DNA of 49,811 bases from a virus, in the IMG/VR virus record IMGVR_UViG_3300005326_000015; one strand, given 5' to 3'. How positions within the stretch are numbered: position 1 is the first letter of the stretch; the number at the start of each line of letters is the position of its first letter. Positions 1-49,811 of the stretch are shown here, piece after piece. The notes below the pieces were generated by a model. That model was given only the letters and a program-made list of their open reading frames with translations. It did no database searches and was not told where the DNA came from. Position numbers and translations under genes: made by a program.

Positions 1-123
1 AAGATTGTCTTTGAACTGAAGTACTTTCCGGTGCAAGCCTTTATGGACCTGGTTGGAGATGACACTTCCTATGACCCATCAGCCTTGACATTATTGCAAA
101 ATTTATATTCTGCTTTGGCTATT
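1..123. repeat. Terminal direct repeat, copy 1 (identical to 49689..49811)
   Basis: The first 123 nt match the last 123 nt base for base. An ORF reads through the junction, so this fits the overlap of a circular or permuted assembly. Unit length is 49,688 bp. Confidence 0.9.
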
Positions 124-126
124 TGA
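1..126 (+). CDS. 3' end of the wrap-around tail-fibre anchor ORF (same gene as 49419..49811); stop TGA at 124..126
   Basis: The frame KIVFELKYFPVQAFMDLVGDDTSYDPSALTLLQNLYSALAI* continues the ORF that starts at 49419 once the 123-nt overlap is collapsed. Confidence 0.6.
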   Translation, partial: KIVFELKYFPVQAFMDLVGDDTSYDPSALTLLQNLYSALAI

Positions 127-177
127 TTAGATGAAGACGAGGCAGATATTGTTGATATACTTGCGGCCATTTCTGTT

Positions 178-960
178 TTGCAAGGGGTGGATTCTGACCT
201 TGAGGGAGATTTGTTTGCGCTCTCAAGTGAGTTAAACAATGTTCAAGGAGATTTGCAAGGTCAAATCACAGATAACCTACTGCGTTTAGAAACGGCAGAA
301 GATGATATTGACGCTTTGGAAGTCTTGGCAATTACATTGGAAGATGAAATTCCTTCTACCCCTTTACCAAGGGTAGCCGATTTGTTGGGTGCAACAAGCG
401 AGGCAGATATTCTTGGAGCCTTGGCAACGATTAACGCAACGCTTGAGGAAATATCTATTCCACGCTACGACGACATTGTGTTTGAGTTTACACCAACAAG
501 GGTCAACCCCACAACTAGCAAACCTGATTACGACGCAACCAATATTGGGTTACTCTTTCCAAGAAACGACACAAGCGAGGCGATATTCATCACAGTTCAG
601 ATGCCTCATAAATGGAAAGTGGGGTCAACGATTTATCCTCATGTCCATGTGGTTCAAGCATTGAATTTGCAGGCGACCTTCCGAATGGAATATAAGTGGT
701 ACAATATTGGAGACCAAATCCCTGTCTCATGGTCAACCTATGACATGCCGACCTATACCGTGCCTTATACAAGTGGTTCGATAAGTCAAATTATCAAAGG
801 TGATGGCATCAGTGGGGTTGGAAAAGATATTTCTTCTATATTAAAGATTAAGTTGTTTAGAACTGACAATGTGTACACAGGGGACATCCTTGCCGACCAA
901 TTCGATATTCATATCGAGGTTGACGGTTTTGGTTCTGAAACACAGTTCAGTAAAGAATAA
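178..960 (+). CDS. Tail-fibre shaft/tip-like structural protein; start unresolved (frame open from 127, TTG at 178 has no SD)
   Basis: 260-aa ORF with an acidic helical N-terminal region carrying repeated D-x-ADI-L-x-AL-A-x-I motifs, then a beta-rich C-terminal part. It lies in the tail-fibre cluster. No ATG/GTG with an RBS exists between 127 and 600. Confidence 0.6.
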   Translation: MQGVDSDLEGDLFALSSELNNVQGDLQGQITDNLLRLETAEDDIDALEVLAITLEDEIPSTPLPRVADLLGATSEADILGALATINATLEEISIPRYDDIVFEFTPTRVNPTTSKPDYDATNIGLLFPRNDTSEAIFITVQMPHKWKVGSTIYPHVHVVQALNLQATFRMEYKWYNIGDQIPVSWSTYDMPTYTVPYTSGSISQIIKGDGISGVGKDISSILKIKLFRTDNVYTGDILADQFDIHIEVDGFGSETQFSKE

Positions 961-976
961 GAAAGGGGGTTAGCAT

Positions 977-1387
977 ATGGCAACTCTTATAAAAACGATT
1001 AAAGATAGTCTTGGTAATCTTATCGTACCAAGAACAAGAGCCATTGCCGTGACATTGGAAGATAATGTGACGAATGTGGAGCAGGCATTGGCAGGAAAAG
1101 CACCTTTGGTTCACGCGCATGGCGATTTATATTACACAGAGACTGAGGCAAATGCTTTGTTGCTTAACAAAGTGGATAAAGTATCGGGCAAGGGTTTAAG
1201 CACAAACGACTACACAACTACGGAAAAGAACAAAGTAGCGAATGTTCCTGCCGATACAACTACGGCTCTTTCAGGTAAAGCACCTGTGGTTCATAACCAC
1301 GACGATTTATATTACACGGAAACAGAAATTGACACAATGATTGGTGATATTGAGGCAGTCCTCGACACCATTTTAGGAGGTGCTTAA
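977..1387 (+). CDS. Tail-fibre repeat protein
   Basis: RBS GGGGG upstream of ATG. Internal duplication GKAPLVHAHGDLYYTETE / GKAPVVHNHDDLYYTETE (HxH fibre-repeat type). GKGLSTNDYTTTEKNKV motif is typical of Gram-positive phage fibre proteins. Confidence 0.7.
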   Translation: MATLIKTIKDSLGNLIVPRTRAIAVTLEDNVTNVEQALAGKAPLVHAHGDLYYTETEANALLLNKVDKVSGKGLSTNDYTTTEKNKVANVPADTTTALSGKAPVVHNHDDLYYTETEIDTMIGDIEAVLDTILGGA

Positions 1388-1388
1388 T

Positions 1389-2825
1389 ATGTCAGTAGCA
1401 ACAAAATTACAAGCCGTTTATGACGCTATTTCATCCATGAAATCGGCTATCACAAGTAAAGGTCAAGTTCTTACCGATGTTCCCTTGTCAGGATGGGCGA
1501 GTAAAATCAATGCCATTGAGACAGGTGGCGGTATGGAAATAAACGGTCAAACCACAGTAAGTGGAGTAGCAGATGAGGATATTAGTGCGGGGGATGCAGT
1601 TGTAAGATTTGCAAGACCAAATTTTGTAGATAGTCCAAATGATTCTTTATTTTATAGAGGTGCTTATCAAAGATATTCTGCCTTGTCACCATCAGGTAAA
1701 TTTCTTGTAATAGGTGGTGCTCTTTCTACTTATGATACGGTTGTTTACAAAAGAAATTCCAATGAAGGGTTTGATTTCTTTTTCTCTTTTCCATCTACTG
1801 TCTCAGCACTATATTATTGTTTTCTTGATGACTATCGAATATTCGGTAATTTTGCAGGTGTTGGGGCGTCAGTTATGGTCTTTGATGACTCAGGACAGTT
1901 TGTTCATGAGTCACTCTCAACACATGGTATCCCTGAAATTCCTGTTGGTTCAGGTGCATTAAATAGTGTTTTCTCAGATGGCACTGGAAAATATATTCTT
2001 GTTTTTGTTCGTGTTAGTACTTCGACATATTTGAATGGTTTAATTCGTCAAGAAAATGGAAGTTATACACTTTGTCAAAGTACATTACTTTACACACTAT
2101 CTTGGACTTCTAGTACTTCTGCAAATCCTGTTGGTTCGCCTGGCTCTAATGTCTTTTATTGTGCCTGTTCATCAACATCTTTAACAACAACTGGGTATTT
2201 CGTTAGTTTATACGAGGGTTCATTAGAGCGCACGCAAGACTCTTCCGCTCATTCTGATGTAGGTGCCGCTCTTTTCGGTGTTTTCTCAAAAAATGGTCTT
2301 CGCTTTGCGGTTAAGAAGAGACTTATTTCTGACCCTGTTGTTGTTTTGACTAGAACGACTTTAGGGGTTTTACCCACTGTCAAAATCTTTAGTATGCCAT
2401 TGCCTGTGAGTGTCTTCTTTTTCTTGCCGAATGATGATTTAGTTATCTTCATTGAGAGTACTGTCACCGGAACATATCCTAATTTAATCCGTGTTTATAC
2501 TGTCGATGAATTAGGGAACTACGACTCAACAAGATGGTATGAACTTAATATCCCATCAATAAGCAGAACTTCAGCAGGTGCTAGACAGGCGACGATAACA
2601 AACTGTCTTAATTATCTATTTGTTCTGACAGGTACCACCTCCCCATTGGAGTGTTTTAATGTAAGGTTAAATTCTGAAGTGTACTCACTAAGTAAACAAA
2701 GTGGGGACTTGCGTTTTCCTTATAACTTAGCCGACATCGGCTACGCACCGCAAGCCATTGCAAAAGACGCAACAGGCGAGATGGTGTCCATCGCACGGAA
2801 TACGGCATTGTATCCAACAGAGTAG
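1389..2825 (+). CDS. Putative receptor-binding / distal tail protein
   Basis: ATG at 1389 is preceded by TAGGAGG (the ORF-track start at 1380 is a GTG inside the RBS spacer). The N-terminal KLQAVYDAISSMKSAITSKG motif is common in Firmicutes phage fibre-tip proteins. The rest is beta-rich. A terminator follows. Confidence 0.6.
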   Translation: MSVATKLQAVYDAISSMKSAITSKGQVLTDVPLSGWASKINAIETGGGMEINGQTTVSGVADEDISAGDAVVRFARPNFVDSPNDSLFYRGAYQRYSALSPSGKFLVIGGALSTYDTVVYKRNSNEGFDFFFSFPSTVSALYYCFLDDYRIFGNFAGVGASVMVFDDSGQFVHESLSTHGIPEIPVGSGALNSVFSDGTGKYILVFVRVSTSTYLNGLIRQENGSYTLCQSTLLYTLSWTSSTSANPVGSPGSNVFYCACSSTSLTTTGYFVSLYEGSLERTQDSSAHSDVGAALFGVFSKNGLRFAVKKRLISDPVVVLTRTTLGVLPTVKIFSMPLPVSVFFFLPNDDLVIFIESTVTGTYPNLIRVYTVDELGNYDSTRWYELNIPSISRTSAGARQATITNCLNYLFVLTGTTSPLECFNVRLNSEVYSLSKQSGDLRFPYNLADIGYAPQAIAKDATGEMVSIARNTALYPTE

Positions 2826-2846
2826 GGGAAACCCTACTTTTTTATT
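2822..2846 (+). terminator. Rho-independent terminator
   Basis: GTAGGG-gaaa-CCCTAC hairpin followed by TTTTTTATTT; it overlaps the stop codon of the 1389..2825 gene. Confidence 0.7.
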
Positions 2847-3041
2847 TCCTCCAGTTAAAACACAATGAATGAGTTATACGGAGAAAATATGAAAACACTT
2901 AACAAATTGACCTCACTTTTGCGTTGTTGCAGAAATTGATTGATTTTCTTTAGATTTAAGTAAAATATCGCCAAAAGTAAAATGTTGCAGTGTTTCGGAT
3001 AAAATCGAAATTCATCCGTTTTTGGGTAACATTAAAGGTTA

Positions 3042-3070
3042 TTTACTTTGAATAGGCACTATGATATAAT
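3042..3070 (+). promoter_or_regulatory. SigA-type promoter (lysis cassette)
   Basis: TTTACT-N17-TATAAT with a TGa extended -10 (TGATATAAT), about 25 nt upstream of the 3094 gene. Confidence 0.6.
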
Positions 3071-3093
3071 TATACCCGAAAGGGGTGTGACTC

Positions 3094-3336
3094 ATGCCTA
3101 AACAAAAACGAAGCATACCAAAAAATCAAGATGTGACTATGGATGTAAATGACATTGTGCGTCAACTAAGCGCACAATTCTCTGACCAAATTGCTGCTTT
3201 GAACCAGCAGTTGGCAGCCGCGCGCACAGAGGCCAATGTATGGCGAAATCAAGCCGCGCAGTTGGAAGGGATTTTAAGTGTTGTATTGGATGAAATTGAC
3301 GGAAAAGCCGAAGCGGCTGAGGAGGATGTCGAATGA
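3094..3336 (+). CDS. Hypothetical coiled-coil protein (first gene of lysis cassette)
   Basis: 80-aa ORF with RBS GAAAGGGG. Ala/Gln-rich helical sequence. Stop overlaps the next start (ATGA). Confidence 0.55.
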   Translation: MPKQKRSIPKNQDVTMDVNDIVRQLSAQFSDQIAALNQQLAAARTEANVWRNQAAQLEGILSVVLDEIDGKAEAAEEDVE

Positions 3337-3740
3337 ATGAATTTATTGTAAACCTACAAGAGCAACTATTAGGATTGACCCTGATAATGTGTGCTGCCTT
3401 ATTCTTCCAAATTGGCAACATGTTTGCCGGAGCCTATGTAAACAAGGAAGCCTTTGACATTAAAAAGTTCTTTGCTGGATTCAAAGGGGTCGCCATCCTA
3501 TACATCCTGTTTGTATGGCTGACTACCGGAATCACCGCGTTGCCTTATTTACTTGAAATGACCGGATTGATGACGCTTTCTACTGAAATTACAGGAATTA
3601 TTACTTATGCTGCCATTATATTCTACTGGGGCAAATACACGATTGACAGAGCCAAAGACATGGCGGATAAACTACTATTTATTAAAGACTTTCGCAAACC
3701 TGAACTGACTGAAGAACAAAAAGTTGAAGGTATAGGATAA
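3333..3740 (+). CDS. Holin-like membrane protein
   Basis: 135 aa with three hydrophobic segments (LTLIMCAALFFQIGNMFAGAYV, VAILYILFVWLTTGITALPYLL, ITGIITYAAIIFYWG) and a charged C-terminus. It lies immediately upstream of the peptidase gene. Confidence 0.6.
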   Translation: MNEFIVNLQEQLLGLTLIMCAALFFQIGNMFAGAYVNKEAFDIKKFFAGFKGVAILYILFVWLTTGITALPYLLEMTGLMTLSTEITGIITYAAIIFYWGKYTIDRAKDMADKLLFIKDFRKPELTEEQKVEGIG

Positions 3741-4525
3741 TGAATGTCTTCGCCCTTTGGGAAGCCTACTTGACTCAGGGATTCAAAAGCACACATATGG
3801 CCAATGACTACGGATGGATTCGCTTAAATTTAAGTAAACCTCCGGTGTATAGTGTCATGAAAGGTGTGGTCATTGCATCCTATTACAGTTCAGGCGGTGG
3901 AAACATTGTGGCCATTCTTGATGATTCAGGGGACTTCCACTGGTATCAATGGCGCTATGTCCACTTAGATGTTAGGTATGTAAAAATAGGAGACAGAGTG
4001 GATGTCGGACAAGTGATAGGGCTTGGAGGAAACACAGGCACAAACAGTACTGGACCTCACCTTCACATTGAATGTCTGATTGTCCCGAAAGGATACCGTG
4101 CCTTCATTTACGCAGACCGATTGAAGTATGCTGTTGACCCACGCTTCATCATGAGCACGATTCCTGGTCAACCACTGAGAGGAGAACTAATTCAAATGAG
4201 CGTCGTAGATACAAGTCTTTTACCAAAAGCCTTCCCGACCATCACGAACTTGCTACTTCGTAGTTCAACAAGTACAGCCACTTCCTTGAATAAAGTTGGT
4301 GTTTATGTACCAGCATCAGGATTGCCGTTAGCAGGAATTATTGATGTCGCAGGGTTCAAATGGTGTGCCTTGTGGTATAACAATAAAATTGTTTATGCCG
4401 CATTGAAGTACCTGAGAATCGAACCGAATGTCAAAGAAGTCGAAAAAATAGTGGAAGTTGAAAAACCGTTTGGTCCGGTAACGCTTACACAAGGTGATGT
4501 TTCAATCACGATAAAGAAGGGGTAA
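3740..4525 (+). CDS. Peptidase M23-family endolysin with C-terminal (wall-binding?) domain
   Basis: HxxxD (HMANDYG) and GNTGTNSTGPHLHIE motifs are characteristic of M23/LytM peptidases. TAATG overlap with the holin gene. Confidence 0.8.
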   Translation: MNVFALWEAYLTQGFKSTHMANDYGWIRLNLSKPPVYSVMKGVVIASYYSSGGGNIVAILDDSGDFHWYQWRYVHLDVRYVKIGDRVDVGQVIGLGGNTGTNSTGPHLHIECLIVPKGYRAFIYADRLKYAVDPRFIMSTIPGQPLRGELIQMSVVDTSLLPKAFPTITNLLLRSSTSTATSLNKVGVYVPASGLPLAGIIDVAGFKWCALWYNNKIVYAALKYLRIEPNVKEVEKIVEVEKPFGPVTLTQGDVSITIKKG

Positions 4526-4540
4526 TACCCCTTTTCTTTT
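4519..4540 (+). terminator. Rho-independent terminator
   Basis: GGGGT-aat-ACCCC hairpin containing the stop codon, followed by TTTTCTTTT. Confidence 0.65.
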
Positions 4541-4560
4541 GTGCCATAATAGTGTATAAT
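4532..4560 (+). promoter_or_regulatory. Possible promoter for 4600 gene
   Basis: TATAAT at 4555..4560 (also TGcCATAAT at 4542..4550). The -35 is weak (TTTTCT). Confidence 0.4.
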
Positions 4561-4599
4561 ATCCGCAGGGGTACAATGTAACAAGAGGAGCGTGATTCG

Positions 4600-4866
4600 A
4601 TGGACCAAGCAACATATGTAGGCATGTTTATATTCACTGTGGTAACACTTTCAGGGCTATTGGCGGTGTTTGCCAAAATCGTCACAGCGTTTGCAAATGC
4701 CGTGGCAAAATTAGATAATCTTATTCAAAAGTTTGAACTCTCAGATGCAACCAACCGGAGAGAGCACGAAGAATTATTTACGCAACTGGATGCACACAAT
4801 GAGATGATAAAAGAAGCCCAATGGTTTTGTAAATTCCAACATCCTGACCAGCCCCGAAGAATATAG
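4600..4866 (+). CDS. Small N-terminally anchored membrane protein (BhlA/UviB-like holin-type, tentative)
   Basis: 88 aa with RBS GAGGAG. One N-terminal TM segment (VGMFIFTVVTLSGLLAVFAKIV) followed by a charged helical tail. Confidence 0.55.
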   Translation: MDQATYVGMFIFTVVTLSGLLAVFAKIVTAFANAVAKLDNLIQKFELSDATNRREHEELFTQLDAHNEMIKEAQWFCKFQHPDQPRRI

Positions 4867-4877
4867 GGGCTTTTATT
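4850..4877 (+). terminator. Rho-independent terminator
   Basis: AGCCCC-N10-GGGGCT hairpin spanning the stop codon, followed by TTTTATT. Confidence 0.6.
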
Positions 4878-4899
4878 ATGGATTTATATATGATATAAT
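4871..4899 (+). promoter_or_regulatory. Promoter of the Gln-rich protein / giant ORF unit
   Basis: TGATATAAT extended -10 at 4891..4899 (the same 9-mer as at 3062..3070). The -35 is weak. Confidence 0.5.
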
Positions 4900-4927
4900 T
4901 GAACCGTAATCAAAGGAGAGTGATATT

Positions 4928-6064
4928 ATGAGTTATAACTATGGACCTACTATGCTCGCCGACAGTGGCGGATACAGTAATACAACCACGCAAGACCCTA
5001 TGAAAAACTGGTTGCAAGAGCAAATCGACCTACTCATGAGAGGCGGCGGTGGAGGAGGCTCTGCATCGAACTATATGACGAAAGCCCAAGGAATGTTAGG
5101 TCCCTTGGATTTAAGTTCGTTTGAAGAACTTCGCGGTGTCATGAATGACCAGTACAACACCAGCAGCAATTCCTTGCAAAATCAGTACAACACCATGCTT
5201 CAGCAATTAGAAAAAGCAGGCACTCAAAATAAGCAGGCTTTCGGTAAAGGCAGAGCATCCATTATGGAAAACTCATTTGAGCGTGGCCGTGATGCGTTAA
5301 GAGCCTTGTCCTCAAGAGGTATGGCTGCATCCGGACTTCAGCAATTAGGTGATGTTCAGCAACGGATGGAAACAGGCCGTCAGACTTCCGGTTTGGCTGG
5401 TCAATTCTATGATGTTCAGGATAAACTGGCAGACAGCCAGGTCCAGGGTCAACAAAACTATGAGACCCAAAAACAGACCCTTGAGAATTCATTGAATCAG
5501 CAAATGGCTCAATTAAGTGCTCAGGAACTTCAATTCAAAAATTCTTACCAGCAGCAAGTGGCTTCCCTGGCAATGCAGATGCAACAACAGGCAGCGCAGG
5601 CTTCTGCTGCGAAATTAAACAGGGACCTGCAATTATTATCATTAAGACAGCAAATGGAACAAACTGGAGGAGACCCATTGACTGCTCCGGCAAATCAAGG
5701 GGGCATGATGGCTATTGCGATGGAACCTGGAGCAAATGACCTTGTTAAAATTGCTCAATTACAATCACAATTCAACTTGACACCTGAACAGGCAAAGTCC
5801 TACTTAGGTAAAGTTGAGGGACAATTACAACAACAAGTGTACCAGCAGGAATATAGCACCTTAATGAGTGCCGCACGGTCAGGCAAATACACACCATCCC
5901 AAATGAAGGAAATGATAAAAACCCTGAAGGACAGCGGTATTACCTTGAAACCTTCAGATGAATCCATCTTAATATCTATGGTCACTCCGGCAAGTAAAAA
6001 CACAATCGGCGGTGTGACGGACGCTTACGGTTACAGAGAATTGCTGGGGGACCAGTGGAAGTAG
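4928..6064 (+). CDS. Gln-rich coiled-coil protein (putative internal virion / ejection protein)
   Basis: 378 aa with RBS AAAGGAGAG. Contains a GGGGGG tract and long Q/N-rich heptad-like regions. Co-transcribed with the giant ORF. The functional call rests on position and composition only. Confidence 0.55.
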   Translation: MSYNYGPTMLADSGGYSNTTTQDPMKNWLQEQIDLLMRGGGGGGSASNYMTKAQGMLGPLDLSSFEELRGVMNDQYNTSSNSLQNQYNTMLQQLEKAGTQNKQAFGKGRASIMENSFERGRDALRALSSRGMAASGLQQLGDVQQRMETGRQTSGLAGQFYDVQDKLADSQVQGQQNYETQKQTLENSLNQQMAQLSAQELQFKNSYQQQVASLAMQMQQQAAQASAAKLNRDLQLLSLRQQMEQTGGDPLTAPANQGGMMAIAMEPGANDLVKIAQLQSQFNLTPEQAKSYLGKVEGQLQQQVYQQEYSTLMSAARSGKYTPSQMKEMIKTLKDSGITLKPSDESILISMVTPASKNTIGGVTDAYGYRELLGDQWK

Positions 6065-6075
6065 GAGGACATAAC

Positions 6076-9000
6076 ATGTCAAAAATTGATGAACTATTGA
6101 ATCGTTTAGGCCAATCAGCAGCCAAGGGTACGATTGATGCCATCGGACAAACACAGGGGGCGGCTAATAAGTCGCCTCTTTTGGAAGTTCAAAATCAAGT
6201 AGATAACTTAGCAGCGCGTATGCAGGGTTCGGGCATAGACCCGACTCAATTCACAGATACCCGAAACCCTTTAGAAAAGATGTTGAATCTTCGTCCTGAC
6301 CAAAATCTTTTGTTTGACATCTTTGAAGTCATTAACCGTCCTCAGCAAGCCTTGTTTGGAGGAATCCAGCATTTGCAAGAAGGCGGAGATTTTCTAAAAG
6401 GCATGGAACAAGGACTTACAAGGACAGGGGCTGAAGAATTCTCCGGCGGTCAAATCCTCCGTAATATGTTTTCAGGAGGCAAGCGCGAAGATGGCACGAT
6501 GGACTGGACAGACTGGGTTGGTTTTGGGTTGGATGTATTTGCTGACCCTGCTGACCTTGCTTTTCTACCTGTAAGTGCAGTAGCCAATGTCGGACAAGCA
6601 GCAACGAAATTGACAGGTAAAGCATCCACGAAGATGGACAACCTGATTAAAGGTGGCATGGCTGCCTTAGGAAAAACAGATGTAAATACCGTGGCTAAAG
6701 TAGCCAATGTGGCTGATGATGTCATGGATGTCGGAGAAAAGACCATGGCTTCCATGGCTAAAGATTCTTATAAACTAATTCGCGAAGGAGAGAAATTTGT
6801 ATCTCCTACGGATTTAACTATGCGTGCTTTATTTGGCACCGTGTCCTTTGGATTAAAAGGAGCGGACGCTAAGTTGGCTGAACCTTTAATGACGGTTCTT
6901 GGGAAAGCAGAAGACTATGGCAACTTCAAGAAAGTTGTATCTAACTTCTTCAATCAAACGAAAGCCTTCTCAAAGGAAGCCGTGGCTAACATTCGCTTGG
7001 CTTTTGGTGAAGAAGCCTTTGCTAAGAAATACATGTATGAGGCTTTGAAAGCCACCGATGAATTGTTAGAATCCTGGGCCGGACAATTAGGAGTTACACC
7101 ACAGCGCTTGTCAGAAATGATGGGCGAATACTGGTCGGTCACTTCTCCGGAGCAAATGATGAGAGCCTCCGATATTCTGTTAAAACAACGCGGAGCACAG
7201 TTGATTCCTTATTCGGATGAAATGTATGAGAGTTTGAGCAAAATGGTCAACTCAGAGCAAGCCATTGGTGATTTGATGCCTGTCATCGAATTTGAAGGTT
7301 TGTCGTATATTGACCTTCGTAAAATAACCAGGGAAATGGTTGACCAAAGTGCAAAAGAAACTTCGTTGGCTATCCCTAAAATGATTAAACATTTGGATGT
7401 AGATAACATCTCAAAGTATGCAGATATGCCTTTATTTGAGCAAGCATACACGGACTGGTATGTTCAATACCAACGCATGAGAAAAGGTTTATGGTCCATT
7501 CAAGGCTCTGAATTCGGTATGGGTACAGAGTACTTGAGAAATGTGCTAACGGAAGATGCAAGACATGCACTGGCTGAAGTGGATGCGTTGAACCATGTCT
7601 TTGATTTAGGCGGACAGACCACCAACAAGACTATGGGAGACCCGACGCTGTTTGCTGGCCGTAAGTATGGGGCTGACCCGATTACCGCAAGTAACTGGAT
7701 TAAGGCTGAGCGTACTTTAGATACCATGGAGCGTATGGAAAAGGTGTTAGGAGCACGCGCTAAAGTAAGCAATGCTACCGCAGACGCTATTCAAGCGGCT
7801 AAACTTGTTGAAGCCCAAGCCCTTGAAGCAGGAAGTAAGATTAAAATTGACCGTCGTGTCCGTGACCTGTTAGATGAGTTTATGGAAGAAACAGGTGTCA
7901 CCCAAGACATGCTGGATATTTATACCGTTATGATGGAAAACAAACTGGCTAAAACTGAAGTGGGCCGTGACTTGATTCGTCAAGCCAAAGCCGTCGGTTT
8001 AGTTGGAGAAGATGAGAAAATCTTAGATGTGTCTTCTCATCGCTTTACTGTGGGAGAAAAGAGTGGCTCTACCTTAATTGAGACTCTTGACCCTGAAGAC
8101 TATAACCGTTTGGTGTCATTAAAAGCATCAGACCCTAATTTCCAAAGTAAAGTATCGAAAGAAGTTTATAATGCCATCGGCTCTCAACCGATTCCTATGA
8201 AGTTCAAAGATGGTACGGCTTTAACGAAGCAACAGGCCAAAGGTTACAATAAATTGACCACTTGGGTTCAAAGACTAAAAGAACTTCGTGCTCCGACATT
8301 GACAGGGATGAAGTCTGAAGGTATCATGCAGATTGTTGATGACACAGTATGGTCCAAAATTGATGATGAATCCTTGAAGGGTATTGCATACAGAAGCAAA
8401 GTCATTGAAGCCACGGACGATATTGCAGAAGGTTTGACCAGTGTGCCTTTGAAACATGTGGATTTGGAAGAAGCCGCACAAGGCTTGGCCAAAGAACCTG
8501 ACTTCTTAAAGAAAGTTGTTGACAACTTAAACAAGGCCACAAACAACGCATCGTCTGAAGTTGCTTTGGGTGATTTGATTAGCAGACCTGAATCTATTAT
8601 TGACTACGCGCGCCGTGAAGTTTTAAGACAAGCACGCGAACAGTACACATATAGGCAAATGAAGACAGGCATCCAGGAATTACTTGGACGCGCTGCAACG
8701 GATGAAGATATGGCAAGAGCCGTCGCTTTGGCTGAAGCAGGAAAACCTTTGCACCCACGCTTATTTGACCCGAACTTTAACATTTGGCAGCGTACCATCG
8801 ACAATTTGGACGGTGACTTCGCTAAGGCCAAAGAGTTAGGTAAAGGTTTGAAGGATGGCACTTATGACCTCAAGACAGGTAAGAAACTTGACCTTGAAGG
8901 TGATGACAGTTACATGGTGTCCTTTGAGCAATCTTCGGACGCTTACACACCGGAAGAATACAATAAAATTATCAAAGAACTCATGGACGAAACTGGCAGC

Positions 9001-12000
9001 GAAGCCTATTTAGGTGTTTACGGTCAGCCTGAAATCAGTTTTAAGGTGGCTACGGAAGAAGAGGCCATGGCCTTAGCCAAGCGCTTTAATCAAGAATCCA
9101 TTTACTTTAACGGTAGAGTATTAGAGGATGGTACAAAAGTCCCTGCTGACTTGATTATGAATCCGGACTACAATCCTGCAACGAATCAAATTATTCGTGA
9201 TGTTGTGGAAGAAGTCCCTGTAACCAAAGCGCCGGAGCCTATTATCACTCCTGAAGACATTAAAGCACCGGAACCTGTCAAGGCTCCTGAGCCTGCTGCT
9301 CCTGCTGAGAAAACATATCTTGATAAGAAAATTGAACTTGATGAATTTGAGACAAAAGAATTGTCTTCGATAATGAATATCAATAAGCGGGGGACTTCTG
9401 TAAAACCTTTCAGAAAGAAAGTCTTGTCGAAAGACCTTGATGATTATATTGCTAAAGGATTAAGTGATGATGTTGGCGAAGATTCGTTCTTCAGAGCCTT
9501 CAATATTACAGACCATAAAGGGGCAAAAGGACGCTTAGAAGGAAGAGATTATGAACCTTTGACAAAAGCGCAATATGCAGACCGTGGGCTTGAAAAGTAC
9601 ACTCCTTTGAACAGTAACGCCCCAAAACTCAGAGTTGTGGACAGAGAACTGGCACAAAACCATCATGAAATCAAACGCGTACGAAGAGCCATGGAAAAAC
9701 TTGACGCGCAGATGGGTACAAATTATGCCAACACTGGCTTGCTGGGTGAGATTTACAAAGAAGTAGATGAAACAGCCGATGCGTTGGCAAAGATGAAACC
9801 TGAGGGGCATCAGATTTATAAGACAGCCGCAGACAGCAGAGACAAATTAGTTGGTAAACTTCAAAAAGACTTGAAACTTCCTTCTAAAAAATCCGTTGAT
9901 GCGTTGGCAAATGAAACATTAGTTGATAATGCTTTCTCAAACAGCCGTGTAGCCAGTGAGTTGCGACTAAGGGCAGCAGATTATCCTGTTGTTGACTCTT
10001 TCACGATGCGAAGTGAAGTTATGGAAGTGTTGTCTGAAGATGCTTATGCAATGATGACAGGCAACATTTTAAGTAAAGAATTTAATGACCGTTTTGGAAC
10101 CATTGCTGGAAGAACAAACCTAAATACACCTTTCTCAGAAGAAACTCAGACTTACCTTCAAAGATTGTACGATGAGGTTCAAAAAGTTAGACAGGGTTCC
10201 TTCCCTTATGCAAAGTTTATGCAAGATGGTGTACTTGATGAAGAGAGAGCCTTTGAGGCTTTAAATGATTACATGAAGTCTGTCAACGGAATGTCAGTGC
10301 CTGAATTGCAAGAAGAGATGAGAAGGGCTTATAACGCTATTGACGAGATTAAAAGGACAAAATATGACTTGAGACAGGTGCTTGAATCAGAAGAAGCATT
10401 ACAAAATCTTCAAAACACCTATCAAAAAACAAACAACAAGGCCTATCACTATGGTGACTTAGGTATAGGCAGAGATACGACTTTCAAAAATATGGGTAGT
10501 AGCAGAGGCACAGGGCACTTTGGTACAGGCACTTACTTCTTGGGAGAAGAGGCAGCAGAAAGTACAGGCAAAATATCGTCTTATGCAGGCCGCCCTTTGA
10601 ATGAAGTAAACTTTGATGACTATGCTACATTTAAGCCAGCAACAGAAGAAGCAGGATTTGCTTTACATGATGGATTAAAAGAAATCAACGCTGTCAGTGA
10701 CAATGTGCAAAGCATGTGGACTGGCCGACCTTACACCGATGCTGAAGGATGGACCCACTATCCTGAGACGATGCAAATGACAGACCGTGAAATGGCTAAA
10801 ATCGTTAGAGAAGCCATGACCAACGGTAAGTTGAGCACAGACTTGAGTAAAGTTATGGATGATGCCTTAGATTACAACCAACGAGCCATTTCCGCTGGTA
10901 AAATTGATTTATATTATGCTAACTTATTTGATTCATTTGTAGAAGAATTTTCAGAAAAGGGAGCAGACACCTTGAACAGATATTCTGCCTTGCTACCTGC
11001 TAATTTGAAAACTGTGTTCGATGATTTGATTGCAAAGACAAAGGATGGTGTGGCTGAAGTTTCCGACTTTACAGGAAGAGAAGTTGGTGACATCGTAAAT
11101 ATCTTTGAAGGCATGTCGAACATTCATAAAGCCTCCAACAAAGCCTTGAAGAAGTTTGAGAAGGCAGGCTTGCCAAGGATGAACAAGAGCGTTGAAGAAT
11201 TTGTGACTTCCTTGATAGAGACAGTTAAAAAAGGTATGTCAGGCGATGACATGGCTCCGACGGCTTCAACCAATTTCATGAAAATGATTGGCTATGAAGG
11301 TATAGATGTCCGTGGATTGAAAGCATTAGACAACACTACCTACGGCAGCGTTATATACGATGTCAAAAAGGCTGCACAGGAAGCACCGGAAGCGGCTGCT
11401 GTTAAGGTAACACCGGATGACTTCGCTGCTAAAGCACCTGAAAAGGTAACGGAGACTCTGCCGTTTGACTACAACACCAATGACTACAAAGGGACTGTAC
11501 CTGCACGCACCTTAAATGCTCAAAGCAAAAAAGTCACGCTGGCTACTCCTGAAGAGTTTAATGTCATGGAATCCTTGTATAAAAGGTCAGGACGAAGGGC
11601 TTTTGCAGATGACCCTTATGTCTTTGAAAGATTAGTTGCAGGGAAACCTGGCATGAAAATGAAGACTATATTTGAGATTGAGGACACATTAAACAATATA
11701 AATCAAAAAATCAATGAAGGTACGATGAGCCTTACAGAAAAAGAACTGGATGACTTGTACACCTTGATGCAAAAGATTGATGCTGAATTCGGAACGGATT
11801 TGTCCAAACATTCAATACTTTCCAAAAAGAAATTTGATACTTATAACAAACGACTCAGTGACTACAACGCGCAAAAGTTGGCTTCGACACCTAAAGTGGA
11901 CGATTCTGTGGACATCCTGGATGAAGTCACCGGAAAAGCGCCGGAGCCTGAGTTGGATATTAACGCGATGTTCAAAGAGGCTGAGCCTCCAGTTCAAACA

Positions 12001-14139
12001 GCGAAGGCCGTTAACCCTGAATTTGAATATGAAGCATTGAACGACGCAGACTTTGTAACAGACTTGAACGCTAAAGTTCAAATAAATCCATTCGTTGAGA
12101 AGGTTTCCGTGAACCAGGCCACCTTATTCCAGTTCGATGACAAGACAATTCAGAAGTTAGCCGAGCGGATGAGAGCCAAAGGGATATTCACGGAGCAGCA
12201 AATTGCTGATATTACATCTCCGTTGGGTCAGAAGTGGTTAAACAAGTACATTGATGAGCACCACAAAACCGTGTTCCAAGGTACGGAAGCATATATTGAC
12301 AAGACTTTGAAGTGGTTGGATGACACTCAGGCTCAAAAGGTCTTCGAGACATCCGTCACAGCCTCTATGGCCGATTTGATTGAAACCTTGCCAAGAACAG
12401 TACGCTCAGCCAAAGTGTTTGATGCAATACTGTCTCCGTCGGTGGCTGAAATGGGAAGCCCGAACTCACCATTCCAATGGATTGAATTCGAGGATGAACT
12501 GGTCAGCGCTGTTAAAAACGAACAGGGTGAAGTCATTAAAACCATTACCAAAAAGAAGATGCCAAAAGCACCGTTGGGCTTCAAACGGATGTCCAATTCC
12601 CAGGTGCAGGAGTTTATTACAAAGATTGAGCGCTTAAACAATTTCATTCAAAGTGATGAGTTGCTGAGCGTGGCTGACTGGATGAAGAGTCAACTTGCGA
12701 AGAACGCAAAGAACCCAACAGGCCAGTTAGTGATTGAGGCCAATGTGGCGCGGGTGCTTGAGTTGGATTACAACAAAGTATCCGGAGCGTTGCTGAAATT
12801 CGTTGACTTCTCAAACAACTTATTCAAACGAAACAAACTGTTATCCCTTGCCTTCAACATCCGCAACAGCATCGGTATTACGACGAACATGTTCTTGTCG
12901 GGTATGGAGTTTACAGACATTGCGCGCAGTTTTGCAAGGGCAGACAACATCTTCAAACAAGGACCTGAATTGCTGGCCAGGGCTGCAAGAGCCGACATAA
13001 ACACGCTGAGCAAGATATTCAGTCCGGAAGAGATGAAGATATACCAGGCCTATGAAATGTTCATTAAAGGACAGTTCACGCTGCCAAGAACCATAAAGCA
13101 AGCGATTGCGGAAGGTCTCTCCGGCTCAGGGTCTGAGTTGATGGATTTGGATGGAATTAAAAAGGACATCACGAAAAATGCTAAGATGCCTGAATGGCTC
13201 CAAAAGAGCAAGGATGCCCTGGATACTGTGTCGATTGTCAATGGATGGGGAAATGAAACTGTGGATGCTTATGGTCGTATGGCTGTAATGGTGCATGCCA
13301 TGGAAAATCCTGAGTACCTGCAAAAGTTGATGGTCCAGGACCCGATTGCCGCCGTTCGCTTAGCCATGTTTGACCCAAAGAACCTGTCCTCTTATGAGAC
13401 AGAGATTGCCAAGCGGGTCATCCCATTCTATTCATTTACGAAGCAGAACTTAGTCTATCATATGCAAAACCTGCCAAACAATGCGGTCCGCTACAACAGA
13501 ATCCAAAAAGGATTGCGCAGCGCATGGAATGGTATGGGATTAAAACAAGAAGATTTGGAAGCCTACAAACTGGAGCAAATGTATATCCCGATTCCAGGGA
13601 TGTCAGCGGATGGCAAGTACTTCGCCATTAAAGCGAACCTACCACAATCCGACTTCGGCGAATTCTTAGGTAATCCAATTCAACGAGTGCTTGCATCCAC
13701 TTCCCCGCTCATTCGGGCCGGATTTGAAGTGGCAACCAACAAGCAAATATTCACCGGACAGGAAATATCCGAATTCCCTGGTCAGCGCAGCAGCACGATG
13801 CCATTCCTTGATAGGAATACAGAGTACTGGCTGAGCCAAGCAGGGTTGGATGTTCCAATGAAAGGTCTTACCGGATTATACAACGCAGCAACAGGGCAAG
13901 ATGTCCAAGGAGGTCTCATGCAAGCGTCAAACATTATCTCTCAAGGGTCCAAAGAGCAAGGTCAACTAAACCGCGCCTACCAAACTTTAGAGAGATTGCA
14001 ACAAGGTGTCCGCTACCTTAAACAAGAGGAAAAGGACTTACTCAAACTGGCTGAAATAAACAGTCCGACCCCAGCACTGGATGCAGCCCAAAACAAAATG
14101 GATGCACTTATGGCTAAACTAAAAAAAGGCCCCCGATAA
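6076..14139 (+). CDS. Giant multidomain (polyvalent-type) protein, 2,687 aa, with putative ADP-ribosyltransferase-like segment
   Basis: Uninterrupted 8.06-kb ORF. ATG at 6076 lies 6 nt after AGGAGGA (the track start 6055 is a GTG inside the previous gene). Pro-rich KAPEP linkers at 9226..9309, ~11430 and ~11935 suggest domain boundaries. The motif YHYGD..(N22)..GHFGTGTYFLGEE..(N19)..LNEVNF lies at 10444..10614. A bidirectional terminator follows. Confidence 0.9.
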   Translation: MSKIDELLNRLGQSAAKGTIDAIGQTQGAANKSPLLEVQNQVDNLAARMQGSGIDPTQFTDTRNPLEKMLNLRPDQNLLFDIFEVINRPQQALFGGIQHLQEGGDFLKGMEQGLTRTGAEEFSGGQILRNMFSGGKREDGTMDWTDWVGFGLDVFADPADLAFLPVSAVANVGQAATKLTGKASTKMDNLIKGGMAALGKTDVNTVAKVANVADDVMDVGEKTMASMAKDSYKLIREGEKFVSPTDLTMRALFGTVSFGLKGADAKLAEPLMTVLGKAEDYGNFKKVVSNFFNQTKAFSKEAVANIRLAFGEEAFAKKYMYEALKATDELLESWAGQLGVTPQRLSEMMGEYWSVTSPEQMMRASDILLKQRGAQLIPYSDEMYESLSKMVNSEQAIGDLMPVIEFEGLSYIDLRKITREMVDQSAKETSLAIPKMIKHLDVDNISKYADMPLFEQAYTDWYVQYQRMRKGLWSIQGSEFGMGTEYLRNVLTEDARHALAEVDALNHVFDLGGQTTNKTMGDPTLFAGRKYGADPITASNWIKAERTLDTMERMEKVLGARAKVSNATADAIQAAKLVEAQALEAGSKIKIDRRVRDLLDEFMEETGVTQDMLDIYTVMMENKLAKTEVGRDLIRQAKAVGLVGEDEKILDVSSHRFTVGEKSGSTLIETLDPEDYNRLVSLKASDPNFQSKVSKEVYNAIGSQPIPMKFKDGTALTKQQAKGYNKLTTWVQRLKELRAPTLTGMKSEGIMQIVDDTVWSKIDDESLKGIAYRSKVIEATDDIAEGLTSVPLKHVDLEEAAQGLAKEPDFLKKVVDNLNKATNNASSEVALGDLISRPESIIDYARREVLRQAREQYTYRQMKTGIQELLGRAATDEDMARAVALAEAGKPLHPRLFDPNFNIWQRTIDNLDGDFAKAKELGKGLKDGTYDLKTGKKLDLEGDDSYMVSFEQSSDAYTPEEYNKIIKELMDETGSEAYLGVYGQPEISFKVATEEEAMALAKRFNQESIYFNGRVLEDGTKVPADLIMNPDYNPATNQIIRDVVEEVPVTKAPEPIITPEDIKAPEPVKAPEPAAPAEKTYLDKKIELDEFETKELSSIMNINKRGTSVKPFRKKVLSKDLDDYIAKGLSDDVGEDSFFRAFNITDHKGAKGRLEGRDYEPLTKAQYADRGLEKYTPLNSNAPKLRVVDRELAQNHHEIKRVRRAMEKLDAQMGTNYANTGLLGEIYKEVDETADALAKMKPEGHQIYKTAADSRDKLVGKLQKDLKLPSKKSVDALANETLVDNAFSNSRVASELRLRAADYPVVDSFTMRSEVMEVLSEDAYAMMTGNILSKEFNDRFGTIAGRTNLNTPFSEETQTYLQRLYDEVQKVRQGSFPYAKFMQDGVLDEERAFEALNDYMKSVNGMSVPELQEEMRRAYNAIDEIKRTKYDLRQVLESEEALQNLQNTYQKTNNKAYHYGDLGIGRDTTFKNMGSSRGTGHFGTGTYFLGEEAAESTGKISSYAGRPLNEVNFDDYATFKPATEEAGFALHDGLKEINAVSDNVQSMWTGRPYTDAEGWTHYPETMQMTDREMAKIVREAMTNGKLSTDLSKVMDDALDYNQRAISAGKIDLYYANLFDSFVEEFSEKGADTLNRYSALLPANLKTVFDDLIAKTKDGVAEVSDFTGREVGDIVNIFEGMSNIHKASNKALKKFEKAGLPRMNKSVEEFVTSLIETVKKGMSGDDMAPTASTNFMKMIGYEGIDVRGLKALDNTTYGSVIYDVKKAAQEAPEAAAVKVTPDDFAAKAPEKVTETLPFDYNTNDYKGTVPARTLNAQSKKVTLATPEEFNVMESLYKRSGRRAFADDPYVFERLVAGKPGMKMKTIFEIEDTLNNINQKINEGTMSLTEKELDDLYTLMQKIDAEFGTDLSKHSILSKKKFDTYNKRLSDYNAQKLASTPKVDDSVDILDEVTGKAPEPELDINAMFKEAEPPVQTAKAVNPEFEYEALNDADFVTDLNAKVQINPFVEKVSVNQATLFQFDDKTIQKLAERMRAKGIFTEQQIADITSPLGQKWLNKYIDEHHKTVFQGTEAYIDKTLKWLDDTQAQKVFETSVTASMADLIETLPRTVRSAKVFDAILSPSVAEMGSPNSPFQWIEFEDELVSAVKNEQGEVIKTITKKKMPKAPLGFKRMSNSQVQEFITKIERLNNFIQSDELLSVADWMKSQLAKNAKNPTGQLVIEANVARVLELDYNKVSGALLKFVDFSNNLFKRNKLLSLAFNIRNSIGITTNMFLSGMEFTDIARSFARADNIFKQGPELLARAARADINTLSKIFSPEEMKIYQAYEMFIKGQFTLPRTIKQAIAEGLSGSGSELMDLDGIKKDITKNAKMPEWLQKSKDALDTVSIVNGWGNETVDAYGRMAVMVHAMENPEYLQKLMVQDPIAAVRLAMFDPKNLSSYETEIAKRVIPFYSFTKQNLVYHMQNLPNNAVRYNRIQKGLRSAWNGMGLKQEDLEAYKLEQMYIPIPGMSADGKYFAIKANLPQSDFGEFLGNPIQRVLASTSPLIRAGFEVATNKQIFTGQEISEFPGQRSSTMPFLDRNTEYWLSQAGLDVPMKGLTGLYNAATGQDVQGGLMQASNIISQGSKEQGQLNRAYQTLERLQQGVRYLKQEEKDLLKLAEINSPTPALDAAQNKMDALMAKLKKGPR
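12064..12081. repeat. TTGAAC-N6-GTTCAA palindrome (copy in giant ORF, in-frame LNAKVQ)
   Basis: ttgaacgctaaagttcaa; TTG is a codon in the ORF frame. Confidence 0.9.
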
Positions 14140-14150
14140 GGGAGCCTTTT
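14128..14150. terminator. Bidirectional terminator between convergent blocks
   Basis: GGCCCCC-gataa-GGGAGCC hairpin (one mismatch), flanked by an A8 run upstream and TTTT downstream. It sits between the stops of the 6076..14139 (+) and 14153..15043 (-) genes. Confidence 0.6.
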
Positions 14151-14152
14151 CT

Positions 14153-15043
14153 TTATGCCTTCGTTTTACGGAAGGTAGCATTGACATAAGTGGTGCCAGG
14201 TTTGCGGTACATATCCAAGTTCAAGTCAGGATTGTCTAAGGTCAACAAGGCTTCATCCAAGCCTCCTTTACGGAAGACTTCACTGATGGACATGCTGAAT
14301 CCGATGCCACTAAACTTCACATTCTCATAGCGTTCTTTGAACCATTCACTCAAGTCTTTTTCCCTGGCTTCAAGTTCCTTGATTTCCTGCTTCAGTTCAA
14401 ACAGTTCATAGGCTTTTTCTTCAGCCTCTGTGCTGAATTCGGCTTCTTTGATGACAACCCCTTGAGCGTTGTATTTTGAATTGTAAAGTTCAATAAGGTC
14501 ATAAGGGAAGTTTTTATAATCTTCAATACCATTGAGGCAAGCGAACACAAAGTCCACCATTTGCTCCATAAGCCCGATAAGTTCATCGTCGCGGCGAATT
14601 GTCGTGTAGATAGGCTTTCCCTTCCACATCCCGCAAAGCAGCGCCTGAGTGGCCCCTGTGGCCTGCATATAGGCTTGTACTTGAATCGCATAGCCTTTAC
14701 TCTGTGTGAATGGCTCTTGAGCGTTGGAGATTTTACATTCAACGACGGTCATTTCACCGTCGATAATGGCCATACCGTCGGTTTTACAGCGGATGCGTTC
14801 ATCGAAGGCATAGCGCACTTTTTCGTTGCGCTCTCCGATGCTAATTTGAAGTTTGTTCTCAAAGTAGTTGAGAGCACCTTCTTCAAGGAATGTTCCCCAG
14901 TCCATGCGGTCTTGCGCATCCTCTGTGAATTCCTGTTCGTCAATACCTAAATCGAAACGGATTTGTTCGGTTGGTGAATTGAATCCTACACCGAAGTAGG
15001 ACCCCAAACTGGATGCTGTTAGAGTGAATCTTTCTTGTTTCAT
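14153..15043 (-). CDS. YqaJ/lambda-Exo-like PD-(D/E)XK recombination exonuclease
   Basis: 296 aa. The D...ECK signature (KTDGMAIIDGEMTVVECK) and overall layout are typical of YqaJ-type viral exonucleases. An annealase gene is present elsewhere in the same block. Confidence 0.7.
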   Translation of the reverse strand: MKQERFTLTASSLGSYFGVGFNSPTEQIRFDLGIDEQEFTEDAQDRMDWGTFLEEGALNYFENKLQISIGERNEKVRYAFDERIRCKTDGMAIIDGEMTVVECKISNAQEPFTQSKGYAIQVQAYMQATGATQALLCGMWKGKPIYTTIRRDDELIGLMEQMVDFVFACLNGIEDYKNFPYDLIELYNSKYNAQGVVIKEAEFSTEAEEKAYELFELKQEIKELEAREKDLSEWFKERYENVKFSGIGFSMSISEVFRKGGLDEALLTLDNPDLNLDMYRKPGTTYVNATFRKTKA

Positions 15044-15046
15044 GGG

Positions 15047-15301
15047 TTAACCCTCCATTTTCGTTATTTCATAATCAAAGAATAAACGGATGCTCTTCTT
15101 ATTCTTCCCCATCCCGCCATTATGGCCGTGAGGTACTGGCTCTCCAAAATCGACATAATACATATCCATTTCCTTGTAGGCCTCGTATCGGTCTATTTTG
15201 GCAACGGTACCTACCATGTCCTGGTAGATTTCGGAATTAGGTATTGTGAGGTCAGGAGAGGTCACTTTGACTCTATCTCCTACTTTGATGATTGCTGGCA
15301 T
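15047..15301 (-). CDS. Hypothetical small protein (SH3/KOW-like N-terminus?)
   Basis: The start at 15301 (MPAIIKVGDRVKV) follows GGAGGG and overlaps the upstream stop (TAATG). The longer track ORF has no RBS. Confidence 0.55.
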   Translation of the reverse strand: MPAIIKVGDRVKVTSPDLTIPNSEIYQDMVGTVAKIDRYEAYKEMDMYYVDFGEPVPHGHNGGMGKNKKSIRLFFDYEITKMEG

Positions 15302-16290
15302 TATTGCCCTCCTTTCAAGATGGCGGACCATCGTTTGACAATATAGTCATTTTGCGGCTCATACAATGGCAGCCGCTCAGGTGATGTTGGAAAATCTTTC
15401 CAGTCATAATTTCCATGAGGCACTGTTGGGTCATCCGTGAATGGATACCATACCACAGGTGTGCCTAAGGCTTGCGCTTCCAATGTGACCATCCCGAAGG
15501 TCTCAAAGTCACTGAGCATAAACAGGAAGTCTGCATTTCGCATATACGGATAAGGGTTTGCGCGTGGTCCTATAAACAAGGAGCGCTCATGGTTAAGCAA
15601 CTCATCAGGGACATATTGCCACGCGGCTTCGACATGAGGCTCTCCGACAATGACCAGGAATAGGTCTTCTCTTTCATTCAGGATTTCCAAGGCGCGCACC
15701 CATCCTTTTTCCGGAGAGATGCGACATACCATTAGGCCTCTCAAATACCCATCAGGCCACAGGGTCTGTAAACCTTTCATGAGGTCAGGCATGATTTTGC
15801 TTGATTTTCTCATGATGTTATTTACATCTAATATGTTTGGGATGACATGATATTCTGAGCGTGGCACTTCCAAACTGAAGGTCTCATATTGCCATTGACT
15901 GACAAACACTTTAGGCATGTCTTCAAATCCCAACGGTCCTTTTAGAAGACTCCGCGGGCAATGCAGCCAAGCCACTTTTCGGGAGGATGTCACAAACTCA
16001 GAGATGTCTTTCTTGCAGAAGGGTGAGCAGTAAACCAACACATCCACATGCTGCGGCTTCTTGCTGCGCTCTACACGCGTCACTCCTCCCACTCTTCCAA
16101 CTCTATCATGACATAAGCGCTTTGTAAACATAATTTCGTCAAAAACCTTAATCATTTTGTCGTCACCATCCTCATAACAGAGGCTGACATCGAACTCCAT
16201 GGTGTGTAATAGCATCCGTGCCAAATTGTACACCGCCATCTCAACTCCTCCTAAGACTGGCTTAGGTATATAAAACATTATTTTTTCCAT
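15301..16290 (-). CDS. GT-B fold glycosyltransferase (GT1/GT4-like)
   Basis: 329 aa. C-terminal ...FMLSDFETFGMVTLEAQALGTPVV... matches the E-x-FG-x4-EA-x2-G-x-PV signature of family 4/1 glycosyltransferases. Confidence 0.75.
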   Translation of the reverse strand: MEKIMFYIPKPVLGGVEMAVYNLARMLLHTMEFDVSLCYEDGDDKMIKVFDEIMFTKRLCHDRVGRVGGVTRVERSKKPQHVDVLVYCSPFCKKDISEFVTSSRKVAWLHCPRSLLKGPLGFEDMPKVFVSQWQYETFSLEVPRSEYHVIPNILDVNNIMRKSSKIMPDLMKGLQTLWPDGYLRGLMVCRISPEKGWVRALEILNEREDLFLVIVGEPHVEAAWQYVPDELLNHERSLFIGPRANPYPYMRNADFLFMLSDFETFGMVTLEAQALGTPVVWYPFTDDPTVPHGNYDWKDFPTSPERLPLYEPQNDYIVKRWSAILKGGQ

Positions 16291-16620
16291 TTACGCAGCC
16301 TCCTTTGGCTTGAAACATACCATAAATTGTTCATCGGGTTGCTCATCCTGTATGTTTTTATATTTTATATCCGAAAAAGAAACCAAATCGTCATCTGCTA
16401 ATTCAGTTATAACAACATCTGTTCCCTTTCGCCAACACCAATCTTCACCATAATTTGTAGCAACACACTCCCACACACTACCTACTATCAGTTTATCTTT
16501 GCGTGATTCAAATTCAACACGCTCATCTATCCACTTCTTGATAAGATTTTCCTCTTCTTCATTCAAATCAGCAAGGCTCATATAACTTAGAGCCATCTGA
16601 ATCTTTTGATATTCATTCAT
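16291..16620 (-). CDS. Hypothetical protein, paralog of 16613..16996
   Basis: The start at 16620 (MNEYQKIQ) follows GGAGGAG. Shares ESRKDKL(I/V)VGS-W-C-A...F(M/L)(V/L)CF(K/M)PKE with the upstream gene. Confidence 0.6.
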   Translation of the reverse strand: MNEYQKIQMALSYMSLADLNEEEENLIKKWIDERVEFESRKDKLIVGSVWECVATNYGEDWCWRKGTDVVITELADDDLVSFSDIKYKNIQDEQPDEQFMVCFKPKEAA

Positions 16621-16996
16621 CCTTAATCTCCTCCTTCGACTTGAAACGGAGTGGGAAGTGCTCTTTTGGCATAAAGCAGAGCAGGAATTGCTCTTTCTTA
16701 ATGCTTTCATCACTGCTTAAATTAACCCATTGGTCATTCTCTATGTTGGCTATCTTGACAACAGTGCCTTTAATGATAGGAAACCAATCTCCCCAAAACA
16801 CACCTGTGCACTCTGCAATACACACCCATTCGCTACCCACAACCAACTTATCTTTGCGTGATTCAAGTTCGGTTTCTTTGTCAATTAGTTCTTGTAATTC
16901 CATAATTTCTTCTTCATTGTCATTAAATTCCATATCGCCTAAAACTTTATTTGAATCATGTTTCCATTGATTCAATGCCTTTTGATATTTACTCAT
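16613..16996 (-). CDS. Hypothetical protein, paralog of 16291..16620
   Basis: 127 aa. Tandem duplicate (see the paralog). The start is embedded in the GGAGAGTAAAGATGA junction. Confidence 0.6.
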   Translation of the reverse strand: MSKYQKALNQWKHDSNKVLGDMEFNDNEEEIMELQELIDKETELESRKDKLVVGSEWVCIAECTGVFWGDWFPIIKGTVVKIANIENDQWVNLSSDESIKKEQFLLCFMPKEHFPLRFKSKEEIKDE

Positions 16997-17150
16997 CTTT
17001 ACTCTCCTTTTCTTTTACCCAATGCAACTTTTTACCACAATTTGAACAATAATTAGGTTTTGTGGTATCTGTTTCCCATTCGCCTAAATAAACAATTTCA
17101 TCACAATTATTACAATGCCAATCACCACAATTTAAATATGGTTTATTCAT
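16989..17150 (-). CDS. Small zinc-ribbon protein (53 aa; not in ORF track)
   Basis: MNKPYLNCGDWHCNNCDEIVYLGEWETDTTKPNYCSNCGKKLHWVKEKESKDE. It has C-x5-C-x2-C ... C-x2-C, its start lies in a GGAGAGTAAAGATGA junction, and it fills an otherwise empty 150-nt gap. Confidence 0.55.
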   Translation of the reverse strand: MNKPYLNCGDWHCNNCDEIVYLGEWETDTTKPNYCSNCGKKLHWVKEKESKDE

Positions 17151-17508
17151 CTTTACTCTCCTCTTTCCTGGTTTTTATCTGTATGTCATACAGTGCAGGA
17201 TTATCTTTGTGAAACTGGTCCACATTCAACAGTGACAGCGCATTGAATACTACCGCTGCCAAATGGTCTTCGTCCTTCTTTCCCATCATGTATTTGGTCA
17301 AGTGGCGCATCAGGCTGCCTAAGCAGGCCGATTGAGGCTGTCCTAAGCGCCAATTATGATTCCCATACTTTCGTCCTCCTTCTCCGTAAAGAGGCGCTAC
17401 GCGAAGCATGAGGAGGTCATACGGCAGCAATTCCATCTCAGGTTTACCTTCCGCGCTGTCACGAACGGCTCCTGTCACAAATTCTCTTTTCTTTCCGCTA
17501 CTTAACAT
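17143..17508 (-). CDS. dATP/dGTP diphosphohydrolase N-terminal-domain-like protein
   Basis: FVTGAVRD..GKPEMELLPYD..GGRKYGNHNWRLG..LGSLMRHLTKYMMGKKDEDHLAAVVFNAL matches the conserved pattern I recall for this phage nucleotide-hydrolase family. Confidence 0.6.
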   Translation of the reverse strand: MLSSGKKREFVTGAVRDSAEGKPEMELLPYDLLMLRVAPLYGEGGRKYGNHNWRLGQPQSACLGSLMRHLTKYMMGKKDEDHLAAVVFNALSLLNVDQFHKDNPALYDIQIKTRKEESKDE

Positions 17509-17935
17509 TTTTATCTCCTATTGTCCATTTGAACGACATATCTCTTTCCAACATATACTCAATAAATCTTTTCGTATGTGCTACACACACTTTTCCAAAA
17601 ATATAAGTCATATCAAAAGGGACCAGTGAGCGGTCATCTATATAATAGTGTGCGCCTATTTTTCTTGAGTCATTACCAAAAAGCGCAATCTGCTCAGGTA
17701 AATTCTTATTGACGGCATCAAACTCTAAATCAAGCATAAGTTTGCATGCTCGAACGGCTGCCGTAAGATAATCCCCTTCTCTACACGTCCAAAGAATGAC
17801 TTTAATAACACCGTCTCTTCTTAACTTATTCAATGCAAGACCTAAAAGGCGATTTGGAGCACCAAAATCCGGATAATCTCCTTTTTCAAAAAGAGTGCCA
17901 TCAAAATCAACGGCTATAATCAATGGTCTTGTCAT
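17498..17935 (-). CDS. HAD-superfamily phosphatase / nucleotidase-like
   Basis: The start at 17935 (MTRPLIIAVDFDGTLF) follows GGAGGA with an ATGA overlap. DxDGT is HAD motif I. A C-terminal YYIDD motif is present. Confidence 0.7.
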   Translation of the reverse strand: MTRPLIIAVDFDGTLFEKGDYPDFGAPNRLLGLALNKLRRDGVIKVILWTCREGDYLTAAVRACKLMLDLEFDAVNKNLPEQIALFGNDSRKIGAHYYIDDRSLVPFDMTYIFGKVCVAHTKRFIEYMLERDMSFKWTIGDKNVK

Positions 17936-18153
17936 TTTCGTTCCTCCTTCGCTGCTCTGTGGGTAACAGTGATGCGATAATCTACCACACCCCACTCAAC
18001 TTGTGAAGTATGAACGACTTGAATCGTCCTCATGATGTCTTCCACATATGTCTGCATGTCTGCTTTTAATCTCTTCTCAAACAAAGACACAGCCTTGTCA
18101 ATTTCATCTTCCAAAGTAGCAACAATAGTCGCTCTGATGTATTTTTCAATCAT
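17932..18153 (-). CDS. Hypothetical protein
   Basis: 73 aa with RBS GGAGGAG; tightly packed between neighbouring genes. Confidence 0.55.
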   Translation of the reverse strand: MIEKYIRATIVATLEDEIDKAVSLFEKRLKADMQTYVEDIMRTIQVVHTSQVEWGVVDYRITVTHRAAKEERK

Positions 18154-19557
18154 TTACACTCCTCCTTCGACTGTGAGCCGATTCAATATATCTTCATTAA
18201 AATCCATTTTGGATTGAATCATCTTATAGATGCTGTCTTCGATGGTCTTCTCCGTCACCAAGTAATAATACATCGGTACTTTGGTTTGACCGTCTCTGTC
18301 AATCCGTCCCAAGGCTTGCCTAAACTCCAGCGAACTCTCAGGCATACAGAAGTAGATGCAAATGTGACTTCGGTATTGCAGGCCGTCAATGGATTCTCCC
18401 AAGGCCGCGAAGTTACCGATGACCACATCATAATCCGGTTTTTTAATCTCTGCAATTTTGTCCTTCGTGGCACCGCTGATGACAATGTATTTTTTCTTCA
18501 TATGCTCACAAAGTTTGGCCAAGGACTCCCCTTCCACATTGTACTTGTAGAAGATGACCACCGTCTCATCGGTGTTGCTTAAAAACTCCTCCAGCCACTC
18601 CAACTTGATAAGATTGTCTTTATACACCAGTCGCTTCTTGTAAATGTCTGTACCAATCACCACACCTGTACAGAGGGTCTTGCGAGCGATTCTGCGGGCT
18701 GAAAGGTTTGACAGGTCTAATCGTTCGTAAAAGTTCTCTTCGACCAGCCTGGCATAGTTGTGGGGCGCTGGCAGCGTTATACGAATGTGTTGTGGCTCAA
18801 AGTCTCCGAACTTCGCGGTATAATGTCGGGCGAAGGTCCCCAGCAACTCTTCAATCTCCTCTGTGTACTTGTAACCGCTGATAATGCGAATCGGGAAGGG
18901 CATGCCTATCGGTTGAATCTTTTTCTCAATACAGTAACGCTGCTTGAATTCCTCGACGCTCATGTCGTAGTATCCAAGGAATTTTATCTGTGAGAAGTAG
19001 TCAATGTATCCGCCTTTTTCCTTTTGCGTTGGTGTCGCGGTCAGGATGATTTTCCAGGGTGTCTGTATGCCTATGCGTAGTACAGTTTTGGTGACTGCCA
19101 CCGGAGACTTCTTTGAACCTAACTCTTTGATTTTGTGACTTTCATCCACGATGACCGTCCAATTCTCTCCGATATATTTGTACAAGTTCGCGGCCAGTGA
19201 CACGGATTCCAGTGCATAAACTATGCAAGCCTTCTCAGGCCAGTTTTCGTCATAAAGTTCTTCGATATATTGCATTTTGCGTGCGTTGGTCCACTTAGGT
19301 TTAAACTCAATCACATCATAGTCTGTATAATCTTTGATAACTTCCATCCACTGAGGGACCACTTTGGCCGGACAAAGAACCAACAGGTGCTCTGTCGGGT
19401 TATCTTTGACACGCGCTAAACTGGTCAGGGTTTTTCCTGTGCCAGTACCCATAAACAGAGCAATCGCGGGCATGTATTTCAGGTCATCCAAGATGGCCTG
19501 CTGATAAGACCTCAGGCTGATTTCTTTGCGTGGTCTTGTATTTGAATCAATAGCCAT
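18154..19557 (-). CDS. SNF2/DEAD-like superfamily 2 helicase
   Basis: Motif I GTGTGKT, motif II VIVDESHKI and motif VI QALGRIDRDGQ. Confidence 0.85.
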   Translation of the reverse strand: MAIDSNTRPRKEISLRSYQQAILDDLKYMPAIALFMGTGTGKTLTSLARVKDNPTEHLLVLCPAKVVPQWMEVIKDYTDYDVIEFKPKWTNARKMQYIEELYDENWPEKACIVYALESVSLAANLYKYIGENWTVIVDESHKIKELGSKKSPVAVTKTVLRIGIQTPWKIILTATPTQKEKGGYIDYFSQIKFLGYYDMSVEEFKQRYCIEKKIQPIGMPFPIRIISGYKYTEEIEELLGTFARHYTAKFGDFEPQHIRITLPAPHNYARLVEENFYERLDLSNLSARRIARKTLCTGVVIGTDIYKKRLVYKDNLIKLEWLEEFLSNTDETVVIFYKYNVEGESLAKLCEHMKKKYIVISGATKDKIAEIKKPDYDVVIGNFAALGESIDGLQYRSHICIYFCMPESSLEFRQALGRIDRDGQTKVPMYYYLVTEKTIEDSIYKMIQSKMDFNEDILNRLTVEGGV

Positions 19558-19814
19558 TGTAATTGCGCCTCACTCTCTATGATGGCGGCGAAGCCACCTG
19601 CCTCTTGAATGTCATTGATGACTTTTTCTTGCTGCAAAGTGGCTTTCCCTTTTCCATCAGGTCTTTTTAATTCGAGGCCAACAAAGTAACCTCTGTATAT
19701 TGCGATAATGTCGGGAAGGCCAGCAGCCATTCCCATTTGCGTCCGATAATGCCATATGCGGTGCTTATTCAGGTACGCTTGAATCTGCTTGAGCAATTTC
19801 CCTTCAGGTGTCAT
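19512..19814 (-). CDS. VRR-NUC domain nuclease
   Basis: GLPDIIAIYRGYFVGLELKRPDGKGKATLQQEKVINDIQEAGGFAAII fits the VRR-NUC PD-(D/E)XK pattern. Pairing with an SNF2 helicase is typical. Confidence 0.8.
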   Translation of the reverse strand: MTPEGKLLKQIQAYLNKHRIWHYRTQMGMAAGLPDIIAIYRGYFVGLELKRPDGKGKATLQQEKVINDIQEAGGFAAIIESEAQLQWLLIQIQDHAKKSA

Positions 19815-20041
19815 TCTTCTGCATCCAATCCATCGACAAACCCTTCCAAATAGGCCATGGCTTCGACTTTGTGCTCAAACACACGCTCTACCATCTTATG
19901 CCCTTTTCTGAACAAATAGATACGAAAAGGATTCCATTGTGATATGTCGAGTTTTGCGCTTATAGTGATGTGAGGATAGTCTTGATTTATTTTAGCACAC
20001 TCCTCATTGAGGCACTCAAGTTGAGTTATGTAGTTATTCAT
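19811..20041 (-). CDS. Hypothetical protein
   Basis: The start at 20041 (MNNYITQLE) follows AAGGAGA. ATGA overlap with the VRR-NUC gene. Confidence 0.55.
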   Translation of the reverse strand: MNNYITQLECLNEECAKINQDYPHITISAKLDISQWNPFRIYLFRKGHKMVERVFEHKVEAMAYLEGFVDGLDAEE

Positions 20042-20258
20042 TTTCAGGGTCTCCTTGCCTCGCAATACCTGCGTTGGCCCACATAACCACTTCTTCCAGT
20101 TTAGTCAATGCTAAAGCCCGCTCTCTTCCAATAGGCACAACATCGTTGATAAAGTGGGCCAAGCGTCTGCAACGCGTCCTCACTTCTTCAAAAGCCATCT
20201 CATTTTCTTTGACAGGTTTATGATAACTAAACTTATTGTCAATGTCTTCAGGTCTCAT
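20034..20258 (-). CDS. Small helical-hairpin protein with N-terminal FSYHKP motif (possible Acb2/Tad1-hairpin-like nucleotide sponge)
   Basis: The start at 20258 (MRPEDIDNKFSYHKP...) follows GAGGAG with a TAATG overlap. Sequence: ...RCRRLAHFINDVVPIGRERALALTKLEEVVMWANAGIAR. Confidence 0.6.
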   Translation of the reverse strand: MRPEDIDNKFSYHKPVKENEMAFEEVRTRCRRLAHFINDVVPIGRERALALTKLEEVVMWANAGIARQGDPENE

Positions 20259-20602
20259 TATTTTTCTCCTCTTTTCTTTTTGAGCCAATCTACATAACGG
20301 CGCGCATACCAAATCAATTTCTCCATGTCGTTGATAACATCTCCTTTATGGCCCGCGCGGGTCACATACTTAATGATGTTTCCCTTGACAAAGCCAAGGT
20401 ATTCATCAGGTGAAAGCGTCCCTTCGACACAATCAATCACTTCCAATTCTCCTGTATTGTAGTGTGCAGGATGGTCCACACCCACAGAGATATACCCATC
20501 TACTTTAGGGTCATAATCCCAGCGGTCTGTTTTCTTCTTTTCCAAATACTCAAGCCTATCCTTTCTGTATTGCTCTTCAAAAGCGTCTGTTTGACTTCCC
20601 AT
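20258..20602 (-). CDS. DUF3310-like phage protein
   Basis: HPAHYNTGELEVIDCVEG...GNIIKYVTRAGHKG...DMEKLIWYARRYVDWL fits the HY..ie.id / KY..R...K pattern of that family. Confidence 0.6.
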   Translation of the reverse strand: MGSQTDAFEEQYRKDRLEYLEKKKTDRWDYDPKVDGYISVGVDHPAHYNTGELEVIDCVEGTLSPDEYLGFVKGNIIKYVTRAGHKGDVINDMEKLIWYARRYVDWLKKKRGEK

Positions 20603-22690
20603 TTATATTTTCTCCTTTTCCGCCCAGTTTGTTTGGGACATTTCTATTTCACACAGCATCGGGACCCAAGGGATAGTTTTTACTAAGTCCTGCATAATGT
20701 TCTGAATTTGAACTGCAAGGTTCAATTCTGATTCATGTAGAAGGAAAACCAACTCATCGTGGATACTCATAGCGAATTTGGATAACTTTCCACGCAAGAG
20801 TTTAGCCACGGATAATTGTGCTTGTTTAACAATCTCAGCACAGGTCCCTTGAATTCGGTAGTTCGCGCCCTTATAAAAGAAGGAAGGGTCGCTGATGTAG
20901 TAACGACGACCATAAATGTTCGTTGTGTAACCTAAACGGTACAACTCTTTACTTGTGGCCTTTTGATAATTCTTAATCTTCGGGAAGGCCTTATAGTAAC
21001 CTTCGTCCAAGGATTTTGCTGTTTCCTCATCCAAGTCCAACTGTTCAATAATGGCTCCGACACCGCCTCCGTAGTTTTTCAGGAAGTTGGCCATCTTGCC
21101 CCATTTGCGGTACTTCTTAAACTTCGGATGGTCTTTGGTCAGCCACGCGAAGGCATGCAGCGTCGTTTCATCATGAACCTCTGTTGCAATCCACTCTGAG
21201 CCGTCCTCATTGACCCATTCTCCGCTGTTCCAACGCTGAATGTGCTCTAAGTTCTTCGGGTCAAAGTCTTCAAAGGTATCTACGCTCACGCATCCAAAAG
21301 GCATATAGGCGCGGCATAAATTGAAGTCAGGCTCTCCTAACAAAATAGTGTAAAAGGCCTGCACCCTCAACTCCATCTGAGAGTAGTCGAGGAAGGTCAT
21401 TGTATAGCCTTCATCCGTTATGAATGGTTTTCGTGGATGGAATAACTCTGTGGTCTCATCATCCTCATCGGCTAAAAATGGGTCCTTTGGCTGCTGCTGT
21501 AAGTCTGAACTCACGCGGCCTGTCTTCGTTCCTGAATTGTTGATAGTCGTATATAAACGGCCATCGACCATGTTTTTCAATTTACCGTCAATATAAGTAC
21601 CTATCCACTTATCGGCTGTACGAAGGCGACGGATGATTTCAGCCATTTCTTTGGCCTCATCGGAGCCTTGACTCTCACCAATTTTCTTCATGGTCTTCTT
21701 GTCTGCATTTCCTAACATCATCCCAAACTGGGTCTCATAAATCTTTTTAATGACATCATGCTGGCCGGAAGAGAATTCCTTGCCAGTGATTTCTTTCAAG
21801 CGGCCATAGAGTTTCTGCTGGAATTCAATCATCCGCTGTCTTGACTCAAGCAGGTAATCAATATCCATCCTGAACCCGACACGCTCCATGTCTGCCACGA
21901 CGCGTATAAGGTCACACTCCTGATGAAAAATCTCAAAGCCAGGGTCGGTAACTCTTAAAGTAGGCATGGCTCTTTTCAAATATTCCAGCACGATGACAAT
22001 ATCATCCGCTGCATAATTCAGCATCAGCGCTTCTTTTTCCATATAAACATCGTGGAAGTTGGCAGGGCTGTACAATTCATCTATAAACTCAAAATATTCA
22101 TCATACTCTGTTTTGACAAAAGGTACGCGTTTCTGCCAAGCATCCATCACTGGCTTGAAGTTGACTTTCGGATACATCTTTTTGAATTCATCTTTCAAGA
22201 AGTTCCGTTGCGCCTTGTTTATTAAAGTCATGTGATGCTTGATGGAATCCTGTGCTGCTTTTGAATTCTTATCTACATAAGTTGAACCCAATGATTCAAG
22301 ACTCATACCAACTTCAGAGTCCGCATATTCGGTCAGTCGAGCGACGGAAGTACTGTCTGCCAGTCTCACATCCTCCGGAATATCAAATCCAAAGTTCGTG
22401 GTCATGTGCAGGTCAAACTTCGCGTTATGGGCGAACATGTAATCACACTTCGCGGCCATTGCAAACATTGAACTCAATAGTTCAAAAGTAGGCTCAAACA
22501 GGTAAACATACTTATCGAAGCCGAAGGCATAGAGAAACGGACGCGCCACCATGTGATGCAGTCCGTTCGTTTCTGTGTCATAGGCCATGATGGAAGGCAT
22601 GGTTTTGGCGAAGGTCTCATTCGCTTCCTCCATGTCTTTCATGGTCCTGATAACCTTCATTTGGTATTTGAACTTTTGATGTAAAAACAT
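20603..22690 (-). CDS. Family A DNA polymerase with 3'-5' exonuclease domain
   Basis: Exo I YDTETNGL; Pol motif A FLDYSQMELRV; motif B RKWGKMANFLKNYGGG; motif C SIHDELVF. Confidence 0.9.
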   Translation of the reverse strand: MFLHQKFKYQMKVIRTMKDMEEANETFAKTMPSIMAYDTETNGLHHMVARPFLYAFGFDKYVYLFEPTFELLSSMFAMAAKCDYMFAHNAKFDLHMTTNFGFDIPEDVRLADSTSVARLTEYADSEVGMSLESLGSTYVDKNSKAAQDSIKHHMTLINKAQRNFLKDEFKKMYPKVNFKPVMDAWQKRVPFVKTEYDEYFEFIDELYSPANFHDVYMEKEALMLNYAADDIVIVLEYLKRAMPTLRVTDPGFEIFHQECDLIRVVADMERVGFRMDIDYLLESRQRMIEFQQKLYGRLKEITGKEFSSGQHDVIKKIYETQFGMMLGNADKKTMKKIGESQGSDEAKEMAEIIRRLRTADKWIGTYIDGKLKNMVDGRLYTTINNSGTKTGRVSSDLQQQPKDPFLADEDDETTELFHPRKPFITDEGYTMTFLDYSQMELRVQAFYTILLGEPDFNLCRAYMPFGCVSVDTFEDFDPKNLEHIQRWNSGEWVNEDGSEWIATEVHDETTLHAFAWLTKDHPKFKKYRKWGKMANFLKNYGGGVGAIIEQLDLDEETAKSLDEGYYKAFPKIKNYQKATSKELYRLGYTTNIYGRRYYISDPSFFYKGANYRIQGTCAEIVKQAQLSVAKLLRGKLSKFAMSIHDELVFLLHESELNLAVQIQNIMQDLVKTIPWVPMLCEIEMSQTNWAEKEKI
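20708..20725. repeat. TTGAAC-N6-GTTCAA palindrome (in polymerase gene, in-frame LNLAVQ on minus strand)
   Basis: ttgaactgcaaggttcaa. Confidence 0.9.
22468..22485. repeat. TTGAAC-N6-GTTCAA palindrome (in polymerase gene, other frame)
   Basis: ttgaactcaatagttcaa plus the following aag gives 21 nt identical to the reverse complement of the copy at 32104..32121. Confidence 0.9.
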
Positions 22691-22691
22691 A

Positions 22692-23216
22692 CTACTTGTT
22701 CAGCAGTTGCAAGAACTGCTCCAATTCCGTCAAGAACCTTTTTAATTCGTTGGCATAACCTGCCACACCACATACTTGCACTTCTTCATCCAAAGCCTCA
22801 ATGAACTCAGTTGTCAGCCAGTTGGCTGGATTGTAACGCTCATTGTATGCGGTTTCGGGTTTGAAGTTTAAGAATTTCTTTGCTGCTGCATATCTTGACT
22901 CACCCCAAACTAAACCCATCAGAATGACTTCGCGGGCAAAGCGTGTGCGGTCTGTTTTGGCCAACCGACGGATATTAAAGTATTGATTTGAGATTTGGCG
23001 CAAGCGCGCTAAGTCACAGCGTGTGAGCAAGCCAACATATTCAAGAACCTCACTGGCTCTTGCGCTGTACTCACTAAACCAAACATCGTAAATTAGGACG
23101 AACCTCAATTCAAGGATTCGTGGATGGTATTTTAGGTCAGTGATGTCTATGTCATTGACCACGATTCGTGTCATCGGTTTGACTTCGGAATCGTTTAAGC
23201 CTCTATGATTTGGCAT
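22692..23216 (-). CDS. Hypothetical protein
   Basis: 174 aa; strong RBS AAGGAGGA upstream of the ATG at 23216. Confidence 0.6.
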   Translation of the reverse strand: MPNHRGLNDSEVKPMTRIVVNDIDITDLKYHPRILELRFVLIYDVWFSEYSARASEVLEYVGLLTRCDLARLRQISNQYFNIRRLAKTDRTRFAREVILMGLVWGESRYAAAKKFLNFKPETAYNERYNPANWLTTEFIEALDEEVQVCGVAGYANELKRFLTELEQFLQLLNK

Positions 23217-23226
23217 ATTGTCCTCC

Positions 23227-25959
23227 TTATTTCGTTACGCTGTCTATCAGCGTTCCACGACTGTTCGTGGTGATTTTAGTAATTTCAGGGTATAACTTTC
23301 TGAACTTTTCCGTCGGATAGACGGTTTCCATGTCGATGCGCACCAACTTCAATGACACTAACTGGTTAAATATCGGTTTGAATTTGTCTCCCTCTAATCC
23401 GGAGACTGTGGCCAAGTTATTGCGAGAAGTGCGGCTGGACTTGTATAAGAAGTCAAACATGACACTGTTATTCGGATAAAGTTTGTTGACTTCATCCAAG
23501 TCATCCTGAGAGTAAACATTGTAAGCATCGTATTCTTGCTTGTAAGCGTCCAAACGGAAGGCTGGCATCGTGTAAATCTTTTTCATGAACTTCACTAAGT
23601 AGTCAACGATTTCTTTCGTCACGATGACTTTATTGAAGTCTGAGTCGGTATTCATGACCAGCGCAGCCAAGGCCACACTGAATCGTGCCAACTTTTGATT
23701 CGTAGTTACACCGAAGAGTGGAAAATTACACTCAAAGATTTCGTTTAATATTTCTGCCTGCTCCCAAATATAACTCTTAACTCCTTCAGCAAATTCTACA
23801 TGTTCAGGCTGTCTTGTGACAACCCAGCGGGATTTTTCTTCATAAGCCTCTTTTGGTATCTGATGGCCTGTCAATGTCAATTCAAACGGATTCACACGAT
23901 GCTCAATCTTCGGGCAAAGCAGGAAGCCATCATAACGGCTCACATCTTCAGCAGACTTGATTAACTCCATAATGGGAGCAACTCCGTTCGGGAAGGTCGA
24001 GAGGAATCGTGGGTTTCCATTGTCATCATTGATAGGGTTGGATATGGCAATCATACGAAGTCTGCAAGGCACTGTCAGTTCACCTGAGGCGCGTGTCAGT
24101 CGTAGAATACCTGAGGTCCTAATATCGGTCATGGTCTTAATAAAGTCAGGCTTAGCGCCGCTGAATTCTTCCATAACTACTAATCTTTTGTGCTGTCGTG
24201 GGATGGCTCCGATGGTATTGCACCATGCTCCATCCACTTTGTTTGAACCTCCGATGAGGCCCACAGTAGTCGAGGTCTTCAGGGACAAGAAGTGCCCGAA
24301 GTTGTACAAAGAAGTTAACCTAGAAGTGGTCTCCGATTTACCTACTTGAGTGTCACCGAGGATGAATACATCCAAGGCTCCCCTGATACGCTCACCATAA
24401 TCAAACTCCAGTACACTATTGAAAACCATATCGGCCATAAGCCACAGGTCTTTATTTAAGTGTTTGGCAACATGATGTTTTGCGCTTTGGTATAGATACT
24501 CCAGCCGTTGCTCTATTGTCCCTCCAGTATTGAATTGACTGAGCAGGGAGGGTCGTGGAGAGTAATTTTCATCGCTATTGACGGAGACTACATCATAACA
24601 AACTCCAATAATCTCCTGATTTTTGGTCGGGTGATTGAATAAAGCCATGTCCAAGATGTATTCTTTTCCTACATCCAATTTTTTCAATGAGTAAATATCC
24701 ATTGCGCTGCTGGAGCCGTCAAACTCTTTGTCGATGACAACCGCTTTATAAACGGCTATATCATTCAACAAGTCTATTTGAACCGCTGGCTCTTTGACAG
24801 GTACATTCACAAGGGCCAAATAACGCGCCCTGTTGTTGGCTGCTTTGGCATCCACCTCAATGATGTCCAGGATTTTTGCTAATTTCGTGTTTTCCATGAA
24901 CCAAGAGCGCACTTCGCCCTTCATCATGGTTTCATTTTTTGCGTTCGTTTCCTCCGTTTTTGTAACTTTGATGACCGATGGAATCATGTAAGGCTTAGCG
25001 AATTCACTAGTTACTGTGACAAGGCACGAGATGCGTCGCTTCAGTATGTTTTTTGTGAGTGCTTCCTTAATCGTAGTAAATTTCCTGTCATCCTCCTCAG
25101 TAAATTCAAAATGCTTAGGCTCATAGGATAGGAATGTAAGAACATCCCCTTTATATTTTTGGATGTAATCGTAAAAGTCTTCTTTTTCTTCCTTGACAAA
25201 CTCAGCGATGTCAATATATTTAACACTCTTCGCGTATCTTTTCAAGGTCTTTGCAATGTTCTGCATCCCTTTACGGCCTGCCTCATCGTTGTCGTAACAG
25301 ACAACCACTTCCATTCCTTGAAAGGATTCAAGAGTCATGTCGTTAGGCACGGAATTTGCTCCGCCTGTCAGTGTGATGGCATTGAGGCCCAGTTCGCGGG
25401 CCATCATCACATCTTTTTCACCTTCAAGCAGGTAAGTTGTAGTCGTGCGGTCCCAAAGGTCAAAAGGGAATATGTTACCATTTGATGAGCCTTCTTCGGA
25501 CTTCCACTTTGGAGAATTTTGATGTCTGAGGATGTTATAAGAACGAACATCCATCAGGATTTTGTTGTAAAAAATAGGGACTCCAAGGTACTTGCGGCCA
25601 CCATTGATGACAAGTCCTAAGTCCAATAATTCAATCGTGTCATCACTCAATCCCAAGGCCCGCGCAGCGCCAAGCACTTCTCCATCGGCCCATAGGTCCA
25701 TCTTATTTGTTAAGTGCCAATCGTTCCGATGTGTCTGCATATGAACCAGTAGTTTTGAGGCCTCAGCCACAGGGATGTTATTCAGTTTTGCAATAAATTG
25801 CTCTTCCGAACCACCCCATCCACATACATAGCAATAGAAGGTGTTTTTATGAGGATTGATTGATGCGGATGGTCGGGTATCATCATGAAAGGGACAAAGT
25901 ACTTTTACTTCATCCCCTTCAAATTCTACCTCATCGTAATGCTTTTTGAAAAACTCCAT
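23227..25959 (-). CDS. DnaG-type primase (CHC2 zinc finger + TOPRIM) fused to MCM-like AAA+ helicase
   Basis: Zinc finger CPFHDDTRPSASINPHKNTFYCYVCGWGGS. TOPRIM YLLEGEKDV...VVCYDNDEAGRKG. C-terminal Walker A GDTQVGKSE and Walker B LVVMEEF, then TSGILRLTRASGELTVPCRLRMIAISNP, which resembles the MCM/AAA+ core. Confidence 0.85.
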   Translation of the reverse strand: MEFFKKHYDEVEFEGDEVKVLCPFHDDTRPSASINPHKNTFYCYVCGWGGSEEQFIAKLNNIPVAEASKLLVHMQTHRNDWHLTNKMDLWADGEVLGAARALGLSDDTIELLDLGLVINGGRKYLGVPIFYNKILMDVRSYNILRHQNSPKWKSEEGSSNGNIFPFDLWDRTTTTYLLEGEKDVMMARELGLNAITLTGGANSVPNDMTLESFQGMEVVVCYDNDEAGRKGMQNIAKTLKRYAKSVKYIDIAEFVKEEKEDFYDYIQKYKGDVLTFLSYEPKHFEFTEEDDRKFTTIKEALTKNILKRRISCLVTVTSEFAKPYMIPSVIKVTKTEETNAKNETMMKGEVRSWFMENTKLAKILDIIEVDAKAANNRARYLALVNVPVKEPAVQIDLLNDIAVYKAVVIDKEFDGSSSAMDIYSLKKLDVGKEYILDMALFNHPTKNQEIIGVCYDVVSVNSDENYSPRPSLLSQFNTGGTIEQRLEYLYQSAKHHVAKHLNKDLWLMADMVFNSVLEFDYGERIRGALDVFILGDTQVGKSETTSRLTSLYNFGHFLSLKTSTTVGLIGGSNKVDGAWCNTIGAIPRQHKRLVVMEEFSGAKPDFIKTMTDIRTSGILRLTRASGELTVPCRLRMIAISNPINDDNGNPRFLSTFPNGVAPIMELIKSAEDVSRYDGFLLCPKIEHRVNPFELTLTGHQIPKEAYEEKSRWVVTRQPEHVEFAEGVKSYIWEQAEILNEIFECNFPLFGVTTNQKLARFSVALAALVMNTDSDFNKVIVTKEIVDYLVKFMKKIYTMPAFRLDAYKQEYDAYNVYSQDDLDEVNKLYPNNSVMFDFLYKSSRTSRNNLATVSGLEGDKFKPIFNQLVSLKLVRIDMETVYPTEKFRKLYPEITKITTNSRGTLIDSVTK

Positions 25960-25962
25960 GGC

Positions 25963-26475
25963 CTAAGCCGCGGGTTTCAAGTTTCTTACAACATTGCGCG
26001 TTTTATTTTCAGTGGTTTCAAGGCCAGTCTGAGGGTCTCTTTTGGTAAACGGTTTTTCCTCAGTCTCAACAACGATGACAACTTCGCTGCCTAACGCGTC
26101 CTGAAGTTGATTCGGAGCCAATTCTTTCATACCGACGGCATGAAGGAAGGCTGGATAACTCCAAGGCATATTCGGATGTAAGTTAACAAAGTCGAAGATA
26201 ATCGAACCTGCATACTCACCTTCCAAAATTTCATACTTGACCATGGCGGAATAAGTCGTGAAGTTGGATTCCATGGTGAACGCATCCTTGTTGTCCGTGG
26301 TTTTCACTTTACGGAATTTTTCATCGAACTGAAGGACTTTCAGCGAAGGATTGACTTTGGGTTTCCATTCGCCAATTTCCACGATATAAGCCTTATATTC
26401 ACCATTCGGGACCAACTCATACCCGCTTTTATGCTCTTTAGCCTCAACAGGCTTGTTCAAATCTATCATTCCCAT
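25963..26475 (-). CDS. DUF669-like putative ssDNA-binding protein
   Basis: YELVPNGEYKAYIVEI ... YEILEGEYAGSIIFDFVNL matches the pattern of the DUF669 phage family, and it lies in the replication/recombination cluster. Confidence 0.6.
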   Translation of the reverse strand: MGMIDLNKPVEAKEHKSGYELVPNGEYKAYIVEIGEWKPKVNPSLKVLQFDEKFRKVKTTDNKDAFTMESNFTTYSAMVKYEILEGEYAGSIIFDFVNLHPNMPWSYPAFLHAVGMKELAPNQLQDALGSEVVIVVETEEKPFTKRDPQTGLETTENKTRNVVRNLKPAA

Positions 26476-26477
26476 TA

Positions 26478-27152
26478 CTATTTTCCTCCTTTTTTCGTTG
26501 ATGGGTCCATCTTTGTCATTGCCTCAAGCAATTCAGCGATGGTGTCTGTGTCCAATAATAATTGTTTCATGTCCATGACTGTGCCTTTTAAGACGACAAA
26601 CCGCAGGATGCGGATGACATCATCATAACTCCGAGCCATGTAAACATTGTCTTGAAAAGTCGAACCGTATTCTTTGAAAGCAAAGCGATAACCATAATTG
26701 TCAAATTCTTGAAGGATAGGTGATTCATTGATGTTAGGCATGAAGGCATGAATGGCCTCCGAGCGTGCCTGTTTATAGAACCCCTTGACTTTTTCTTCAG
26801 GGACTTGCGGATGCTTCTCTAAATAATAACTTTCCTGAACATAAATGTCAGCAATCAGCGCGTCATAGATGCTATCTGAGGCCTTCTTTATGTCGAAGGA
26901 TTCAACCTCACTTTGGCCCTCAACCAGCGTGCGTGACCAGTCCAAGAAACGGATGAGCAGCAACAGCATATGATGGGTCAACTTGATGGTATGAAAATAC
27001 TGGGTGTGTTTCATGCGGAAGGTCTTTCCGAAGAAACGATGCTCCGTAAAGAATAGTGTGCGAACCCCTACATAGAATTCGTTGGAGATGAGGGCGAGAG
27101 AATATTCGTTCTCACCCACTGTGCGAAATTTTTTGAATAGACGGAATTTCAT
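26478..27152 (-). CDS. Hypothetical protein
   Basis: 224 aa with RBS AGGAGGA; no recognisable motif (no Walker A). Confidence 0.6.
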   Translation of the reverse strand: MKFRLFKKFRTVGENEYSLALISNEFYVGVRTLFFTEHRFFGKTFRMKHTQYFHTIKLTHHMLLLLIRFLDWSRTLVEGQSEVESFDIKKASDSIYDALIADIYVQESYYLEKHPQVPEEKVKGFYKQARSEAIHAFMPNINESPILQEFDNYGYRFAFKEYGSTFQDNVYMARSYDDVIRILRFVVLKGTVMDMKQLLLDTDTIAELLEAMTKMDPSTKKGGK

Positions 27153-27161
27153 AGTGTCCTC

Positions 27162-28040
27162 CTATATCCGATTTTTCAGGCCTGCATGGAATTTGTCAAT
27201 GTCAGGCAATTTTCTTAACTTGTCGCGAAGTACATCGTCGCTGTCCTTGTCAGGCTGGACGGCAAACTTGTAAGTGCGCAGGAAGGCGGGATTGAAGATA
27301 CGCAAAGCGCCCGATAATTTGTCAGGGTCTGCACAGTTCCGAATCAACTGGATGACAGCCTCAACCGTATCGGTTGGCTCAGCCTCCACATGCTCCACTT
27401 CCATTTCTTGAACTTCAGAGTTCAAAGATTCAGGGAGAGGGTCAGAAGCAGCAGCAACATCGACAACTTTATTTGCAGCCTCATTGACCACTTTGATAGC
27501 ATCTACTGTGCGTTGGGTCGCGGTCTTCTTTGCTGTGTTAGGTGCTGGCGGTGTCTCAGGTTTCACATCTTCTTCAAACTGAAGGTCTTTGCCTTCATAC
27601 AATTTCAGGCCAAGGCCAGTCGCGCGAGCCACTAAGCGGGCCTTAGCGCGTTGAAGGGCCTTATTGACCATGTTTTGGTCGAAGTACTTCGGAGCCTCAT
27701 ACTTTTCATTTTGAATCGGGTAAGTCTCCACAAAAGTGCGGCCCATAAAGGTGATTTTCAATTTCACGAAGTTCGCAATGTGTTGAGATATAATCGTATC
27801 TCCTTTGTTAACCGTCGTGATGGTCTCAGCCTGTACATGGACAAAACCGCCCTTTTCATTTTCTACAATTTCAATAACACATTCAGGGTCCTGCATTATG
27901 GCCAATCGTTCCATTGTGGCCCAAGGCAAGTAAGGGTCGTTCTTAAAGTTTTTCTTGATAAACTCTTCGATTGACTTTGATTCAACGGACTTTCCGTTGT
28001 AATTGTCAGTGTAAACCGACAACCAAGTTTTGTTTTCCAT
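27162..28040 (-). CDS. Rad52-like (Sak/Erf-type) single-strand annealing protein
   Basis: The start at 28040 (MENKTWLSVY) follows AAGGAGGAAAA. NKALQRAKARLVARATGLGLKLYEG is the hallmark C-terminal helix/GLGL-LY motif of Rad52-type phage annealases. Acidic tail. Confidence 0.6.
   Translation of the reverse strand: MENKTWLSVYTDNYNGKSVESKSIEEFIKKNFKNDPYLPWATMERLAIMQDPECVIEIVENEKGGFVHVQAETITTVNKGDTIISQHIANFVKLKITFMGRTFVETYPIQNEKYEAPKYFDQNMVNKALQRAKARLVARATGLGLKLYEGKDLQFEEDVKPETPPAPNTAKKTATQRTVDAIKVVNEAANKVVDVAAASDPLPESLNSEVQEMEVEHVEAEPTDTVEAVIQLIRNCADPDKLSGALRIFNPAFLRTYKFAVQPDKDSDDVLRDKLRKLPDIDKFHAGLKNRI
27408..27425. repeat. TTGAAC-N6-GTTCAA palindrome (in annealase gene, in-frame LNSEVQ on minus strand)
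   Basis: ttgaacttcagagttcaa; shares AGAGTTCAAAGATT with the copy at 49103. Confidence 0.9.
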
Positions 28041-28236
28041 CGTTTTCCTCCTTTTTAAGTTCGATGATTTGGGAGAATGTCCCCTCAACTATTTTAACAC
28101 GCATCCCTAAAACTTGCAACTCCTCAATTAGTAGAGGTATTGATTTCGTTTGGTCAGGCGCGACAATGGTATTACCATAATACTTGAGGGATACAATCTG
28201 CCAAGGATGCACTACATTACACTGTTTCTTTTTCAT
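28006..28236 (-). CDS. Hypothetical protein
   Basis: The start at 28236 (MKKKQCNVV) overlaps the upstream gene end. The 35-nt overlap with the annealase start lowers confidence. Confidence 0.45.
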   Translation of the reverse strand: MKKKQCNVVHPWQIVSLKYYGNTIVAPDQTKSIPLLIEELQVLGMRVKIVEGTFSQIIELKKEENDGKQNLVVGLH

Positions 28237-28435
28237 CTGTGACTTCCAGCAAAACCTGACACATGTCAACGATGATTTTTGTCTGCTCACTGGTTAAAAT
28301 CTGAGCCTTGATTTCTTCTCCGTCCTTATAAAAGGCCAAACCAATAATATTTTCCGGATTTTCACTCTCATCCATGACCAGTCTAAAAGACAACTCAATC
28401 AACTTGGGACTACTTGAATTTAATTCTGCATCCAT
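28217..28435 (-). CDS. Hypothetical acidic protein
   Basis: 72 aa; RBS AGGAGGTG lies 7 nt upstream of the ATG. Confidence 0.5.
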   Translation of the reverse strand: MDAELNSSSPKLIELSFRLVMDESENPENIIGLAFYKDGEEIKAQILTSEQTKIIVDMCQVLLEVTDEKETV

Positions 28436-28742
28436 TGATACACACCTCCTCCTTATCCTTCAGTGAAGGATTTTCCATGACATACTGTAAAAGTTGATAC
28501 TTCTTTAATTTTTCTCTTAACAATTCGTTTTCGCGTTCCAGCACTTCACTTTTGTGACTAGCCCAAAACCATTTTTGATAATACTCCATCCTTTTGTCAT
28601 TCTCAGCGGTGTACAGTTTGAAGAACTTATCCGCTCTTTTTTGAAGAGCCTTGTCTGCAAAAAATGCTCCGCCCGCAATTAGAGCCAAAATCATAAGCAT
28701 GATGCAAACAGCCATGAAAAATGCTAACCCATATCTATCCAT
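28410..28742 (-). CDS. Membrane-anchored coiled-coil protein
   Basis: The start at 28742 (MDRYGLAFFMAVCIMLMILALIAGGAFF) follows GGAGGTGGA. One N-terminal TM segment. Confidence 0.55.
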   Translation of the reverse strand: MDRYGLAFFMAVCIMLMILALIAGGAFFADKALQKRADKFFKLYTAENDKRMEYYQKWFWASHKSEVLERENELLREKLKKYQLLQYVMENPSLKDKEEVCINGCRIKFK

Positions 28743-28917
28743 TGTCTTCCACCTCCTTCTTTTTGTCAAAGCGTGCCCGCGACTTCTTGTTTACATACAA
28801 GCGTCGTTTGGTCCTGCCAGTAGCCACATCCACATAAAACTCCCTGTCAAAATCTCTTTGTCGTTGCATTTTCAGCAACTGTTGCTGAATAAACGATGCC
28901 ATGTTACCCATTGTCAT
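28735..28917 (-). CDS. Hypothetical basic protein
   Basis: 60 aa with RBS AGGAGGAAA and an ATGA overlap with the upstream gene. Confidence 0.5.
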   Translation of the reverse strand: MTMGNMASFIQQQLLKMQRQRDFDREFYVDVATGRTKRRLYVNKKSRARFDKKKEVEDNG

Positions 28918-29468
28918 TTTCCTCCTGTCGGTGTAAATGTACCGAACTTTCCTTCCCTGTTCATTCTTGCCAATTCAACTTCGATGTCCTTTTGAACTTC
29001 ATCTTTCAAAAACTGGATGTAGGTCTTATACATATAGTAGCCTTTTTCCAAGTACTCTTTATGATAGTCCATCATAAAATTTGATATCCATGCGCAAGGT
29101 ATCTCCAAATAAATTCCGCTGTTCAAATACAAGTGCGGCCATAAACTGTTATTCACAACCGATGGTCTGCTCTCTAAAAAAGCACCATCATTTTGTACAA
29201 ACCACTGGTCCGCATACTTGTTCTTAATCTGCTGGATGACAACGAATGGGCTAAAACCAGGTCCGCCAATGTAACCCAAGCAGCCATCCTTCAGCCAAAC
29301 TTCTCTCAGGCCAAAGAAGCCATCCTTCAGTACTGACAGTATAAACAACTCCAAGACAAAAACCAAGTCCAAAACATGCGAGCCGTCACGCGCATAGTTA
29401 TTACGCGCAAAACCATCGTCGGTCATCTCAAACACTGGTGTCTCCCCATACAAATTAAAATTTTCCAT
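28914..29468 (-). CDS. Hypothetical protein
   Basis: The start at 29468 (MENFNLYGE) follows GGAAGGAGAAAAAG. Confidence 0.55.
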   Translation of the reverse strand: MENFNLYGETPVFEMTDDGFARNNYARDGSHVLDLVFVLELFILSVLKDGFFGLREVWLKDGCLGYIGGPGFSPFVVIQQIKNKYADQWFVQNDGAFLESRPSVVNNSLWPHLYLNSGIYLEIPCAWISNFMMDYHKEYLEKGYYMYKTYIQFLKDEVQKDIEVELARMNREGKFGTFTPTGGK

Positions 29469-29586
29469 TCTTTTTCTCCTTCCACTCATCCTGAGCCATA
29501 ATCACCAAAGCAATAATCCAAATCCATGCCATCTGTACTAGTATGCCTAATACAAGGCATACCAGCATGATTCCAAAGTTTATCAT
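29455..29586 (-). CDS. Small hydrophobic protein (43 aa; not in ORF track)
   Basis: MINFGIMLVCLVLGILVQMAWIWIIALVIMAQDEWKEKKNGKF. ATGA overlap with the upstream gene; fills an otherwise non-coding gap. Confidence 0.45.
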   Translation of the reverse strand: MINFGIMLVCLVLGILVQMAWIWIIALVIMAQDEWKEKKNGKF

Positions 29587-29822
29587 CGTAAACTTGACTC
29601 CGAGGGATGGAGTTCCCATCCCTTGAACATTTTCTTAAAGACAATGATGTCTTTCAAAGCCAGTGCATAACACTCAAATACATGAAGAAGTTCGGTCCGT
29701 TTTACAAGGATGACATCCGCGTCCTTTTCGTTTGAAAGGCTCTTGATATTTTCTTCAATGATGGCCAAAGTCTCTTCTAACTTTTTTTGAACTTCATCGT
29801 TCAATTCTTCAGTCGTTCCCAT
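29583..29822 (-). CDS. Hypothetical protein
   Basis: 79 aa with RBS AAGGAGGAAC. Confidence 0.55.
   Translation of the reverse strand: MGTTEELNDEVQKKLEETLAIIEENIKSLSNEKDADVILVKRTELLHVFECYALALKDIIVFKKMFKGWELHPSESSLR
29787..29804. repeat. TTGAAC-N6-GTTCAA palindrome (in-frame LNDEVQ on minus strand)
   Basis: ttgaacttcatcgttcaa; a 17/18 near-copy lies at 28992..29009. Confidence 0.9.
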
Positions 29823-30639
29823 TTAGTTCCTCCTTTGAGTTATTGTATTTCCATATCTCAATTCCAAACAAACATTTGCCTTCTGCAATTAGCCGCTGCT
29901 CTTCTTCATCATCCTCAATCATGGATTCCGTTCCGTCAGGCCATAAGGCAAACACAGGCTGTGGCAACTTTTCATTCAAAACCTTCAGCAACTTCGCAGG
30001 CATCACAAACATTCCTGAGTAGTCATAACCGAATTCAATCGAGTCCATAGTAGCCGCAAAGACTTCCAGCCACTGTGAACCGTCAAACGGCTGACCATTA
30101 CGCGTCTGCCAACGATATTCTTCATAAAGATTGAAGGCATCACCGTAACGACGCTCTTTAATGAGGTCTTTGGCCGTCGCAGCCAGCAGGGCCATGTCAT
30201 CGAAGTAAAGATACTTTTGCGTGCGCTCTTCGGATATTCTTGAGATTCTGAACTTTTCCAAGTCTATCTCAGCGGCCTCAGGCTGTATATAATTCGTGAG
30301 CATGATTTTCTCCACTGTAAACTTGTAGTCATAGTACCGTGCCCAAGACTTCGCGTTCATGGTCTTTTGAGACAGTTTCAACTTCAAACTAAAAAGAGTG
30401 TAACGAATTTGGTTGATAATCATGTAAACAAAAATCTGTCGAGTCTGCACATCCTCCGTCGTGTACACCGCAAACTGACCCGCGGATGCGTTTTCATCCA
30501 GCCATTTTTGCACAACCCATGAGGCTGTGTTGATGGCGGAGGTGACTCTAGGATAGTATTCCTCACTGAATATTTTATTCATTTCTTCGTGAACCTGAAA
30601 AGTCATCAGGTGTAGCGGGATAATTGTTTTGTTTTCCAT
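29809..30639 (-). CDS. Hypothetical protein
   Basis: The start at 30639 (MENKTIIPLHL) follows AAGGAGGGC; 276 aa. Confidence 0.6.
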   Translation of the reverse strand: MENKTIIPLHLMTFQVHEEMNKIFSEEYYPRVTSAINTASWVVQKWLDENASAGQFAVYTTEDVQTRQIFVYMIINQIRYTLFSLKLKLSQKTMNAKSWARYYDYKFTVEKIMLTNYIQPEAAEIDLEKFRISRISEERTQKYLYFDDMALLAATAKDLIKERRYGDAFNLYEEYRWQTRNGQPFDGSQWLEVFAATMDSIEFGYDYSGMFVMPAKLLKVLNEKLPQPVFALWPDGTESMIEDDEEEQRLIAEGKCLFGIEIWKYNNSKEELNGND

Positions 30640-30649
30640 AGTGCCCTCC

Positions 30650-31447
30650 TTAATAGGACTCCGCAAGTTCGCGGGTTAAGAAAAAGTGAATACCGCTGGC
30701 ACATTCCTCCCAACGGTTGTCTTCAAAATCATATTTAGGTCTTACAGTCTTGCCAACTTCATAAGCAAAGCGGTCACAGTGCATGGACCATCCTTTATCC
30801 ACACTTACATAATCAGTGTACGGCAAAGCATCCATTGCTGGTTGTAAAATCTCCAGCACAAGCGCCTCCGAGGCCCTGCATTTCAAGGTCGTTGACATAC
30901 TCCGCTGAGCATGCGCAGGTATCAGCAATTTACACAAATAGCCGTCTTCCAATTTCTTCCAAACAATCAGGTCTCCCTCAGGGATGACATTGACAAAACC
31001 GACAGTCTCTTCGTTGATGCCAAAAGGTGTCAAAAATAGACAATCCATAAACCTTGCGTTCGTTCCGACGGCTCCTCCGACATATACATTGTCAAAAGTG
31101 CATCTGTAAAAACGGACTCCGCGAAAATCTGAACCTGTAAACTGAAGGTCTTTGAAAAAGCAATCCACAAAGGTCGCTCCCTTAAAACAGCCCTGCTCAA
31201 AAAACCAGTTTTGCTCAAAATAACACTTCTCAAAATGAGACTCAGGCAAATAATTTGCGTATCCCAAAGGCTCTTCCACGATGCGGGTGTTTTCCAGTTG
31301 GAAACGAAGGCCCTCAGAGTCATTGCGCTTAGGCACAAAGAGGTGATAATGTGCCTCAATCATTGCATCCATTTTTTCCTTCGCGATTTCTGTTAAGACG
31401 GTTTTGGTAAGGTCAGCGCCTTGTGATGTGTTTGATGTGTTAAACAT
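30650..31447 (-). CDS. Pentapeptide-repeat protein with C-terminal globular domain
   Basis: CFKGA TFVDC FFKDL QFTGS DFRGV RFYRC TFDNV has Phe/Leu at every fifth residue over about 9 repeats. The C-terminal domain ends ...CASGIHFFLTRELAESY. Confidence 0.75.
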   Translation of the reverse strand: MFNTSNTSQGADLTKTVLTEIAKEKMDAMIEAHYHLFVPKRNDSEGLRFQLENTRIVEEPLGYANYLPESHFEKCYFEQNWFFEQGCFKGATFVDCFFKDLQFTGSDFRGVRFYRCTFDNVYVGGAVGTNARFMDCLFLTPFGINEETVGFVNVIPEGDLIVWKKLEDGYLCKLLIPAHAQRSMSTTLKCRASEALVLEILQPAMDALPYTDYVSVDKGWSMHCDRFAYEVGKTVRPKYDFEDNRWEECASGIHFFLTRELAESY

Positions 31448-31448
31448 G

Positions 31449-31766
31449 TCAGTCCTCCTTTTGAACTTTTGAGTTCAATAATGGTGATTCATCCAAATAC
31501 TTGAGAATGACGGCTTTGGCCTCATCGCGGTCCTGCGTCATTCGTACTTCCTTCAAAAACTTTTCTCTTTGGTCTGCCTTGATGTAATGGCATAATTGAC
31601 GCGCTGCATCATTGATGGCCTCACAATACCAATAGGCCTCCCATGGTCGATTGACATAATGTGATTTTCCGTGCGCCAGCAGGCCCCATTTCCCTGTGTC
31701 AAAAACTTTAACATGCAAAGTGTTTTTGGCTTTTGTGCGCGTGCTTGTGAATTCAAAGGTAATCAT
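31449..31766 (-). CDS. Hypothetical protein
   Basis: 105 aa. The N-terminus MITFEFTSTRTK resembles the N-terminus of the 34318..34566 product (TAFEFTSTTTT). Confidence 0.55.
   Translation of the reverse strand: MITFEFTSTRTKAKNTLHVKVFDTGKWGLLAHGKSHYVNRPWEAYWYCEAINDAARQLCHYIKADQREKFLKEVRMTQDRDEAKAVILKYLDESPLLNSKVQKED
31461..31478. repeat. TTGAAC-N6-GTTCAA palindrome abutting the SD of the 30650..31447 gene
   Basis: Minus strand reads TTGAACtcaaaaGTTCAAAAGGAGGactgacATG. It also encodes LNSKVQ at the end of the upstream gene. Confidence 0.9.
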
Positions 31767-32092
31767 ACATTCACCAACTTCACATTCTCGTAGCCTTTGA
31801 CAGCATTTACGGCCCTTTGGAGTCGGGCCGTCTGCATGGATTTTATAACATGCTCCAGTCCATTGCTCAAATTGATGAGGTCTTCTTCGGTCATATCAAT
31901 AGCAACGCGGGCATCGGTTTTCGAGATGCGTACATAAGCATAGTCTCCGCCAACCACAGGACTCATATGACTCACAATCAAAACATTGAATAGGTCAACT
32001 CCCACTTTGATTTCTGCTAAACCGTCTTCGTTGGTAACTGTCAAGATATGGTCATACCTTGACATTTCGTTGGTTGATTTTTTGGTTTCCAT
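31763..32092 (-). CDS. Hypothetical protein
   Basis: 109 aa; RBS AAGGAGAAA follows directly after a palindrome copy. Confidence 0.55.
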   Translation of the reverse strand: METKKSTNEMSRYDHILTVTNEDGLAEIKVGVDLFNVLIVSHMSPVVGGDYAYVRISKTDARVAIDMTEEDLINLSNGLEHVIKSMQTARLQRAVNAVKGYENVKLVNV

Positions 32093-32103
32093 AGTTTCTC
32101 CTT

Positions 32104-32121
32104 TTGAACTATTGAGTTCAA
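32104..32121. repeat. TTGAAC-N6-GTTCAA palindrome abutting the SD of the 31763..32092 gene
   Basis: Minus strand reads aatTTGAACtcaataGTTCAAAAGGAGaaactATG. The TGA inside the left arm is the stop codon of the upstream gene. Confidence 0.9.
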
Positions 32122-32888
32122 ATTCTCCTTATCGGTTTCAAAGTCATGTATCTTCGTTGAACAGCGACGGAGGTCACAACACATTCGATGCGGTTGAAAA
32201 CATACGCGTCGGTCAGCGGCTGGTACTCCTTGATTCCTAATACAACTTTATCCTGAGGATTCAGCATCTGTGCAGGGTCATAAAGCACATAAGTTCCTTC
32301 CCGCGTTTCCCTGATGGATTCATAGCCGTTCGGAGCAATGTGATGATGCAGCGCAAACTCCCCAAAAACATTTTCATCCAGTAAATAAGGCAGCAGGGAT
32401 TTCGTGTAATTGTAGCGCTGATTCCTGCTCCATGGCCCATGAAAATAGGCCTCCTGAATTTCATCCTGCTTGTCAGGATGTCTCAGTTCCCTGAAGGTCA
32501 CATAATTCGTACCGTCGTGATGACTCAAGGCGGCCTTGATGTCATAGCGGTCATAGTAAAAACCGCTGTATTCCTCCATAACACGGAAGATGGCGGCCAG
32601 TGATGTGCCCGCAGGCCAAAACTTAATGGCTTTTACGCGGCCATGCCATAAGCCTGCATCCACTAAAGCAACGATGCCATTCGGGATAATGATACCTGAA
32701 AATTCTGCTTTGAGGTCTTCCAACTGGTAGGCCAGCGAATCGTCGATGTACTGAAAAAACGCGGTGTCACTTCGAGACGGCTCAGCATCAGGGTTTCCCT
32801 CCATCTCATTCTCAACATAGGCCGTAAACCAGTCATCCTCATTGATGTCGGAGAATAAATTACTCCATAGTGTTTTTGTGTTTTTCAT
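32118..32888 (-). CDS. Hypothetical protein
   Basis: The start at 32888 (MKNTKTLW) follows GGGGAGA with an ATGA overlap; 256 aa. Confidence 0.6.
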   Translation of the reverse strand: MKNTKTLWSNLFSDINEDDWFTAYVENEMEGNPDAEPSRSDTAFFQYIDDSLAYQLEDLKAEFSGIIIPNGIVALVDAGLWHGRVKAIKFWPAGTSLAAIFRVMEEYSGFYYDRYDIKAALSHHDGTNYVTFRELRHPDKQDEIQEAYFHGPWSRNQRYNYTKSLLPYLLDENVFGEFALHHHIAPNGYESIRETREGTYVLYDPAQMLNPQDKVVLGIKEYQPLTDAYVFNRIECVVTSVAVQRRYMTLKPIRRI

Positions 32889-33097
32889 TTCCATTCTCCC
32901 CATCGTTCGGAGACTTGCTCTTCGGTCAGCGCTCCGTAGGTATAACCCCTGTCGTTGCTGAAAATCACAGGCGCGTTTTCATCCATGTCTTCCAAAATTT
33001 CGATAAGTTCCTTGACGGTCAAGGTCGAGTCGATGTAAATTTGAGACGGCTCATAAGCGGTCCGCTCCGTCGATAGTTGAACAAATTTGCGTTTCAT
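32885..33097 (-). CDS. Hypothetical protein
   Basis: 70 aa with RBS AGGAGGAGC. Confidence 0.55.
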   Translation of the reverse strand: MKRKFVQLSTERTAYEPSQIYIDSTLTVKELIEILEDMDENAPVIFSNDRGYTYGALTEEQVSERWGEWK

Positions 33098-33111
33098 GGT
33101 TGTGCTCCTCC

Positions 33112-33579
33112 TTACAGGATATGGTCCGTCGGGATATGAAAGTTTTCCCCGCGGACGGCTGCTGCTAAATTCGAGATGTAAATGATTTCATCCATGGTCG
33201 GGATGGTCGAGATGATTTTATTGTCATAGTCGGTCAACTGTGCATAGTAGGTGTTAGCCATCAGTGTTCTGAAGGTCTTCGCAGGGTCCACATAGTTTTT
33301 AGCATAGTCGATGTAATAAAACGCGTCGCTGTATGCCTTCCGAATTTGCTTGTAAAGAGTGACTTCATCATCCACTAATTTCAAGGTGGCCAAAACCCCT
33401 TGATAGCCTTGTTCTTCGGCCTTGATTAAAACGACATGCGCAATCAATAACGCGGAGTCTTGCTCCAGCAGCATATTGCGGTCCTTGATAACTTCTGCTA
33501 AACTCTTCAGGTCATCTGTAATCTGAATGATGGGTCTCATACAATAAGTGTATGGTCGTAGTGTTGTTGTTGTGTTCAT
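33112..33579 (-). CDS. Hypothetical protein
   Basis: 155 aa; RBS AAGGAGC follows directly after a palindrome copy. Confidence 0.6.
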   Translation of the reverse strand: MNTTTTLRPYTYCMRPIIQITDDLKSLAEVIKDRNMLLEQDSALLIAHVVLIKAEEQGYQGVLATLKLVDDEVTLYKQIRKAYSDAFYYIDYAKNYVDPAKTFRTLMANTYYAQLTDYDNKIISTIPTMDEIIYISNLAAAVRGENFHIPTDHIL

Positions 33580-33592
33580 TTTTGTGCTCCTT

Positions 33593-33610
33593 TTGAACTC
33601 AATGGTTCAA
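33593..33610. repeat. TTGAAC-N6-GTTCAA palindrome abutting the SD of the 33112..33579 gene
   Basis: Minus strand reads TTGAACcattgaGTTCAAAAGGAGcacaaaaATG. The 18-mer is identical to the copy at 34641. Confidence 0.9.
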
Positions 33611-33640
33611 TTTTGTTATGTCTCCGTTTTGGAGAAAATA

Positions 33641-33663
33641 GAGCGGATTTTTGAGGTCCGCTC
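33641..33663 (-). terminator. Possible intra-operon terminator/attenuator
   Basis: Minus strand reads GAGCGGA-N9-TCCGCTC followed by TATTTTCT, about 11 nt after the SprT-like gene stop. A second small hairpin (TCTCC-N5-GGAGA) follows. Confidence 0.4.
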
Positions 33664-33673
33664 CGTCAGTTAG

Positions 33674-34318
33674 TTATTTTACTTCTTCCTTATCCATTTC
33701 TTCTTCACAGTCTGTGCAAGTCAAGTTAGCATTGACAGCGGCTTTGAATGTGATTCCGCAGGTCGGGCAGGTATATTGATATTGCTCCTTCTTTTTGGCT
33801 TTGGCTTTCATTCCGCTGATTTCTTTTCGAGCGATGGCCATAGGATGGTCCAGTTCCTCAAACATGGCCTGTAATCGTACCAGTAGCGCGTCGGATAATT
33901 TCGTGTGCGCCCATCCATATTTCTTTGATTCTTCCACTTCCAGTCCGACGGCCTCAGCGCCTGCTTTAAAGCGCTTGTTGTGATATGTGCCTTTGCGGCT
34001 GCAATCCTGAATTTTCTCCATGATGTTTTTGAGATGCACCATCTCATGAATCAAAGTTTGCAAGGTGTCGGATAGCGGACGGTCCGTAAACTCCGCGCTC
34101 AAGTTGATTTCATAGGCTCCGCCTTCTTCGTCGCGCCATAACTCCGCTGTGCTGCACCAGCCATAGGCCTGATGCTTGCCGCGTGTTTGTATCGTAACTA
34201 AAACGCGTGCTCCTTCATTTACATTCTTCTGAAAATACGATTCAAAAATTTCGCGGTCAATCTTATAAAAAGCATCATTCAATGTGCGGACAGCCTTCGC
34301 GTAGTTTTCGGATAACAT
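33674..34318 (-). CDS. SprT-like zinc metallopeptidase with C-terminal zinc ribbon
   Basis: HExxH in TLIHEMVHLKN with a downstream GTYHNKRF. C-terminal CPTCG...CTDC ribbon. Confidence 0.7.
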   Translation of the reverse strand: MLSENYAKAVRTLNDAFYKIDREIFESYFQKNVNEGARVLVTIQTRGKHQAYGWCSTAELWRDEEGGAYEINLSAEFTDRPLSDTLQTLIHEMVHLKNIMEKIQDCSRKGTYHNKRFKAGAEAVGLEVEESKKYGWAHTKLSDALLVRLQAMFEELDHPMAIARKEISGMKAKAKKKEQYQYTCPTCGITFKAAVNANLTCTDCEEEMDKEEVK

Positions 34319-34566
34319 TATTTTTCTCCCTTCGTGGCGCGGATAGCAGCGCCTAACAATTTATAAACTTCTTCAGCCTGCTCAATGCTCATGTAAGTGC
34401 TAAAATTCTCATGAACTCCAAAAACTGATTCACCTGTAATCTGAATATACAGGCCTTCAACAAACGGTCCTGAGAACTTAAATGTCTCAGTGCAAAAATC
34501 GGTGGTCGTGGTAGATGTGAATTCAAATGCGGTCTTCGTTTTCTCTTTAATGATAGCCATTATCAT
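34318..34566 (-). CDS. Hypothetical protein
   Basis: 82 aa (start may be the second ATG at 34560) with RBS AAGGAGAAA. TAATG overlap with the downstream gene. Confidence 0.55.
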   Translation of the reverse strand: MIMAIIKEKTKTAFEFTSTTTTDFCTETFKFSGPFVEGLYIQITGESVFGVHENFSTYMSIEQAEEVYKLLGAAIRATKGEK

Positions 34567-34640
34567 TTTCTCCTTCTGCTGTCATCAGCATACTGTTAAG
34601 CATCAGGATGCCTGATGCTCAATGTGTAAAGTGATGACTT

Positions 34641-34658
34641 TTGAACTCAATGGTTCAA
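34641..34658. repeat. TTGAAC-N6-GTTCAA palindrome in the 34567..34662 intergenic gap
   Basis: ttgaactcaatggttcaa. On the minus strand it is followed by an 8-bp stem / 3-nt loop hairpin (GCATCAGG-cat-CCTGATGC, 34600..34618) and then the SD. Confidence 0.9.
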
Positions 34659-34662
34659 TAAT

Positions 34663-35187
34663 CTATTCAGGAAAATTCAATTCAAATTCAGGTCCGTCTT
34701 TGGGTTGCGATTCCATAGACTCATCGAAGGCCTCATCCGTACCGCCTACTGTCAGGCAGCAGGATTGACTCCAGTCATAGATGGCCTGCTGACAAAACAC
34801 GCGGCCCATCGTAAGCGCGGTGTTTGCATCTTTAATCCGTACACTGTGCTCAATGTACATATGGCCGTCTTCAACCCATATTCCGATATAGCGCGGTAAC
34901 TCACCATAGCGCTCACCGACAGTGTTAACAGCAGCAACTTCAATGGCGGCTGTCATGAAAGCATCCAGCAATTTTAAAGTGCTTGCTTGGTCGTTCTGCA
35001 ATGCAATGGCCTCACCAGTATTCGGTAAACTAATCTGAAAGCCATCCATGAAAGTCACTTCTTTAACCGCAATATCTCCGTTGCTCATTTTCTTGACTTC
35101 AATGGTTGCTCCGCCATTGACCATCGCATTGTGCAGCATGTTTGCGGCCATCAGTGATTCGATAATAAATTGTTTTTGAGTTCTCAT
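34663..35187 (-). CDS. Hypothetical protein (first gene of leftward early operon)
   Basis: 174 aa with RBS GGAGAAAT. The motif YIGIWVEDGHMYIEHSV..D...A...G....QQAIYDW recalls a widespread phage/plasmid family of unknown function. Confidence 0.6.
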   Translation of the reverse strand: MRTQKQFIIESLMAANMLHNAMVNGGATIEVKKMSNGDIAVKEVTFMDGFQISLPNTGEAIALQNDQASTLKLLDAFMTAAIEVAAVNTVGERYGELPRYIGIWVEDGHMYIEHSVRIKDANTALTMGRVFCQQAIYDWSQSCCLTVGGTDEAFDESMESQPKDGPEFELNFPE

Positions 35188-35536
35188 AATTTCTCCAGCC
35201 TGCTGAATCTCATCAGCGCGCTCCAGGTCTTTTGTGTAAGCGCGGACGGCCTGTAAAGATGGCCGTTTCGATTTTTAGTGTTTTCGTGCGGATGGTCCAT
35301 TATTCAATCTGTGTCGTGGCGCGCTGTCTCATAGCATTTCGTTGACGCGCTCACAGTCCCTTCGCTGGTCCTCATCCTAATTTTGCATCCAGTCAATCGA
35401 AGGCCTTAGCGCGCTAGATGCTCAGCGCTCATATGCTCCTCAATCCTGTAATACCCGCAATTCCCGCGGAGGCGTTTTCATCATTTTCTGCTGTTAGGTT
35501 AAGCCCTCCCTCAGCCGTTTCCGTCCTGATACCCAT

Positions 35537-35565
35537 ACATTACAGCATCGCTGATAAGGTGTCAA
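35537..35565 (-). promoter_or_regulatory. Candidate early leftward promoter (copy 1 of a duplicated element)
   Basis: Minus strand reads TTGACA-N12-TGCTGTAATGT. The same 23 fixed positions recur at 36342..36370. Confidence 0.45.
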
Positions 35566-35624
35566 CAAAATTTTAACATTTTCTTAAAATATTTTTTTTT
35601 GGAGGCCAAAATAGGCTTTTTGAT

Positions 35625-35767
35625 ATTTTGATAGATGTTCACATAAAATATATTTTTAGAATATAGTTTATGTTCTAAATATATAGAATACCAGTTTTCC
35701 TATCAAAAAAATGAAAACTTACTTTTTATATGTTAGTAAGATAATTATTATTATCATCTATCAAAAT
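35625..35767. repeat. 13-bp inverted repeat pair in AT-rich control region
   Basis: ATTTTGATAGATG (35625..35637) pairs with CATCTATCAAAAT (35755..35767). CTATCAAAA also occurs at 35700. An imperfect palindrome TTAGAATATA-gtt-TATGTTCTAA lies at 35656..35678. Confidence 0.7.
35678..35706 (-). promoter_or_regulatory. Candidate second leftward promoter
   Basis: Minus strand reads TTGATA-N17-TATATT. Its -10 abuts the imperfect palindrome at 35656..35678. Confidence 0.4.
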
Positions 35768-35873
35768 TCCAAAAACAGATTTTTAACCATAAATGAAAAT
35801 AGACCTATTTAGTCCTAATAAGGTGTAATTTTACACTATTGTACTAGTGCAAGTAGTACACTCCCGATAAACC

Positions 35874-35898
35874 AAAAAAAAAGGCCCGAAGGCCTCAG
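35874..35898 (-). terminator. Rho-independent terminator of the 35902..36300 gene
   Basis: Minus strand reads AGGCC-ttcg-GGCCT followed by a T9 run, starting 4 nt after the stop codon. Confidence 0.7.
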
Positions 35899-35901
35899 AT
35901 G

Positions 35902-36300
35902 CTATTGCCAATACGTTCCGTCTCCATGTTTGAGCATGTTTGCCAGTGAATGGCAGCGAATAGGGATACCCGCCACGTGATGCACAGCCGCCATGCTGTG
36001 ACCATCCTGCAAGTTGAGAATAACGCGGTCAGCGCTGTAATTGCCAGCCATACGGCGGAGCGCGTGGCGTAGCGGTGCTTGATGCTTAGCGGATGTGGTC
36101 ATCGAATAGCGGGTATCATTCACCAGCAGGACCAATCCCGCGCCCTGTATCACTGTGAATTCTGCGATACATGTTAAGTATGACATTAGGCGGTTGCCGT
36201 CGGTCCATAGGTTGCCTGTGTGAGAATCAGCCGCGCGACGGTCCATGAATGATGCTACTACTGCTGCATTATCTAATCGTTTCATTGAGATTTTCTCCAT
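35902..36300 (-). CDS. Hypothetical protein in a GC-rich moron (SY-T-IA ... YS-TTS-KHQ motif family)
   Basis: The ORF is open to 36345, but the candidate promoter at 36342..36370 places the transcription start downstream of that ATG. Likely starts are 36300 (MEKISM) or 36285 (MKRLDN, preceded by GGAGA). Motif: NLWTDGNRLMSYLTCIAEF...NDTRYSMTTSAKHQ. Confidence 0.55.
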   Translation of the reverse strand: MEKISMKRLDNAAVVASFMDRRAADSHTGNLWTDGNRLMSYLTCIAEFTVIQGAGLVLLVNDTRYSMTTSAKHQAPLRHALRRMAGNYSADRVILNLQDGHSMAAVHHVAGIPIRCHSLANMLKHGDGTYWQ

Positions 36301-36341
36301 GCGCGCCGCCTGCTGTGAGGCCGTCCGCGTCTTATACCACC

Positions 36342-36370
36342 ACATTACAGCAGGCCCTGAAATATGTCAA
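36342..36370 (-). promoter_or_regulatory. Candidate promoter of the moron gene (copy 2 of the duplicated element)
   Basis: Minus strand reads TTGACA-N12-TGCTGTAATGT, followed by GGTAT-AG-ACGG as in copy 1. Confidence 0.45.
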
Positions 36371-36548
36371 CAATTTTCTTACAATCCTGCTGATATTTCG
36401 TGTGCTGCTGCTGAGCGGCCAAAAAGATGGCGGGGTGGGTTTGATTGCAGTATTCGCACACGCGCGAAGTTGGCCTTATATATAAATAGCAATTCCCTAT
36501 CCCCCACCACCACACAGAAACCCAAACGAAACAACCCAGGGGGTGGGT

Positions 36549-36576
36549 TTGCAAAGGGACTTAATTGTGCTATAAT
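36549..36576 (+). promoter_or_regulatory. SigA-type promoter of the metallophosphoesterase gene
   Basis: TTGCAA-N16-TATAAT with TGc (TGCTATAAT). The -35 overlaps one copy of the GGGGTGGGTTTG direct repeat. Confidence 0.55.
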
Positions 36577-36607
36577 GGACAAGAAAAGGAACCAAGGAGG
36601 AACCCAA

Positions 36608-37822
36608 ATGATTGAACCAAACAACACACTGTTTAGACGAGAAGAGGAATCAGACGACGCTTATATCTACCGGATTTCGGAGAAGCGTGGGATAGACGAA
36701 TACTTACCAGGGTGGAACGCGGTGACGGCTTTCCTGAACGAGCAGATGGGAACACATTACAGTGACTTCTACTTCAGGAAGAAACACAAGGAGTACAAAG
36801 CAGCCTTGCAGAAGGAAGCAGAGAAGATGGTGGATGAAGACGGCGCGAGTATCCTGCTGGACATGAAGCGGGACTTGCTGTACATACAACAGGTCAAGAC
36901 CAGGGATGTGCTGCGTGAGAAGCGGAAACTGTTAAGGGATGAGGCGCGGATAGACGAGTTGCGGGATACGGTCATCCAGGCGGCGGCGAACATGCCGGAC
37001 ATGCAACTGCCGACAGTCATCGGAGAGGTCATGCACGGACCAGGGAACGAGGGCATCCTTTGCATAGGGGACTGGCATTACGGCGGGCAGTACAAGCACT
37101 TTTTGGGAGAGTTTAACATCCAGGTGTTGCAGGACAGGGTAGAGGACCTTTTAGGGAAGGTCATCAAGTATGTGCGCAAACACAACATCACATTGTTACA
37201 TGTTATCAACTTAGGGGACATGATAGATGGGAACATCCATGTCAGCACCAGGGTGCAGGCGGAGAAGGATGCGATAGAGCAAACGATGGGGGTGGCAGAG
37301 TTATTGGCCTGGTTCTTGATGGCCTTACAGAAGGTGGTGCCGAATACGACTTACCGGAGCACATTGGACAACCACAGCCGCATCAATAAGAGTTACTATG
37401 AGCATATAGAGAAAGAGAACTTTGGGCGCATCATTGACTGGTTTATGGAGGAGCGCTTCAAACGGCATAACAGTGGCATCCAGTTACCGAAGGACAATCC
37501 GGATGAGAACATCGGGTACTTCGAGTTGAAGGATGGCAGTCCGGTGGCCTTCGTGCACGGACATTTAGACAAGGTAAACACCGCGTTTCAGAATTTGAGC
37601 AGCGCGCTGCGGGTACAGTTGAAATATGTGTTCTTCGGGCATTATCACCAGGCCAAGATGAAAGAGTTCCAAATGGGTAAAGTCTTCGTGAATGGCAGCC
37701 TTAAAGGGTCGGACTATTATGCCATGGACAACCGCTATTTTGGCACAGCCAGTCAGATGATGATGGTCATGGATGGAGACGACGAATTGGTGTTGGTAAT
37801 GAACTTTGACAGAAAAATCTAG
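36608..37822 (+). CDS. Calcineurin-like metallophosphoesterase with ~140-aa N-terminal extension
   Basis: The ATG at 36608 follows AAGGAGG; the track ORF from 36245 is an antisense-overlap artefact. Motifs GDWHYG, LGDMIDGNIH, LDNHSR, FVHGHLD and FGHYHQ match the MPE/Mre11-type signature set. Confidence 0.75.
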   Translation: MIEPNNTLFRREEESDDAYIYRISEKRGIDEYLPGWNAVTAFLNEQMGTHYSDFYFRKKHKEYKAALQKEAEKMVDEDGASILLDMKRDLLYIQQVKTRDVLREKRKLLRDEARIDELRDTVIQAAANMPDMQLPTVIGEVMHGPGNEGILCIGDWHYGGQYKHFLGEFNIQVLQDRVEDLLGKVIKYVRKHNITLLHVINLGDMIDGNIHVSTRVQAEKDAIEQTMGVAELLAWFLMALQKVVPNTTYRSTLDNHSRINKSYYEHIEKENFGRIIDWFMEERFKRHNSGIQLPKDNPDENIGYFELKDGSPVAFVHGHLDKVNTAFQNLSSALRVQLKYVFFGHYHQAKMKEFQMGKVFVNGSLKGSDYYAMDNRYFGTASQMMMVMDGDDELVLVMNFDRKI

Positions 37823-37834
37823 GTATGCTATAAT
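37806..37834 (+). promoter_or_regulatory. Perfect consensus SigA promoter upstream of the packaging/structural genes
   Basis: TTGACA (37806..37811), a 17-nt spacer ending in TGc, then TATAAT (37829..37834). Confidence 0.75.
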
Positions 37835-37875
37835 GCCTATGTGTTAGATGAATGTTTTCCCTCCTTTCTCGGAAG

Positions 37876-37904
37876 AAGCCCGCTCTTGTGGGCTTTTTCT
37901 GTTT
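37876..37904 (+). terminator. Rho-independent terminator ~45 nt downstream of the consensus promoter
   Basis: AAGCCC-N8-GGGCTT hairpin followed by TTTCTGTTT. Confidence 0.7.
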
Positions 37905-37914
37905 GTGATATAAT
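37886..37914 (+). promoter_or_regulatory. Second candidate promoter overlapping the terminator
   Basis: TTGTGG-N17-TATAAT with TGa (TGATATAAT, the same 9-mer as at 3062 and 4891). Confidence 0.45.
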
Positions 37915-37933
37915 GTCAACGAGGTGATATGAA

Positions 37934-38323
37934 ATGGCGGCAAAAACGACGCTGACGGAACTGATTAAAAAGGACAAGGGGCTGAGTGACGAGCAGAAGA
38001 AGGCTTTCATCTCTATGGCGAACTTGTTCAACTCCAATTTCCGTGAGAACATTCAAAAGACCAGCCTGGAAATGGCTGAAGAAACAGGGATGACCTATGA
38101 TGACTGGAAGGAATTCCTGGAGCATGCTTCGATACGAAATTACATAGATGGCTTCGTAAATGAGCAGATTCGCAAAAAGACGGATGTGCAGTTGCTGGCC
38201 GGAGAGAGAACGCGGGATGCGGCCTCTTTGCGGAAGACACTGAGGGAAGAAGAGAAGGGTGTTGACAACTCGAACTTCATCATCATGCGCATGCCGGAGA
38301 AAGTAGAGTACGAGGATGACTAA
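37934..38323 (+). CDS. Putative terminase small subunit
   Basis: 129 aa with RBS GAGGTGA. Lies immediately upstream of, and overlapping, the large terminase gene. Charged helical protein. The call rests on position only. Confidence 0.5.
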   Translation: MAAKTTLTELIKKDKGLSDEQKKAFISMANLFNSNFRENIQKTSLEMAEETGMTYDDWKEFLEHASIRNYIDGFVNEQIRKKTDVQLLAGERTRDAASLRKTLREEEKGVDNSNFIIMRMPEKVEYEDD

Positions 38324-39938
38324 GAAACTTCAATTCAAAGGACTGGACAGCAATGGCAACCGCCTGTACACCTGCCCTTTATGCAGCAACCGGATGAAAG
38401 TCCAAAAGAACTTGTTTTATGGGAAGTGTGAGATTTGCCAGGCAACGATTATTGACTATACACCGATGCCTCATCAGGTCAACTTTCATAAGTCCAATGC
38501 ACAGTATAAGTTGAATATTGGGGGATTTGGTTCAGGGAAAACGACAGCCAGTTGCGCTGAAATTTCCGACCATATCCTGACTACACCGAACGGAGCCACG
38601 GTAGTCATGGCCCAAACGGTCCAGCAAACGATGAACACCGTCATGAAGGAACTGCTGAAATTCATACCTGAGTGGTTGATAGAGCGCAAAACCGCTTCGC
38701 CGCCACACATCTATATGAAGAACGGCCACGAAATCATGGTGTATGCGTCGGATGACGAAGAGAAATTAAGGTCTTTGTCCCTGACAGCGTTCTATATAGA
38801 GGAAGCATCCAAAGTTGAGTATGAAGTATTTACTCAGTTGCAGTCTCGTTTGAGAAGCAACGCGGGGATGATACACAATGAGGATGGCAGTATCACTTAC
38901 AAATACCTTGGCATCGTATCAACCAACCCTGATGATGGGTGGGTAAGAACCGAGTTCCTGTTACGGTCCGGAAAGATATTCGCAAGTGAAAGTATTGACA
39001 AGTCAGTTTACGAAGGCCTTCGGCCAGTAAAGCGGGAAAAATTCTATCATTCGTTCTTATCTTCATCCAGGGATAACATCATGCTGCCTCCAACATTCAT
39101 TGAGCGGTTGTGTGCAGGTAAACCCTTATCGTGGGTAAGAAAGTATATAGACTGTTACCTGGATGTCAAGGAGGGTGCGGTTTATCCGGAGTATAGTTCC
39201 TGCTTAGTCAATCCGTTTCCAGTTCCGCCCAAGTGGCTGCGAAGTTTCGGATTCGACAAAGGATACAGGGACCCAACCGTATTGTGGTGCACGGCCATTG
39301 ACCCTGCTACCGGAATCGTTTATGCCTACGATGAGTATTATGTAGCGGAACAGACAATAACGACCCATGCACAGGCATTGATTCCGTATGTGGTGCCCTA
39401 CAAGTTGTTCAACAACATTCAGTCTGACCCTTCGATTATAAACAGGAATGAGCGGGATGGGGAATCTTATCAAAGTTACTTCCATCGTGCTTGTGATAAC
39501 CGATTGTATTTGGAACCTGGCAACAATGACTTGTTGGCTGGGATTGAAAAAGTACGCGACTACATGGTCGCAGGTAAGTTGAAAATCTTCCGGACTTTGG
39601 AGAATACGACCAAAGAGGCTTCCTCCTATTTATGGAAAGAATCGAAAACCGGAAAAGAGACCCCTGAGGCTAGAAACAACCATGCCATGGATGCCATGCG
39701 CTACCTGGTCATGGCTTTACCGGATGACCCACATGAACTTCAAGGTCTTGTTTATAAAATGAACGACAGTCATATTCGGACATTTTACAAGGGAGAATGG
39801 GAAGACGATGATGGAACATACACCGCTGGAGGTGTCACTATACTGCAAGGAGGTATAAATGAAAATGGAAGAGAAAGAAATGAACCGTATAATGCAAATG
39901 ATAACCGACATTTCGGAGGCCAACGCTATCTTAAATGA
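38316..39938 (+). CDS. Terminase large subunit with N-terminal zinc ribbon
   Basis: Walker A GGFGSGKT, Walker B-like LTAFYIEEAS, and the nuclease-domain motif NNHAMDAMRYLV. N-terminal CPLCSN...CEIC. Confidence 0.85.
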   Translation: MTKKLQFKGLDSNGNRLYTCPLCSNRMKVQKNLFYGKCEICQATIIDYTPMPHQVNFHKSNAQYKLNIGGFGSGKTTASCAEISDHILTTPNGATVVMAQTVQQTMNTVMKELLKFIPEWLIERKTASPPHIYMKNGHEIMVYASDDEEKLRSLSLTAFYIEEASKVEYEVFTQLQSRLRSNAGMIHNEDGSITYKYLGIVSTNPDDGWVRTEFLLRSGKIFASESIDKSVYEGLRPVKREKFYHSFLSSSRDNIMLPPTFIERLCAGKPLSWVRKYIDCYLDVKEGAVYPEYSSCLVNPFPVPPKWLRSFGFDKGYRDPTVLWCTAIDPATGIVYAYDEYYVAEQTITTHAQALIPYVVPYKLFNNIQSDPSIINRNERDGESYQSYFHRACDNRLYLEPGNNDLLAGIEKVRDYMVAGKLKIFRTLENTTKEASSYLWKESKTGKETPEARNNHAMDAMRYLVMALPDDPHELQGLVYKMNDSHIRTFYKGEWEDDDGTYTAGGVTILQGGINENGRERNEPYNANDNRHFGGQRYLK

Positions 39939-40083
39939 GAAGGTGACGGCTTTAACTGAAAGAGTTGCAGTACTTGAAGGAGAACAGAGTATTGGTGGGG
40001 TTATCTTGGATGGTACTCCTGAATATGTTCGCAAGTATCTTGACGAACAAGGAATAACTAAAGGAGGGATAGTCAATGGATGA
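39859..40083 (+). CDS. Hypothetical coiled-coil protein overlapping the terminase 3' end
   Basis: 74 aa; strong RBS AAGGAGG lies 6 nt upstream. 80-nt overlap with the TerL reading frame. Confidence 0.5.
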   Translation: MKMEEKEMNRIMQMITDISEANAILNEKVTALTERVAVLEGEQSIGGVILDGTPEYVRKYLDEQGITKGGIVNG

Positions 40084-41962
40084 ACTCAATGAGATGAAAT
40101 TTCCGACTTTGGAGGAATACACGGAATTCGCCAAAGCCCAGTCACAAGCCAAACCGTACATCAAAAAGTTCAAAGACGCGTGGCAATTTGTGCAGCGCCG
40201 TTTTGCTGCGCTTAATGAGAACATGGTATTTTACGAAGGCAATCCGTATGAACTGTCCTATTACACTGAGAACAGGCCCTGGGTTGTAAAAATGAACACC
40301 CCTTATGCTTCCTTGGCCATTGACACCCGCACCGCCAGTTTGAAGGCGACGGACTATCGTGGACGCATTTTCCCAATGACTCCGGAGGATAAGGATACGG
40401 TTGAAGCCTTGGAGAACATCCTTCATGATGAATGGGAACGCATGGAAGTCGATAGGAGCATTGATGATGCCATCACCAACTCCGCTGTGGTCCGTGAATC
40501 CTATGCTCACATCTTTTACAACGATGAGAAGAAAATGGAAATCAAGCAACTTGACACGAATAGTGTGCTTATTGACCCAAGAGCGCGAGAATTCAATAAA
40601 GCCCAGTACATTTGTGTGGTGGGTCGGGAAATGATTGAAGTCGTTCGTGAGAAATGGCCAAAATTTGAGCAGTTCTTCCCTGAAAACACAGCGATGTCAC
40701 CGGATGAACGCTCAGAAATCTACTCTCACAATGAATATGACTTCCTTCAGACTGGAATTTTAACCGTCATGACCATCTTTGAGCGCAGAAAAGACCAAAT
40801 TTGGAAAGTTGTGCTGGTCGAAGACTTCCTGGTGGAAGAAAAACACCTCAGTGCGTTGAAAAGATTCCCTGTTGCACAGATGCGATGGGCTAGAATCACA
40901 CAAAGTGCCTATGGAAAATCCTTAATGGACGATATTATAACGCTTCAAAAGGGTATTAACATGATTGACAGCGCGATTGTCAACATTGCCCTGGCTTATG
41001 CTTCGCCTGCTGTGGCCGTTCGCAACGGTTCCGGTGTCAATGCGAAGGTCGTAGCCAAAACGATGGGTGCTCCTGGTACGGTTTACACGGTCAATGGAGA
41101 CCCGAAGACCGCGATTGTCCCGATTGTGCCTCCTCAGATTGATGACAAGATTGTCACGATTAAAAAAGAGATGGAAAACACGATTGACCGCATCGCTGGT
41201 ATCACAAATCCATACTTAGGCTCCATTGGTACCGCCGGAAACACCGCGCAAGGGGCTAAACTGGCTGTCGAACGCGCAAAAATCATTGAAGCCGAAGTTT
41301 TGAGAAACATTTCTGAGTTTGTAGAGACCATTACCATGATTATCATGGATTATGTCGTTCATATGAACGCGGGTGAGGTTGTACAGACAAGAAAATTCTC
41401 AAGTACGGAGTCAATGCCTGAATTTAAGACAAGATATGTCCCTGAAAACGCGAAGGATGCACAATATTCGTTCTATGTCAACCTTGACAAGAAAACTCCG
41501 TATTCCAAAGAGCGTGAGAGGGAACAACTCCTTCAGATTTATCAAATGGAACACCAATATGATGCTCCAGTTAAACTAATCAGCATCCTTGACCTCATTG
41601 GTACTTATGACCTTGAGAATGTGGATGAATTGAAACAAAGGTTCAAAATGTTGGCGGCTCAGAGTGATGAGAAGAAGGCTCAGGTTATTACCGAATTGGT
41701 TGCGCTGACCTCTCAATATCAAATACCTCCGGAAATGGTCCAAGGTGCTGTCATTGAAATCATCTCAGGTGCTCAACAAACACCAGTGTATGACCAGGTG
41801 ATGATGATGTTGGAACAAGTCGGTCAACAGATGGAACAGGAGAAACAAGCATCGCTGGATGACTTGTCGGCTCAAGGTATGGACCCTCAAATGGTGCAGC
41901 AAGCATCTCAAATGCTTGAGCAACAGCAAGGTGGACCATCCATGCAAGACTTAGGAATGTAA
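40076..41962 (+). CDS. Portal protein
   Basis: 628 aa; gene order TerL-portal-scaffold-capsid; Gln-rich acidic C-terminal tail. The call rests on size and position. Confidence 0.75.
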   Translation: MDELNEMKFPTLEEYTEFAKAQSQAKPYIKKFKDAWQFVQRRFAALNENMVFYEGNPYELSYYTENRPWVVKMNTPYASLAIDTRTASLKATDYRGRIFPMTPEDKDTVEALENILHDEWERMEVDRSIDDAITNSAVVRESYAHIFYNDEKKMEIKQLDTNSVLIDPRAREFNKAQYICVVGREMIEVVREKWPKFEQFFPENTAMSPDERSEIYSHNEYDFLQTGILTVMTIFERRKDQIWKVVLVEDFLVEEKHLSALKRFPVAQMRWARITQSAYGKSLMDDIITLQKGINMIDSAIVNIALAYASPAVAVRNGSGVNAKVVAKTMGAPGTVYTVNGDPKTAIVPIVPPQIDDKIVTIKKEMENTIDRIAGITNPYLGSIGTAGNTAQGAKLAVERAKIIEAEVLRNISEFVETITMIIMDYVVHMNAGEVVQTRKFSSTESMPEFKTRYVPENAKDAQYSFYVNLDKKTPYSKEREREQLLQIYQMEHQYDAPVKLISILDLIGTYDLENVDELKQRFKMLAAQSDEKKAQVITELVALTSQYQIPPEMVQGAVIEIISGAQQTPVYDQVMMMLEQVGQQMEQEKQASLDDLSAQGMDPQMVQQASQMLEQQQGGPSMQDLGM

Positions 41963-41966
41963 GAAG

Positions 41967-42000
41967 AAGGCCTCTATGTAAGGGGCCTTTACTTTTCTTT
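41967..42000 (+). terminator. Rho-independent terminator after portal gene
   Basis: AAGGCCTC-N7-GGGGCCTT (8 bp including one G-U pair) followed by TACTTTTCTTT. Confidence 0.65.
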
Positions 42001-42016
42001 CATTTTCATATATAAT
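41988..42016 (+). promoter_or_regulatory. Candidate promoter of the scaffold/capsid unit
   Basis: TTTACT-N17-TATAAT, the same -35 hexamer as at 3042. Confidence 0.5.
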
Positions 42017-42098
42017 ATAGACGATGTAGAAATACAGCACTTTATAGTTCCATGATGTCGTACCGTAGCGACTAAAAACAATTACGCGGGAGGTTAAA

Positions 42099-42929
42099 AT
42101 GGAAAAGAAAGAATACCAAGATGACGCTTTTGAGTCAATAGATGATATTGACAAAGCCTTAGCAGAAGAATTTCCGGATTTGTTTGGTGAACCCGCGGAT
42201 GAACTAGACAAAGACACTCCTGCTAAGACAGTCGAACCTACGGCAGACCCTATCCCAGTACCTGAACCGATTGTGGAAAAGATAGACGAACCCGCAGCAC
42301 CGACAAAACCCACTCAGGAAGACAAGCAAGGACATGCTTTTGCGGAATTACGCAGAAAAGCCGCCGAGACGGAGGCTGCGTTAGCACAGCGAAACGCTAT
42401 TCTTGAATCTATGGCTAAAACCTCAGGGTTTAAGTCAGTCGATGAGTACACTAAGGCTATTCAAGAGAAACTACTTGAAACTGAAGCCAAAGCGAAGGGT
42501 GTGGCACCGGATGTTTATAAGCGGATGACGGCTGTGGAAGCCGAACTTGAGCAACTCCGTGGTGAAAAAACTACGCGAGAAAGAGCAGGTAAACTTGAAA
42601 ACTTCAAATCTTCATTGGACAAGGTTGTCCAACAGTATGGCTTGTCCGACGCGGACAAAGAACTTGTAATTGCTCGTCTTGATGAGCAGAACTACACTCT
42701 TGATATGCTACTTTCAGTACCCCAACCGGATGCACTTATCAGAGGAGTTCTCTTTGACAAGATTGAGGAAAAACTCAAGTTAGCGAAAGCAAGTACACAA
42801 GCCAAAAAATTAGAAGGTGTTGATACGCAAGGTATCAATTCTGCTCAAGCCACTCCGAAGACACTGGACCAAATACTCGATGAGGAAATGCAAGCCTATG
42901 CGAAATCGCGAAACATTGCATTGAAATAA
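42099..42929 (+). CDS. Scaffolding protein
   Basis: 276 aa with RBS GGGAGGT. Acidic N-terminus, then long Ala/Glu/Lys helices. Lies directly upstream of the capsid gene. Confidence 0.6.
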   Translation: MEKKEYQDDAFESIDDIDKALAEEFPDLFGEPADELDKDTPAKTVEPTADPIPVPEPIVEKIDEPAAPTKPTQEDKQGHAFAELRRKAAETEAALAQRNAILESMAKTSGFKSVDEYTKAIQEKLLETEAKAKGVAPDVYKRMTAVEAELEQLRGEKTTRERAGKLENFKSSLDKVVQQYGLSDADKELVIARLDEQNYTLDMLLSVPQPDALIRGVLFDKIEEKLKLAKASTQAKKLEGVDTQGINSAQATPKTLDQILDEEMQAYAKSRNIALK

Positions 42930-42947
42930 AAATAGGAGGTCACAACT

Positions 42948-43994
42948 ATGAGTGATATTAACAAACTGGCAGTTGTACAAGCGAATGGTATTTCGACACA
43001 AGAATACTGGGAGAAACGCTTGTTACGCATGATTGTTCTTGAATCCAAGAACTTTGTATTCTCCACCTTAGGCCGTGAAGTTGATATTCCGGCAAACCAA
43101 GGCACAACGACTTGGAAAACACGCAGATACAACCATTTACCGGTAGGCGACCACAAGTTGGCTGAAGGTACGGCTCCGACGGCTCTGAAGTTGGAAGGCC
43201 AAACTGTAACTGGTACGGTTGACGAATTCGGCGCATTGATTCGCATTACCAACTGGGTTGACGACATCCACATGGACGACATGTTCAAAGTGTATCAACC
43301 GGAATTGGCTCGTCATGCTGCTGAAGTCAAAGAACGCAATATCATGGCTTCGTTCGCTGATGCGTCTGAATACTACTGTGATGCCAGTGGTGCCGTAAAC
43401 ACCGCTAAAACTCAGTTGACAGATGCTGATGTATTGACCATTAAGGATGCTCGCTTGGTTGCATTGACCATGAAGAACTTCCGTCGGAATGGTCATCCGA
43501 AAGCAGGCGGCAAACCGCTGTTGATTGTTCATACGAATGTTATGCAAGACTTGCTTGATGACGACACTCTTGAAAAGAAACTGTTGGTTCCAGGAAACGA
43601 AAACCAAGTCATCAAGATTGGTACCTTGGAAAGATATGTTGCTTACGGTATGACCTTCATGGAAACTTTGATTGCTGAAGTCGAAGCAGTCAACACCGGA
43701 ACAGAGTCTGTTCCGGTTATGCTGAATGTTTATACTTCGTATATGTTGGGTGAAGACCCATATGTAGTCCTGAAATTGAAATCGCTGAAATGGTTCTCCA
43801 AAGGCTTCACGGCTGACAGTGGCGACCCATTGGGCCAAAACGCTCATGTCGGCTATCGCTTTTGGACAGGCGCTAAGGTCATTGACCCTGTTGCTATTAC
43901 AAAAATGTACAGTGCTTCCGCTTACGATTTAGCATACGCTGATGCTACTGCGCTCGCTGCTGATACCTGGGCTGCTCCTGCATCACAAGCCTAA
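42948..43994 (+). CDS. Major capsid protein (HK97 fold; resembles the N4 gp56-type family)
   Basis: 348 aa with RBS TAGGAGGT. The N-terminal pattern ...EYWEKRLLRMIVLESKNFVFSTLGREVDIPANQGTT..W..R...LP....LAEGTAPT fits that capsid family as I recall it. Confidence 0.8.
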   Translation: MSDINKLAVVQANGISTQEYWEKRLLRMIVLESKNFVFSTLGREVDIPANQGTTTWKTRRYNHLPVGDHKLAEGTAPTALKLEGQTVTGTVDEFGALIRITNWVDDIHMDDMFKVYQPELARHAAEVKERNIMASFADASEYYCDASGAVNTAKTQLTDADVLTIKDARLVALTMKNFRRNGHPKAGGKPLLIVHTNVMQDLLDDDTLEKKLLVPGNENQVIKIGTLERYVAYGMTFMETLIAEVEAVNTGTESVPVMLNVYTSYMLGEDPYVVLKLKSLKWFSKGFTADSGDPLGQNAHVGYRFWTGAKVIDPVAITKMYSASAYDLAYADATALAADTWAAPASQA

Positions 43995-44016
43995 TTAAAG
44001 TACACAGGAGGAAATT

Positions 44017-44358
44017 ATGAGTACTAAAAAACCAGCACAAACTGCCATAACGGATGTATCTTCGATGGTTGCTGAAAAGCGTCTTGCTGACAAGAACTAC
44101 ATGAGTGGTTACTCTCAGCGGGTACTGAAGCAATTCAAATCAGAAAAGAGTGTCAAAGTTAGATGCTCGAAGGTATATGCCAATATGATGGGTACGACAT
44201 GGACATTCTTACTGAATACGATTCCGATTACAGTAAGATTCGATGGAACGGTCCAAGAGTTTCCTGAATCAGTTGCTACGCGGCTGCTTGAGAAATTCGC
44301 AGAAGTCACTGAGGCAAATGTGCCAAAAGTCGATGTTGACATAGACATCACAAGATAG
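44017..44358 (+). CDS. Hypothetical head-associated protein
   Basis: 113 aa with RBS AGGAGGAAA. Lies between the capsid gene and a strong terminator. Confidence 0.55.
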   Translation: MSTKKPAQTAITDVSSMVAEKRLADKNYMSGYSQRVLKQFKSEKSVKVRCSKVYANMMGTTWTFLLNTIPITVRFDGTVQEFPESVATRLLEKFAEVTEANVPKVDVDIDITR

Positions 44359-44359
44359 A

Positions 44360-44385
44360 GGCGGGCTATACACCCGCCTTTTTTT
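44360..44385 (+). terminator. Rho-independent terminator after head genes
   Basis: GGCGGG-N7-CCCGCC followed by a T7 run. Confidence 0.8.
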
Positions 44386-44395
44386 ATGCTATAAT
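44367..44395 (+). promoter_or_regulatory. Candidate promoter of the tail gene unit
   Basis: TATACA-N17-TATAAT with TGc (TGCTATAAT). Confidence 0.55.
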
Positions 44396-44413
44396 TACTG
44401 CGAGGTGATACCT

Positions 44414-44830
44414 ATGAACATTAAAGATTTAGTAGCCAGTTCAAATATTTTAACCGATGAGTCCGTATCCAATGCTGACGCGCGTAAATTCTTGAACATG
44501 GCCATTGCAGACATTAACACGACTCTGTTTACGGAGTTGCCCTTTTTCGACACAAATTATGATACCAGTTATACCGCGTTGACCGACAGTTGGCAGTTGA
44601 ATCTTTTGATTCCTTATTGCAACTGGGCTGTCAAAATGAATGATGGTTCCATCACCGAAGCAAGAGAATATCTCCGGATGTACTATGACTCTCTGACAAA
44701 GTTTGAAAGAGTTTACATGAGCATCCTTGCTGAAGAACACCTTGGAACACATACAGGTGCTTATCAAATGGACACTTCAACAGCCATTGACTGGGGATGG
44801 ATGAATGGACGGTTTGGTGGTGGTAAATAA
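44414..44830 (+). CDS. Putative head-tail adaptor/connector protein
   Basis: The ATG at 44414 lies 5 nt after GAGGTGA (the track start 44405 is a GTG inside the RBS). 138 aa. The call rests on position. Confidence 0.5.
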   Translation: MNIKDLVASSNILTDESVSNADARKFLNMAIADINTTLFTELPFFDTNYDTSYTALTDSWQLNLLIPYCNWAVKMNDGSITEAREYLRMYYDSLTKFERVYMSILAEEHLGTHTGAYQMDTSTAIDWGWMNGRFGGGK

Positions 44831-46977
44831 TGGGAAGACAACAAATATTAAGAGGGAATCCTGAGTTAAAGCAGGTTTATATGATGGAAGGGTTCAATGG
44901 TGGTGTCAATGTGACTTTCGCAGATGATATCTTGCCTACGAACTCTTTTCGTGATTTGCAAAACTATGACATCGAAAGTTATGGTGAACTCTCTGCGCGC
45001 AAAGGATTCGGGCTTAACCCAGCCTTGACCATACTATTGTCCGGTCAGTTCGTTGAGAATGAAAACACAGTGTTCTTCACGCTGCTTGACAACGACGAAA
45101 ATGCTTTTTCTTTAATATCCGCAAGCGAATCTTTGAACTCTTACTTACAAAAACAAGTAACACCTAAAGTGTTAAGAACTTTGAAGTTTGACATCACAAG
45201 CGGAGATTTGCGCTGGAAAGTTTACAAATATACTTTAGTTAACACTGGCTTGGTTACAGAAAGTTGGACAGGTACAATTTCAAGTGCAAATTTTGCACAC
45301 GATGGTTTGTTTCCTATCCAAAGCATTAACCAGTTTGGTAAGATTTATTTCACCGCGAACGACACAGGCATGCTGGTATTCGATGCTCAGGCAACAGACC
45401 CCTCAGACCCTATCACTTTCATTGGTGATTTTGGCATATCTATTACCAACTCTGCTTATAAACCAAATGGAGTTGAGGTGCGTAAAGTAGGATTCAATGC
45501 CTTGGGTACCGACCCTTTATCCTGGATTGACAGTTCAAATTTGGTAACAGAATCAATTCAAGGTGTGTTCTTAACCCTTACAGACCGCTCTCCTATCAAA
45601 ATTATCCCAGCAGGGACTGATTTTCAAATCAATATCATTTATACTGGCTCATACAGTGACTTCACCATTACATTTAATGAGTGGTCCACGGCGATTGAGG
45701 CAACTCTCACAAAAAATACGACCCTGACCACAACAGGATTGGCCGTTTATGATGTGACTTTAAGCACTCAGCCGACAAATGAGGCTGAAATTGTCATTGA
45801 ATTCTCTGAGCCAACCATTGAATTGGAGCCTTACTATGATTATTACTATATCGGTCCGGTGCCAGCAGACGCAAAACCAGTAGAAACACTGAATTTAGGT
45901 GAATACAAGATGCTGGAAGTCTATGACCGTGCAGTTTATTACAAGGGAAATGAGATTTGGTTTAGTGAAATTATGCGTTATGACTACATTCCGAACTACA
46001 ATTTCGTGTTATTGCCTTTGGAGCCTTATGATGAAATAACAAAGATACACTTTTTCAGAAGTTCTTACATCGTTTTCACCAAACGGCGCATCTACAAGTT
46101 GTCGGGTTCGTTTGAATACAGTGATTTTAGCCTTACTCCGGTCAATCAGGCCTTGGGCTGCATCGCTCCAAACACCACAGCCGTCGTCGAAAATGAATTA
46201 TTCTTCCTGAGTGACCGTGGACTTCGTTCATTGAAGTCGGATTACTTCAGAGAGGGCCTGGAAAATGTAAAAGAATTCGACCAGGGCATTTGGCCGTTGG
46301 TCAAAATAAGTCCACAGTCCTATGGATTTGTGTACAAGGACCAGTACTTCCTGATGCAAGGTGGTTTGGATGCTCCGGACAATGGAAACATTCGCTTCAG
46401 AGACTTCCCGATGCCTGACCAGGTGAGATATTACTACCGATTTGGGTCATTTATGACTGATTTTTACCCACTTGGTGTCCTACCTGAGTTCATTTTTCAC
46501 GAACAGGGGTATATTCATTCTTTCAAAGATGGAGAGATATTCACTTATGGTCGAAACTTAGGTGATTTTGGGGAGCAAAACCAGTATATAATCGAAACTC
46601 CATCTATCAACTTCGGCTATCCTGTGCATCAGAAGAAAATCAAAGCAGTATTGCTGAAGTGTTCCGGTGGAGAATTGTCACAAAAGGTTCAATTAGATGT
46701 CTTCGCGGATGGTGCAATGGTTTATACCAGCACGATGGTCCCTGTGGACGAAACGGCAGAAGGTACGATTATTTATGAAGACCTTAATGCCACGCTGGAT
46801 GACTCTTTGCTGCCTATCACTATTTACGGCGAAGGCATCAACCGTATGCACACAAAGAAACTTAGAGTTAATACTTCCGGTAAGAACATTGCGGTTCGCC
46901 TGACTTTCATGGAAGGCCAAACAAACGCGGTTCAAGCCATTGGATTCATATGGAAACTCGGAAAAGTGAAGGAGTGA
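44830..46977 (+). CDS. Large tail structural protein (tail tube/nozzle or hub type, unassigned)
   Basis: 715 aa; TAATG overlap with the adaptor gene; beta-rich. No tape measure, sheath or tube genes are present, so this is likely the main short-tail body protein. Confidence 0.6.
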   Translation: MGRQQILRGNPELKQVYMMEGFNGGVNVTFADDILPTNSFRDLQNYDIESYGELSARKGFGLNPALTILLSGQFVENENTVFFTLLDNDENAFSLISASESLNSYLQKQVTPKVLRTLKFDITSGDLRWKVYKYTLVNTGLVTESWTGTISSANFAHDGLFPIQSINQFGKIYFTANDTGMLVFDAQATDPSDPITFIGDFGISITNSAYKPNGVEVRKVGFNALGTDPLSWIDSSNLVTESIQGVFLTLTDRSPIKIIPAGTDFQINIIYTGSYSDFTITFNEWSTAIEATLTKNTTLTTTGLAVYDVTLSTQPTNEAEIVIEFSEPTIELEPYYDYYYIGPVPADAKPVETLNLGEYKMLEVYDRAVYYKGNEIWFSEIMRYDYIPNYNFVLLPLEPYDEITKIHFFRSSYIVFTKRRIYKLSGSFEYSDFSLTPVNQALGCIAPNTTAVVENELFFLSDRGLRSLKSDYFREGLENVKEFDQGIWPLVKISPQSYGFVYKDQYFLMQGGLDAPDNGNIRFRDFPMPDQVRYYYRFGSFMTDFYPLGVLPEFIFHEQGYIHSFKDGEIFTYGRNLGDFGEQNQYIIETPSINFGYPVHQKKIKAVLLKCSGGELSQKVQLDVFADGAMVYTSTMVPVDETAEGTIIYEDLNATLDDSLLPITIYGEGINRMHTKKLRVNTSGKNIAVRLTFMEGQTNAVQAIGFIWKLGKVKE

Positions 46978-46981
46978 TTCT

Positions 46982-49147
46982 ATGAAAATTAAACTAGCGC
47001 CAGGGAGTGGAGGAGAGTATCAACAAGATGCTGCCTCCAACACCCGCCGCAGAGAAATCAGAGCCAAACGCATTACGGACGGTTCCCTTGAGGAAGCGTT
47101 CTTTCTGCTTCAACCGGACAACATCACACAATCCGTGTTTAGCACTCCTGCTTGGGACAGTTTTGCCAGCAGCAAAGAAAACACCGTAGTTCGCAGCGCC
47201 ACAGAGCCTGTGACAAAAACGATGAATATGTTGTGGATGGACACTTCGGCTGTGCCTAACATTTTGAAAAGATGGGATGGCAGCCAATGGGTGTTAACTT
47301 CGTTTGACCAGGCAAGTATTGAAGCAACGGCGAATTCTATTGCGTCAACGGTTGTATCTACTGTACAAATCGGTGGTGAAAACTTTGTAAAAAACGCAAG
47401 TTTTGGAAACGGTGTTATAAATTGGTCAGGTTCAGGAACACTCATTGACACGGCTGTCGGTTTGTCCGATACAAACAGTTGCAAATTATTAGGTTCAGTC
47501 GCGGCAGTGTATCTTTTACAAGATGTTTACCCTGTCCCTTTACCTGGAAAAAATATTGATTTAGTGACCTCTGCTTATGTGAAAAGTGTAAGTGTCGTTC
47601 GGGGTGCAACAAATCCATTGATTTGCCTTCGTGTTCAGTACCATTACACGGACGCAACTTTTGTTGATTATTTTTCTGAAGAAGTCATGAACGGAACAGA
47701 AGATTGGAAGAGATTGCAAATCGTGCAAAAGACTGACCAAACAAAGACTATATCCAAACTCCGTATATTCTTGTACGCAAGGGACTTTGCAGGTACTCTC
47801 TATTACGACGATGTACAAGTGGAATATGGAAATAAAGCAACTTCATTCGGTCTTTCAATGACTGAATACTCTCAAATTTTGCAGACTGCTAATGAGATAG
47901 TTCTTGCTGTCGGTACTGTCAAAGGTGGCCAGGACTCAATTATTCCTTACACACAACAGACCTGGGTTCAAGGAGGCATTGACGGAACAGGTATAAATAT
48001 TGCAGCCACAGGAAGACTGCGCTTGATTGACTATGTGACTGTGGAACCTTTGACGGATTATGTATTCAAAAAGAGCAGCAACTGTGAAACGGCGGTTTAT
48101 TGGTACAACTCCTCGAATGTTATTGTAGGAGTTAACGGCTGGATAACTCAAAATGAATTTAAGATAAATTCTCCTGCAACAGCAGTTAAAATGAGAATTT
48201 CGTTCCGTAAGAGTGCAGCAGAGCCTGTTATTACGGTTGCCGAGATGCCTAACTACCAAATAACCGGAAGCAGAGCCACACGCTTTTTATCCGGTGCACG
48301 ATACATCTTTGATGACACAAGTTTTAGAATTAGGAATGTCGCTGGAACTGATGTTTTGACGGCAGACACAGATGGAAACTTACTTGTCACTAACTTAATG
48401 CGCGTAGGTGCCACACCAAACGCAGGTTTAAACGGTGCAGGTACAGGTGGAACGACCATAAGAATGTGGGCCGGAGCAGCAACTCCTGTAACCAGCGCGG
48501 ACTTCTATGTACGCGATGATGGTTATATGAAAGCATCCAGTGGTCTAATTGGTGGATGGTCTATTTCTTCCACGGCCTTGGCTAAAGGAAATTTAAGTTT
48601 GAGTGCTTCCGGAACTAACGGAACCATCTCGATGGGTGGAGCAACCTTAACCTCTAATGCTTCAGATACAATTACCTTGACAGGTGCTCTGCTATTTGCA
48701 GGTAGTCCTGGGGCCTCTAACGGTGGATTTAATGCAGGAACTAATATTACAACAGCCACAACGCGCTTGAATTACAGTGGTTACTTATACGCGGTTGGTT
48801 TAAGATATGGAGCAGGCGGAAACAGTTCATACTCAGATGTCCGAATGAAAGAAGATATTGAAACCTTAGGCATGTTCAAGGCCACAGACTTCATTATGGC
48901 TTTGTCTCCAAAACAGTTTAAATTCATTGACAGGGCCGAAGACAAATTGACCTATGGATTGGTGGCTCAGGAAGTTGAAGCCGCCATTAAAAAAGTCGGT
49001 TTACCTCCGCTGTCTCTGCTTCGTGTACCTTACGAAGATGATGAATACTATGGGTTGGATTACTCTCAATTCATTGCTCCGTTGATTGCAGCAGTACAAT
49101 TATTGAACGCAAGAGTTCAAAGATTAGAAGGAGGATTTGCATGGTAA
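46982..49147 (+). CDS. Tail fibre/spike with carbohydrate-binding module and C-terminal S74-type intramolecular chaperone
   Basis: The N-terminal LWMDTS..PNILKRWDGSQWV motif is common in Gram-positive phage tail proteins. A CBM-like segment runs GENFVKNASFGNG..W ... YYDDVQVEYGN. The C-terminal SDVRMKEDIETLG ... YGLVAQEVEAAI is the auto-cleaving chaperone signature. Confidence 0.8.
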   Translation: MKIKLAPGSGGEYQQDAASNTRRREIRAKRITDGSLEEAFFLLQPDNITQSVFSTPAWDSFASSKENTVVRSATEPVTKTMNMLWMDTSAVPNILKRWDGSQWVLTSFDQASIEATANSIASTVVSTVQIGGENFVKNASFGNGVINWSGSGTLIDTAVGLSDTNSCKLLGSVAAVYLLQDVYPVPLPGKNIDLVTSAYVKSVSVVRGATNPLICLRVQYHYTDATFVDYFSEEVMNGTEDWKRLQIVQKTDQTKTISKLRIFLYARDFAGTLYYDDVQVEYGNKATSFGLSMTEYSQILQTANEIVLAVGTVKGGQDSIIPYTQQTWVQGGIDGTGINIAATGRLRLIDYVTVEPLTDYVFKKSSNCETAVYWYNSSNVIVGVNGWITQNEFKINSPATAVKMRISFRKSAAEPVITVAEMPNYQITGSRATRFLSGARYIFDDTSFRIRNVAGTDVLTADTDGNLLVTNLMRVGATPNAGLNGAGTGGTTIRMWAGAATPVTSADFYVRDDGYMKASSGLIGGWSISSTALAKGNLSLSASGTNGTISMGGATLTSNASDTITLTGALLFAGSPGASNGGFNAGTNITTATTRLNYSGYLYAVGLRYGAGGNSSYSDVRMKEDIETLGMFKATDFIMALSPKQFKFIDRAEDKLTYGLVAQEVEAAIKKVGLPPLSLLRVPYEDDEYYGLDYSQFIAPLIAAVQLLNARVQRLEGGFAW
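49103..49120. repeat. TTGAAC-N6-GTTCAA palindrome (in tail-fibre gene, in-frame LNARVQ)
   Basis: ttgaacgcaagagttcaa. Confidence 0.9.
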
Positions 49148-49422
49148 AAGAGCATTACAACCACTGGTTGCCAAAATTGTTAAACGCGGAAGGTGTGACT
49201 TTAGGTAGTCACATCTTCTATTACGATGATGATGTGTCTTACCGCACCTTTACTCATGAGATGGTGCATGTTGAGCAGTACCGGAAATACGGAGTGCCTT
49301 TATTTTTGCTGATTTATGTGGTACACTATGTAATAGGAAGGCTGAAGGGGTTGTCCCACGATGAAGCCTATCGTAACATTTGCTTTGAAAAAGAGGCATT
49401 TGAAAAGGAGGTAAAAGAATGA
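49141..49422 (+). CDS. Small HExxH zincin, DUF4157-like
   Basis: AEGVTLGSHIFYYDDD..SYRTFTHEMVHVEQYRKYG matches the G-x-T-x-G-x-x-I-x-F ... HE-x-x-HV-x-Q pattern of DUF4157 metallopeptidase-like domains. 93 aa, overlapping both neighbours. Confidence 0.6.
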   Translation: MVKEHYNHWLPKLLNAEGVTLGSHIFYYDDDVSYRTFTHEMVHVEQYRKYGVPLFLLIYVVHYVIGRLKGLSHDEAYRNICFEKEAFEKEVKE

Positions 49423-49811
49423 AAAATTTGAAATTTATTTGTGTGGATAGCCGCCTTGAAATCACTCCTCAATATGAGACAGAAAACGCTGCTTCTCAGA
49501 TTGTTGTGGACTTCACCGGAGCCGGAGTGGACACTTGGACAAAATGGGTCAATATCGAAACAGGTGATGGTACTGGAGTGCCTATCAGTTTAGGAACTGG
49601 TGTAATATGCAGTACACCTATTTTGGCTGCATGGCTGAAAAAGGGACGGACAAAATTGCAGGCTTATGCTATCGGACCATCCAGTGAAAAGATTGTCTTT
49701 GAACTGAAGTACTTTCCGGTGCAAGCCTTTATGGACCTGGTTGGAGATGACACTTCCTATGACCCATCAGCCTTGACATTATTGCAAAATTTATATTCTG
49801 CTTTGGCTATT
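49419..49811 (+). CDS. Tail-fibre anchor domain protein (BppU N-terminal-like, tentative); runs off the window end and continues at 1..126
   Basis: The ATG at 49419 lies 8 nt after AAGGAGG, with an ATGA overlap with the upstream gene. There is no stop before 49811. 131 aa in total once joined to 124..126 (TGA). It is not in the ORF track because it is truncated by the window. Confidence 0.65.
   Translation, partial: MKNLKFICVDSRLEITPQYETENAASQIVVDFTGAGVDTWTKWVNIETGDGTGVPISLGTGVICSTPILAAWLKKGRTKLQAYAIGPSSEKIVFELKYFPVQAFMDLVGDDTSYDPSALTLLQNLYSALAI
49689..49811. repeat. Terminal direct repeat, copy 2 (identical to 1..123)
   Basis: Direct comparison of both ends of the window. Confidence 0.9.

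Follow-up and report, generated by a model that had tools for sequence, protein, structure and literature searches.

An in-frame TGA in a predicted tail-fibre gene of a podovirus-like metagenomic phage is probably an ordinary nonsense variant and not programmed readthrough

In phage Q-beta, the UGA that stands before the A1 extension is a fixed and essential feature of the genome. In lambda, the side fibres are lost from the laboratory strain through a frameshift in stf and are retained in Ur-lambda (PMC12617516, citing Hendrix and Duda 1992). In phages with reassigned stop codons, where TGA or TAG is read as sense, many in-frame stops are found across the late genes, often together with suppressor tRNAs (PMC9523058). 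Here we describe an in-frame TGA within a fibre-like gene of a metagenomic phage, carried on a stretch of 49,811 nucleotides (IMG/VR record IMGVR_UViG_3300005326_000015), the whole of which is referred to as the window. An earlier reading of this DNA, made from the letters alone (the sequence-only reading), had offered two explanations for the TGA, programmed readthrough or a recent nonsense mutation. We consider it likely that 49419 through the circular closure to 960 is one gene, that in this podovirus-like phage it encodes a 409-residue protein of tail-fibre or receptor-binding type, and that a C-to-T change (CGA, Arg132, to TGA) is an ordinary nonsense variant in it, not programmed readthrough. 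The features of the locus are as follows.

49419..49811, plus strand: codons 1-131 of the fibre-like gene, in which the predicted beta-sandwich anchor (residues 1-105) is followed by the beginning of the helical shaft; its last 123 bases are repeated at 1..123
1..123, no strand: terminal overlap, a copy of 49689..49811, read as a k-mer overlap of the assembly
124..126, plus strand: TGA stop, codon 132 of the joined gene, with the variant base 124 (from the assembly comparison)
127..456, plus strand: predicted helical shaft, codons 133-242, with repeated (E/D)ADI..L.A motifs (from sequence, alignment and model)
148..189, plus strand: ATT 148, TTG 178 and GTG 187, the only candidates for a restart close to the stop, none of them canonical with a well-spaced Shine-Dalgarno (SD) sequence
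463..960, plus strand: predicted jelly-roll or beta-sandwich tip, codons 245-409, with TAA at 958-960 (from homologues and a model with pLDDT >90)

The two ends of the window overlap exactly over 123 bases (1..123 = 49689..49811), and the window therefore closes to a circle of 49,688 bases. This circle was assembled with overlaps of 123 bases in the window, 141 bases in the k141 contig and 30 bases in the Logan contig, and the break points differ between the assemblies. We read the terminal repeat as a k-mer overlap left by the assembler, a sign that the contig is circular, and not as evidence of a physical direct terminal repeat. Across the closure, the ORF proposed in the sequence-only reading was confirmed: it starts at ATG 49419, downstream of the strong SD sequence AAGGAGG, and runs to the TGA at 124-126 (131 codons). 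The frame then stays open, again as proposed, from 127 to the TAA at 958-960 (277 codons). Only the size of the fusion had to be corrected, the joined product being counted as 409 aa (131+1+277) and not 410 aa. With a stop-trinucleotide frequency of 0.048 in the window, the chance of an open run of 277 codons is about 1e-6, and homology identifies this run as coding. As a control, we inspected the 45 other gene ends in the window; at least 100 open same-frame codons follow 5 of them, and in every one of these 5 cases the ATG of the next gene lies 0-3 codons past the stop. A shared frame after the stop is in itself not unusual, and the oddity at TGA 124-126 consists in the missing start and in the fused homologues.

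Searching the protein collection with the joined sequence returned 48 proteins. All 13 of the aligned homologues that bear the N-domain (alignment A1) are uninterrupted single polypeptides, with 43-52% identity and a common layout of N-domain, variable-length linker and highly conserved C-terminal domain. Moreover, the ORF is intact and has an ordinary start in the IMG/VR loci L005 and L006. The comparison of this codon among relatives, which had been recommended earlier, thus gave a sense codon in the 13 homologues, in L005 and in L006, and a stop in no relative. In the closest N-domain homologue (P0052), LYASLEARVTAAESDI is aligned with LYSALAI*LDEDEADI of the window, which places Arg opposite the stop; the longer alignment reads …LLQNLYASLEARVTAAESDI… against …LLQNLYSALAI*LDEDEADI…. 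The residue aligned with the stop varies among homologues (H, K, S, D), and for this reason a readthrough product would probably fold.

The 131-residue N-domain was also searched against 1.8 billion representative proteins and gave 36 matches, in 26 of which it forms the N-terminal module of proteins of 215-927 aa. Short matches of 105-178 aa exist as well, for which a fragment and a complete gene are indistinguishable without context. The C-terminal tip domain is common to 47 database proteins whose N-termini are varied. A separate arrangement is seen in P0002, where the anchor is joined directly to the tip and there is no shaft. Profile searches of Pfam, PHROGs and PDB gave no sequence-level family match for either half of the gene, and tblastn against 50,697 phage records gave no match for either half.

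The joined protein was modelled with AlphaFold2 from a 48-sequence alignment (mean pLDDT 82). The model contains a beta-sandwich at 1-105, helices at 116-242 and a beta-sandwich or jelly roll at 245-400 (pLDDT >90), which bears out the architecture of anchor, helical shaft and beta-rich tip suggested in the sequence-only reading, and residue 132 falls at the start of the helical shaft. The fused homologues and this model of the joined protein together support the view that a single tail-fibre gene is split by the stop. The shaft is probably a trimeric coiled coil, with low model confidence as a monomer. Relative to most homologues, the shaft of about 110 residues (127-456) is an insertion, and by comparison with the shorter homologues it is lineage-specific. 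The helical repeat motif peptides reported on both sides of the stop were all found, and one of the motifs is also a DNA repeat, with 138-154 and 399-415 being 94% identical. Further internal repeats, spaced by 42 bases, are present in the shaft DNA at 200/242 and 298/340.

Foldseek searches of BFVD with the model matched phage neck-passage proteins (including a Lactococcus phage neck passage structure protein), BppU-domain proteins and tail-fibre proteins, and those of PDB matched jelly rolls of the CBM, TNF and capsid types. Since there is no sequence match in Pfam, PHROG or PDB, the label of fibre or receptor-binding protein is drawn from fold and gene neighbourhood, and on these grounds the gene product is predicted to be a protein of tail-fibre or receptor-binding type. 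The jelly-roll tip (463-957) had its best matches in the viral library among 'collagen triple helix repeat' proteins of Klosneuvirus and Catovirus, both giant viruses, and there in the C-terminal domains (24-25% identity, Foldseek E about 5e-11). Judging from the predicted fold, the tip module seems to be shared by phage fibres and giant-virus fibrils.

The gene is located in a tail-fibre cluster. Upstream is a fibre of 721 residues that bears a chaperone domain, Peptidase_S74, and downstream is a 136-aa protein (977-1387, plus strand) with weak matches to tail-fibre PHROGs. This 136-aa protein contains two copies of a GKAPxVHxHxDLYYTETE motif, and the 481-aa ORF that comes after it (1380-2825) has no family match. 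Between the two fibre genes lies an ORF of 93 aa (49141-49422, plus strand), which overlaps both at its ends. It carries an HExxH motif (HEMVH), matches PHROG 15610 'protease' (E 1e-11) and shows a weak eCIS_core match below the Pfam cut-off; from these features it may be a small zincin-like protein of the tail module. A giant ORF of 2,694 codons (6055-14139, plus strand), for which public gene calls begin about 21 bases later (~6076), has no Pfam match and could serve the podovirus as an internal virion protein or an ejection protein. The genome also encodes a portal, a major head protein and a terminase. Judged by its large terminase (38316-39938, plus strand), the phage has its nearest cultured relative in the Paenibacillus larvae podophage API480 (and phage SV21), with only about 38.5% aa identity. 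The sequences indicate a podovirus-like phage of a distant uncultured lineage, and a Firmicutes-type host fits in view of the strong SD sequences.

We further compared base 124 across assemblies of the same phage, and it is T in the window, C in Logan SRR5248219 and N in JGI 3300002171. In the Logan contig (L002; 49,718 = 49,688 + 30 bases) the codon is CGA (Arg132) and the 409-codon gene is intact. Both contigs were reached via the neighbouring 136-aa gene, and over 8,411 bases each of them differs from the window at base 124 alone. Over 13,706 bases the JGI contig matches the window at every position but base 124, where it has the sole N in 13.7 kb. Over 20,403 bases the ENA contig k141_832061 (49,829 = 49,688 + 141 bases) shows no difference from the window, and one entry of the protein collection (P0001), recorded on a 49,829-base contig, has 409 aa and R132. 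In all, about 30 kb (28316..49688 and 1..8633) were compared with three other assemblies, a comparison that leaves out 8634..28315 or about 40% of the circle, and base 124 is the only difference. Since the Logan contig has C, P0001 has Arg and no other differences were found, the TGA is a CGA-to-TGA transition away from the sequence of the other assemblies. The second of the two earlier explanations, a recent nonsense mutation, is accordingly supported both by the CGA (Arg) at this codon in otherwise identical assemblies and by the homologues being single polypeptides.

Exact DNA patterns spanning the junction or lying shortly past it had zero matches in the viral and JGI metagenome collections, and the products expected from the T allele were not found in the 15-billion-protein collection. 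The searchable literature contains no mention of SRR5248219, 3300002171 or ERZ27247099. Exact-product look-ups also returned nothing for the genes at 8.6-28.3 kb and for every minus-strand gene tried (14153-36345); nonetheless, the 265-aa minus-strand gene at 30650-31447 is called in L004 at the same coordinates, and the failed minus-strand look-ups look like an index gap, not sequence divergence.

Under the preferred reading, a single C-to-T transition has turned codon 132 from CGA (Arg) into TGA in the allele that this assembly captured. The T allele would then yield a 131-residue N-terminal anchor fragment with essentially no shaft or tip, and a T-allele particle would be without the distal receptor-binding part of this fibre. 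Such an allele would presumably be a loss- or reduced-function allele of an accessory fibre. It may be tolerated, and maybe favoured in some conditions, because the phage encodes other fibre proteins. We read the nonsense allele as recent and possibly as a minority one.

The position of the variant bears on whether the T allele is real. Base 124 is the first base after the 123-base overlap (overlap+1), and the chance that a sole variant would be placed there is about 1 in 49,688. In de Bruijn graph assembly, an SNP turns the preceding k-mer into a branching node, and it is at a branching node that a circular contig tends to begin once the bubble has been removed and the contig re-joined. The T allele was seen in the window only. 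Taken together, the N and the overlap+1 placement point indirectly to a site that is polymorphic (C/T) among the sequenced phages, and we infer from them that both alleles may coexist in one sample. A pure sequencing or assembly error, with CGA throughout and no phage genome carrying T at base 124, would also account for a T that is confined to the window assembly where two other assemblies have C or Arg, for a protein collection without T-allele products and for a base that adjoins the contig end and the overlap. We regard such an error as unlikely, given that the independent JGI assembly has its sole N in 13.7 kb at this very base, which points to mixed reads, that the contig break lies right at the variant, as would be expected from a real graph bubble, and that the k141 contig equals the window at its own overlap+1 and so shows no sign of a systematic end artefact.

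Programmed readthrough of the Q-beta A1 type, the other explanation offered earlier, is not supported, for even assemblies of this one phage do not all have the stop, and the relatives have sense codons. Nor is there support for a leaky UGA here: the codon stands between AUU and UUA, which puts U at +4, and TGA is a normal terminator that ends 11 of the 46 genes in the window. ARAGORN found no tRNA gene in the whole window, hence no suppressor tRNA (anticodon UCA). The work of Poole, Brown and Tate from 1995 on bacterial termination signals is said to have described UGA-U as a tight context. In a mammalian study, UGA_U was a stronger terminator than UGA_C (PMC9841425). A stimulatory RNA structure was sought by folding 100-240 (141 nt), and none was evident (z = -1.41, with 20 of 200 shuffles folding at least as well). 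Background readthrough that is not programmed may occur and give a low level of functional full-length protein, and ATT 148, TTG 178 or GTG 187 may allow weak reinitiation.

A more elaborate proposal is that a leaky stop is maintained in the GCTATTTGATTAGAT context, where readthrough or reinitiation at the same three codons (ATT 148, TTG 178, GTG 187) sets a useful ratio of truncated to full-length protein, as a dosage or host-range switch like that of Q-beta A1, at the level of the population or of the particle. The site is apparently polymorphic in more than one assembly, the aligned residue is non-conserved and any inserted amino acid would be tolerated, GAGG lies 5 nt ahead of ATT 148, and a sole difference in about 30 kb hints at selection over drift. 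We nevertheless find this proposal improbable, as the TGA is absent from the sibling assemblies and from all homologues, the UGA-U context is reportedly tight (with PMC9841425 for the mammalian case), and neither an evident stimulatory RNA structure (z = -1.41) nor an encoded suppressor tRNA accompanies it. Moreover, a trimeric fibre would need three full-length chains, and readthrough of a few percent would leave very few complete fibres. We give a similarly low chance to a maintained C/T polymorphism, in which an opal, fibre-truncating allele persists beside the intact allele across samples, maybe as the sole variable site in the genome, and switches host range or adsorption at the level of the population, a few full-length fibres being supplied in the T-allele phage by rare UGA readthrough or reinitiation.

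The start codons downstream of the stop were also considered. The program-made ORF list begins the downstream ORF at TTG 178, which has no well-spaced SD, and GAGG at 139-142 is 5 nt upstream of ATT 148; both observations of the sequence-only reading hold. Its claim that there is no early start holds for ATG, the first in-frame one being at about codon 159 of the open frame, but not for GTG, as an in-frame GTG is present at 187. The AAGGGG that precedes GTG 187 abuts it directly, with zero spacer. Products starting from TTG 178, GTG 187 or TTG 211 were not found in the 15-billion-protein collection. Two genes, with an anchor of 131 aa and a shaft-and-tip protein of about 257-271 aa that has a start of its own, both made and assembling non-covalently, are highly improbable, since TTG 178 and GTG 187, though available in frame, are without a well-spaced SD where the neighbouring genes have clear ones, the first helical repeat would be lost with a start at 178 or 187, and all close homologues as well as the other assemblies of the same phage have a single polypeptide, the few database proteins (124-178 aa) with the N-domain and a short helix alone being possibly fragments. 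Genome-wide recoding of TGA was ruled out by the long uninterrupted frames that code 11 gives, one of which has 2,694 aa, by the use of TGA as a terminator and by the lack of tRNAs.

Returning to the nonsense variant, we suggest annotating the locus as a single fibre gene of 409 codons that carries a nonsense variant. It also gives a caution for metagenomic phage contigs, where an in-frame stop may mimic recoding and may really be the allele that the assembler chose at a polymorphic site.

The locus can be compared with four known systems. First, the phages with stop-codon reassignment (code 4, code 15; PMC9523058) likewise have an in-frame stop inside a structural gene, but the present genome has it at a single codon, uses TGA as the terminator of 11 of 46 genes and encodes no tRNA in the window. 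Second, as in Q-beta A1, a UGA stands between a short product, the major one in that case, and an in-frame extension; the locus differs in that a sense codon is found in other assemblies of the same phage and a stop in none of the relatives, and in that its context is not a leaky one. Third, modular receptor-binding proteins of the BppU and neck-passage types consist of an N-terminal anchor, a coiled coil and a C-terminal lectin-like jelly roll. The same three-part architecture appears in the model, and the Foldseek matches and the siting among fibre genes agree likewise; the difference is that no Pfam, PHROG or PDB sequence match is found here, and membership is by fold and neighbourhood only.

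Fourth, the lambda stf gene (PaPa versus Ur-lambda; PMC12617516) resembles the locus in that a single-nucleotide lesion splits the ORF of an accessory fibre into two apparent ORFs. Intact and broken alleles occur among near-identical genomes in both cases, and lambda is viable via its remaining adsorption proteins. The lambda lesion is a frameshift fixed in a laboratory lineage, whereas here a CGA-to-TGA nonsense change is seen in a metagenomic population. The sole difference in about 30 kb truncates a predicted receptor-binding protein, which fits selection on adsorption organs, as with lambda stf.

What the first reader, a model, noticed from the sequence alone, without database searches (positions are those of the whole stretch)
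6076..14139. 2,687-aa giant ORF: candidate virion-delivered polyvalent protein
A single ORF occupies 16% of the genome.
- It forms its own transcription unit with a Gln-rich 378-aa protein. The promoter is at about 4891 and a bidirectional terminator lies at 14128. The unit sits between the lysis cassette and the convergent early block.
- Low-complexity KAPEP-type proline linkers divide it into several modules: 9226..9309, and again near 11430 and 11935. Apart from one ART-like segment I recognise none of them.
- It has no Walker A, HExxH or DxDGD motif.
- In a tail-tape-measure-less, podovirus-like genome, a protein of this size is most plausibly an internal or ejected virion protein. Known analogues are N4 vRNAP, T7 gp16 and MuF-linked polyvalent proteins, which carry enzymatic effector domains that act on the host at injection.
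- The modules at roughly the N-terminal 1,000 aa and the C-terminal 650 aa (with RVIPFYSFTKQNLVYHMQNL) are uncharacterised.
Basis: partly seen in the sequence, partly recalled or inferred. Interest (0 to 1): 0.8.

Follow-up and report, generated by a model that had tools for sequence, protein, structure and literature searches.

The report
Giant phage ejection protein with cargo
The 2,687-residue gene most likely encodes this short-tailed phage's large capsid-internal "ejection" protein: a conserved carrier scaffold related to a protein seen inside a cyanophage capsid, enlarged by about 1,500 residues of inserted, mostly unknown passenger modules.

Summary
The ORF is real: ATG 6076 to stop 14139, 2,687 aa, 16% of a complete 49.7-kb podovirus-like genome.

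It has no Pfam, PHROG, NCBIfam, PDB-sequence or GenBank-phage BLAST match, but it is not an orphan. An exhaustive profile search with its C-terminal ~600 aa finds 9,580 protein clusters. Typical members are 1,100-1,450 aa and also share its N-terminal ~330 aa. Each member examined is the last gene of the structural operon.

Profile-profile comparison links the C-terminal block to gp26 of cyanopodophage A-4L (probability 97-99%, E 1e-11 to 9e-16). Cryo-EM places gp26 in that phage's capsid-internal pre-ejectosome. An AlphaFold model of a compact member matches pieces of giant "polyvalent" phage proteins (Foldseek E down to 4e-15).

The window's copy carries about 1,500 extra residues between the two blocks. 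Elsewhere it occurs alone or fused to head-internal MuF-type proteins. Every ART membership test was negative or inconclusive.

The protein and 138 of 143 relatives contain no cysteine.

This is a new, expanded member of a known kind, and its effector enzymology is unproven.

The parts
6076..14139 (+). Giant ORF, 2,687 aa, with no cysteine. Proposed large ejection (internal virion) protein carrying inserted passenger modules.
6076..7095 (+). N-terminal conserved block (aa 1 to about 340). Motifs: TDTRNPLEK..LNL..DQN.LFDIFE.INRPQQALFG and GF.LDVFADPADLA. Invariant residues include Q41, D61, R63, E67, P89, G149, D153, D157, P158 and D160.
   Evidence: Present at the N-terminus of 119 of 136 listed family representatives. 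Invariant columns. Only a 22-27-column motif match to A-4L gp27.
7096..8565 (+). N-proximal region (aa about 341-830). It is shared with the closer relatives only, and up to aa about 545 with compact members.
   Evidence: BLAST maps
7711..12246 (+). Expansion relative to compact family members (aa about 546-2057). It lies where the compact homologue P0061 has a low-confidence loop (residues 538-552).
   Evidence: P0061 aligns to query 39-545 and 2058-2678. pLDDT is below 50 at P0061 538-552.
9226..9309 (+). Pro-rich KAPEP-type linker (aa 1051-1078).
10435..11412 (+). Motifs: HYGDLG, R.TGHFGTGTYF, LHD, and GYEGIDVRG...DN..YGSVIYD. It is split by a helical insert of about 190 aa (about aa 1546-1725). 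Function unknown.
   Evidence: Alignments A6, A11 and A12. Found stand-alone and fused to Phage_min_cap2 or MuF_C proteins. Core pLDDT 83-97. No ART match.
11413..12000 (+). Second and third APE-type linkers (about aa 1780-1800 and 1950-1975) flanking a small beta-rich orphan module (aa about 1800-1950).
12337..14115 (+). C-terminal conserved block (aa 2088-2680), the gp26-like ejection-protein module. Motifs: NNLFKRNKLLS..FNIRN..G..TNM.LSG, AVRL.MFDP..LS, RVIPFYSFTKQNL, and PLIRA.FE.ATN..IFTG. Invariant residues include N2264, R2401, E2441, F2451, Y2452, N2458, P2523, E2529 and E2551.
   Evidence: 9,580 representative proteins at E<=1e-3. hhalign to the A-4L gp26 family gives 97.4%, E 1.2e-11. 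The family alignment gives 98.6%, E 9e-16.
4928..6064 (+). Conserved partner gene: a 378-aa Gln-rich protein with no cysteine. Probably a second ejection protein.
   Evidence: Homologues lie immediately upstream of the family gene in 5 of 7 related loci compared (BLASTP E 6e-53 to 6e-5). No match to A-4L gp25-gp29.
4891..4899 (+). Extended -10 promoter-like element, TGATATAAT.
   Evidence: Read directly from the sequence. Not listed by the consensus scan.
14121..14152 (.). Bidirectional intrinsic-terminator-like hairpin, shared with the convergent YqaJ-type exonuclease gene.

Best explanation
**What it is.** The gene encodes the phage's large ejection (pilot, or internal virion) protein. Its N-terminal block (about 340 aa) and C-terminal block (about 600 aa) form a conserved all-alpha carrier scaffold. 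The C-terminal block is homologous to gp26 of cyanopodophage A-4L.

**Inferred mechanism.**
1. The protein, probably together with the 378-aa partner encoded just upstream, is built into the procapsid core above the portal.
2. It is surrounded by the packaged DNA.
3. At infection it is expelled through the portal and short tail, where it helps the DNA cross the envelope.

**The expansion.** The window's copy has about 1,500 extra residues inserted at a surface loop between the two halves. Pro-rich linkers divide this insert into modules that ride into the cell as passengers. At least one module is a mobile domain that other phages attach to head-internal MuF-type proteins. It is therefore probably an effector acting early in infection. 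Its chemistry is unknown.

**Shown versus inferred.**
- Shown here: homology, family size, architecture, synteny, mobility of the domain, and cysteine exclusion.
- Inferred: packaging, ejection and effector activity of this particular protein.
For: 1. **Family.** An exhaustive profile search with the C-terminal block found 9,580 representatives at E<=1e-3 and 850 at E<=1e-30. The block is always C-terminal. 119 of 136 listed representatives also carry the N-terminal block. Median full length is 1,376 aa and ten members exceed 2,000 aa.
2. **Homology to A-4L gp26.** The family alignment gives probability 98.6%, E 9e-16 over 631 columns. The window's own C-block alignment gives 97.4%, E 1.2e-11, aa 2088-2680 against gp26 385-1016. 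The C-block scored E 0.26 against gp27, and other unrelated query-template pairs among A-4L gp25, gp27, gp28 and gp29 scored E 0.07-0.98.
3. **Location of gp26.** Cryo-EM and virion mass spectrometry place gp26 in the capsid-internal pre-ejectosome, in contact with DNA (PMC12002296).
4. **Fold.** The model of compact member P0061 has pLDDT 79 and pTM 0.78. It gives 61 BFVD hits at E<=1e-3, the best at 4e-15. They include the gp26 homologue of Arthronema virus TR020, 'Internal protein D' of a Bordetella podophage, and pieces of giant proteins carrying LPD, ART-PolyVal, Zeta-toxin, RelA/SpoT and lytic transglycosylase domains.
5. **Synteny.** The gene is the last one of the structural operon, preceded by the partner gene and facing the replication genes. 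A-4L, TR020 and PTXU04 have the same layout.
6. **Relatives with data.** Relative P0010 carries a Pfam ART-PolyVal domain. API480 gp16 is a remote member (hhalign 85.9%, E 5e-6). It gave 71 peptides in particle mass spectrometry (PMC6937236).
7. **Mobile module.** The aa 1454-1779 domain occurs alone. It also occurs C-terminal to Phage_min_cap2 (P0186) and together with MuF_C (P0214).
8. **Cysteine.** There are no Cys in the giant (0 of 2,687) or the partner (0 of 378). Replication-side proteins have 1.29% and other late proteins 0.39%. 138 of 143 full-length family members have none.
Against: - There is no direct evidence that this protein is packaged or ejected.
- The gp26 link is remote (about 13% identity) and covers only the C-terminal 22% of the protein.
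- The N-terminal block has no established counterpart in A-4L.
- The core model found nothing in the PDB, not even the solved A-4L pre-ejectosome (best E 0.31). The solved state may differ from a monomer prediction.
- No catalytic domain is recognised in the window's protein.
- The mobile domain matched no ART or other enzyme family.
- The remaining inserted modules have no homologues and were modelled poorly, so 'effector cargo' could instead be structural filler.
- The API480 mass spectrometry used unpurified particles and also detected non-structural proteins.
Confidence: 0.7

Rival explanations
1. It is a purely structural ejection protein with no effectors. The extra 1,500 residues would be inert spacers or capsid-core filler. 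They might lengthen the conduit through a thick Gram-positive wall or tune the packaged volume. The 'ART-like' domain would be a protein- or DNA-binding adaptor.
For: No enzymatic family was detected anywhere in the protein. The inserted modules are mostly helical, poorly modelled and orphan. The ART tests were negative. Middle-region length varies widely in the family, from 1,100 to 4,031 aa.
Against: The aa 1454-1779 domain has a set of invariant polar residues (R, H, Y, R, H, D, D). It also exists as a free-standing 180-230-aa protein and as a C-terminal fusion to MuF-type head proteins. That pattern is typical of delivered toxins or effectors (PMC5512222). Relative P0010 carries a genuine ART-PolyVal domain.
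Confidence: 0.22
2. It is a tail fibre or host-specificity protein. This is how databases label the A-4L gp26 homologues (PHROG 19395; several GenBank records).
For: PHROG 19395 and GenBank annotations call gp26 homologues 'tail fiber protein; host specificity'. The gene lies downstream of the tail genes.
Against: Cryo-EM places gp26 inside the capsid (PMC12002296). The family model is almost entirely alpha-helical, with no beta-helix or fibre repeats. The window already has a fibre gene with an S74 chaperone domain at 46982-49147. The family's conserved parts are its two ends, whereas receptor-binding tips are normally the variable part.
Confidence: 0.03
3. It is a virion RNA polymerase or another early-acting enzyme of the N4 gp50 type. 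Alternatively, it is a non-virion anti-defence protein.
For: Its size and position resemble N4 gp50. No phage RNA polymerase was detected elsewhere among the proteins scanned.
Against: There is no DxDGD or other polymerase motif. The middle region, where N4 places its polymerase, is the variable part of the family and is absent from compact members. There are no structural or sequence hits to polymerases. Sigma-70-like promoter elements are present.
Confidence: 0.03

Closest known systems
gp26 of Anabaena cyanopodophage A-4L (A4), together with its neighbour gp27: outer layer of the capsid-internal pre-ejectosome (PDB 9K2V; PMC12002296)
   Same: The C-terminal 600 aa are homologous by profile-profile comparison (97-99%). 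The fold is all-alpha. The gene lies at the end of the structural operon, facing an exonuclease, DNA polymerase I and primase-helicase block. A protein of about 380 aa is encoded in the same module of both phages.
   Different: Identity is only about 13%. A-4L splits the function over gp27 (1,717 aa) and gp26 (1,114 aa), joined by a Cys1715-Cys5 disulfide. The window has one Cys-free chain. The window's N-terminal block matches gp27 only in one short motif. The host is probably a Firmicute, not a cyanobacterium. There is no PHROG 19395 hit.
Polyvalent proteins of phages (Iyer et al. 2017, PMC5512222), for example Escherichia phage PTXU04 gp25 (2,197 aa, needed for infection by CRISPRi-ART, PMC11879866)
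   Same: Both are giant multi-module proteins encoded among the late genes. The modelled core of the family matches the C-terminal piece of PTXU04 gp25 (Foldseek E 3e-8) and many proteins annotated as LPD-containing. One family member (P0010) has a Pfam ART-PolyVal domain.
   Different: The window's protein has none of the Pfam domains that define polyvalent proteins. Only one candidate catalytic module is visible. No profile-level sequence similarity to PTXU04 gp25 was found.
MuF-type or minor-capsid-protein-2 fusions carrying C-terminal toxin or effector domains (SPP1 gp7 / Mu F family)
   Same: The aa 1454-1779 domain is also found C-terminal to Phage_min_cap2 (P0186) and in a protein with MuF_C and a nucleotidyltransferase domain (P0214). 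The same passenger therefore uses two kinds of head-internal carrier.
   Different: The window's protein has no MuF domain. Its carrier is the gp26-like scaffold, and the passenger sits in the middle of the chain rather than at the C-terminus.
T7 gp14/gp15/gp16 and N4 gp50 (vRNAP)/gp51/gp52 ejection proteins
   Same: The proposed role is the same: capsid-internal proteins of short-tailed phages, expelled before or with the DNA. The largest of them carries an enzymatic passenger (a transglycosylase in T7 gp16, an RNA polymerase in N4 gp50).
   Different: No sequence or fold similarity to the solved T7 or N4 proteins was detected. No transglycosylase or polymerase motifs are present.
Paenibacillus larvae podophage API480 gp16 (1,631 aa)
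   Same: It comes from the closest cultured relatives (large terminase 38.5% identity). It is the last structural gene. It is a remote member of the same superfamily (hhalign 85.9%, E 5e-6) and shares the IPFY motif. It was abundant in particle mass spectrometry.
   Different: It is not detectable by BLAST or HMMER from the window's protein. It lies upstream of the lysis genes, not downstream. It has no N-terminal block match.

Membership tests
gp26-like ejection proteins (A-4L gp26 / PHROG 19395) | Sequence or profile homology to gp26 | tested here: met
   hhalign gives 97.4% (E 1.2e-11) for the window's C-block alignment and 98.6% (E 9e-16) for the family alignment. Comparisons of unrelated query-template pairs among A-4L gp25, gp27, gp28 and gp29 scored E 0.07-0.98.
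gp26-like ejection proteins (A-4L gp26 / PHROG 19395) | Match to the PHROG 19395 profile | tested here: not met
   The giant has no PHROG hit and neither does P0061. A-4L gp26 itself scores 1,835 bits.
gp26-like ejection proteins (A-4L gp26 / PHROG 19395) | All-alpha multi-domain fold | tested here: met
   The model of compact member P0061 is almost entirely helical (pLDDT 79). It matches the predicted structure of the TR020 gp26 homologue (Foldseek E 4.8e-10). No match to the solved 9K2V chains was listed.
gp26-like ejection proteins (A-4L gp26 / PHROG 19395) | Located inside the capsid and expelled at infection | not testable with these tools
   This needs virion proteomics or cryo-EM. Indirect support comes from API480 gp16 peptides in particle mass spectrometry (PMC6937236).
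Polyvalent proteins (Iyer et al. 2017) | Two or more domains of disparate biochemical activity in one polypeptide | tested here: inconclusive
   There are several linker-separated modules, but none is assigned to an enzyme family.
Polyvalent proteins (Iyer et al. 2017) | Presence of LPD or other signature Pfam domains | tested here: not met
   No Pfam hit passed any cutoff for the window's protein. Relative P0010 has ART-PolyVal (E 1.8e-10).
Polyvalent proteins (Iyer et al. 2017) | Encoded among virion or late genes | tested here: met
ADP-ribosyltransferases (ART superfamily, including ART-PolyVal PF18760) | Profile match to an ART family | tested here: not met
   No ART family appeared for the giant, for 10 domain-containing proteins, or for 20 compact copies scanned at E<=10. 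hhalign against the ART-PolyVal region of P0010 gave probability 0.5%. A profile search against PDB sequences found nothing.
ADP-ribosyltransferases (ART superfamily, including ART-PolyVal PF18760) | ART fold (split beta-sheet core) | tested here: inconclusive
   The domain core is confidently modelled as five or six short strands plus helices. Foldseek found no ART in the PDB. The domain is split by a 190-aa insert and embedded in a 1,200-aa query, so the test is weak.
ADP-ribosyltransferases (ART superfamily, including ART-PolyVal PF18760) | Catalytic H-Y-E or R-S-E triad | tested here: inconclusive
   An H.G motif (nearly invariant H) and G.G.YF (invariant Y) resemble the first two elements. 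The position before the last strand is an invariant G-S (YGSVIYD), not E. The comparison with PARP-type motifs rests on my own knowledge.
N4-type virion RNA polymerase | Polymerase catalytic motifs in a conserved central domain | tested here: not met
   No DxDGD motif is present. The central region is not conserved in the family. There are no polymerase hits.
Tail tape measure protein | Match to tape-measure profiles, in a long-tailed genome context | tested here: not met
   There are no such hits. The genome is podovirus-like.

The most novel reading that the evidence does not exclude
Two linked readings remain open.

(a) The family may be a single-chain version of the disulfide-linked gp27-gp26 pair of cyanophage A-4L. 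The passenger modules would then sit where gp27's variable body is, in the DNA-contacting outer layer of the capsid core.

(b) The R.TGHFGTGTYF / YGSVIYD domain may be an undescribed enzymatic effector. It could be an ART-like enzyme lacking the canonical catalytic glutamate, or something else. Phages would deliver it through at least two unrelated head-internal carriers: the gp26-like scaffold and MuF-type proteins.
Probability: 0.3. Interest if true: 0.65.

Novelty: new member of a known kind. Interest (0 to 1): 0.5.

Why it matters
- **An anchor for a dark family.** At least 9,580 protein clusters of 1,100-4,000 aa have no Pfam, PHROG or NCBIfam model and no hit in cultured-phage records by BLAST. 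They now have an experimentally grounded anchor, the A-4L pre-ejectosome protein gp26.
- **Annotation fix.** Databases label gp26 homologues 'tail fiber; host specificity'. That label looks outdated.
- **Gram-positive phages.** The ejection machinery may reach podophages of Gram-positive bacteria. Those proteins are little known.
- **Where to look for injected proteins.** The variable middle of the family (up to about 2,900 aa), and in particular the mobile aa 1454-1779 domain, is a defined place to search for new proteins that phages inject to take over the host or counter defences.
- **A simple sequence signature.** Near-total cysteine exclusion may help to recognise ejected proteins.

Tried and rejected
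- **Database searches of the giant, all empty:** megablast and tblastn against 50,697 phage records, and tblastn with compact member P0040. Pfam, PHROG and NCBIfam scans of the giant and its partner also gave nothing.
- **PDB sequence searches:** phmmer and profile searches gave only coiled-coil noise.
- **Word-index homologue search:** it returned only 21-27 relatives and made the family look rare. The exhaustive profile search corrected that impression.
- **MAFFT misalignments:** alignments of a window segment with full-length homologues, or with mixed fragment sets, were misaligned (A2, A3 tail, A7, A8; checked). They were not used for modelling.
- **Foldseek against the PDB:** nothing significant for either model. 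The weak hit to the A-4L pre-ejectosome chain 9k2v_A (E 0.71) was not used as evidence.
- **ART-like domain against the ART-PolyVal region of P0010:** no similarity.
- **A-4L comparisons that failed:** HMMER of the family profile against A-4L proteins was not significant; only profile-profile comparison worked. The partner protein against gp25-gp29, and the N-block against gp25, gp28 and gp29, gave nothing. The N-block against gp27 gave only a 22-27-column motif (probability 7-12%), which I treat as unproven.
- **PTXU04 gp25:** no profile-level similarity.
- **API480 gp16:** nothing by BLAST or HMMER; detected only by hhalign.
- **Walker-A-like GMAALGKT:** rejected as a chance match.
- **Membrane insertion:** no segment reaches a transmembrane-like hydropathy.
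Full report
**Observation**

The ORF exists as described. The mechanical ORF list gives 6055..14139 from a GTG (2,694 aa).

The window ends in an exact 123-bp overlap. It is therefore a complete circular assembly of 49,688 bp, and the gene takes 16% of it.

The gene is preceded by a Gln-rich 378-aa gene (4928..6064). Upstream of that lie an extended -10 element (TGATATAAT, 4891-4899) and a terminator that closes the preceding gene (4515-4535). The giant gene ends in a hairpin flanked by A- and T-runs, shared with the convergent exonuclease gene.

The long KAPEP-type linker at aa 1051-1078 is confirmed. HExxH and DxDGD are absent. One loose Walker-A match (aa 194-201) is not conserved in homologues and is chance. 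No segment has transmembrane-like hydropathy.

**Genome context**

- Plus strand: terminase, a portal with T7-type connector similarity, a putative scaffold, the major capsid protein, a 715-aa tail protein, and a fibre with an S74 chaperone domain.
- After the assembly junction come more tail-like genes. Then there is a holin-like 135-aa membrane protein, an M23 peptidase and an 88-aa membrane protein, which together look like a lysis cassette. The 378-aa gene and the giant follow.
- Minus strand, convergent: a YqaJ-type exonuclease, a glycosyltransferase, an SNF2 helicase, DNA polymerase A, a primase-helicase, and a Sak-like annealing protein.
- No tape measure protein and no tRNA were found.
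- The nearest cultured phages are the Paenibacillus larvae podophages API480 and SV21. The large terminase shares 38.5% identity (E 3e-93) and the portal 24.7%. A Firmicute host is likely.

**It is not an orphan**

Direct searches were empty. These were megablast and tblastn against 50,697 phage records, Pfam, PHROGs and NCBIfam, and PDB sequences.

The word-index homologue search returned only 20 relatives of 1,477-3,343 aa. BLAST maps showed that they share the first 250-800 aa and the last 600 aa, with a variable middle.

An exhaustive HMM search with a curated alignment of the C-terminal block (A4) changed the picture:

- 9,580 representative proteins (clusters at 50% identity) matched at E<=1e-3, 6,174 at E<=1e-10, and 850 at E<=1e-30. 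The block is always at the C-terminus.
- Of 136 listed representatives, 119 also have the N-terminal block. The rest are fragments.
- Median full length is 1,376 aa. Only ten of 160 collected members exceed 2,000 aa.

The window's protein is therefore an expanded member of a very large, unnamed family known only from metagenomes.

Compact member P0061 (1,148 aa) aligns collinearly to query aa 39-545 and 2058-2678. The extra 1,500 aa thus sit between the two halves. In the P0061 model that junction is a low-confidence loop (residues 538-552).

**Synteny**

In every locus examined, the family gene is the last gene of the structural operon. A homologous protein of 330-450 aa precedes it, and the exonuclease, SNF2, PolA and primase-helicase block faces it. 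A remote member (P0026) sits at the end of a tail module with an SU10-type adaptor, just before an endolysin gene.

**Structure**

AlphaFold2 on P0061, with a 58-sequence alignment, gave pLDDT 79 and pTM 0.78. The model is almost entirely helical.

- Foldseek found nothing in the PDB (best E 0.31).
- Against predicted viral structures (BFVD) it found 61 hits at E<=1e-3, the best at 4e-15, with 800-1,300 aligned columns.
- The hits are pieces of giant phage proteins. UniProt names them after LPD, ART-PolyVal, Zeta-toxin, RelA/SpoT, lytic transglycosylase or helicase domains.
- Hits from named phages include PTXU04, Cellulophaga phi19:3, Ralstonia phage Alix, Microbacterium phage Shocker, Arthrobacter phage GurgleFerb, a Bordetella podophage ('Internal protein D'), and a 1,091-aa protein of Arthronema virus TR020.

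**Link to a solved ejection protein**

The TR020 protein is a homologue of gp26 of Anabaena phage A-4L (tblastn E 2e-81). I built a six-sequence gp26 alignment from cyanophage records and compared profiles locally.

| Query | Template | Probability | E-value | Columns |
|---|---|---|---|---|
| Family alignment A10 | gp26 family | 98.6% | 9e-16 | 631 |
| Family C-block only | gp26 family | 98.4% | 7.6e-15 | 505 |
| Window's own C-block alignment (aa 2088-2680 vs gp26 385-1016) | gp26 family | 97.4% | 1.2e-11 | 507 |

The signature motifs line up:

- IPFYSFTKQN aligns with VRPFANWSMQS.
- PLIRAGFEVATNKQIFTG aligns with KPAGLLLGIDSFTG.

The C-block scored E 0.26 against gp27. Other unrelated query-template pairs among gp25, gp27, gp28 and gp29 scored E 0.07-0.98.

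Cryo-EM and virion mass spectrometry of A-4L show gp26-gp29 forming a pentameric pre-ejectosome inside the capsid, above the portal. In it, gp26 and gp27 form the outer layer and grip the first circle of DNA. The C-terminal helix of gp27 is disulfide-bonded (Cys1715) to Cys5 of gp26 (PMC12002296).

The A-4L genome has the same overall layout as the window.

The N-terminal block matched gp27 only through a short motif (GF.LD..LDP.D). This gave E 0.0024-0.0055 and probability 7-12%, from two independent query alignments. The match is suggestive but not established.

**Cultured and experimental anchors**

- API480 gp16 (1,631 aa, last structural gene) is invisible to BLAST and HMMER. It matches the C-block profile by hhalign at 85.9%, E 5e-6.
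- In mass spectrometry of API480 particles, gp16 gave 71 peptides, the most among the entries seen in the table excerpt, and 61% coverage. The particles were unpurified (PMC6937236).
- PTXU04 gp25, a 2,197-aa 'putative polyvalent protein', is required for infection by CRISPRi-ART (PMC11879866). Its relation to the family rests on Foldseek only.

**The inserted modules**

It shows the following features:

- **Motifs.** Its motifs are HYGDLG, R.TGHFGTGTYF, NLYKP, LHD, and LGYEGIDVRG..DN..YGSVIYD.
- **Invariant residues.** Positions 1477, 1481, 1487, 1506, 1531, 1744 and 1752 carry invariant or near-invariant R, H, Y, R, H, D and D.
- **Insert.** In the window a helical insert of about 190 aa splits the domain.
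- **Distribution.** A profile search found 47 proteins with it. Most are free-standing proteins of 180-230 aa. One fusion is C-terminal to Phage_min_cap2 (P0186). Another protein (P0214) combines it with MuF_C and a nucleotidyltransferase domain.

That distribution is the pattern described for passengers of head-internal proteins (PMC5512222).

ART membership was not confirmed:

- No Pfam ART hit for the giant, for ten carriers, or for 20 compact copies scanned even at E<=10.
- No similarity to the ART-PolyVal region of relative P0010.
- No PDB sequence hit.
- No ART among Foldseek hits for the window model.

The window model (aa 830-2029) has mean pLDDT 57, although the domain core reaches 83-97. 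The fold test is weak because the domain is split and embedded in a long query.

The motifs recall H-Y-E ARTs, but the canonical acidic position is G-S. That comparison rests on my own knowledge.

The other modules have no homologues and only low to moderate model confidence:

- aa 831-1045, with a small ferredoxin-like unit
- aa 1075-1450, helical
- aa about 1800-1950, beta-rich

**Cysteine exclusion**

| Protein set | Cys count | Cys frequency |
|---|---|---|
| Giant | 0 of 2,687 | 0% |
| 378-aa partner | 0 of 378 | 0% |
| Other late proteins | 18 of 4,593 | 0.39% |
| Replication-side proteins | 93 of 7,213 | 1.29% |

The chance of zero Cys in 2,687 residues is 9e-12 at the genome-wide rate and 3e-5 at the late-protein rate. 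Of 143 full-length family members, 138 have no cysteine.

This fits a protein that leaves the cytoplasm and must pass through a narrow channel. The cause is not established.

**Conclusion**

The most likely reading (confidence about 0.7) is that this is the phage's large ejection protein. A gp26-like scaffold, formed by the N- and C-terminal blocks, has been enlarged by a linker-segmented insert. At least one module of that insert is a mobile passenger domain.

- Shown here: homology, family size, architecture, synteny, mobility of the domain, and cysteine exclusion.
- Inferred: packaging, ejection and effector activity.

Three corrections apply. First, the termini are the carrier, not effectors. 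Second, ART is unconfirmed. Third, T7 gp16 and N4 vRNAP are analogies only.

The thing is a new, unusually large member of a known kind. Its value lies in anchoring a large unannotated family to a solved structure and in pointing to an uncharacterised passenger domain.

Noticed in passing
window 1-123 and 49689-49811: The two ends share an exact 123-bp overlap. The window is therefore a complete, circularly assembled genome of 49,688 bp. A 136-codon open frame without a stop runs across the junction.
   Followed up: partly
window 6076-14139 and 4928-6064; family members P0002-P0163: The giant (2,687 aa) and its partner (378 aa) contain no cysteine. Replication-side proteins of the same genome have 1.29%. 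138 of 143 full-length family members also have none. The cause is unknown.
   Followed up: partly
window 3333-4866: This looks like a lysis cassette lying upstream of the giant's transcription unit. It has a 135-aa protein with at least two hydrophobic helices (holin-like), a 261-aa M23 peptidase, a strong terminator (4515-4535), and an unlisted 88-aa ORF (4600-4866) with an N-terminal membrane helix. In A-4L an M23-type peptidase is part of ejection protein gp28, so a virion role for the peptidase is not excluded.
   Followed up: partly
L013 (Anabaena phage A-4L) 16766-20110; PHROG 19395: Databases label gp26 homologues 'tail fiber protein; host specificity', 'tail protein', or even 'DNA-directed RNA polymerase' (Pbo-yong3). 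Cryo-EM places gp26 inside the capsid. The annotation looks outdated (PMC12002296).
   Followed up: yes
L001 (GCA_037963435.1 contig) 1681-9336, protein P0010: This 2,551-aa family member carries a genuine Pfam ART-PolyVal domain (aa 1615-1735) and a faint ParB_N hit, in addition to the aa 1454-like domain (aa 749-1048). The variable middle of the family therefore does take up known polyvalent-protein domains.
   Followed up: partly
L004 10001-22096, protein P0023: This is the largest family member seen: 4,031 aa in a 46.8-kb contig, about a quarter of that genome. It has no Pfam domain at all.
   Followed up: no
window 30650-31447 (-): A 265-aa protein has pentapeptide repeats plus DUF5758 and is unusually Cys-rich (3.4%). 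Pentapeptide-repeat proteins can mimic DNA (my own knowledge), so it is a possible anti-defence or anti-gyrase early protein.
   Followed up: no
window 15301-16290 (-) and 33674-34318 (-): The early and replication block contains a family-4 glycosyltransferase with a weak hit to 'GT4 in conflict systems', and a SprT-like metalloprotease. The same glycosyltransferase position is occupied in relative L004.
   Followed up: no
window 977-1387 (+): A 136-aa protein contains two copies of a motif GKAP.VH.H.DLYYTETE. It hits tail-fibre PHROGs only over short stretches and is probably a fibre-associated repeat protein.
   Followed up: no
L013 20116-25269 (A-4L gp27), aa about 1440-1455: gp27 has a GEWGSGTYF motif that resembles the GHFGTGTYF core of the window's mobile domain (hhalign over 17 columns, probability 8%). 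The Pbo-yong3 gp27 homologue is annotated 'mono-ADP-ribosyltransferase-like' in GenBank. Whether gp27 carries a related passenger domain was not resolved.
   Followed up: partly
tool behaviour (versus 41): The word-index homologue search found 21-27 relatives, whereas the exhaustive profile search found 9,580 clusters. For long, fast-evolving phage proteins the first search can make a common family look rare.
   Followed up: yes

Follow-up and report, generated by a model that had tools for sequence, protein, structure and literature searches.

The window analysed here, a stretch of 49,811 nucleotides of viral DNA, represents a podophage-like genome of roughly 50 kb. Its genes run from terminase through portal and capsid to an M23-peptidase gene, which directly precedes a giant open reading frame (ORF) that closes the virion structural block. 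Gp26 of Pf-WMP3, which contains an ART-PolyVal-like segment (aa 1198-1377), is placed alike, and API480_16 is a positional analogue of the giant ORF without sequence similarity to it. The gene order suggests that the giant protein may be packaged in the virion. Within this ORF lies a domain resembling ADP-ribosyltransferases (ARTs). Residue numbers, including those of H1465, Y1494 and E1517, count from the GTG at 6055; the true start is probably the ATG at 6076, which has AGGAGG upstream, and the numbering would then fall by 7. The features at this level are:

6055..14139, + strand: giant ORF carrying the domain, 2694 codons counted from GTG 6055
9220..9309, + strand: Pro/Ala/Glu-rich 'KAPEP' linker, aa 1056-1085, the upstream limit of the module in which the domain comes last
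10429..10701, + strand: N-terminal half of the ART-like domain, aa 1459-1549, from phmmer mapping, conservation, AlphaFold and hhalign
10702..11244, + strand: variable, mainly helical insert that splits the domain, aa 1550-1730
11245..11379, + strand: C-terminal half of the domain, aa 1731-1775
11371..11454, + strand: 'AQEAPEAAAV...AKAPEKV' linker, aa 1773-1800, directly after the last domain strand

Polyvalent proteins (Iyer et al. 2017) are large proteins of phages or conjugative elements, encoded with virion genes, that unite several unrelated effector domains. APEP linkers divide the giant ORF into modules, and the ART-like domain is the one that can be assigned. The other modules gave no matches in Pfam, PHROGs or the phage records, and Pfam and PHROGs returned only noise on the whole ORF. 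The C-terminal chassis has just two homologues, both unnamed. One protein, P0113, has its N- and C-terminal regions in common with the giant ORF and carries the domain as well.

Positions 10441-10640 on the + strand translate exactly to AYHYGDLGIGRDTTFKNMGSSRGTGHFGTGTYFLGEEAAESTGKISSYAGRPLNEVNFDDYATFKP, inside ORF 6055-14139. An earlier note, made from the letters alone, had read this peptide as an H/Y/E motif of the ART type, and its translation, its numbering and the spacings of 29 and 23 aa are all correct. The interval marks a real motif, but it spans only about two-thirds of the N-terminal half and misses the C-terminal half (11245-11379). We found the domain to be bipartite, with the variable helical insert between aa 1459-1549 and aa 1731-1775. 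The N-terminal half comprises strand 1 (AYHYG), a Gly-rich loop (RGTGHFGTG), strand 2 (TYFL), a helix, strand 3 (NEVNF), strand 4 (TFKP) and the start of a further helix with H1538, K1542 and N1545. A helix (STNFMKMIG), strand 5 (YEGIDV), a loop with the invariant pair D1759-N1760 and strand 6 (GSVIYD) make up the C-terminal half. While the insert measures about 180 aa in the giant ORF, it is only about 45 aa long in short homologues of 200 aa. Standalone homologues stop at the same point as the domain in the giant ORF, 'YGSVIYD[LIV]'.

A search of 5.8 billion proteins recovered 88 homologues, and clustering at 50% identity gave 843 clusters at E<=1e-3 and 350 at E<=1e-30. Since the motif is common to the 88 homologues and to the 843 representative clusters, it is beyond chance. 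The family is large, yet absent from Pfam, NCBIfam and PHROGs; eight members searched against NCBIfam gave no matches, the giant-ORF copy matched none of the three collections, and neither megablast nor tblastn with the domain, the short homologue P0003 or the whole ORF found a match among 50,697 phage records. Its members reside in polyvalent or MuF-type proteins: the usual settings are phage proteins of 1000-5100 aa, many of them clear polyvalent proteins, fusions to MuF (PF06152) in which the domain takes the C-terminal effector position, and standalone copies, encoded by small genes of head and packaging modules that lie between terminase, portal and scaffold. Giant members also bear ddrB-ParB, PBECR5 and MuF_C, and in P0028 the domain is fused to ADPrib_exo_Tox. 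A bona fide ART-PolyVal occurs in the same protein in 51 of the 111 large members and is adjacent to the domain in 29. In the neighbourhoods examined, no macro-domain or ADP-ribosylglycohydrolase antidote was found as a recurrent neighbour; a single ADP_ribosyl_GH gene is located 6 kb away from P0056, on the other strand.

Conservation was assessed over 217 members of the family. The positions that bear on a catalytic triad are:

10447..10449, + strand: H1465, candidate strand-1 His of an H-Y-[EDQ] triad, His in 199 and Arg in 14 of 217 members
10504..10539, + strand: R1484-F1495 'RGTGHFGTGTYF', loop and strand 2, from conservation and hhalign
10534-10536, + strand: Y1494 in strand 2 (GTGTYF), present in 217/217 members
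10603..10605, + strand: E1517, the earlier candidate Glu, variable and in strand 3
11296..11298, + strand: E1748 in strand 5 (GYEGID), the best candidate for the third residue, from alignment to the ART-PolyVal Asp

R1484 (215 members), T1486 (213), G1487, G1490, G1492, Y1494 and Y1523 are invariant or nearly so, H1488 is found in 209 members, and H1538, K1743, D1751, D1759, N1760, S1765, Y1768 and D1769 are further invariants. Of the triad proposed earlier, H1465 and Y1494 are thus well conserved in homologues, but E1517 is not, its column reading K50/E39/A29/T29/I24/V14, and it sits in strand 3 rather than strand 5. Iyer et al. locate the Asp of ART-PolyVal in strand 5 (PMC5512222), and the equivalent of that Asp is E1748, 231 residues downstream of E1517 and outside 10441-10640. 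The E1748 column reads E138/D30/Q9/N37, so that Glu, Asp or Gln occupies it in 177 members (82%) and Asn in 17%. The hallmarks of the H-Y-[EDQ] clade, a strand-1 His, a strand-2 Tyr and a strand-5 Glu, Asp or Gln (E1748), are all present, and the giant-ORF copy retains H, Y and E. We therefore propose H1465, Y1494 and E1748, without E1517, as the candidate active site. Its chemistry may differ from that of known enzymes, since R1484, H1488, H1538, D1759, N1760, S1765 and Y1768 are without counterpart in described ART active sites.

A PARP/diphtheria-toxin-type triad of H1465, Y1494 and E1517, contained wholly within 10441-10640, is practically untenable. In its favour, the local motif does have the stated order and spacing, and 'TGHFGTGTYF' does resemble PARP 'TGYMFGKGIYF'. 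However, the lack of conservation at E1517 refutes this reading, the residue lies in a strand that aligns with strand 3 of ART-PolyVal, and the domain requires the C-terminal half 230 residues downstream. At profile level the likeness to PARP was not significant: hhalign against a shallow PARP1/2 alignment gave 3.9%, a comparison that is itself uninformative because a true ART-PolyVal gets only 42.6% against the same profile.

The earlier note had also pointed to the ART domain of polyvalent proteins, and here the comparison gave partial support. PF18760 (ART-PolyVal) comprises the 'N4-ART' or Tox-ART-HYD2-related ARTs of polyvalent proteins (Iyer et al. 2017, PMC5512222); as reference we used 25 genuine Pfam sequences from the supplement of PMC7955679. 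In hhalign, the family core matched this set with a probability of 86.7% (P=4.4e-6, score 38.9), above the maxima of 150 column shuffles (20.9), 150 block shuffles (34.4) and the reversed profile (17.6). The match is co-linear, pairing YH with YH, GxGxYF with its counterpart, KP with NP, GY[E]GI with GYDGv and the last strand with the last strand. H1465 falls on the His of YHGT, and both hhalign and HMMER place E1748 on the conserved Asp of 'GYDGvi'. The strongest segment is R1484-F1495 against 'fG.GfYFt'; the high-confidence part spans 22 columns, and the GxGxYF-helix stretch supplies most of the score. The insert enters at the point where ART-PolyVal has its own variable insert, between strands 4 and 5. 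Direct matches of an ART-PolyVal HMM to family domains reached i-E 2.2e-6 and 22 bits in the same register, with the giant-ORF copy the weakest at just 0.5 bits. In the reverse search with the family HMM, 15 real ART-PolyVal sequences ranked above the first reversed decoy. These results support similarity to an established ART family at profile level, with a strength that is moderate rather than overwhelming. The polyvalent-type and MuF-fused carriers also favour the ART reading.

Curated models did not detect it. None of the curated ART models (Pfam PARP, ART-PolyVal and others) reached its threshold. PF18760, whose gathering threshold is 31.2 bits, had no match to the giant ORF at E<=10 and did not figure among the best families of any of 54 members at E<=1; with the ART-PolyVal HMM no member exceeded 22 bits. 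Against A3, a narrow ART-PolyVal-like subfamily derived from P0063's middle domain, hhalign gave a non-significant probability below 1%. A3 does match true ART-PolyVal at 97.5%, so it was simply too narrow and divergent for this use. DUF3990 (PF13151) reached a sub-threshold 15-16 bits on the GxGFYF-helix-strand 3 segment of P0073-79. Searches of PDB sequences with phmmer and hmmsearch produced chance matches, the best being a chitinase helix-strand 'MKDLGFDGIDI' (E=0.22). Three other motif readings were dropped. The alignments make 'YGSVIYD' strand 6 rather than an equivalent of PARP 'YNEYIVYD'; a PD-(D/E)xK nuclease, read from 'GID...YDLK', fails on proteins ending 'YDI', which lack the Lys; and a protein kinase, read from 'GTGHFGTG' and 'H..LK..N', would need a much larger domain, while the model shows the second of these motifs as a helix.

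The ART fold is a split beta-sheet, with strands 4-5-2 and 1-3-6 and an NAD+ cleft. AlphaFold modelled the short homologue P0003 with confidence (pLDDT 88.3), placing six short strands at the predicted positions, and in the model of the giant-ORF copy six short strands occupy the same positions in the expected order. The structural check suggested earlier failed. Foldseek returned no ART match for the P0003 model in PDB or BFVD: against PDB the best E was 2.1 and the sole ART listed, MTX, had E=8.6, and against BFVD the best E was 0.022, with neither an ART nor another significant fold. The model of the giant-ORF copy was uninformative, its helical insert dominating the search (sigma-70, bestrophin).

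A confident model without structural neighbour in PDB or BFVD is what a new, non-ART fold would give. The domain would then be an enzyme or accessory module that partners ART-PolyVal, for instance by binding its target or processing its product, and the ART likeness would reduce to a Gly-rich 'GxGxYF' nucleotide-binding-like loop. We regard this as unlikely, though to be taken seriously. The shortness of the high-confidence hhalign segment is in keeping with it, and so is the excess of invariants (R1484, T1486, H1488, H1538, K1743, D1751, D1759, N1760, S1765, Y1768, D1769) over an ART triad. A partner module working alongside ART-PolyVal would also account for their frequent adjacency, direct in 29 proteins, and would suit the ADPrib_exo_Tox fusion of P0028. 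Against this stand the alignment of both halves to the matching halves of ART-PolyVal with a combined score above every block shuffle, HMMER alignments that remain co-linear through 'GYDGvi', a reciprocal ranking that puts true ART-PolyVal above decoys, and the shared strand order and insert position. Moreover, polyvalent proteins typically contain ART copies in tandem (PMC5512222), so the adjacency fits paralogy too. A more specific version, in which the domain is an enzyme with a new fold that depends on pairing with ART-PolyVal for its function in injected phage proteins, is likewise improbable; such a domain might recognise ADP-ribosylated targets or process them further, or might use another nucleotide cofactor through the R-G-T-G-H-F-G-T-G loop and the D-N/S/Y/D cluster.

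On balance we think it likely, from sequence comparison, that aa ~1459-1775 form one enzyme-like domain, a divergent member of the ART superfamily nearest to the ART-PolyVal domains found in polyvalent proteins of phages and plasmids. The ART idea is thus partly supported: the domain is probably an insert-split relative of ART-PolyVal and a candidate enzyme within a presumably virion-delivered giant protein. The giant protein, domain included, would be packaged inside the capsid and ejected into the cell together with the DNA, where, in early infection, the domain would transfer ADP-ribose from NAD+ to a protein or nucleic acid of the host; alternatively, it might merely hydrolyse NAD+. An ART-derived domain could also be inactive or catalytically different, acting as an NAD+/ADP-ribose sensor or binder, an NAD+ glycohydrolase or phosphorylase, or a decoy, and NADases and phosphorylases do exist among ART-superfamily members (PMC9503650). 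The 37 of 217 members with Asn at the strand-5 site, the 14 with Arg in place of His, and the rank of the giant-ORF copy as the weakest ART-PolyVal HMM match all point in this direction. That copy nevertheless retains H, Y and E, many polar residues are strongly conserved over the 843 clusters, which argues for catalysis, and MuF fusions carry the domain in effector position; we consider loss or change of activity quite improbable.

The catalogue of injected phage effectors that alter proteins or nucleic acids of the host within the first seconds of infection is poor. If the domain is an active ART, it would add a major insert-split branch to the ARTs of polyvalent proteins, with a precise triad of H1465, Y1494 and E1748. 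If it is not, it would be a confidently modelled domain without known structural relative that partners ART-PolyVal. Either way, standalone homologues of about 200 aa such as P0003 lend themselves to biochemical and crystallographic work.

Among known systems, T4 Alt and the MuF-fused polymorphic toxins follow the delivery route presumed for the giant protein, in which head or internal virion proteins bear effector domains and are injected with the DNA (PMC5512222, PMC9503650). Alt, however, is an R-S-E ART without detectable similarity to the domain, and the carrier here is not MuF but a protein of 2694 aa, of unknown family, that closes a podophage structural module. PARP has a locally near-identical 'TG[YH](M)FG[KT]G[IT]YF' with a His about 30 residues earlier, but the family lacks the helical regulatory domain and has nothing at E1517 that corresponds to the Glu of 'YNEYIVY'. 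DUF3990 belongs to the ART clan (PMC7955679); its matches stay below the gathering score of 32.2 and are confined to the Arg-variant subgroup P0073-79, with the giant-ORF copy unmatched. From ART-PolyVal the family differs by an extra residue in 'YH[YA]GD', the invariant loop 'R-G-T-G-H-F-G-T-G', a strand 5 with mostly Glu instead of Asp and frequent Asn, an end at 'YGSVIYD' without the C-terminal 'E.vvF.P.QIKS...GTF' tail, and the additional invariants H1538, D1759-N1760, S1765 and Y1768. With ART-PolyVal it shares the strand order, the His of YHG in strand 1, the aromatic of GxGxYF in strand 2, 'GY[D/E]G[IV]' in strand 5, the variable helical insert between strands 4 and 5, and its carriers, which are giant phage proteins and MuF fusions; many times the two sit in one and the same polypeptide.

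The peptide that the earlier note had read as a PARP/diphtheria-toxin-like catalytic motif at 10441-10640 (+) was identical in our translation and lies within a single open reading frame (ORF), the 2694-codon giant ORF at 6055-14139 (+). Its proposed ADP-ribosyltransferase (ART) triad is encoded at 10447 (H1465), 10534 (Y1494) and 10603 (E1517). The listed GTG start at 6055 makes the giant ORF overlap the ORF before it. More plausible, and probably the true start, is an ATG at 6076, which follows AGGAGG (6064-6069) at a spacing of about 6-7 nt; the true residue numbers would then be 7 lower. The numbering of the earlier note (from GTG 6055) is kept throughout.

A search with aa 1440-1800 matched 88 proteins, and a profile search run over 1.84 billion representatives returned 843 clusters at E<=1e-3, of which 350 reach E<=1e-30; the family is mostly embedded in proteins of 1000-5100 aa. 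Every homologue matched in two pieces, aa 1459-1549 (N-half) and aa 1731-1775 (C-half) of the giant ORF, with a spacer of ~180 aa in the window copy and ~45 aa in standalone homologues (~200 aa). The domain is genuine, occurs widely and has two parts, and the motif as first delimited spans just part of its N-half.

Among 217 family members, H1465 (H 199, R 14) and Y1494 (Y in 217/217) are conserved, but the supposed catalytic E1517 is variable (K 50, E 39, A 29, T 29, I 24, V 14). The earlier note had itself named non-conservation in homologues as grounds for refutation, and the H1465/Y1494/E1517 triad was rejected because its third position changes between K, E, A, T, I and V. Other polar positions are near-invariant: R1484, T1486, H1488, Y1523, H1538, T1739, K1743, D1751, D1759, N1760, S1765, Y1768 and D1769. 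For ART-PolyVal, Iyer et al. (PMC5512222) give a strand 1 His, a strand 2 Tyr and a strand 5 Asp. We aligned 25 genuine Pfam ART-PolyVal sequences (CLANS supplement of PMC7955679), whose conserved Asp is that of 'GYDG'. Opposite that Asp the family has E1748 (nt 11296-11298; E 138, D 30, Q 9, N 37, G 2, A 1), and 82% of members carry E, D or Q there, giving an H-Y-[EDQ] signature. It is a possibility that the domain is an ART derivative which is catalytically altered or inactive.

In the profile-profile check against an ART family, hhalign matched the family core (N-half plus C-half) to the 25 ART-PolyVal sequences with Prob 86.7% (P=4.4e-6, score 38.9). Against the matching ART-PolyVal halves, the N-half scored 26.9 and the C-half 18.5. 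The path was co-linear over the full length, with insert opposite insert, and paired the following motifs (family, then ART-PolyVal):
'gYH.GD' with 'vYHGT'
'GTGtYF' plus helix with 'G.GfYFt..A..Y'
'V.F..Y.LyKP' with 'v.vyLni.NP'
'MK.lGY[E]GID' with 'l...GYDGvi'
'GSVIYD' with 'e.vvF'
As controls, 150 column shuffles scored 11.1 on average (sd 2.3, max 20.9), 150 shuffles of 8-column blocks 19.8 (max 34.4) and the reversed profile 17.6; a known ART-PolyVal subfamily, the positive control, reached 97.5%. An HMM of the 25 sequences, run on 218 targets, gave a best i-E of 2.2e-6 (22 bits) and i-E<1e-3 in 13 proteins, in the same register ('gyDGvi' on 'GY[DE]GID'), with only 0.5 bits for the window copy. 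In the reverse search with the family HMM, 15 real ART-PolyVal sequences outranked the first reversed decoy. These profile-level statistics argue moderately for homology to ART-PolyVal.

Curated Pfam, PHROG and NCBIfam models gave no match at threshold to the domain. The sole Pfam ART-clan signal came from DUF3990, a member of that clan (PMC7955679), at a sub-threshold 15-16 bits (gathering score 32.2) over the GxGFYF-helix-strand 3 segment of one subgroup. Best matched by both DUF3990 and the ART-PolyVal HMM is a subgroup (P0067, P0073-P0079, P0063) in which the strand-1 His is replaced by Arg ('GYRSG'/'GYRAG'), GTGFYF is kept and the strand-5 position is Glu or Gln. Profile searches of PDB sequences with the domain returned nothing. 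Against a shallow PARP profile the family reached 3.9%, which is uninformative since even true ART-PolyVal reached just 42.6%.

AlphaFold modelled the window copy with mediocre confidence (pLDDT 68), and its Foldseek matches covered the helical insert only. The short standalone homologue P0003 gave a confident model (pLDDT 88.3, pTM 0.83). Even so, this model had no significant Foldseek neighbour, ART or other, in the PDB (best E=2.1; the sole ART listed, MTX, E=8.6), nor was there one in BFVD (best E=0.022). The weak BFVD matches are large polyvalent-type phage proteins, among them Pf-WMP3 gp26, encoded after an M23 internal protein and containing a segment that resembles ART-PolyVal. In the AlphaFold secondary structure, YHYG, TYF(L), (N)EVNF, TF, (G)ID and SVI each coincide with a short strand, consistent with six strands in ART order and an insert between strands 4 and 5. 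The ART-like reading of the motif is supported in part: H1465, Y1494 and the profile match to ART-PolyVal support it, whereas E1517, the missing Foldseek neighbour and the curated-model thresholds do not. The main rival is a genuinely new fold, ART-like in its Gly-rich aromatic loop alone and acting beside ART-PolyVal; the blank Foldseek result and the many extra invariant residues lend it some weight, but we consider it unlikely.

Bona fide ART-PolyVal domains (one to four, E 1e-33 to 1e-5) also occur in 51 of the 111 family proteins of at least 700 aa (46%; proteins P0089-P0217). In 29 proteins one lies <=40 residues from this domain, on either side, as a recurrent two-domain pairing. Tandem paralogy, frequent in polyvalent proteins, would explain the pairing, and so would a functional partnership. 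Giant homologues bear ddrB-ParB, PBECR5 and MuF_C, hallmark domains of polyvalent proteins (Iyer et al. 2017, PMC5512222). Other architectures place the domain at the extreme C-terminus of MuF (PF06152) fusions, before ADPrib_exo_Tox, or after GNAT and an ART-PolyVal-like domain. Standalone copies are encoded in the terminase-portal or the MuF-scaffold/capsid interval.

In P0010 (600 aa), P0011 and P0014-P0018, two more unannotated modules, blank in Pfam, flank the domain; by eye, the N-terminal 'ITIYRATTGD...WITLSKSYA' and C-terminal 'LYHGG...LILSTSVS...QGEIVLVP' resemble R-S-E and H-S-E ART motifs. An ADP-ribosylglycohydrolase gene (PF03747; 14583-15383) lies ~6 kb from standalone P0056, on the opposite strand, in a 373 kb contig (L003) that looks like a jumbo phage and also encodes a methylase and a sigma factor; none was seen at the four other loci examined. 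A Cas12f1-like TNB (TnpB-type) gene (L006, 3862-5133) lies ~3 kb upstream of standalone P0067 in a 184 kb contig.

In essence the window is a podophage-like genome of roughly 50 kb, encoding large terminase, portal, major capsid, tail fibre and an internal-virion-like protein. Past the wrap-around follow more structural-block ORFs, an M23 peptidase among them, with the giant ORF coming last; the genes for replication lie on the opposite strand to this block. The features concerned are:
3740-4525, M23/M37 metallo-endopeptidase ORF (261 aa), two genes upstream of the giant ORF
9220-9309 (+), Pro/Ala/Glu-rich 'KAPEP'-type linker, aa 1056-1085
11371-11454 (+), the same, aa 1773-1800
11932-12009 (+), the same, aa 1960-1985
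The linkers, which may be flexible or serve as processing sites, split the giant ORF into modules, and the domain ends exactly at the second. An apparently separate compact globular module at aa ~935-1030 (8860-9140; 'YMVSFEQSSDAY...YLGVYGQPEISFKV..EEAMALAKRFNQESIYF') had no Pfam/PHROG match, and none of the 217 family proteins carries a homologue of it. The giant ORF was assigned no Pfam or PHROG family, and tblastn of it against 50,697 phage records returned nothing. P0113 (1563 aa) is the sole protein combining the domain with the N-terminal (aa 36-279) and C-terminal (aa 2225-2670) regions of the giant ORF.

We favour, with somewhat more confidence than doubt, a divergent, insert-split ART-PolyVal relative with the triad H1465/Y1494/E1748. 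Its carrier would be a virion-associated giant protein delivered into the cell together with the DNA, where the domain would modify a host macromolecule using NAD+; we infer the ART fold, the use of NAD+, the packaging and the target.

The closest DNA polymerase relatives are those of the Paenibacillus podophages API480 and SV21 (37%). API480 shares the layout of the window, but its last structural gene (1631 aa, unannotated) has no sequence similarity to the giant ORF. An M23/M37 gene ahead of a giant one recurs in Phormidium phage Pf-WMP3, in which the M37 internal protein gp27 is followed by the 1495-aa gp26, with its ART-PolyVal-like segment at aa 1198-1377. The family lies outside Pfam, NCBIfam and PHROGs coverage, and tblastn with two members as queries matched none of the deposited phage genomes that were searched. 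ART domains carried by injected polyvalent proteins of phages are already a known kind; the family departs from ART-PolyVal in the details of its motifs, in where the domain ends and in its insert.

Follow-up and report, generated by a model that had tools for sequence, protein, structure and literature searches.

Why should a single 18-nt palindrome, TTGAAC-N6-GTTCAA, recur in one phage genome, and on which molecule is it read? The window (the whole stretch of 49,811 nt analysed) is a circular, nearly complete assembly from an uncultured animal-gut phage that is podovirus-like and has a capsid protein of the N4-gp56 family; metagenomes of pig and wolf gut are the source of its relatives. Its genes diverge from an AT-rich region at ~35.7 kb, and its early region opens with two consensus host-type promoters (36370 and 35565). 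Within this layout, the motif is most likely a recognition hairpin or protein-binding site controlling early and replication genes.

All ten exact copies and all five one-mismatch copies listed by an earlier sequence-only reading were recovered where it had placed them. Dinucleotide shuffles predict 0.01 exact copies, and the 15 sites at no more than one mismatch compare with 0.24 expected, bearing out its claim of a large excess over chance. The arms are separated by 6 nt in every copy. TTGAAC/GTTCAA did not occur at any other spacing between 0 and 30, and no other hexamer arranged in the same way, h-N6-rc(h), gave more than one pair. Seven exact copies are coding and three are non-coding. 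The description of the motif as mostly in-frame was an overstatement. Synonymous-codon and codon-order shuffles, both of which leave non-coding sequence untouched, retained 2.6 and 2.3 exact copies, because essentially only the two or three untouched non-coding copies remain. Neither codon usage nor composition therefore accounts for the seven coding copies.

The peptide LNxxVQ (Leu-Asn-x-x-Val-Gln) occurs exactly six times in the proteome against 0.16 expected, and all six are spelled TTG AAC nnn nnn GTT CAA, a spelling with a probability of 0.03 per peptide from codon usage. These are the six coding copies that had been assigned to a single phase, and that assignment stands; the coding total is seven, and the seventh (22468) uses the other stop-free frame. 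With one-mismatch copies included, the phases split 9:3. At 20708 the DNA polymerase reads ELNLAVQI where relatives read ELHLIPKL, without an indel, and the site therefore arose by amino-acid-changing substitutions. The motif is maintained by selection on the nucleotide sequence, and this selection is strong enough to rewrite protein sequences. The shuffles, the peptide spelling and the substitutions at 20708 thus lend strong support to the earlier proposal of nucleotide-level selection for a dispersed site. An artefactual origin of the pattern, in chance, in codon usage or in an LNxxVQ helix motif that recurs in proteins, has virtually no probability left. Several copies do lie in helix-like charged segments (LNDEVQK, LKDEVQK, LYDEVQK), but the shuffles, the single codon spelling, the non-coding copies and the three coding copies in another frame refute it.

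The motif clusters in the leftward early and replication operons. Eight of the ten exact copies fall within 20.7-34.7 kb, the leftward early/replication block (binomial p = 1e-3), and "genome-wide", the term first applied to them, is too broad. Motif density follows the temporal class of the genes: the promoter-proximal early block (28.2-35.2 kb) holds five exact copies and one variant in 7 kb, the replication block three exact and two variant copies in 14 kb, and the late genes two exact and two variant copies in ~28 kb.

On the minus strand, the first copy of the early operon (34641..34658) is intergenic, 4 nt past the stop codon of gene 34663-35187 and 74 nt ahead of the ATG at 34566. The copy at 33593..33610 (minus) is also intergenic, downstream of a terminator-like hairpin. 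That at 32104..32121 (minus) fills the 25-nt gap between two early genes and overlaps only the upstream stop codon, which is the TGA within TTGAAC. Three further minus-strand copies lie within early genes: 31461..31478 in the final 9 codons of a 105-aa gene; 29787..29804 from codon 7 of a 79-aa gene (LNDEVQ), 17 nt downstream of its ATG; and the one-mismatch copy 28992..29009 in a 184-aa gene (LKDEVQ), followed by AAGGA.

Minus-strand copies continue through the replication genes. The Sak-like annealase gene carries 27408..27425 (aa 206 of 292, LNSEVQ). The DNA polymerase gene carries 22468..22485 (aa 69, second stop-free phase, F-E-L-L-S-S-M), the one-mismatch copy 22282..22299 and, near its 3' end, 20708..20725 (aa 656 of 695), where LNLAVQ replaces the LHLIPK or LDIIPD of relatives. 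A one-mismatch copy in the second stop-free phase (14476..14493) lies in the RecE/YqaJ-like exonuclease gene. On the plus strand, the giant late gene (2,694-aa product) has one-mismatch copies at 8254..8271 (TTGACC..., aa 734), just past its conserved N-terminal part, and at 10165..10182 (TTGTAC..., aa 1371), and an exact copy at 12064..12081 (~aa 2004, phase TTG AAC, LNAKVQ), shortly before its conserved C-terminal part. The remaining plus-strand copy (49103..49120, LNARVQ) lies in the final 14 codons of the tail-fibre gene, 20 nt ahead of the ATG of gene 49141 and 5-7 nt ahead of its Shine-Dalgarno (SD) ribosome-binding sequence. Some copies share longer tracts: 21 nt in inverted orientation between 22468 and 32104, and AGAGTTCAAAGATT between 27408 and 49103, both as previously noted, as well as 22 nt in direct orientation between 33593 and 34641.

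In three early cistrons the motif keeps one fixed register relative to the SD. At 31461, 32104 and 33593 the 3' arm is immediately followed by the SD of the downstream gene (GTTCAA/AAGGAGG with ATG at 31447, GTTCAA/AAGGAG with ATG at 32092 and GTTCAA/AAGGAG with ATG at 33579). The order of GTTCAA/AAGGAG, 5-7 nt and ATG is identical in the three, which have nothing else in common. The probability that at least three of ten random sites would lie flush with one of the 56 SDs is 6e-5. Two more exact copies, 49103 and 29787, are associated with starts at the distances given above; the other five are not.

The polarity of the motif is tied to the direction of transcription. The ~15 copies have the sense-strand consensus A-TTGAAC-N5-A-GTTCAA-A, with A before the 3' arm in 12/15 and A after it in 12/15, against T at the mirror positions in 5/15 and 4/15 (sign-flip p = 0.009). 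With codon-context frequencies as the reference, A12 is present in 7/9 phase-0 coding copies (p = 0.003) and A19 in 8/9 (p = 0.002), with the mirror positions at expectation (2/9 each). Without the four SD-linked copies the polarity signal is weaker (p = 0.05). No polarity would be predicted for a symmetric dimer bound to double-stranded DNA, and the polar flanks therefore count in favour of an mRNA stem-loop. If replication starts at ~35.7 kb, however, transcription and replication-strand polarity coincide, and polarity is then no proof of an RNA role.

Folding predicts a stem-loop in mRNA with 6-8 bp (-4.4 to -6.3 kcal/mol) and loops of 4-6 nt, whose sequences are not conserved among copies. 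In native sense RNA the predicted stem has a mean pair probability of 0.87, compared with 0.73 in transplanted controls (p = 0.07). The arms are identical in all ten exact copies, and four of the five one-mismatch variants break a pair, leaving 22282 as the sole variant that keeps pairing in sense RNA (by a U-G wobble). Three of the five mismatches affect the innermost position of the arm. Only one compensated variant was seen (TTGGAC-N6-GTCCAA at 42615), a number within chance expectation. No covariation was seen among the motif copies, in which invariant pairs are uninformative rather than contrary, and the motif had no match in Rfam.

A search of related phages, which the sequence-only reading had suggested, found the motif absent from L003-L005, L143-L146 and API480; relatives sharing 55-77% protein identity lack it. 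The closer clade carries unrelated small hairpins flush against the SD of early genes. Counting perfect hairpins of at least 5 bp and unrelated sequence in the leftward genes of the window and of L003-L005, 21 of 94 genes have one ending flush with the SD, against 43 of 846 for anchors displaced by 10-90 nt (Fisher p = 1.5e-7). The enrichment remains when motif copies are removed (p = 5e-6) and was not seen in late genes. Conservation of structure beside the SD, without conservation of sequence, suggests that this position has a single-strand (RNA) role.

We tentatively favour an mRNA stem-loop that is read sequence-specifically by a putative protein, either a translational regulator or an endoribonuclease. 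The element would act as a stem-loop within polycistronic phage mRNAs, its invariant stem and A-rich flanks being recognised by a putative protein of phage or host origin, for which a translational repressor or a processing/decay endoribonuclease is the candidate. At cistron boundaries, binding or cleavage beside the SD would set the translation and stability of the downstream cistron; copies within the polymerase, annealase, exonuclease and giant genes may time the decay of those messages. The polar sense-strand flanks, the fixed geometry with the translation start at three copies, the habit of this lineage of placing unrelated hairpins flush with the SD of leftward genes, the stem predicted in native sense RNA and the dependence of copy density on temporal class all argue for this proposal. 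Several observations fit it poorly. The loops are not conserved, yet most known hairpin-reading RNA-binding proteins read the loop too; covariation is lacking; the short stem is weak; four of the exact copies are located well inside ORFs, distant from starts; and the polarity is less marked once the SD-linked copies are set aside. The early proteins included no recognisable RNA-binding protein or nuclease, and equally no recognisable DNA-binding protein. Identical arms with a strict N6 and a free spacer are, moreover, the classic signature of a dimeric DNA-binding protein.

That signature is the core of the main rival, which we regard as possible and rather doubtful. The motif would be a double-stranded DNA operator or roadblock for a homodimeric DNA-binding protein, either from the orphan early block of the phage or from the host, which binds along the leftward operons and modulates or shuts off transcription. 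Analogues would be the mycobacteriophage stoperators, the conserved inverted repeats of phiC31 and the 17-bp repeats of Cluster O under their proposed interpretation (PMC4351075). The core is a perfect dyad with invariant 6-bp arms, and the centres of GAAC and GTTC are separated by 10 bp, close to one turn of the helix. Absent covariation, variants that disrupt pairing, mismatches gathered at the innermost arm position and the share of copies in the early/replication block also favour an operator. TTGAAC is a known half-site of the wHTH protein DeoR of B. subtilis, whose left half-operator is ATTGAACAAAATTTCAAT (PMC11229326), with TTGAA and TTCAA separated by 6 nt rather than the 8 nt of the motif. 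The palindrome TTGAAC-N6-GTTCAA is also found in a LysR-linked intergenic region of Faecalibacterium. Against an operator stand the polar flanks and the SD register, which would be meaningless for DNA unless the three sites evolved from pre-existing SD-flush palindromes. No copy overlaps a convincing promoter, and the consensus promoters at 36370 and 35565 have none. All 36 leftward proteins, ~30 of them small and the majority orphans, were scanned with Pfam and PHROG, and no HTH, RHH or other DNA-binding domain was found. As roadblocks, the copies at 12064 and 49103 would hinder late transcription.

It is improbable that the motif works as a single-stranded DNA hairpin that becomes exposed on one of the template strands while the DNA replicates or recombines and that signals priming, loading or recombination. 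A primase-helicase, a Sak-like annealase and a RecE/YqaJ-like exonuclease, all encoded by the phage, might use such a signal, the polarity would fit a replication strand equally well with genes diverging from ~35.7 kb, and the 21-22 nt identical tracts hint at copy-paste by short-patch recombination. The SD register is left unexplained, however, a stem of 6 bp has little strength as DNA, DnaG-type primases have trinucleotides as their known recognition sites, and the relatives that lack the motif carry the same replication genes. A target of a DNA-modifying, restriction-like or nicking enzyme is also improbable. The resemblance to Type I/IIB sites, as a bipartite palindrome with N6, is purely formal, and the encoded glycosyltransferase and MazZ-like domain might be connected with DNA modification; restriction targets are normally depleted, not enriched, in phages, the conserved 6+6 bp with polar flanks exceed Type I half-sites, and no methyltransferase or nuclease of matching architecture was found in the phage. 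The SD register and transcription polarity would again go unaccounted for.

The N4-gp56-family capsid, the giant late gene and a motif able to form a hairpin upstream of early genes recall N4, with the copies as hairpin promoters for a virion RNA polymerase hidden in the giant ORF. This is highly improbable and largely refuted. Pfam, PHROG and PDB gave no sequence match for the giant ORF, which also lacks DxDGD and T7-like motifs; the central 1,250 aa of its product are orphan, and their sole database match has a tail tape-measure-type domain (PF10145). The early region begins with host-type promoters, the loops are 4-6 nt rather than 3 and are found in both orientations, and a start ~5 nt past the stem would remove the SD. 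Two further candidates were rejected. An intrinsic terminator does not fit a stem with two G-C pairs out of six and an A-rich 3' flank, and no copy appeared in terminator scans. The Gram-positive LexA (Cheo) box shares the GAAC/GTTC cores and has N4 rather than N6 spacing, as had been pointed out from the sequence; GAAC-N4-GTTC has 0 copies in contrast to 11 for GAAC-N6-GTTC. Such boxes would be expected in promoters of SOS or prophage-induction genes, whereas 7/10 copies lie in ORFs and none over the consensus early promoters.

Analogues in other phages, like the early-block concentration, the SD juxtaposition and the strand polarity, go beyond what the sequence-only reading had described. 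RNase III hairpins of T7 and GGAG sites of T4 RegB occur as multiple sites in early messages, where cistrons meet or in SD regions, and set differential mRNA stability and translation in the early-to-late switch. RNase III sites are long irregular duplexes and RegB reads a tetranucleotide; neither is an invariant 18-nt palindrome or embedded in ORFs at the frequency seen here. In Cluster A mycobacteriophages, stoperators have an orientation with respect to transcription and lie mainly at gene boundaries. They are asymmetric sites of 13-14 bp for a monomeric two-domain repressor of temperate phages, whereas here the flanks are polar and the core is perfectly palindromic, most copies lie in ORFs, and no repressor or integrase was found in the phage. 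As here, many copies of a short site are spread across the genome, and repressor binding at stoperators is reported to stop transcription elongation (PMC9283540, PMC6550527). The start-associated sequences (SAS) of Cluster K mycobacteriophages are conserved short sequences directly upstream of many start codons, and extended SAS (ESAS) add imperfect inverted repeats just upstream, with a suspected, unproven role in translation initiation (PMC3203893). SAS take in the ribosome-binding region itself and form no palindrome, ESAS are imperfect repeats of 17 bp whose spacer varies, and both are confined to gene starts, where only 4-5 of our 10 copies lie.

The literature search found no paper describing TTGAAC-N6-GTTCAA, in agreement with the sequence-only reading, which knew of no such system. 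The nearest likeness is to the 17-bp dyad repeats TGTTCGG-N3-CCGAACA of Cluster O mycobacteriophages, present in tens of copies per genome and absent from the host and from other phages, for which a dimeric binding protein and possible recombination between copies have been suggested (PMC4351075). Both have invariant inverted arms, a variable centre and few one-mismatch variants, mix intergenic, start-proximal and mid-ORF copies, and are enriched in a leftward non-structural operon. They differ in sequence, in arms (7 versus 6 here), in spacer (3 versus 6 here) and in their unrelated hosts. The Cluster O repeats are conserved across five related genomes, whereas no relative here has the motif, and they lack evident transcription orientation, in contrast to the polar flanks and three SD-locked copies of this phage. 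By its different sequence and spacing and its absence from relatives, the motif is an analogue, not a homologue, of the Cluster O repeats; it adds a new member to a known type of phage repeat.

The inverted repeat TTGAAC-N6-GTTCAA occurs exactly ten times in the window (copies starting at 12064, 20708, 22468, 27408, 29787, 31461, 32104, 33593, 34641 and 49103) where dinucleotide-preserving shuffles predict 0.01, in agreement with the sequence-only reading, which had counted at least ten. The five one-mismatch copies that it listed (8254, 10165, 14476, 22282 and 28992) are likewise present, giving 15 sites within one mismatch against 0.24 expected. Two-mismatch copies show no enrichment (7 observed, 4.1 expected), and the family therefore has about 15 members. 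The spacer is invariably 6 nt, and the remaining spacings between 0 and 30 have zero copies; the arms occur in the window neither in reverse arrangement nor as direct repeats, and TTGAAC is the sole hexamer in it with more than one h-N6-rc(h) pair.

Selection on the motif at the nucleotide level is established. A gene map built from ORFs and Shine-Dalgarno (SD) sequences assigns about 95% of the window to coding DNA. In the codon-preserving controls that the sequence-only reading had proposed, shuffling of synonymous codons within genes left 2.6 exact copies and shuffling of codon order left 2.3; these are essentially the non-coding copies, which such shuffles leave untouched. The peptide Leu-Asn-x-x-Val-Gln occurs exactly six times in the proteome, against 0.16 expected from composition, and all six are spelled TTG AAC nnn nnn GTT CAA, a spelling with a probability of 0.03 per peptide under the phage's own codon usage. 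In the second stop-free frame the single compatible peptide, FELLSSM in the polymerase, is also a copy of the motif. The shuffles and the spelling of the LNxxVQ peptides exclude chance, codon usage and a protein motif as explanations. At 20708 the polymerase reads ELNLAVQI where four relatives have ELHLIPKL, ELDIIPDL and similar; the alignment contains no indel, which rejects an inserted 18-bp cassette as the origin of this site and implies that it arose through amino-acid-changing substitutions. The shuffles, the peptide spelling and the substitutions at 20708 thus bear out the earlier proposal of a dispersed, selected site. The motif is an unusually clean case of nucleotide-level selection, in which the 12 letters of a recognition site have dictated both codons and residues in genes of an uncultured gut phage, namely those for the polymerase, annealase, tail fibre and giant virion protein.

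The placement of the copies departs in two respects from the first description. Seven exact copies are coding rather than six, the overlooked one (22468) lying in the other allowed phase; with one-mismatch copies included, the coding sites split 9:3 between the phases. The spread is also not genome-wide, as 8 of the 10 exact copies fall within 20.7-34.7 kb (p = 1e-3). The sub-family identities reported between 22468 and 32104 and between 27408 and 49103 are correct on sequence comparison, and 33593 and 34641 additionally have 22 nt in common. These last two copies are intergenic, and 32104, which takes up the whole of a 25-nt gap, provides the upstream gene with its stop codon. Copies thin out with distance from the early promoters: the early block (7 kb) has 5 exact and 1 one-mismatch copies, the replication block (14 kb) has 3 and 2, and the late genes (about 28 kb) have 2 and 2. 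Of the first five cistron groups in the early operon that are initiated independently, four have a copy ahead of them.

Three copies (31461, 32104 and 33593) share one register along transcription: GTTCAA is followed at once by AAGGAG, then by 5-7 nt and ATG. The sequences around them are unrelated to one another. One lies within the upstream ORF and another across its stop codon, and the third could have stood at any point of a 94-nt gap; the probability that at least three of ten random sites fall flush with any of the 56 SDs is about 6e-5. Elsewhere, 49103 lies 5-7 nt ahead of the SD of gene 49141, 29787 begins 17 nt past an ATG and 34641 is directly 3' of a stop codon. A terminator-like hairpin at 33623-33660 (GAGCGGA-N9-TCCGCTC then TATTTT on the - strand, T-rich on the + strand too) precedes copy 33593 by about 20 nt; should it act as a terminator, the cistron beyond it would need read-through or processing.

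Hairpins flush with the SD are a wider property of the clade. Among the leftward (- strand early and replication) genes of the window (14153-36285) and of three metagenomic relatives (L003-L005), 21 of 94 have a perfect hairpin of at least 5 bp ending between -3 and +2 nt from the SD, compared with 43 of 846 anchors displaced by 10-90 nt (Fisher p = 1.5e-7; 5e-6 without the motif copies). Their sequences are unrelated, for example AGCGT-AAA-ACGCT or ACGTG-AGAAA-CACGT, each directly followed by AAGGAG. What is conserved at this set distance from the SD is structure and not sequence, which speaks for a role of the position at the level of RNA. Motif copies make up three of the eight SD-flush hairpins of the window. 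The excess was not seen in late genes, in Paenibacillus phage API480 or in a low-GC clade (L145 and L146, 26-28% GC).

The core of the motif is a perfect palindrome and the positions adjoining it are asymmetric. In the sense strand, 12 of 15 copies have an A just before the 3' arm and 12 of 15 have one just after it, with the mirror-image T in just 5/15 and 4/15; before the 5' arm, A rather than T is found in 9 of 15. A sign-flip test of this polarity gives p = 0.009 (p = 0.05 without the four SD-linked copies). When the nine phase-0 coding copies are compared with codon-context frequencies, A12 is present in seven (p = 0.003) and A19 in eight (p = 0.002), and the mirror positions match those frequencies. 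The consensus on the sense strand is thus A-TTGAAC-N5-A-GTTCAA-A; beyond 1 nt on either side of the motif no flank conservation was found. Such polarity is not predicted by a symmetric dimer on duplex DNA, but is predicted by a function of one strand, either mRNA or lagging-strand template. Were replication to start in the AT-rich divergent region, the sense strand would coincide with the lagging-strand template.

Two explanations compete, and each accounts for what the other leaves unexplained. That the motif acts as a stem-loop in mRNA is our first choice, tentatively held; it better fits the polarity, the SD register, the clade-wide SD-flush hairpins, a stem predicted to form in sense RNA (mean pair probability 0.87) and the early-to-late gradient in density. 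Since the arms never vary, such a stem-loop would need to be read sequence-specifically, and its reader would be a translational repressor or a processing or decay endoribonuclease. An operator or roadblock bound by a dimeric DNA-binding protein ranks second, with somewhat lower confidence; invariant arms, rigid spacing, a free spacer and the lack of compensatory variants are what such a protein would produce. A base pair is lost in four of the five one-mismatch variants; a change in one arm is compensated in the other only in the two-mismatch TTGGAC-AAGGTT-GTCCAA at 42615-42632 (in late gene 42099-42929, upstream of the capsid gene), a single case at chance level. The two may also combine, SD-flush palindromes that were already present having evolved into the sites of a DNA-binding protein. 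The enrichment and polarity of the motif make a restriction, modification or nicking target unlikely.

Known elements with similar parts fit poorly. The spacing is wrong for a LexA box, as the sequence-only reading had already said, and for a DeoR-type operator, since TTGAA and TTCAA stand 8 nt apart in the motif rather than 6. A sigma-70-type promoter or activator site was rejected, there being no conserved -10 at a fixed distance on either strand and no conserved flanks, as was an intrinsic terminator, the stem being AT-rich and the tail A-rich. Hairpin promoters of the N4 type were rejected on several grounds: the giant ORF (6055-14139, +) lacks a polymerase signature and has an orphan centre of 1,250 aa, whose one database match has a domain of the tape-measure type; promoters of host type serve the early region; and the loop occurs in both orientations.

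The stem-loop explanation can be made more specific, in a form that we think rather unlikely. The motif would be the operator of an undescribed phage post-transcriptional regulon, an invariant polar stem-loop A-UUGAAC-N5-A-GUUCAA-A placed at cistron boundaries and inside the frames of early, replication and a few late genes, its stem read by an orphan early protein. This protein would be a hairpin-specific endoribonuclease or translational repressor that times message shut-off, and the generic SD-flush hairpins of the clade would be the evolutionary substrate of the system. Two host-type promoters built identically (TTGACA-N15-TG-TAATGT) stand at the head of the leftward transcription unit. 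One, at 36370-36342 (-), leads into a stand-alone 127-aa gene (35902-36285, GC 53%) with its own terminator (35896-35881); the other, at 35565-35537 (-), leads into a GC-rich, ORF-poor leader of about 350 nt (35188-35536) with no Rfam match. For the promoter-proximal block of 16 genes (28.2-36.3 kb), the relatives fetched offer no homologues. When all leftward proteins were scanned against Pfam and PHROG, no domain for DNA or RNA binding emerged. A 105-aa basic early protein, modelled from its single sequence with AlphaFold (pLDDT 67), gave no significant match in a fold search, and the corresponding model of the 127-aa protein (pLDDT 34) was unusable. Should one of the 16 orphan early genes encode a specific reader, this protein would add a compact new module for sequence-specific RNA or DNA binding, and would offer a simple entry into the gene regulation of a widespread, unstudied gut phage lineage.

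The nearest isolate, API480, has only 37% polymerase identity, and no GenBank phage matches at the DNA level. Related metagenome contigs number in the hundreds, two with record names indicating pig and wolf gut; identity to the window is about 59% for the primase in L003-L005, 75-77% for the capsid in L143-L144 and 55% for the primase in L145-L146. These seven loci and API480 contain zero copies of the motif and no comparable palindrome family in coding DNA. API480 carries AAGTGT-N2-ACACTT (4465, 41430, 42727, 44212) and TATATT-N2-AATATA (17786, 27533, 37781, 44919) at annotated promoters, and L004 has TGTATA-N3-TATACA three times inside 500 bp at the head of its early region (292, 360, 784); these palindromes lie in intergenic promoter regions. 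The only other contig carrying proteins of the window is 100% identical, without SNPs. Motif variants in viral, metagenome and genome collections were single chance-level matches only, and in one viral collection scan none of the 80 matches listed had more than one site. A cluster of three Faecalibacterium genomes (L059 at 3288, L075 at 3889, L127 at 1174) has one conserved intergenic site, an extended palindrome TTGTTTGAAC-TCAAAG-GTTCAAACAA flanked by a LysR-type regulator gene and by a flavoprotein/alcohol dehydrogenase operon. The site shows that the same palindrome can also serve a host in the manner of an operator; nothing was found to connect it with the phage.

No paper describing TTGAAC-N6-GTTCAA was found, and literature matches to phi13 and SCO3205 were irrelevant. 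The closest analogue is the 17-bp TGTTCGG-N3-CCGAACA repeat of Cluster O mycobacteriophages, for which a dimeric DNA-binding protein was proposed and a transcriptional role seemed unlikely to the authors (PMC4351075). Short dyad repeats that are dispersed and invariant within one phage lineage also include stoperators, the conserved inverted repeats of phiC31 and the SAS and ESAS of Cluster K. They are a known, poorly understood feature of a few cultured phage groups, their function open there too, and the motif is a new case in an unstudied gut phage lineage. It is distinguished by having most copies in reading frames at a cost in protein sequence, by polar flanks and by several copies locked to a ribosome-binding site. 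The selection signal is striking, precedents exist and no relative shares the motif. Two testable handles are added, namely strand polarity and a fixed ribosome-binding-site register in a clade whose early-gene hairpins are generally flush there.

Other features of the genome can be summarised briefly. The first 123 nt recur at the end (1-123 and 49689-49811), so the assembly is circular, of about 49.7 kb; an ORF from near 49441 crosses the junction into 178-960, and the seemingly non-coding window ends are thus coding. No Rfam families or tRNAs were found in the window. The - strand encodes a family A DNA polymerase, primase-helicase, SNF2 helicase, Sak-like annealase and YqaJ/RecE-like exonuclease. 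A 74-aa protein (20034-20258, -) with an Acb2/Tad1 hairpin domain (PF24729, E = 4e-18) is likely a cyclic-nucleotide sponge against CBASS or Thoeris defence. Genes for a protein with a MazZ-like dATP/dGTP diphosphohydrolase N-terminal domain (17143-17508, -), a glycosyltransferase (15301-16290, -) and a DUF3310 protein (20258-20602, -) may relate to nucleotide-pool or DNA modification. The orphan early block encodes a pentapeptide-repeat and DUF5758 protein (30650-31447, -), possibly a DNA mimic, and a SprT-like zinc metalloprotease (33674-34318, -). The + strand encodes an N4-gp56-family capsid protein, terminase, portal, a tail fibre with an S74 chaperone domain and the orphan-like 2,694-aa giant protein, which is conserved in relatives just at aa 7-710 and aa 2035-2686. 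Copies 8254 and 12064 lie at the borders of these conserved parts, and the giant proteins of relatives range from 2,645 to 4,031 aa.

Follow-up and report, generated by a model that had tools for sequence, protein, structure and literature searches.

A dispersed 18-bp palindrome in an uncultured phage as a possible recognition site for a dimeric DNA-binding protein

Introduction

A few phage groups carry unexplained dispersed repeats. Cluster O mycobacteriophages have 17-bp dyad repeats (TGTTCGG-N3-CCGAACA), for which the authors predict a dimeric DNA-binding protein (PMC4351075), and Microbacterium Cluster EG phages have an 18-bp inverted repeat, GATCAACC-NN-GGTTGATC (PMC7302621). In Cluster K and EF phages, SAS/ESAS repeats lie directly upstream of starts (PMC3203893, PMC7302621). 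Cluster A mycobacteriophages have stoperators, asymmetric sites whose orientation follows transcription (PMC4351075, PMC3203893), and the SPBRE sites of SPbeta are bound by MrpR (PMC10516654).

Here we describe the palindrome TTGAAC-N6-GTTCAA in a 49,811-nt stretch of phage DNA, analysed over its whole length and called the window below. The source is an uncultured phage, and the genome is near-complete. The palindrome has three traits of the Cluster O and EG type, namely invariant arms around a spacer of fixed length and variable sequence, above-chance copies concentrated in the non-structural operon, and no promoter link, with start-proximal and intragenic positions mixed. By analogy with such unexplained repeats, it most likely marks binding sites for a sequence-specific factor.

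Results and Discussion

The 18-bp palindrome occurs in ten exact copies, compared with 0.01-0.04 expected, and in five one-mismatch copies (0.26-0.52 expected), while two-mismatch copies are at background level. Altogether, about 15 copies stand against fewer than 0.6 expected, and no other palindrome with 6-bp arms is multi-copy within the window. The spacing is exclusively N6: all ten TTGAAC/GTTCAA pairs found within 30 nt sit 12 nt apart, start to start, which places the half-site centres about one helical turn apart. The 6-bp arms are identical in all ten exact copies, which carry eight different spacers, and the base following the half-site TTGAAC is usually a pyrimidine. Base pairing is broken in four of the five one-mismatch copies, and no significant compensatory variant was found across the copies (one case, P = 0.16). 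The mismatch spectrum is nearly all-or-none, whereas ordinary transcription-factor regulons are more graded, and this counts against reading the palindrome as a protein site.

Most copies (11/15) belong to the leftward early and replication operon, which spans 21 kb and has its densest set of copies in the first 8 kb; the rightward late genes hold 4/15. A motif search recovered the four exact early-operon copies listed in an earlier note on this DNA; their siting there is real, but the motif is not confined to it, with six more exact and five one-mismatch copies genome-wide. Copy 31461-31478 encodes the C-terminal LNSKVQ of ORF 31449-31766; in minus-strand sense it reads TTGAAC-TCAAAA-GTTCAA, runs into AAGGAGG and ends 13 nt short of the ATG that opens gene 30650-31447. 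Copy 32104-32121 (sense TTGAAC-TCAATA-GTTCAA, then AAGGAG) sits 11 nt upstream of the ATG that starts gene 31763-32092, and the TGA of its left arm is indeed, as had been claimed, the stop codon of the upstream ORF, 32118-32903. The non-coding copy 33593-33610 (sense TTGAAC-CATTGA-GTTCAA, then AAGGAG) is preceded by a terminator-like hairpin at 33623-33647, and the ATG of gene 33112-33579 follows 13 nt after the copy. Copy 34641-34658, likewise non-coding and, as the same note had it, the same 18-mer as 33593, is located 4 nt past the stop of ORF 34663-35187; the next ATG, at 34566, is 74 nt away, and a different strong hairpin occupies the gap. The pairs 33593/34641 and 32104/22468 are identical over 21-22 nt, the latter over 21 nt and in inverted orientation.

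The exact copy at 29787-29804 covers codons 7-12 (LNDEVQ) of a 79-aa ORF (29583-29822), just past the stop of ORF 29809-30666. Another, at 27408-27425, encodes LNSEVQ in a variable linker of a Sak-type SSAP gene (27162-28040). Two further copies show no indel relative to homologues, one at 22468-22485, within the part of the PolA gene that encodes the N-terminus, where it falls in the other open frame (ELLSS), and one at 20708-20725. The remaining exact copies encode LNAKVQ (12064-12081) in a 2687-aa virion-module ORF (6076-14139) and LNARVQ (49103-49120) at the 3' end of a tail-fibre-like ORF (46982-49147); the latter, in its plus-strand reading, precedes the Shine-Dalgarno (SD) site GAAGGAGG and is 20 nt away from the ATG with which gene 49141-49422 opens. 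One-mismatch copies are found in frame 0 of the giant ORF (8254-8271, TTGACC-N6-GTTCAA, and 10165-10182, TTGTAC-N6-GTTCAA), in a YqaJ-like exonuclease gene (14476-14493 in 14153-15043, with the mismatch at the innermost arm position), in the PolA gene (22282-22299, sense TTGAAT-CATTGG-GTTCAA), and in ORF 28914-29468 (28992-29009, TTGAAA-GATGAA-GTTCAA, then AAGGAC), where the next start codon is 74 nt on.

Every copy lies in transcribed DNA. The leftward operon that holds 11 of the 15 copies is headed by an early sigma-A-type promoter, TTGACA-N17-TAATGT (35537-35565, minus strand), with no palindrome nearby. A second sigma-A-type promoter (36342-36370, minus strand) drives the first early ORF (35902-36300), with a terminator (35881-35896) at its end. 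The control region 35190-36600, which contains both of these promoters, the only leftward ones, has no copy, and neither do the six TGNTATAAT promoters. The palindrome, whose shape as DNA had been likened to an operator for a dimeric regulator, is therefore not an operator in the classical sense.

Eleven of the 15 copies are inside ORFs, about seven of them deep within genes with no start codon inside 100 nt. The peptide LNxxVQ occurs six times against 0.17 expected and is always encoded as TTG AAC..GTT CAA (0.005 expected), and homologues align to the PolA copies without gaps. Sites within genes thus arose by substitution under selection at the nucleotide level, not by insertion, and the codon and alignment patterns indicate that the DNA sequence itself is selected in place. 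Mobile palindromic elements of the REP/MITE type were rejected on the lack of indels at the PolA copies and on the ordinary residues encoded by in-frame copies.

We posit, with a probability of roughly 45%, that a dimeric, sequence-specific DNA-binding protein recognises TTGAAC-N6-GTTCAA and acts along transcription units and not at promoters. The earlier note had offered three options, an RNA hairpin, a dimer site and a module boundary, and the shape of a dimer site fits best, given the invariant arms, rigid N6, free spacer, lack of covariation and substitution-built sites in ORFs. The protein ligand, its reading of double-stranded DNA and the effect of binding are what we infer from this pattern. 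The putative two-fold-symmetric binder may come from the host or from an early phage ORFan that has escaped recognition, and the bound dimer could act on elongating or replicating complexes or nucleate a nucleoprotein structure. It might serve as a roadblock or temporal silencer, as temperate phages have at their stoperators and conserved inverted repeats (CIRs), or alternatively as a loading site like parS. Tight genome packing would put some sites in the few non-coding bases before an SD, where the A-rich end of the palindrome would merge with the AAAGGAG leader, and the remaining sites would have been carved by substitution into coding sequence.

A scan against Pfam and PHROGs gave no HTH, RHH or ParB match for any of the phage ORFs covered, which counts against the dimer reading, and neither a repressor nor an integrase was detected among the scanned ORFs. 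The one weak lead is the 79-aa ORF, with a match to CtsR_N (E = 0.021) and the predicted fold of a two-helix hairpin. The Gram-positive LexA (Cheo) box has the consensus GAAC-N4-GTTC, and it was rejected since GAAC/GTTC pairs in the window number 0 at N4 and 11 at N6. The CtsR operator, a tandem direct repeat (A/G)GTCAAA-NAN-(A/G)GTCAAA (PMC12634643), was rejected as well, the palindrome being an inverted repeat with the half-site GTTCAA and the CtsR_N-like ORF a predicted helical hairpin.

The earlier note had described the palindrome as fused to the SD sites of early genes, which holds for a minority, as only 3-4 of the 15 copies abut an SD. Three copies do read GTTCAAAAGGAG and then ATG on the minus strand, with a distance from GGAG to ATG of 5-7 nt instead of the N6-8 given before; the fourth, 49103, is on the plus strand with its start at 49141. 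In all, 4/10 exact copies end 11-20 nt upstream of start codons, three of them in an identical register, and two of the four (31461 and 49103) are so placed although the position is coding. This placement is more specific than would be predicted if non-coding DNA alone were available, and it argues against a dimeric protein.

Small hairpins of unrelated sequence are about twofold enriched just 5' of SDs in this genome (26/59 genes vs 11.8/55 controls), with a mean MFE z-score of -0.46 vs -0.14, which suggests that this position is constrained at the RNA level; in relatives the enrichment is weaker and lies 26-40 nt upstream. The palindrome itself, as RNA, would form a hairpin of about -4 to -6 kcal/mol, with mostly non-significant local z-scores; all sites have this hairpin in their MFE fold, with the SD left free. 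Sense-strand flanks are A-rich (A at 3'+1 in 12/15 copies). Positions 7 and 12 are symmetric Y/R in the six frame-unconstrained sites, and the apparent sense-strand polarity results from confounding by codon position. An intrinsic terminator was rejected on the basis of two G-C pairs in the six-pair stem, its low stability, the A's that follow on the sense strand, and a terminator scan that called no copy.

A second reading, tentative and less probable than a dimer site, takes the palindrome as a cis element of the long polycistronic mRNA, an RNA hairpin whose 6-7-bp stem and 4-6-nt loop immediately precede the SD. It could be the operator for a hairpin-binding translational regulator, or a processing or 5'-stabiliser signal at which endonuclease cleavage would give the downstream cistron a protective 5' hairpin, in keeping with the RNase Y/RNase J logic of Bacillota. 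The start-codon register, the restriction to transcribed DNA, the folds with a free SD, the other hairpins before SDs and the A-rich flanks all favour such an element, and a sequence-specific trans factor would account for arms that do not vary. An invariant stem with a free loop is, however, the reverse of what most RNA-binding proteins recognise in a hairpin, and covariation is lacking, with one-mismatch variants mostly breaking the stem. The polarity signal is accounted for by codon position, and Rfam 15 gave no gathering-threshold match anywhere in the window. The hairpin that had been proposed at the SD is thus viable for the 3-4 SD-adjacent copies, but it leaves the roughly seven deep-intragenic ones unexplained, where ribosomes translating the ORFs would unwind a stem of -5 kcal/mol.

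Neither the motif nor any analogue was found in 11 metagenomic relatives (primase 48-60% identical) or in Paenibacillus phage API480, and the genomes compared indicate that the motif is specific to this phage lineage. The comparison of junctions in relatives that had been suggested before could be made at one place, in a close relative represented by a 640-bp contig (L056). Here the site at 29787 is kept, with 12/12 arm positions and 4/6 spacer positions identical (contig spacer GATAAG). Identity to the contig runs at 88% as far as the end of the copy, drops to 65% within the following 20 nt and to 48% over the remainder of the 79-aa gene, and is 87% again at the next gene, which puts a mosaic breakpoint about 20 nt to the 3' side of the copy.

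This breakpoint bears on the idea, improbable in our view, that the palindromes mark module boundaries and serve as micro-homology or targets for the exchange of early-gene cassettes between related phages. The early-operon copies do set apart ORFan genes, in groups of one to three, that lack homologues in relatives, and the extended identity of the two copy pairs also fits. Yet the single comparable junction supplies the one supporting breakpoint, variable spacers leave 6+6 identical bases, too few for homologous recombination, and no site-specific recombinase was found among the scanned phage ORFs. Moreover, many copies lie in conserved backbone genes (PolA, SSAP, YqaJ, giant ORF) without an indel or mosaic edge, the motif in PolA being no inserted cassette, and the analogous Cluster O repeats were not involved in the rearrangements observed between genomes (PMC4351075).

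Least probable of all, and very unlikely, is a hairpin in single-stranded DNA, either of the lagging-strand template or of an extruded strand, read for example by the phage DnaG-MCM primase-helicase (in ssi- or G4-origin-like priming) or another hairpin-recognising enzyme. Replication starting in the AT-rich iteron region near 35.7 kb, where the cumulative GC skew has its minimum, would give both gene blocks a sense strand that serves as lagging-strand template, and copies are 0.6-1.9 kb apart in the early operon and giant ORF, but stretches of 5-15 kb are copy-free (14.5-20.7, 22.5-27.4 and 34.7-49.1 kb), relatives with an orthologous primase (55-60% identical) have no such motif, and a 6-bp stem is very weak as DNA.

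Comparison with known systems

Chromosomal parS, Noc-binding and matS sites are few, near-perfect palindromes of 13-16 bp that often lie in coding sequence through codon-level selection, and they are loading or binding sites, not operators. Their sequences are unrelated to the palindrome described here, and the phage showed no protein resembling ParB, Noc or MatP.

SAS/ESAS are similar in being conserved repeats before non-structural start codons that overlap or abut the ribosome-binding site. The SAS, however, is an asymmetric 13-mer that contains the SD, has one orientation and is almost always 3-7 bp from the start codon. Identity with it was rejected, as the palindrome excludes GGAG, 3-4/15 copies are SD-adjacent and most are not start-associated.

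The Cluster EG repeat is likewise an 18-bp palindrome, with 8-10 copies per genome, located 14-22 bp upstream of leftward non-structural starts, a placement similar to that of four copies here. EG repeats are nearly all intergenic and start-associated, whereas ours are mostly inside ORFs, and arm length, spacer length and sequence differ.

The likeness to Cluster O is broader. In both cases the inverted arms are invariant, the centre is variable and one-mismatch copies are very few; sites are dispersed genome-wide and denser in the non-structural leftward operon, with intergenic, near-5'-end and mid-gene positions mixed and no promoter association; and the phages look lytic, without integrase or repressor. 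The two differ in sequence and geometry (7-3-7 vs 6-6-6 here), in copy number (34 per 70-kb genome vs 10-15 per 50 kb here) and in host (Actinobacteria vs probably Bacillota here). The Cluster O repeat is kept in all five members, whereas ours is absent from relatives at 48-60% protein identity.

For how a dimeric DNA-binding protein may use the palindrome, we turn to temperate phages with known immunity repressors, a lifestyle that sets them apart from the phage described here. In phiC31, conserved inverted repeats are dispersed sites for a phage DNA-binding protein. Identity with the Cluster A stoperators was rejected, the present sites being perfect palindromes whose polarity reflects codon position, in a genome with no detected repressor or integrase; SPBRE differs in being sited in promoter regions. 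What stoperators, the phiC31 repeats and SPBRE would have in common with the palindrome is a set of many highly conserved sites, dispersed along transcription units for one phage DNA-binding protein and used beyond classical promoter repression. We adopt such a system as the mechanistic model for TTGAAC-N6-GTTCAA.

Number and placement of the palindrome copies

The palindrome TTGAAC-N6-GTTCAA is present in ten exact copies in the window (exact search; starts at 12064, 20708, 22468, 27408, 29787, 31461, 32104, 33593, 34641 and 49103), compared with an expectation of 0.01 from shuffles and 0.01-0.04 from Markov models of order 1-5. Five copies with one mismatch (8254, 10165, 14476, 22282 and 28992) compare with 0.26-0.52 expected, and the seven copies with two mismatches are at background level. 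A scan of 5-7-bp arms with gaps of 0-14 found no other palindrome repeated beyond a few times in the window. The spacer length is rigid, because every TTGAAC/GTTCAA pair no more than 30 nt apart has a start-to-start distance of exactly 12 nt.

The earlier note had described four copies (31461, 32104, 33593 and 34641), three of them running directly into Shine-Dalgarno (SD) sites of early genes. All four are exact, 33593 and 34641 are indeed the same 18-mer, and ORF 32118-32903 ends, as claimed, at a TGA within the left arm of copy 32104. The count of four was too low. Three copies do read GTTCAAAAGGAG, with a small correction of the gap that follows before the ATG, which is N5-7. The observation holds and is stronger than described, but its framing was too narrow.

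A start codon lies 11-20 nt 3' of four exact copies, three of them on the minus strand (31461, 32104 and 33593) and one on the plus strand (49103), and two of these four (31461 and 49103) double as C-terminal codons of the upstream ORF. Copy 31461 sits at the 3' end of the 105-aa ORF 31449-31766 (minus), which has an N-terminal FEFTST motif in common with the 82-aa ORF 34318-34566 (minus); these two early ORFans may be paralogues. Copy 34641 follows a stop codon, with the next ATG 74 nt away. Between this copy and the SD of gene 34318-34566 lies a long, strong RNA hairpin, GUCAUCAC...GAGCAUCAGGCAUCCUGAUGCUU...GCUGAUGAC (34575-34640, minus; -36.9 kcal/mol and z = -5.5 for its 116-nt region). 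As it lacks a following U-tract, it may act in processing or attenuation. Copy 29787 supplies codons 7-12 of a 79-aa ORF, and the remaining copies lie in the ORFs of PolA (three), a giant ORF (three, about 1.9 kb apart), a single-strand annealing protein (SSAP), YqaJ and ORF 28914-29468.

Genome organization and promoters

The window represents a phage genome that is nearly complete. Its rightward structural block encodes a terminase (38316-39938), a portal-like gene (40076-41962), a capsid (42948-43994), a tail fibre with an S74 chaperone domain (46982-49147), an M23 peptidase and the giant ORF of 2687 aa (6076-14139, plus). The leftward block, from 35187 to 14153, opens with 16 ORFan early genes, continues with a Sak-type SSAP, DUF669, a DnaG-MCM primase-helicase and PolA, and further on carries an SNF2 helicase, a glycosyltransferase and a YqaJ exonuclease.

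Only two leftward promoters are obvious (TTGACA-N17-TAATGT at 35537-35565 and 36342-36370, minus strand), and they have an unusual layout in common, TTGACA-N17-(GCTG)TAATGT. The promoter at 36342-36370 drives one basic ORF of 132 aa, with a strong terminator at its end (35881-35896). Downstream of the promoter at 35537-35565 comes a 5' leader of roughly 350 nt (35188-35535), with an unremarkable folding z-score of -0.8 and no Rfam match. Extended -10 promoters (TGNTATAAT) are found on the plus strand at 3062, 4891, 36568, 37826, 37906 and 44387, all rightward and about 20-35 nt 5' of SDs of late or structural genes. None lies on the minus strand, so one operon may span the whole 21-kb leftward block. 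The control region and all of these leftward and rightward promoters are free of palindrome copies. Among the gene products, neither an RNA polymerase nor a repressor, integrase or ParB was detected.

Between the two early promoters, non-coding AT-rich DNA (35600-35860) contains at least four CTATCAAAA/TTTTGATAG repeats together with an imperfect inverted repeat of 49 nt. Since this stretch coincides with the cumulative GC-skew minimum, it may serve as an origin of replication or as a cluster of operators. Within the leftward block, a 92-aa ORF (20034-20312, minus) has a match to the Acb2/Tad1 hairpin domain (Pfam E = 6e-18) and is probably an anti-CBASS or anti-Thoeris nucleotide sponge. A cluster at 15301-17935 (minus) may be related to nucleotide or DNA modification. 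It comprises the N-terminal domain of a MazZ-like dATP/dGTP diphosphohydrolase (17143-17508), a phosphoheptose-isomerase-like ORF (17498-17995) and a GT4 glycosyltransferase (15301-16290), with DUF3310 nearby (20258-20602). PurZ was not seen.

Selection within coding sequence

The proteome contains six LNxxVQ hexapeptides, where 0.17 are expected. All six are spelled TTG AAC nnn nnn GTT CAA (0.005 expected from codon usage), which excludes an explanation at the peptide level. This uniform spelling is direct proof that selection acts on the DNA or RNA sequence. Both exact PolA copies fall in stretches that vary among homologous polymerases and align there without a gap. It follows that the copies arose in place by substitution and are not inserted elements.

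Comparison with relatives

Among cultured phages, megablast gave no match in GenBank phages. The nearest PolA is that of Paenibacillus phage API480 (37% identity), which has neither the motif nor a comparable dispersed palindrome. A search of IMG/VR with the motif plus SD pattern returned one chance match and a primase query no relative, while the same pattern in JGI metagenomes hit 46 loci with one copy each, which is chance level. Hundreds of primase-helicase homologues with 55-60% identity are present in metagenomes. In five contigs carrying such homologues, and in six contigs binned in rumen or gut Clostridia/Bacilli MAGs, the early and replication regions (about 22 kb) were examined.

Neither the motif nor a comparable dispersed palindrome was present in any of these 11 distant contigs. 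None of the 16 early ORFs (28217-36300) has a homologue in the relatives or in GenBank phages, the proteins of the phage are singletons at 90% identity, and homologue searches with two ORFans returned the query as sole match. The only other contig with the early region (L055) is 100% identical to the window. The one usable comparison is a 640-bp ENA contig (L056, assembly ERZ28593801), located by its homologue of the 79-aa ORF (42% identity). Its site, TTGAAC-GATAAG-GTTCAA, keeps the arms (12 of 12 positions identical, spacer 4 of 6). Upstream of the site the two sequences are 88% identical; from about 10-20 nt 3' of the palindrome this drops to 65% and then 48%, and it is back at 87% at the next gene. 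The pattern fits constraint on the arms and puts one mosaic breakpoint next to a copy, a single case. A module-boundary function of the palindrome is a minor idea.

Two further features of the relatives were observed. In one of them (L003), three copies of TGTATA-N3-TATACA (292-306, 360-374 and 784-798) cluster at the start of the early region and look like a conventional operator cluster, unlike the dispersed motif of the window. The giant ORF has counterparts of about 1200 to 4031 aa in four relatives (L003, L004, L052 and L053), with only its C-terminal ~600 aa conserved (38-42% identity).

Search for a binding factor

Pfam and PHROGs searches of about 60 ORFs revealed no DNA- or RNA-binding domain. 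The sole lead was a match of the 79-aa ORF to the CtsR N-terminal HTH (E = 0.021), and this candidate was rejected since AlphaFold2 predicts a simple two-helix hairpin. The CtsR operator is moreover a direct repeat, whereas the motif is an inverted repeat. The structure model of the first early ORF was unusable (pLDDT 36), and in the literature nothing relevant on TTGAAC/GTTCAA was found among known binding sites.

DNA site or RNA hairpin

According to our analysis, the palindrome is best read as a lineage-specific recognition site for a putative dimeric DNA-binding factor acting along transcription units (probability roughly 0.45). The bound dimer would serve as a roadblock or loading site, similar to stoperators, the CIRs of phiC31 or parS, and SD adjacency would be the outcome of tight gene packing and the A-rich end of the site. 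Invariant arms, fixed spacing and a free spacer point to double-stranded DNA and a symmetric dimer. So do the lack of significant covariation (a single compensated variant, at 42615), the broken pairing in most one-mismatch variants, the weak hairpin and the many copies deep within translated ORFs. An experimentally resolved precedent for such a DNA site is SPBRE/MrpR (PMC10516654).

A serious alternative, which we regard as possible, is that the palindrome works in RNA, as a hairpin operator or processing element. Three or four copies stand in a precise, recurring register with the SD, and all copies lie within transcribed DNA. Unrelated small hairpins are also about twofold enriched just 5' of SDs genome-wide (26/59 genes versus 11.8/55 control windows), where the mean MFE z-score is -0.46 versus -0.14. 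Sense-strand polarity looked decisive, with A at spacer position 12 in 10/10 exact copies and A at 3'+1 in 12/15 copies, but it is confounded by codon position. In frame-0 coding copies, position 12 is a free third codon position and its partner, position 7, a constrained first one. In the six copies free of frame constraint, positions 7/12 are Y/R in all six and thus symmetric, and polarity is therefore no evidence for RNA.

A bolder version, which we consider unlikely, has the phage encode a protein that binds or cleaves hairpins by stem sequence, with the palindrome as its RNA or strand-specific target. The 21-kb early polycistron would then be cut into units, translation would be gated at SD-fused "translational stoperators", and intragenic copies would tune mRNA decay. 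If true, stoperator control would have a post-transcriptional counterpart, of a kind not yet described for phages. A single-stranded-DNA signal is a minor idea. TTGAAC as a -35 promoter element was rejected for want of a -10 at the right distance, as was a virion RNA polymerase with hairpin promoters, since no Pfam, PHROGs or PDB entry matches the giant ORF and the early promoters are of sigma-A type.

The roughly 15 sites form a small, tractable set for distinguishing action on DNA (roadblock or loading site) from action on RNA (hairpin at the SD). If a binding factor is found, the two would make a compact, highly specific protein-site pair.

Comparison with known dispersed repeats

The closest known systems come from Cluster O mycobacteriophages, which carry 17-bp dyad repeats, and from Cluster EG Microbacterium phages, with 18-bp inverted repeats close to start codons. 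In these actinobacteriophages, short invariant palindromes are scattered through the genome, and their role has been unexplained for a decade (PMC4351075, PMC7302621); the inference of the Cluster O authors likewise points to a double-stranded DNA site (PMC4351075). The motif of the window belongs with these repeats, in a very different phage lineage: its phage is podovirus-like and unrelated to the Cluster O and EG phages, and its relatives come from gut and rumen Bacillota-type bins. The same pattern in an unrelated phage suggests that dispersed palindromes are a recurrent regulatory or architectural strategy and not the quirk of a single lineage.
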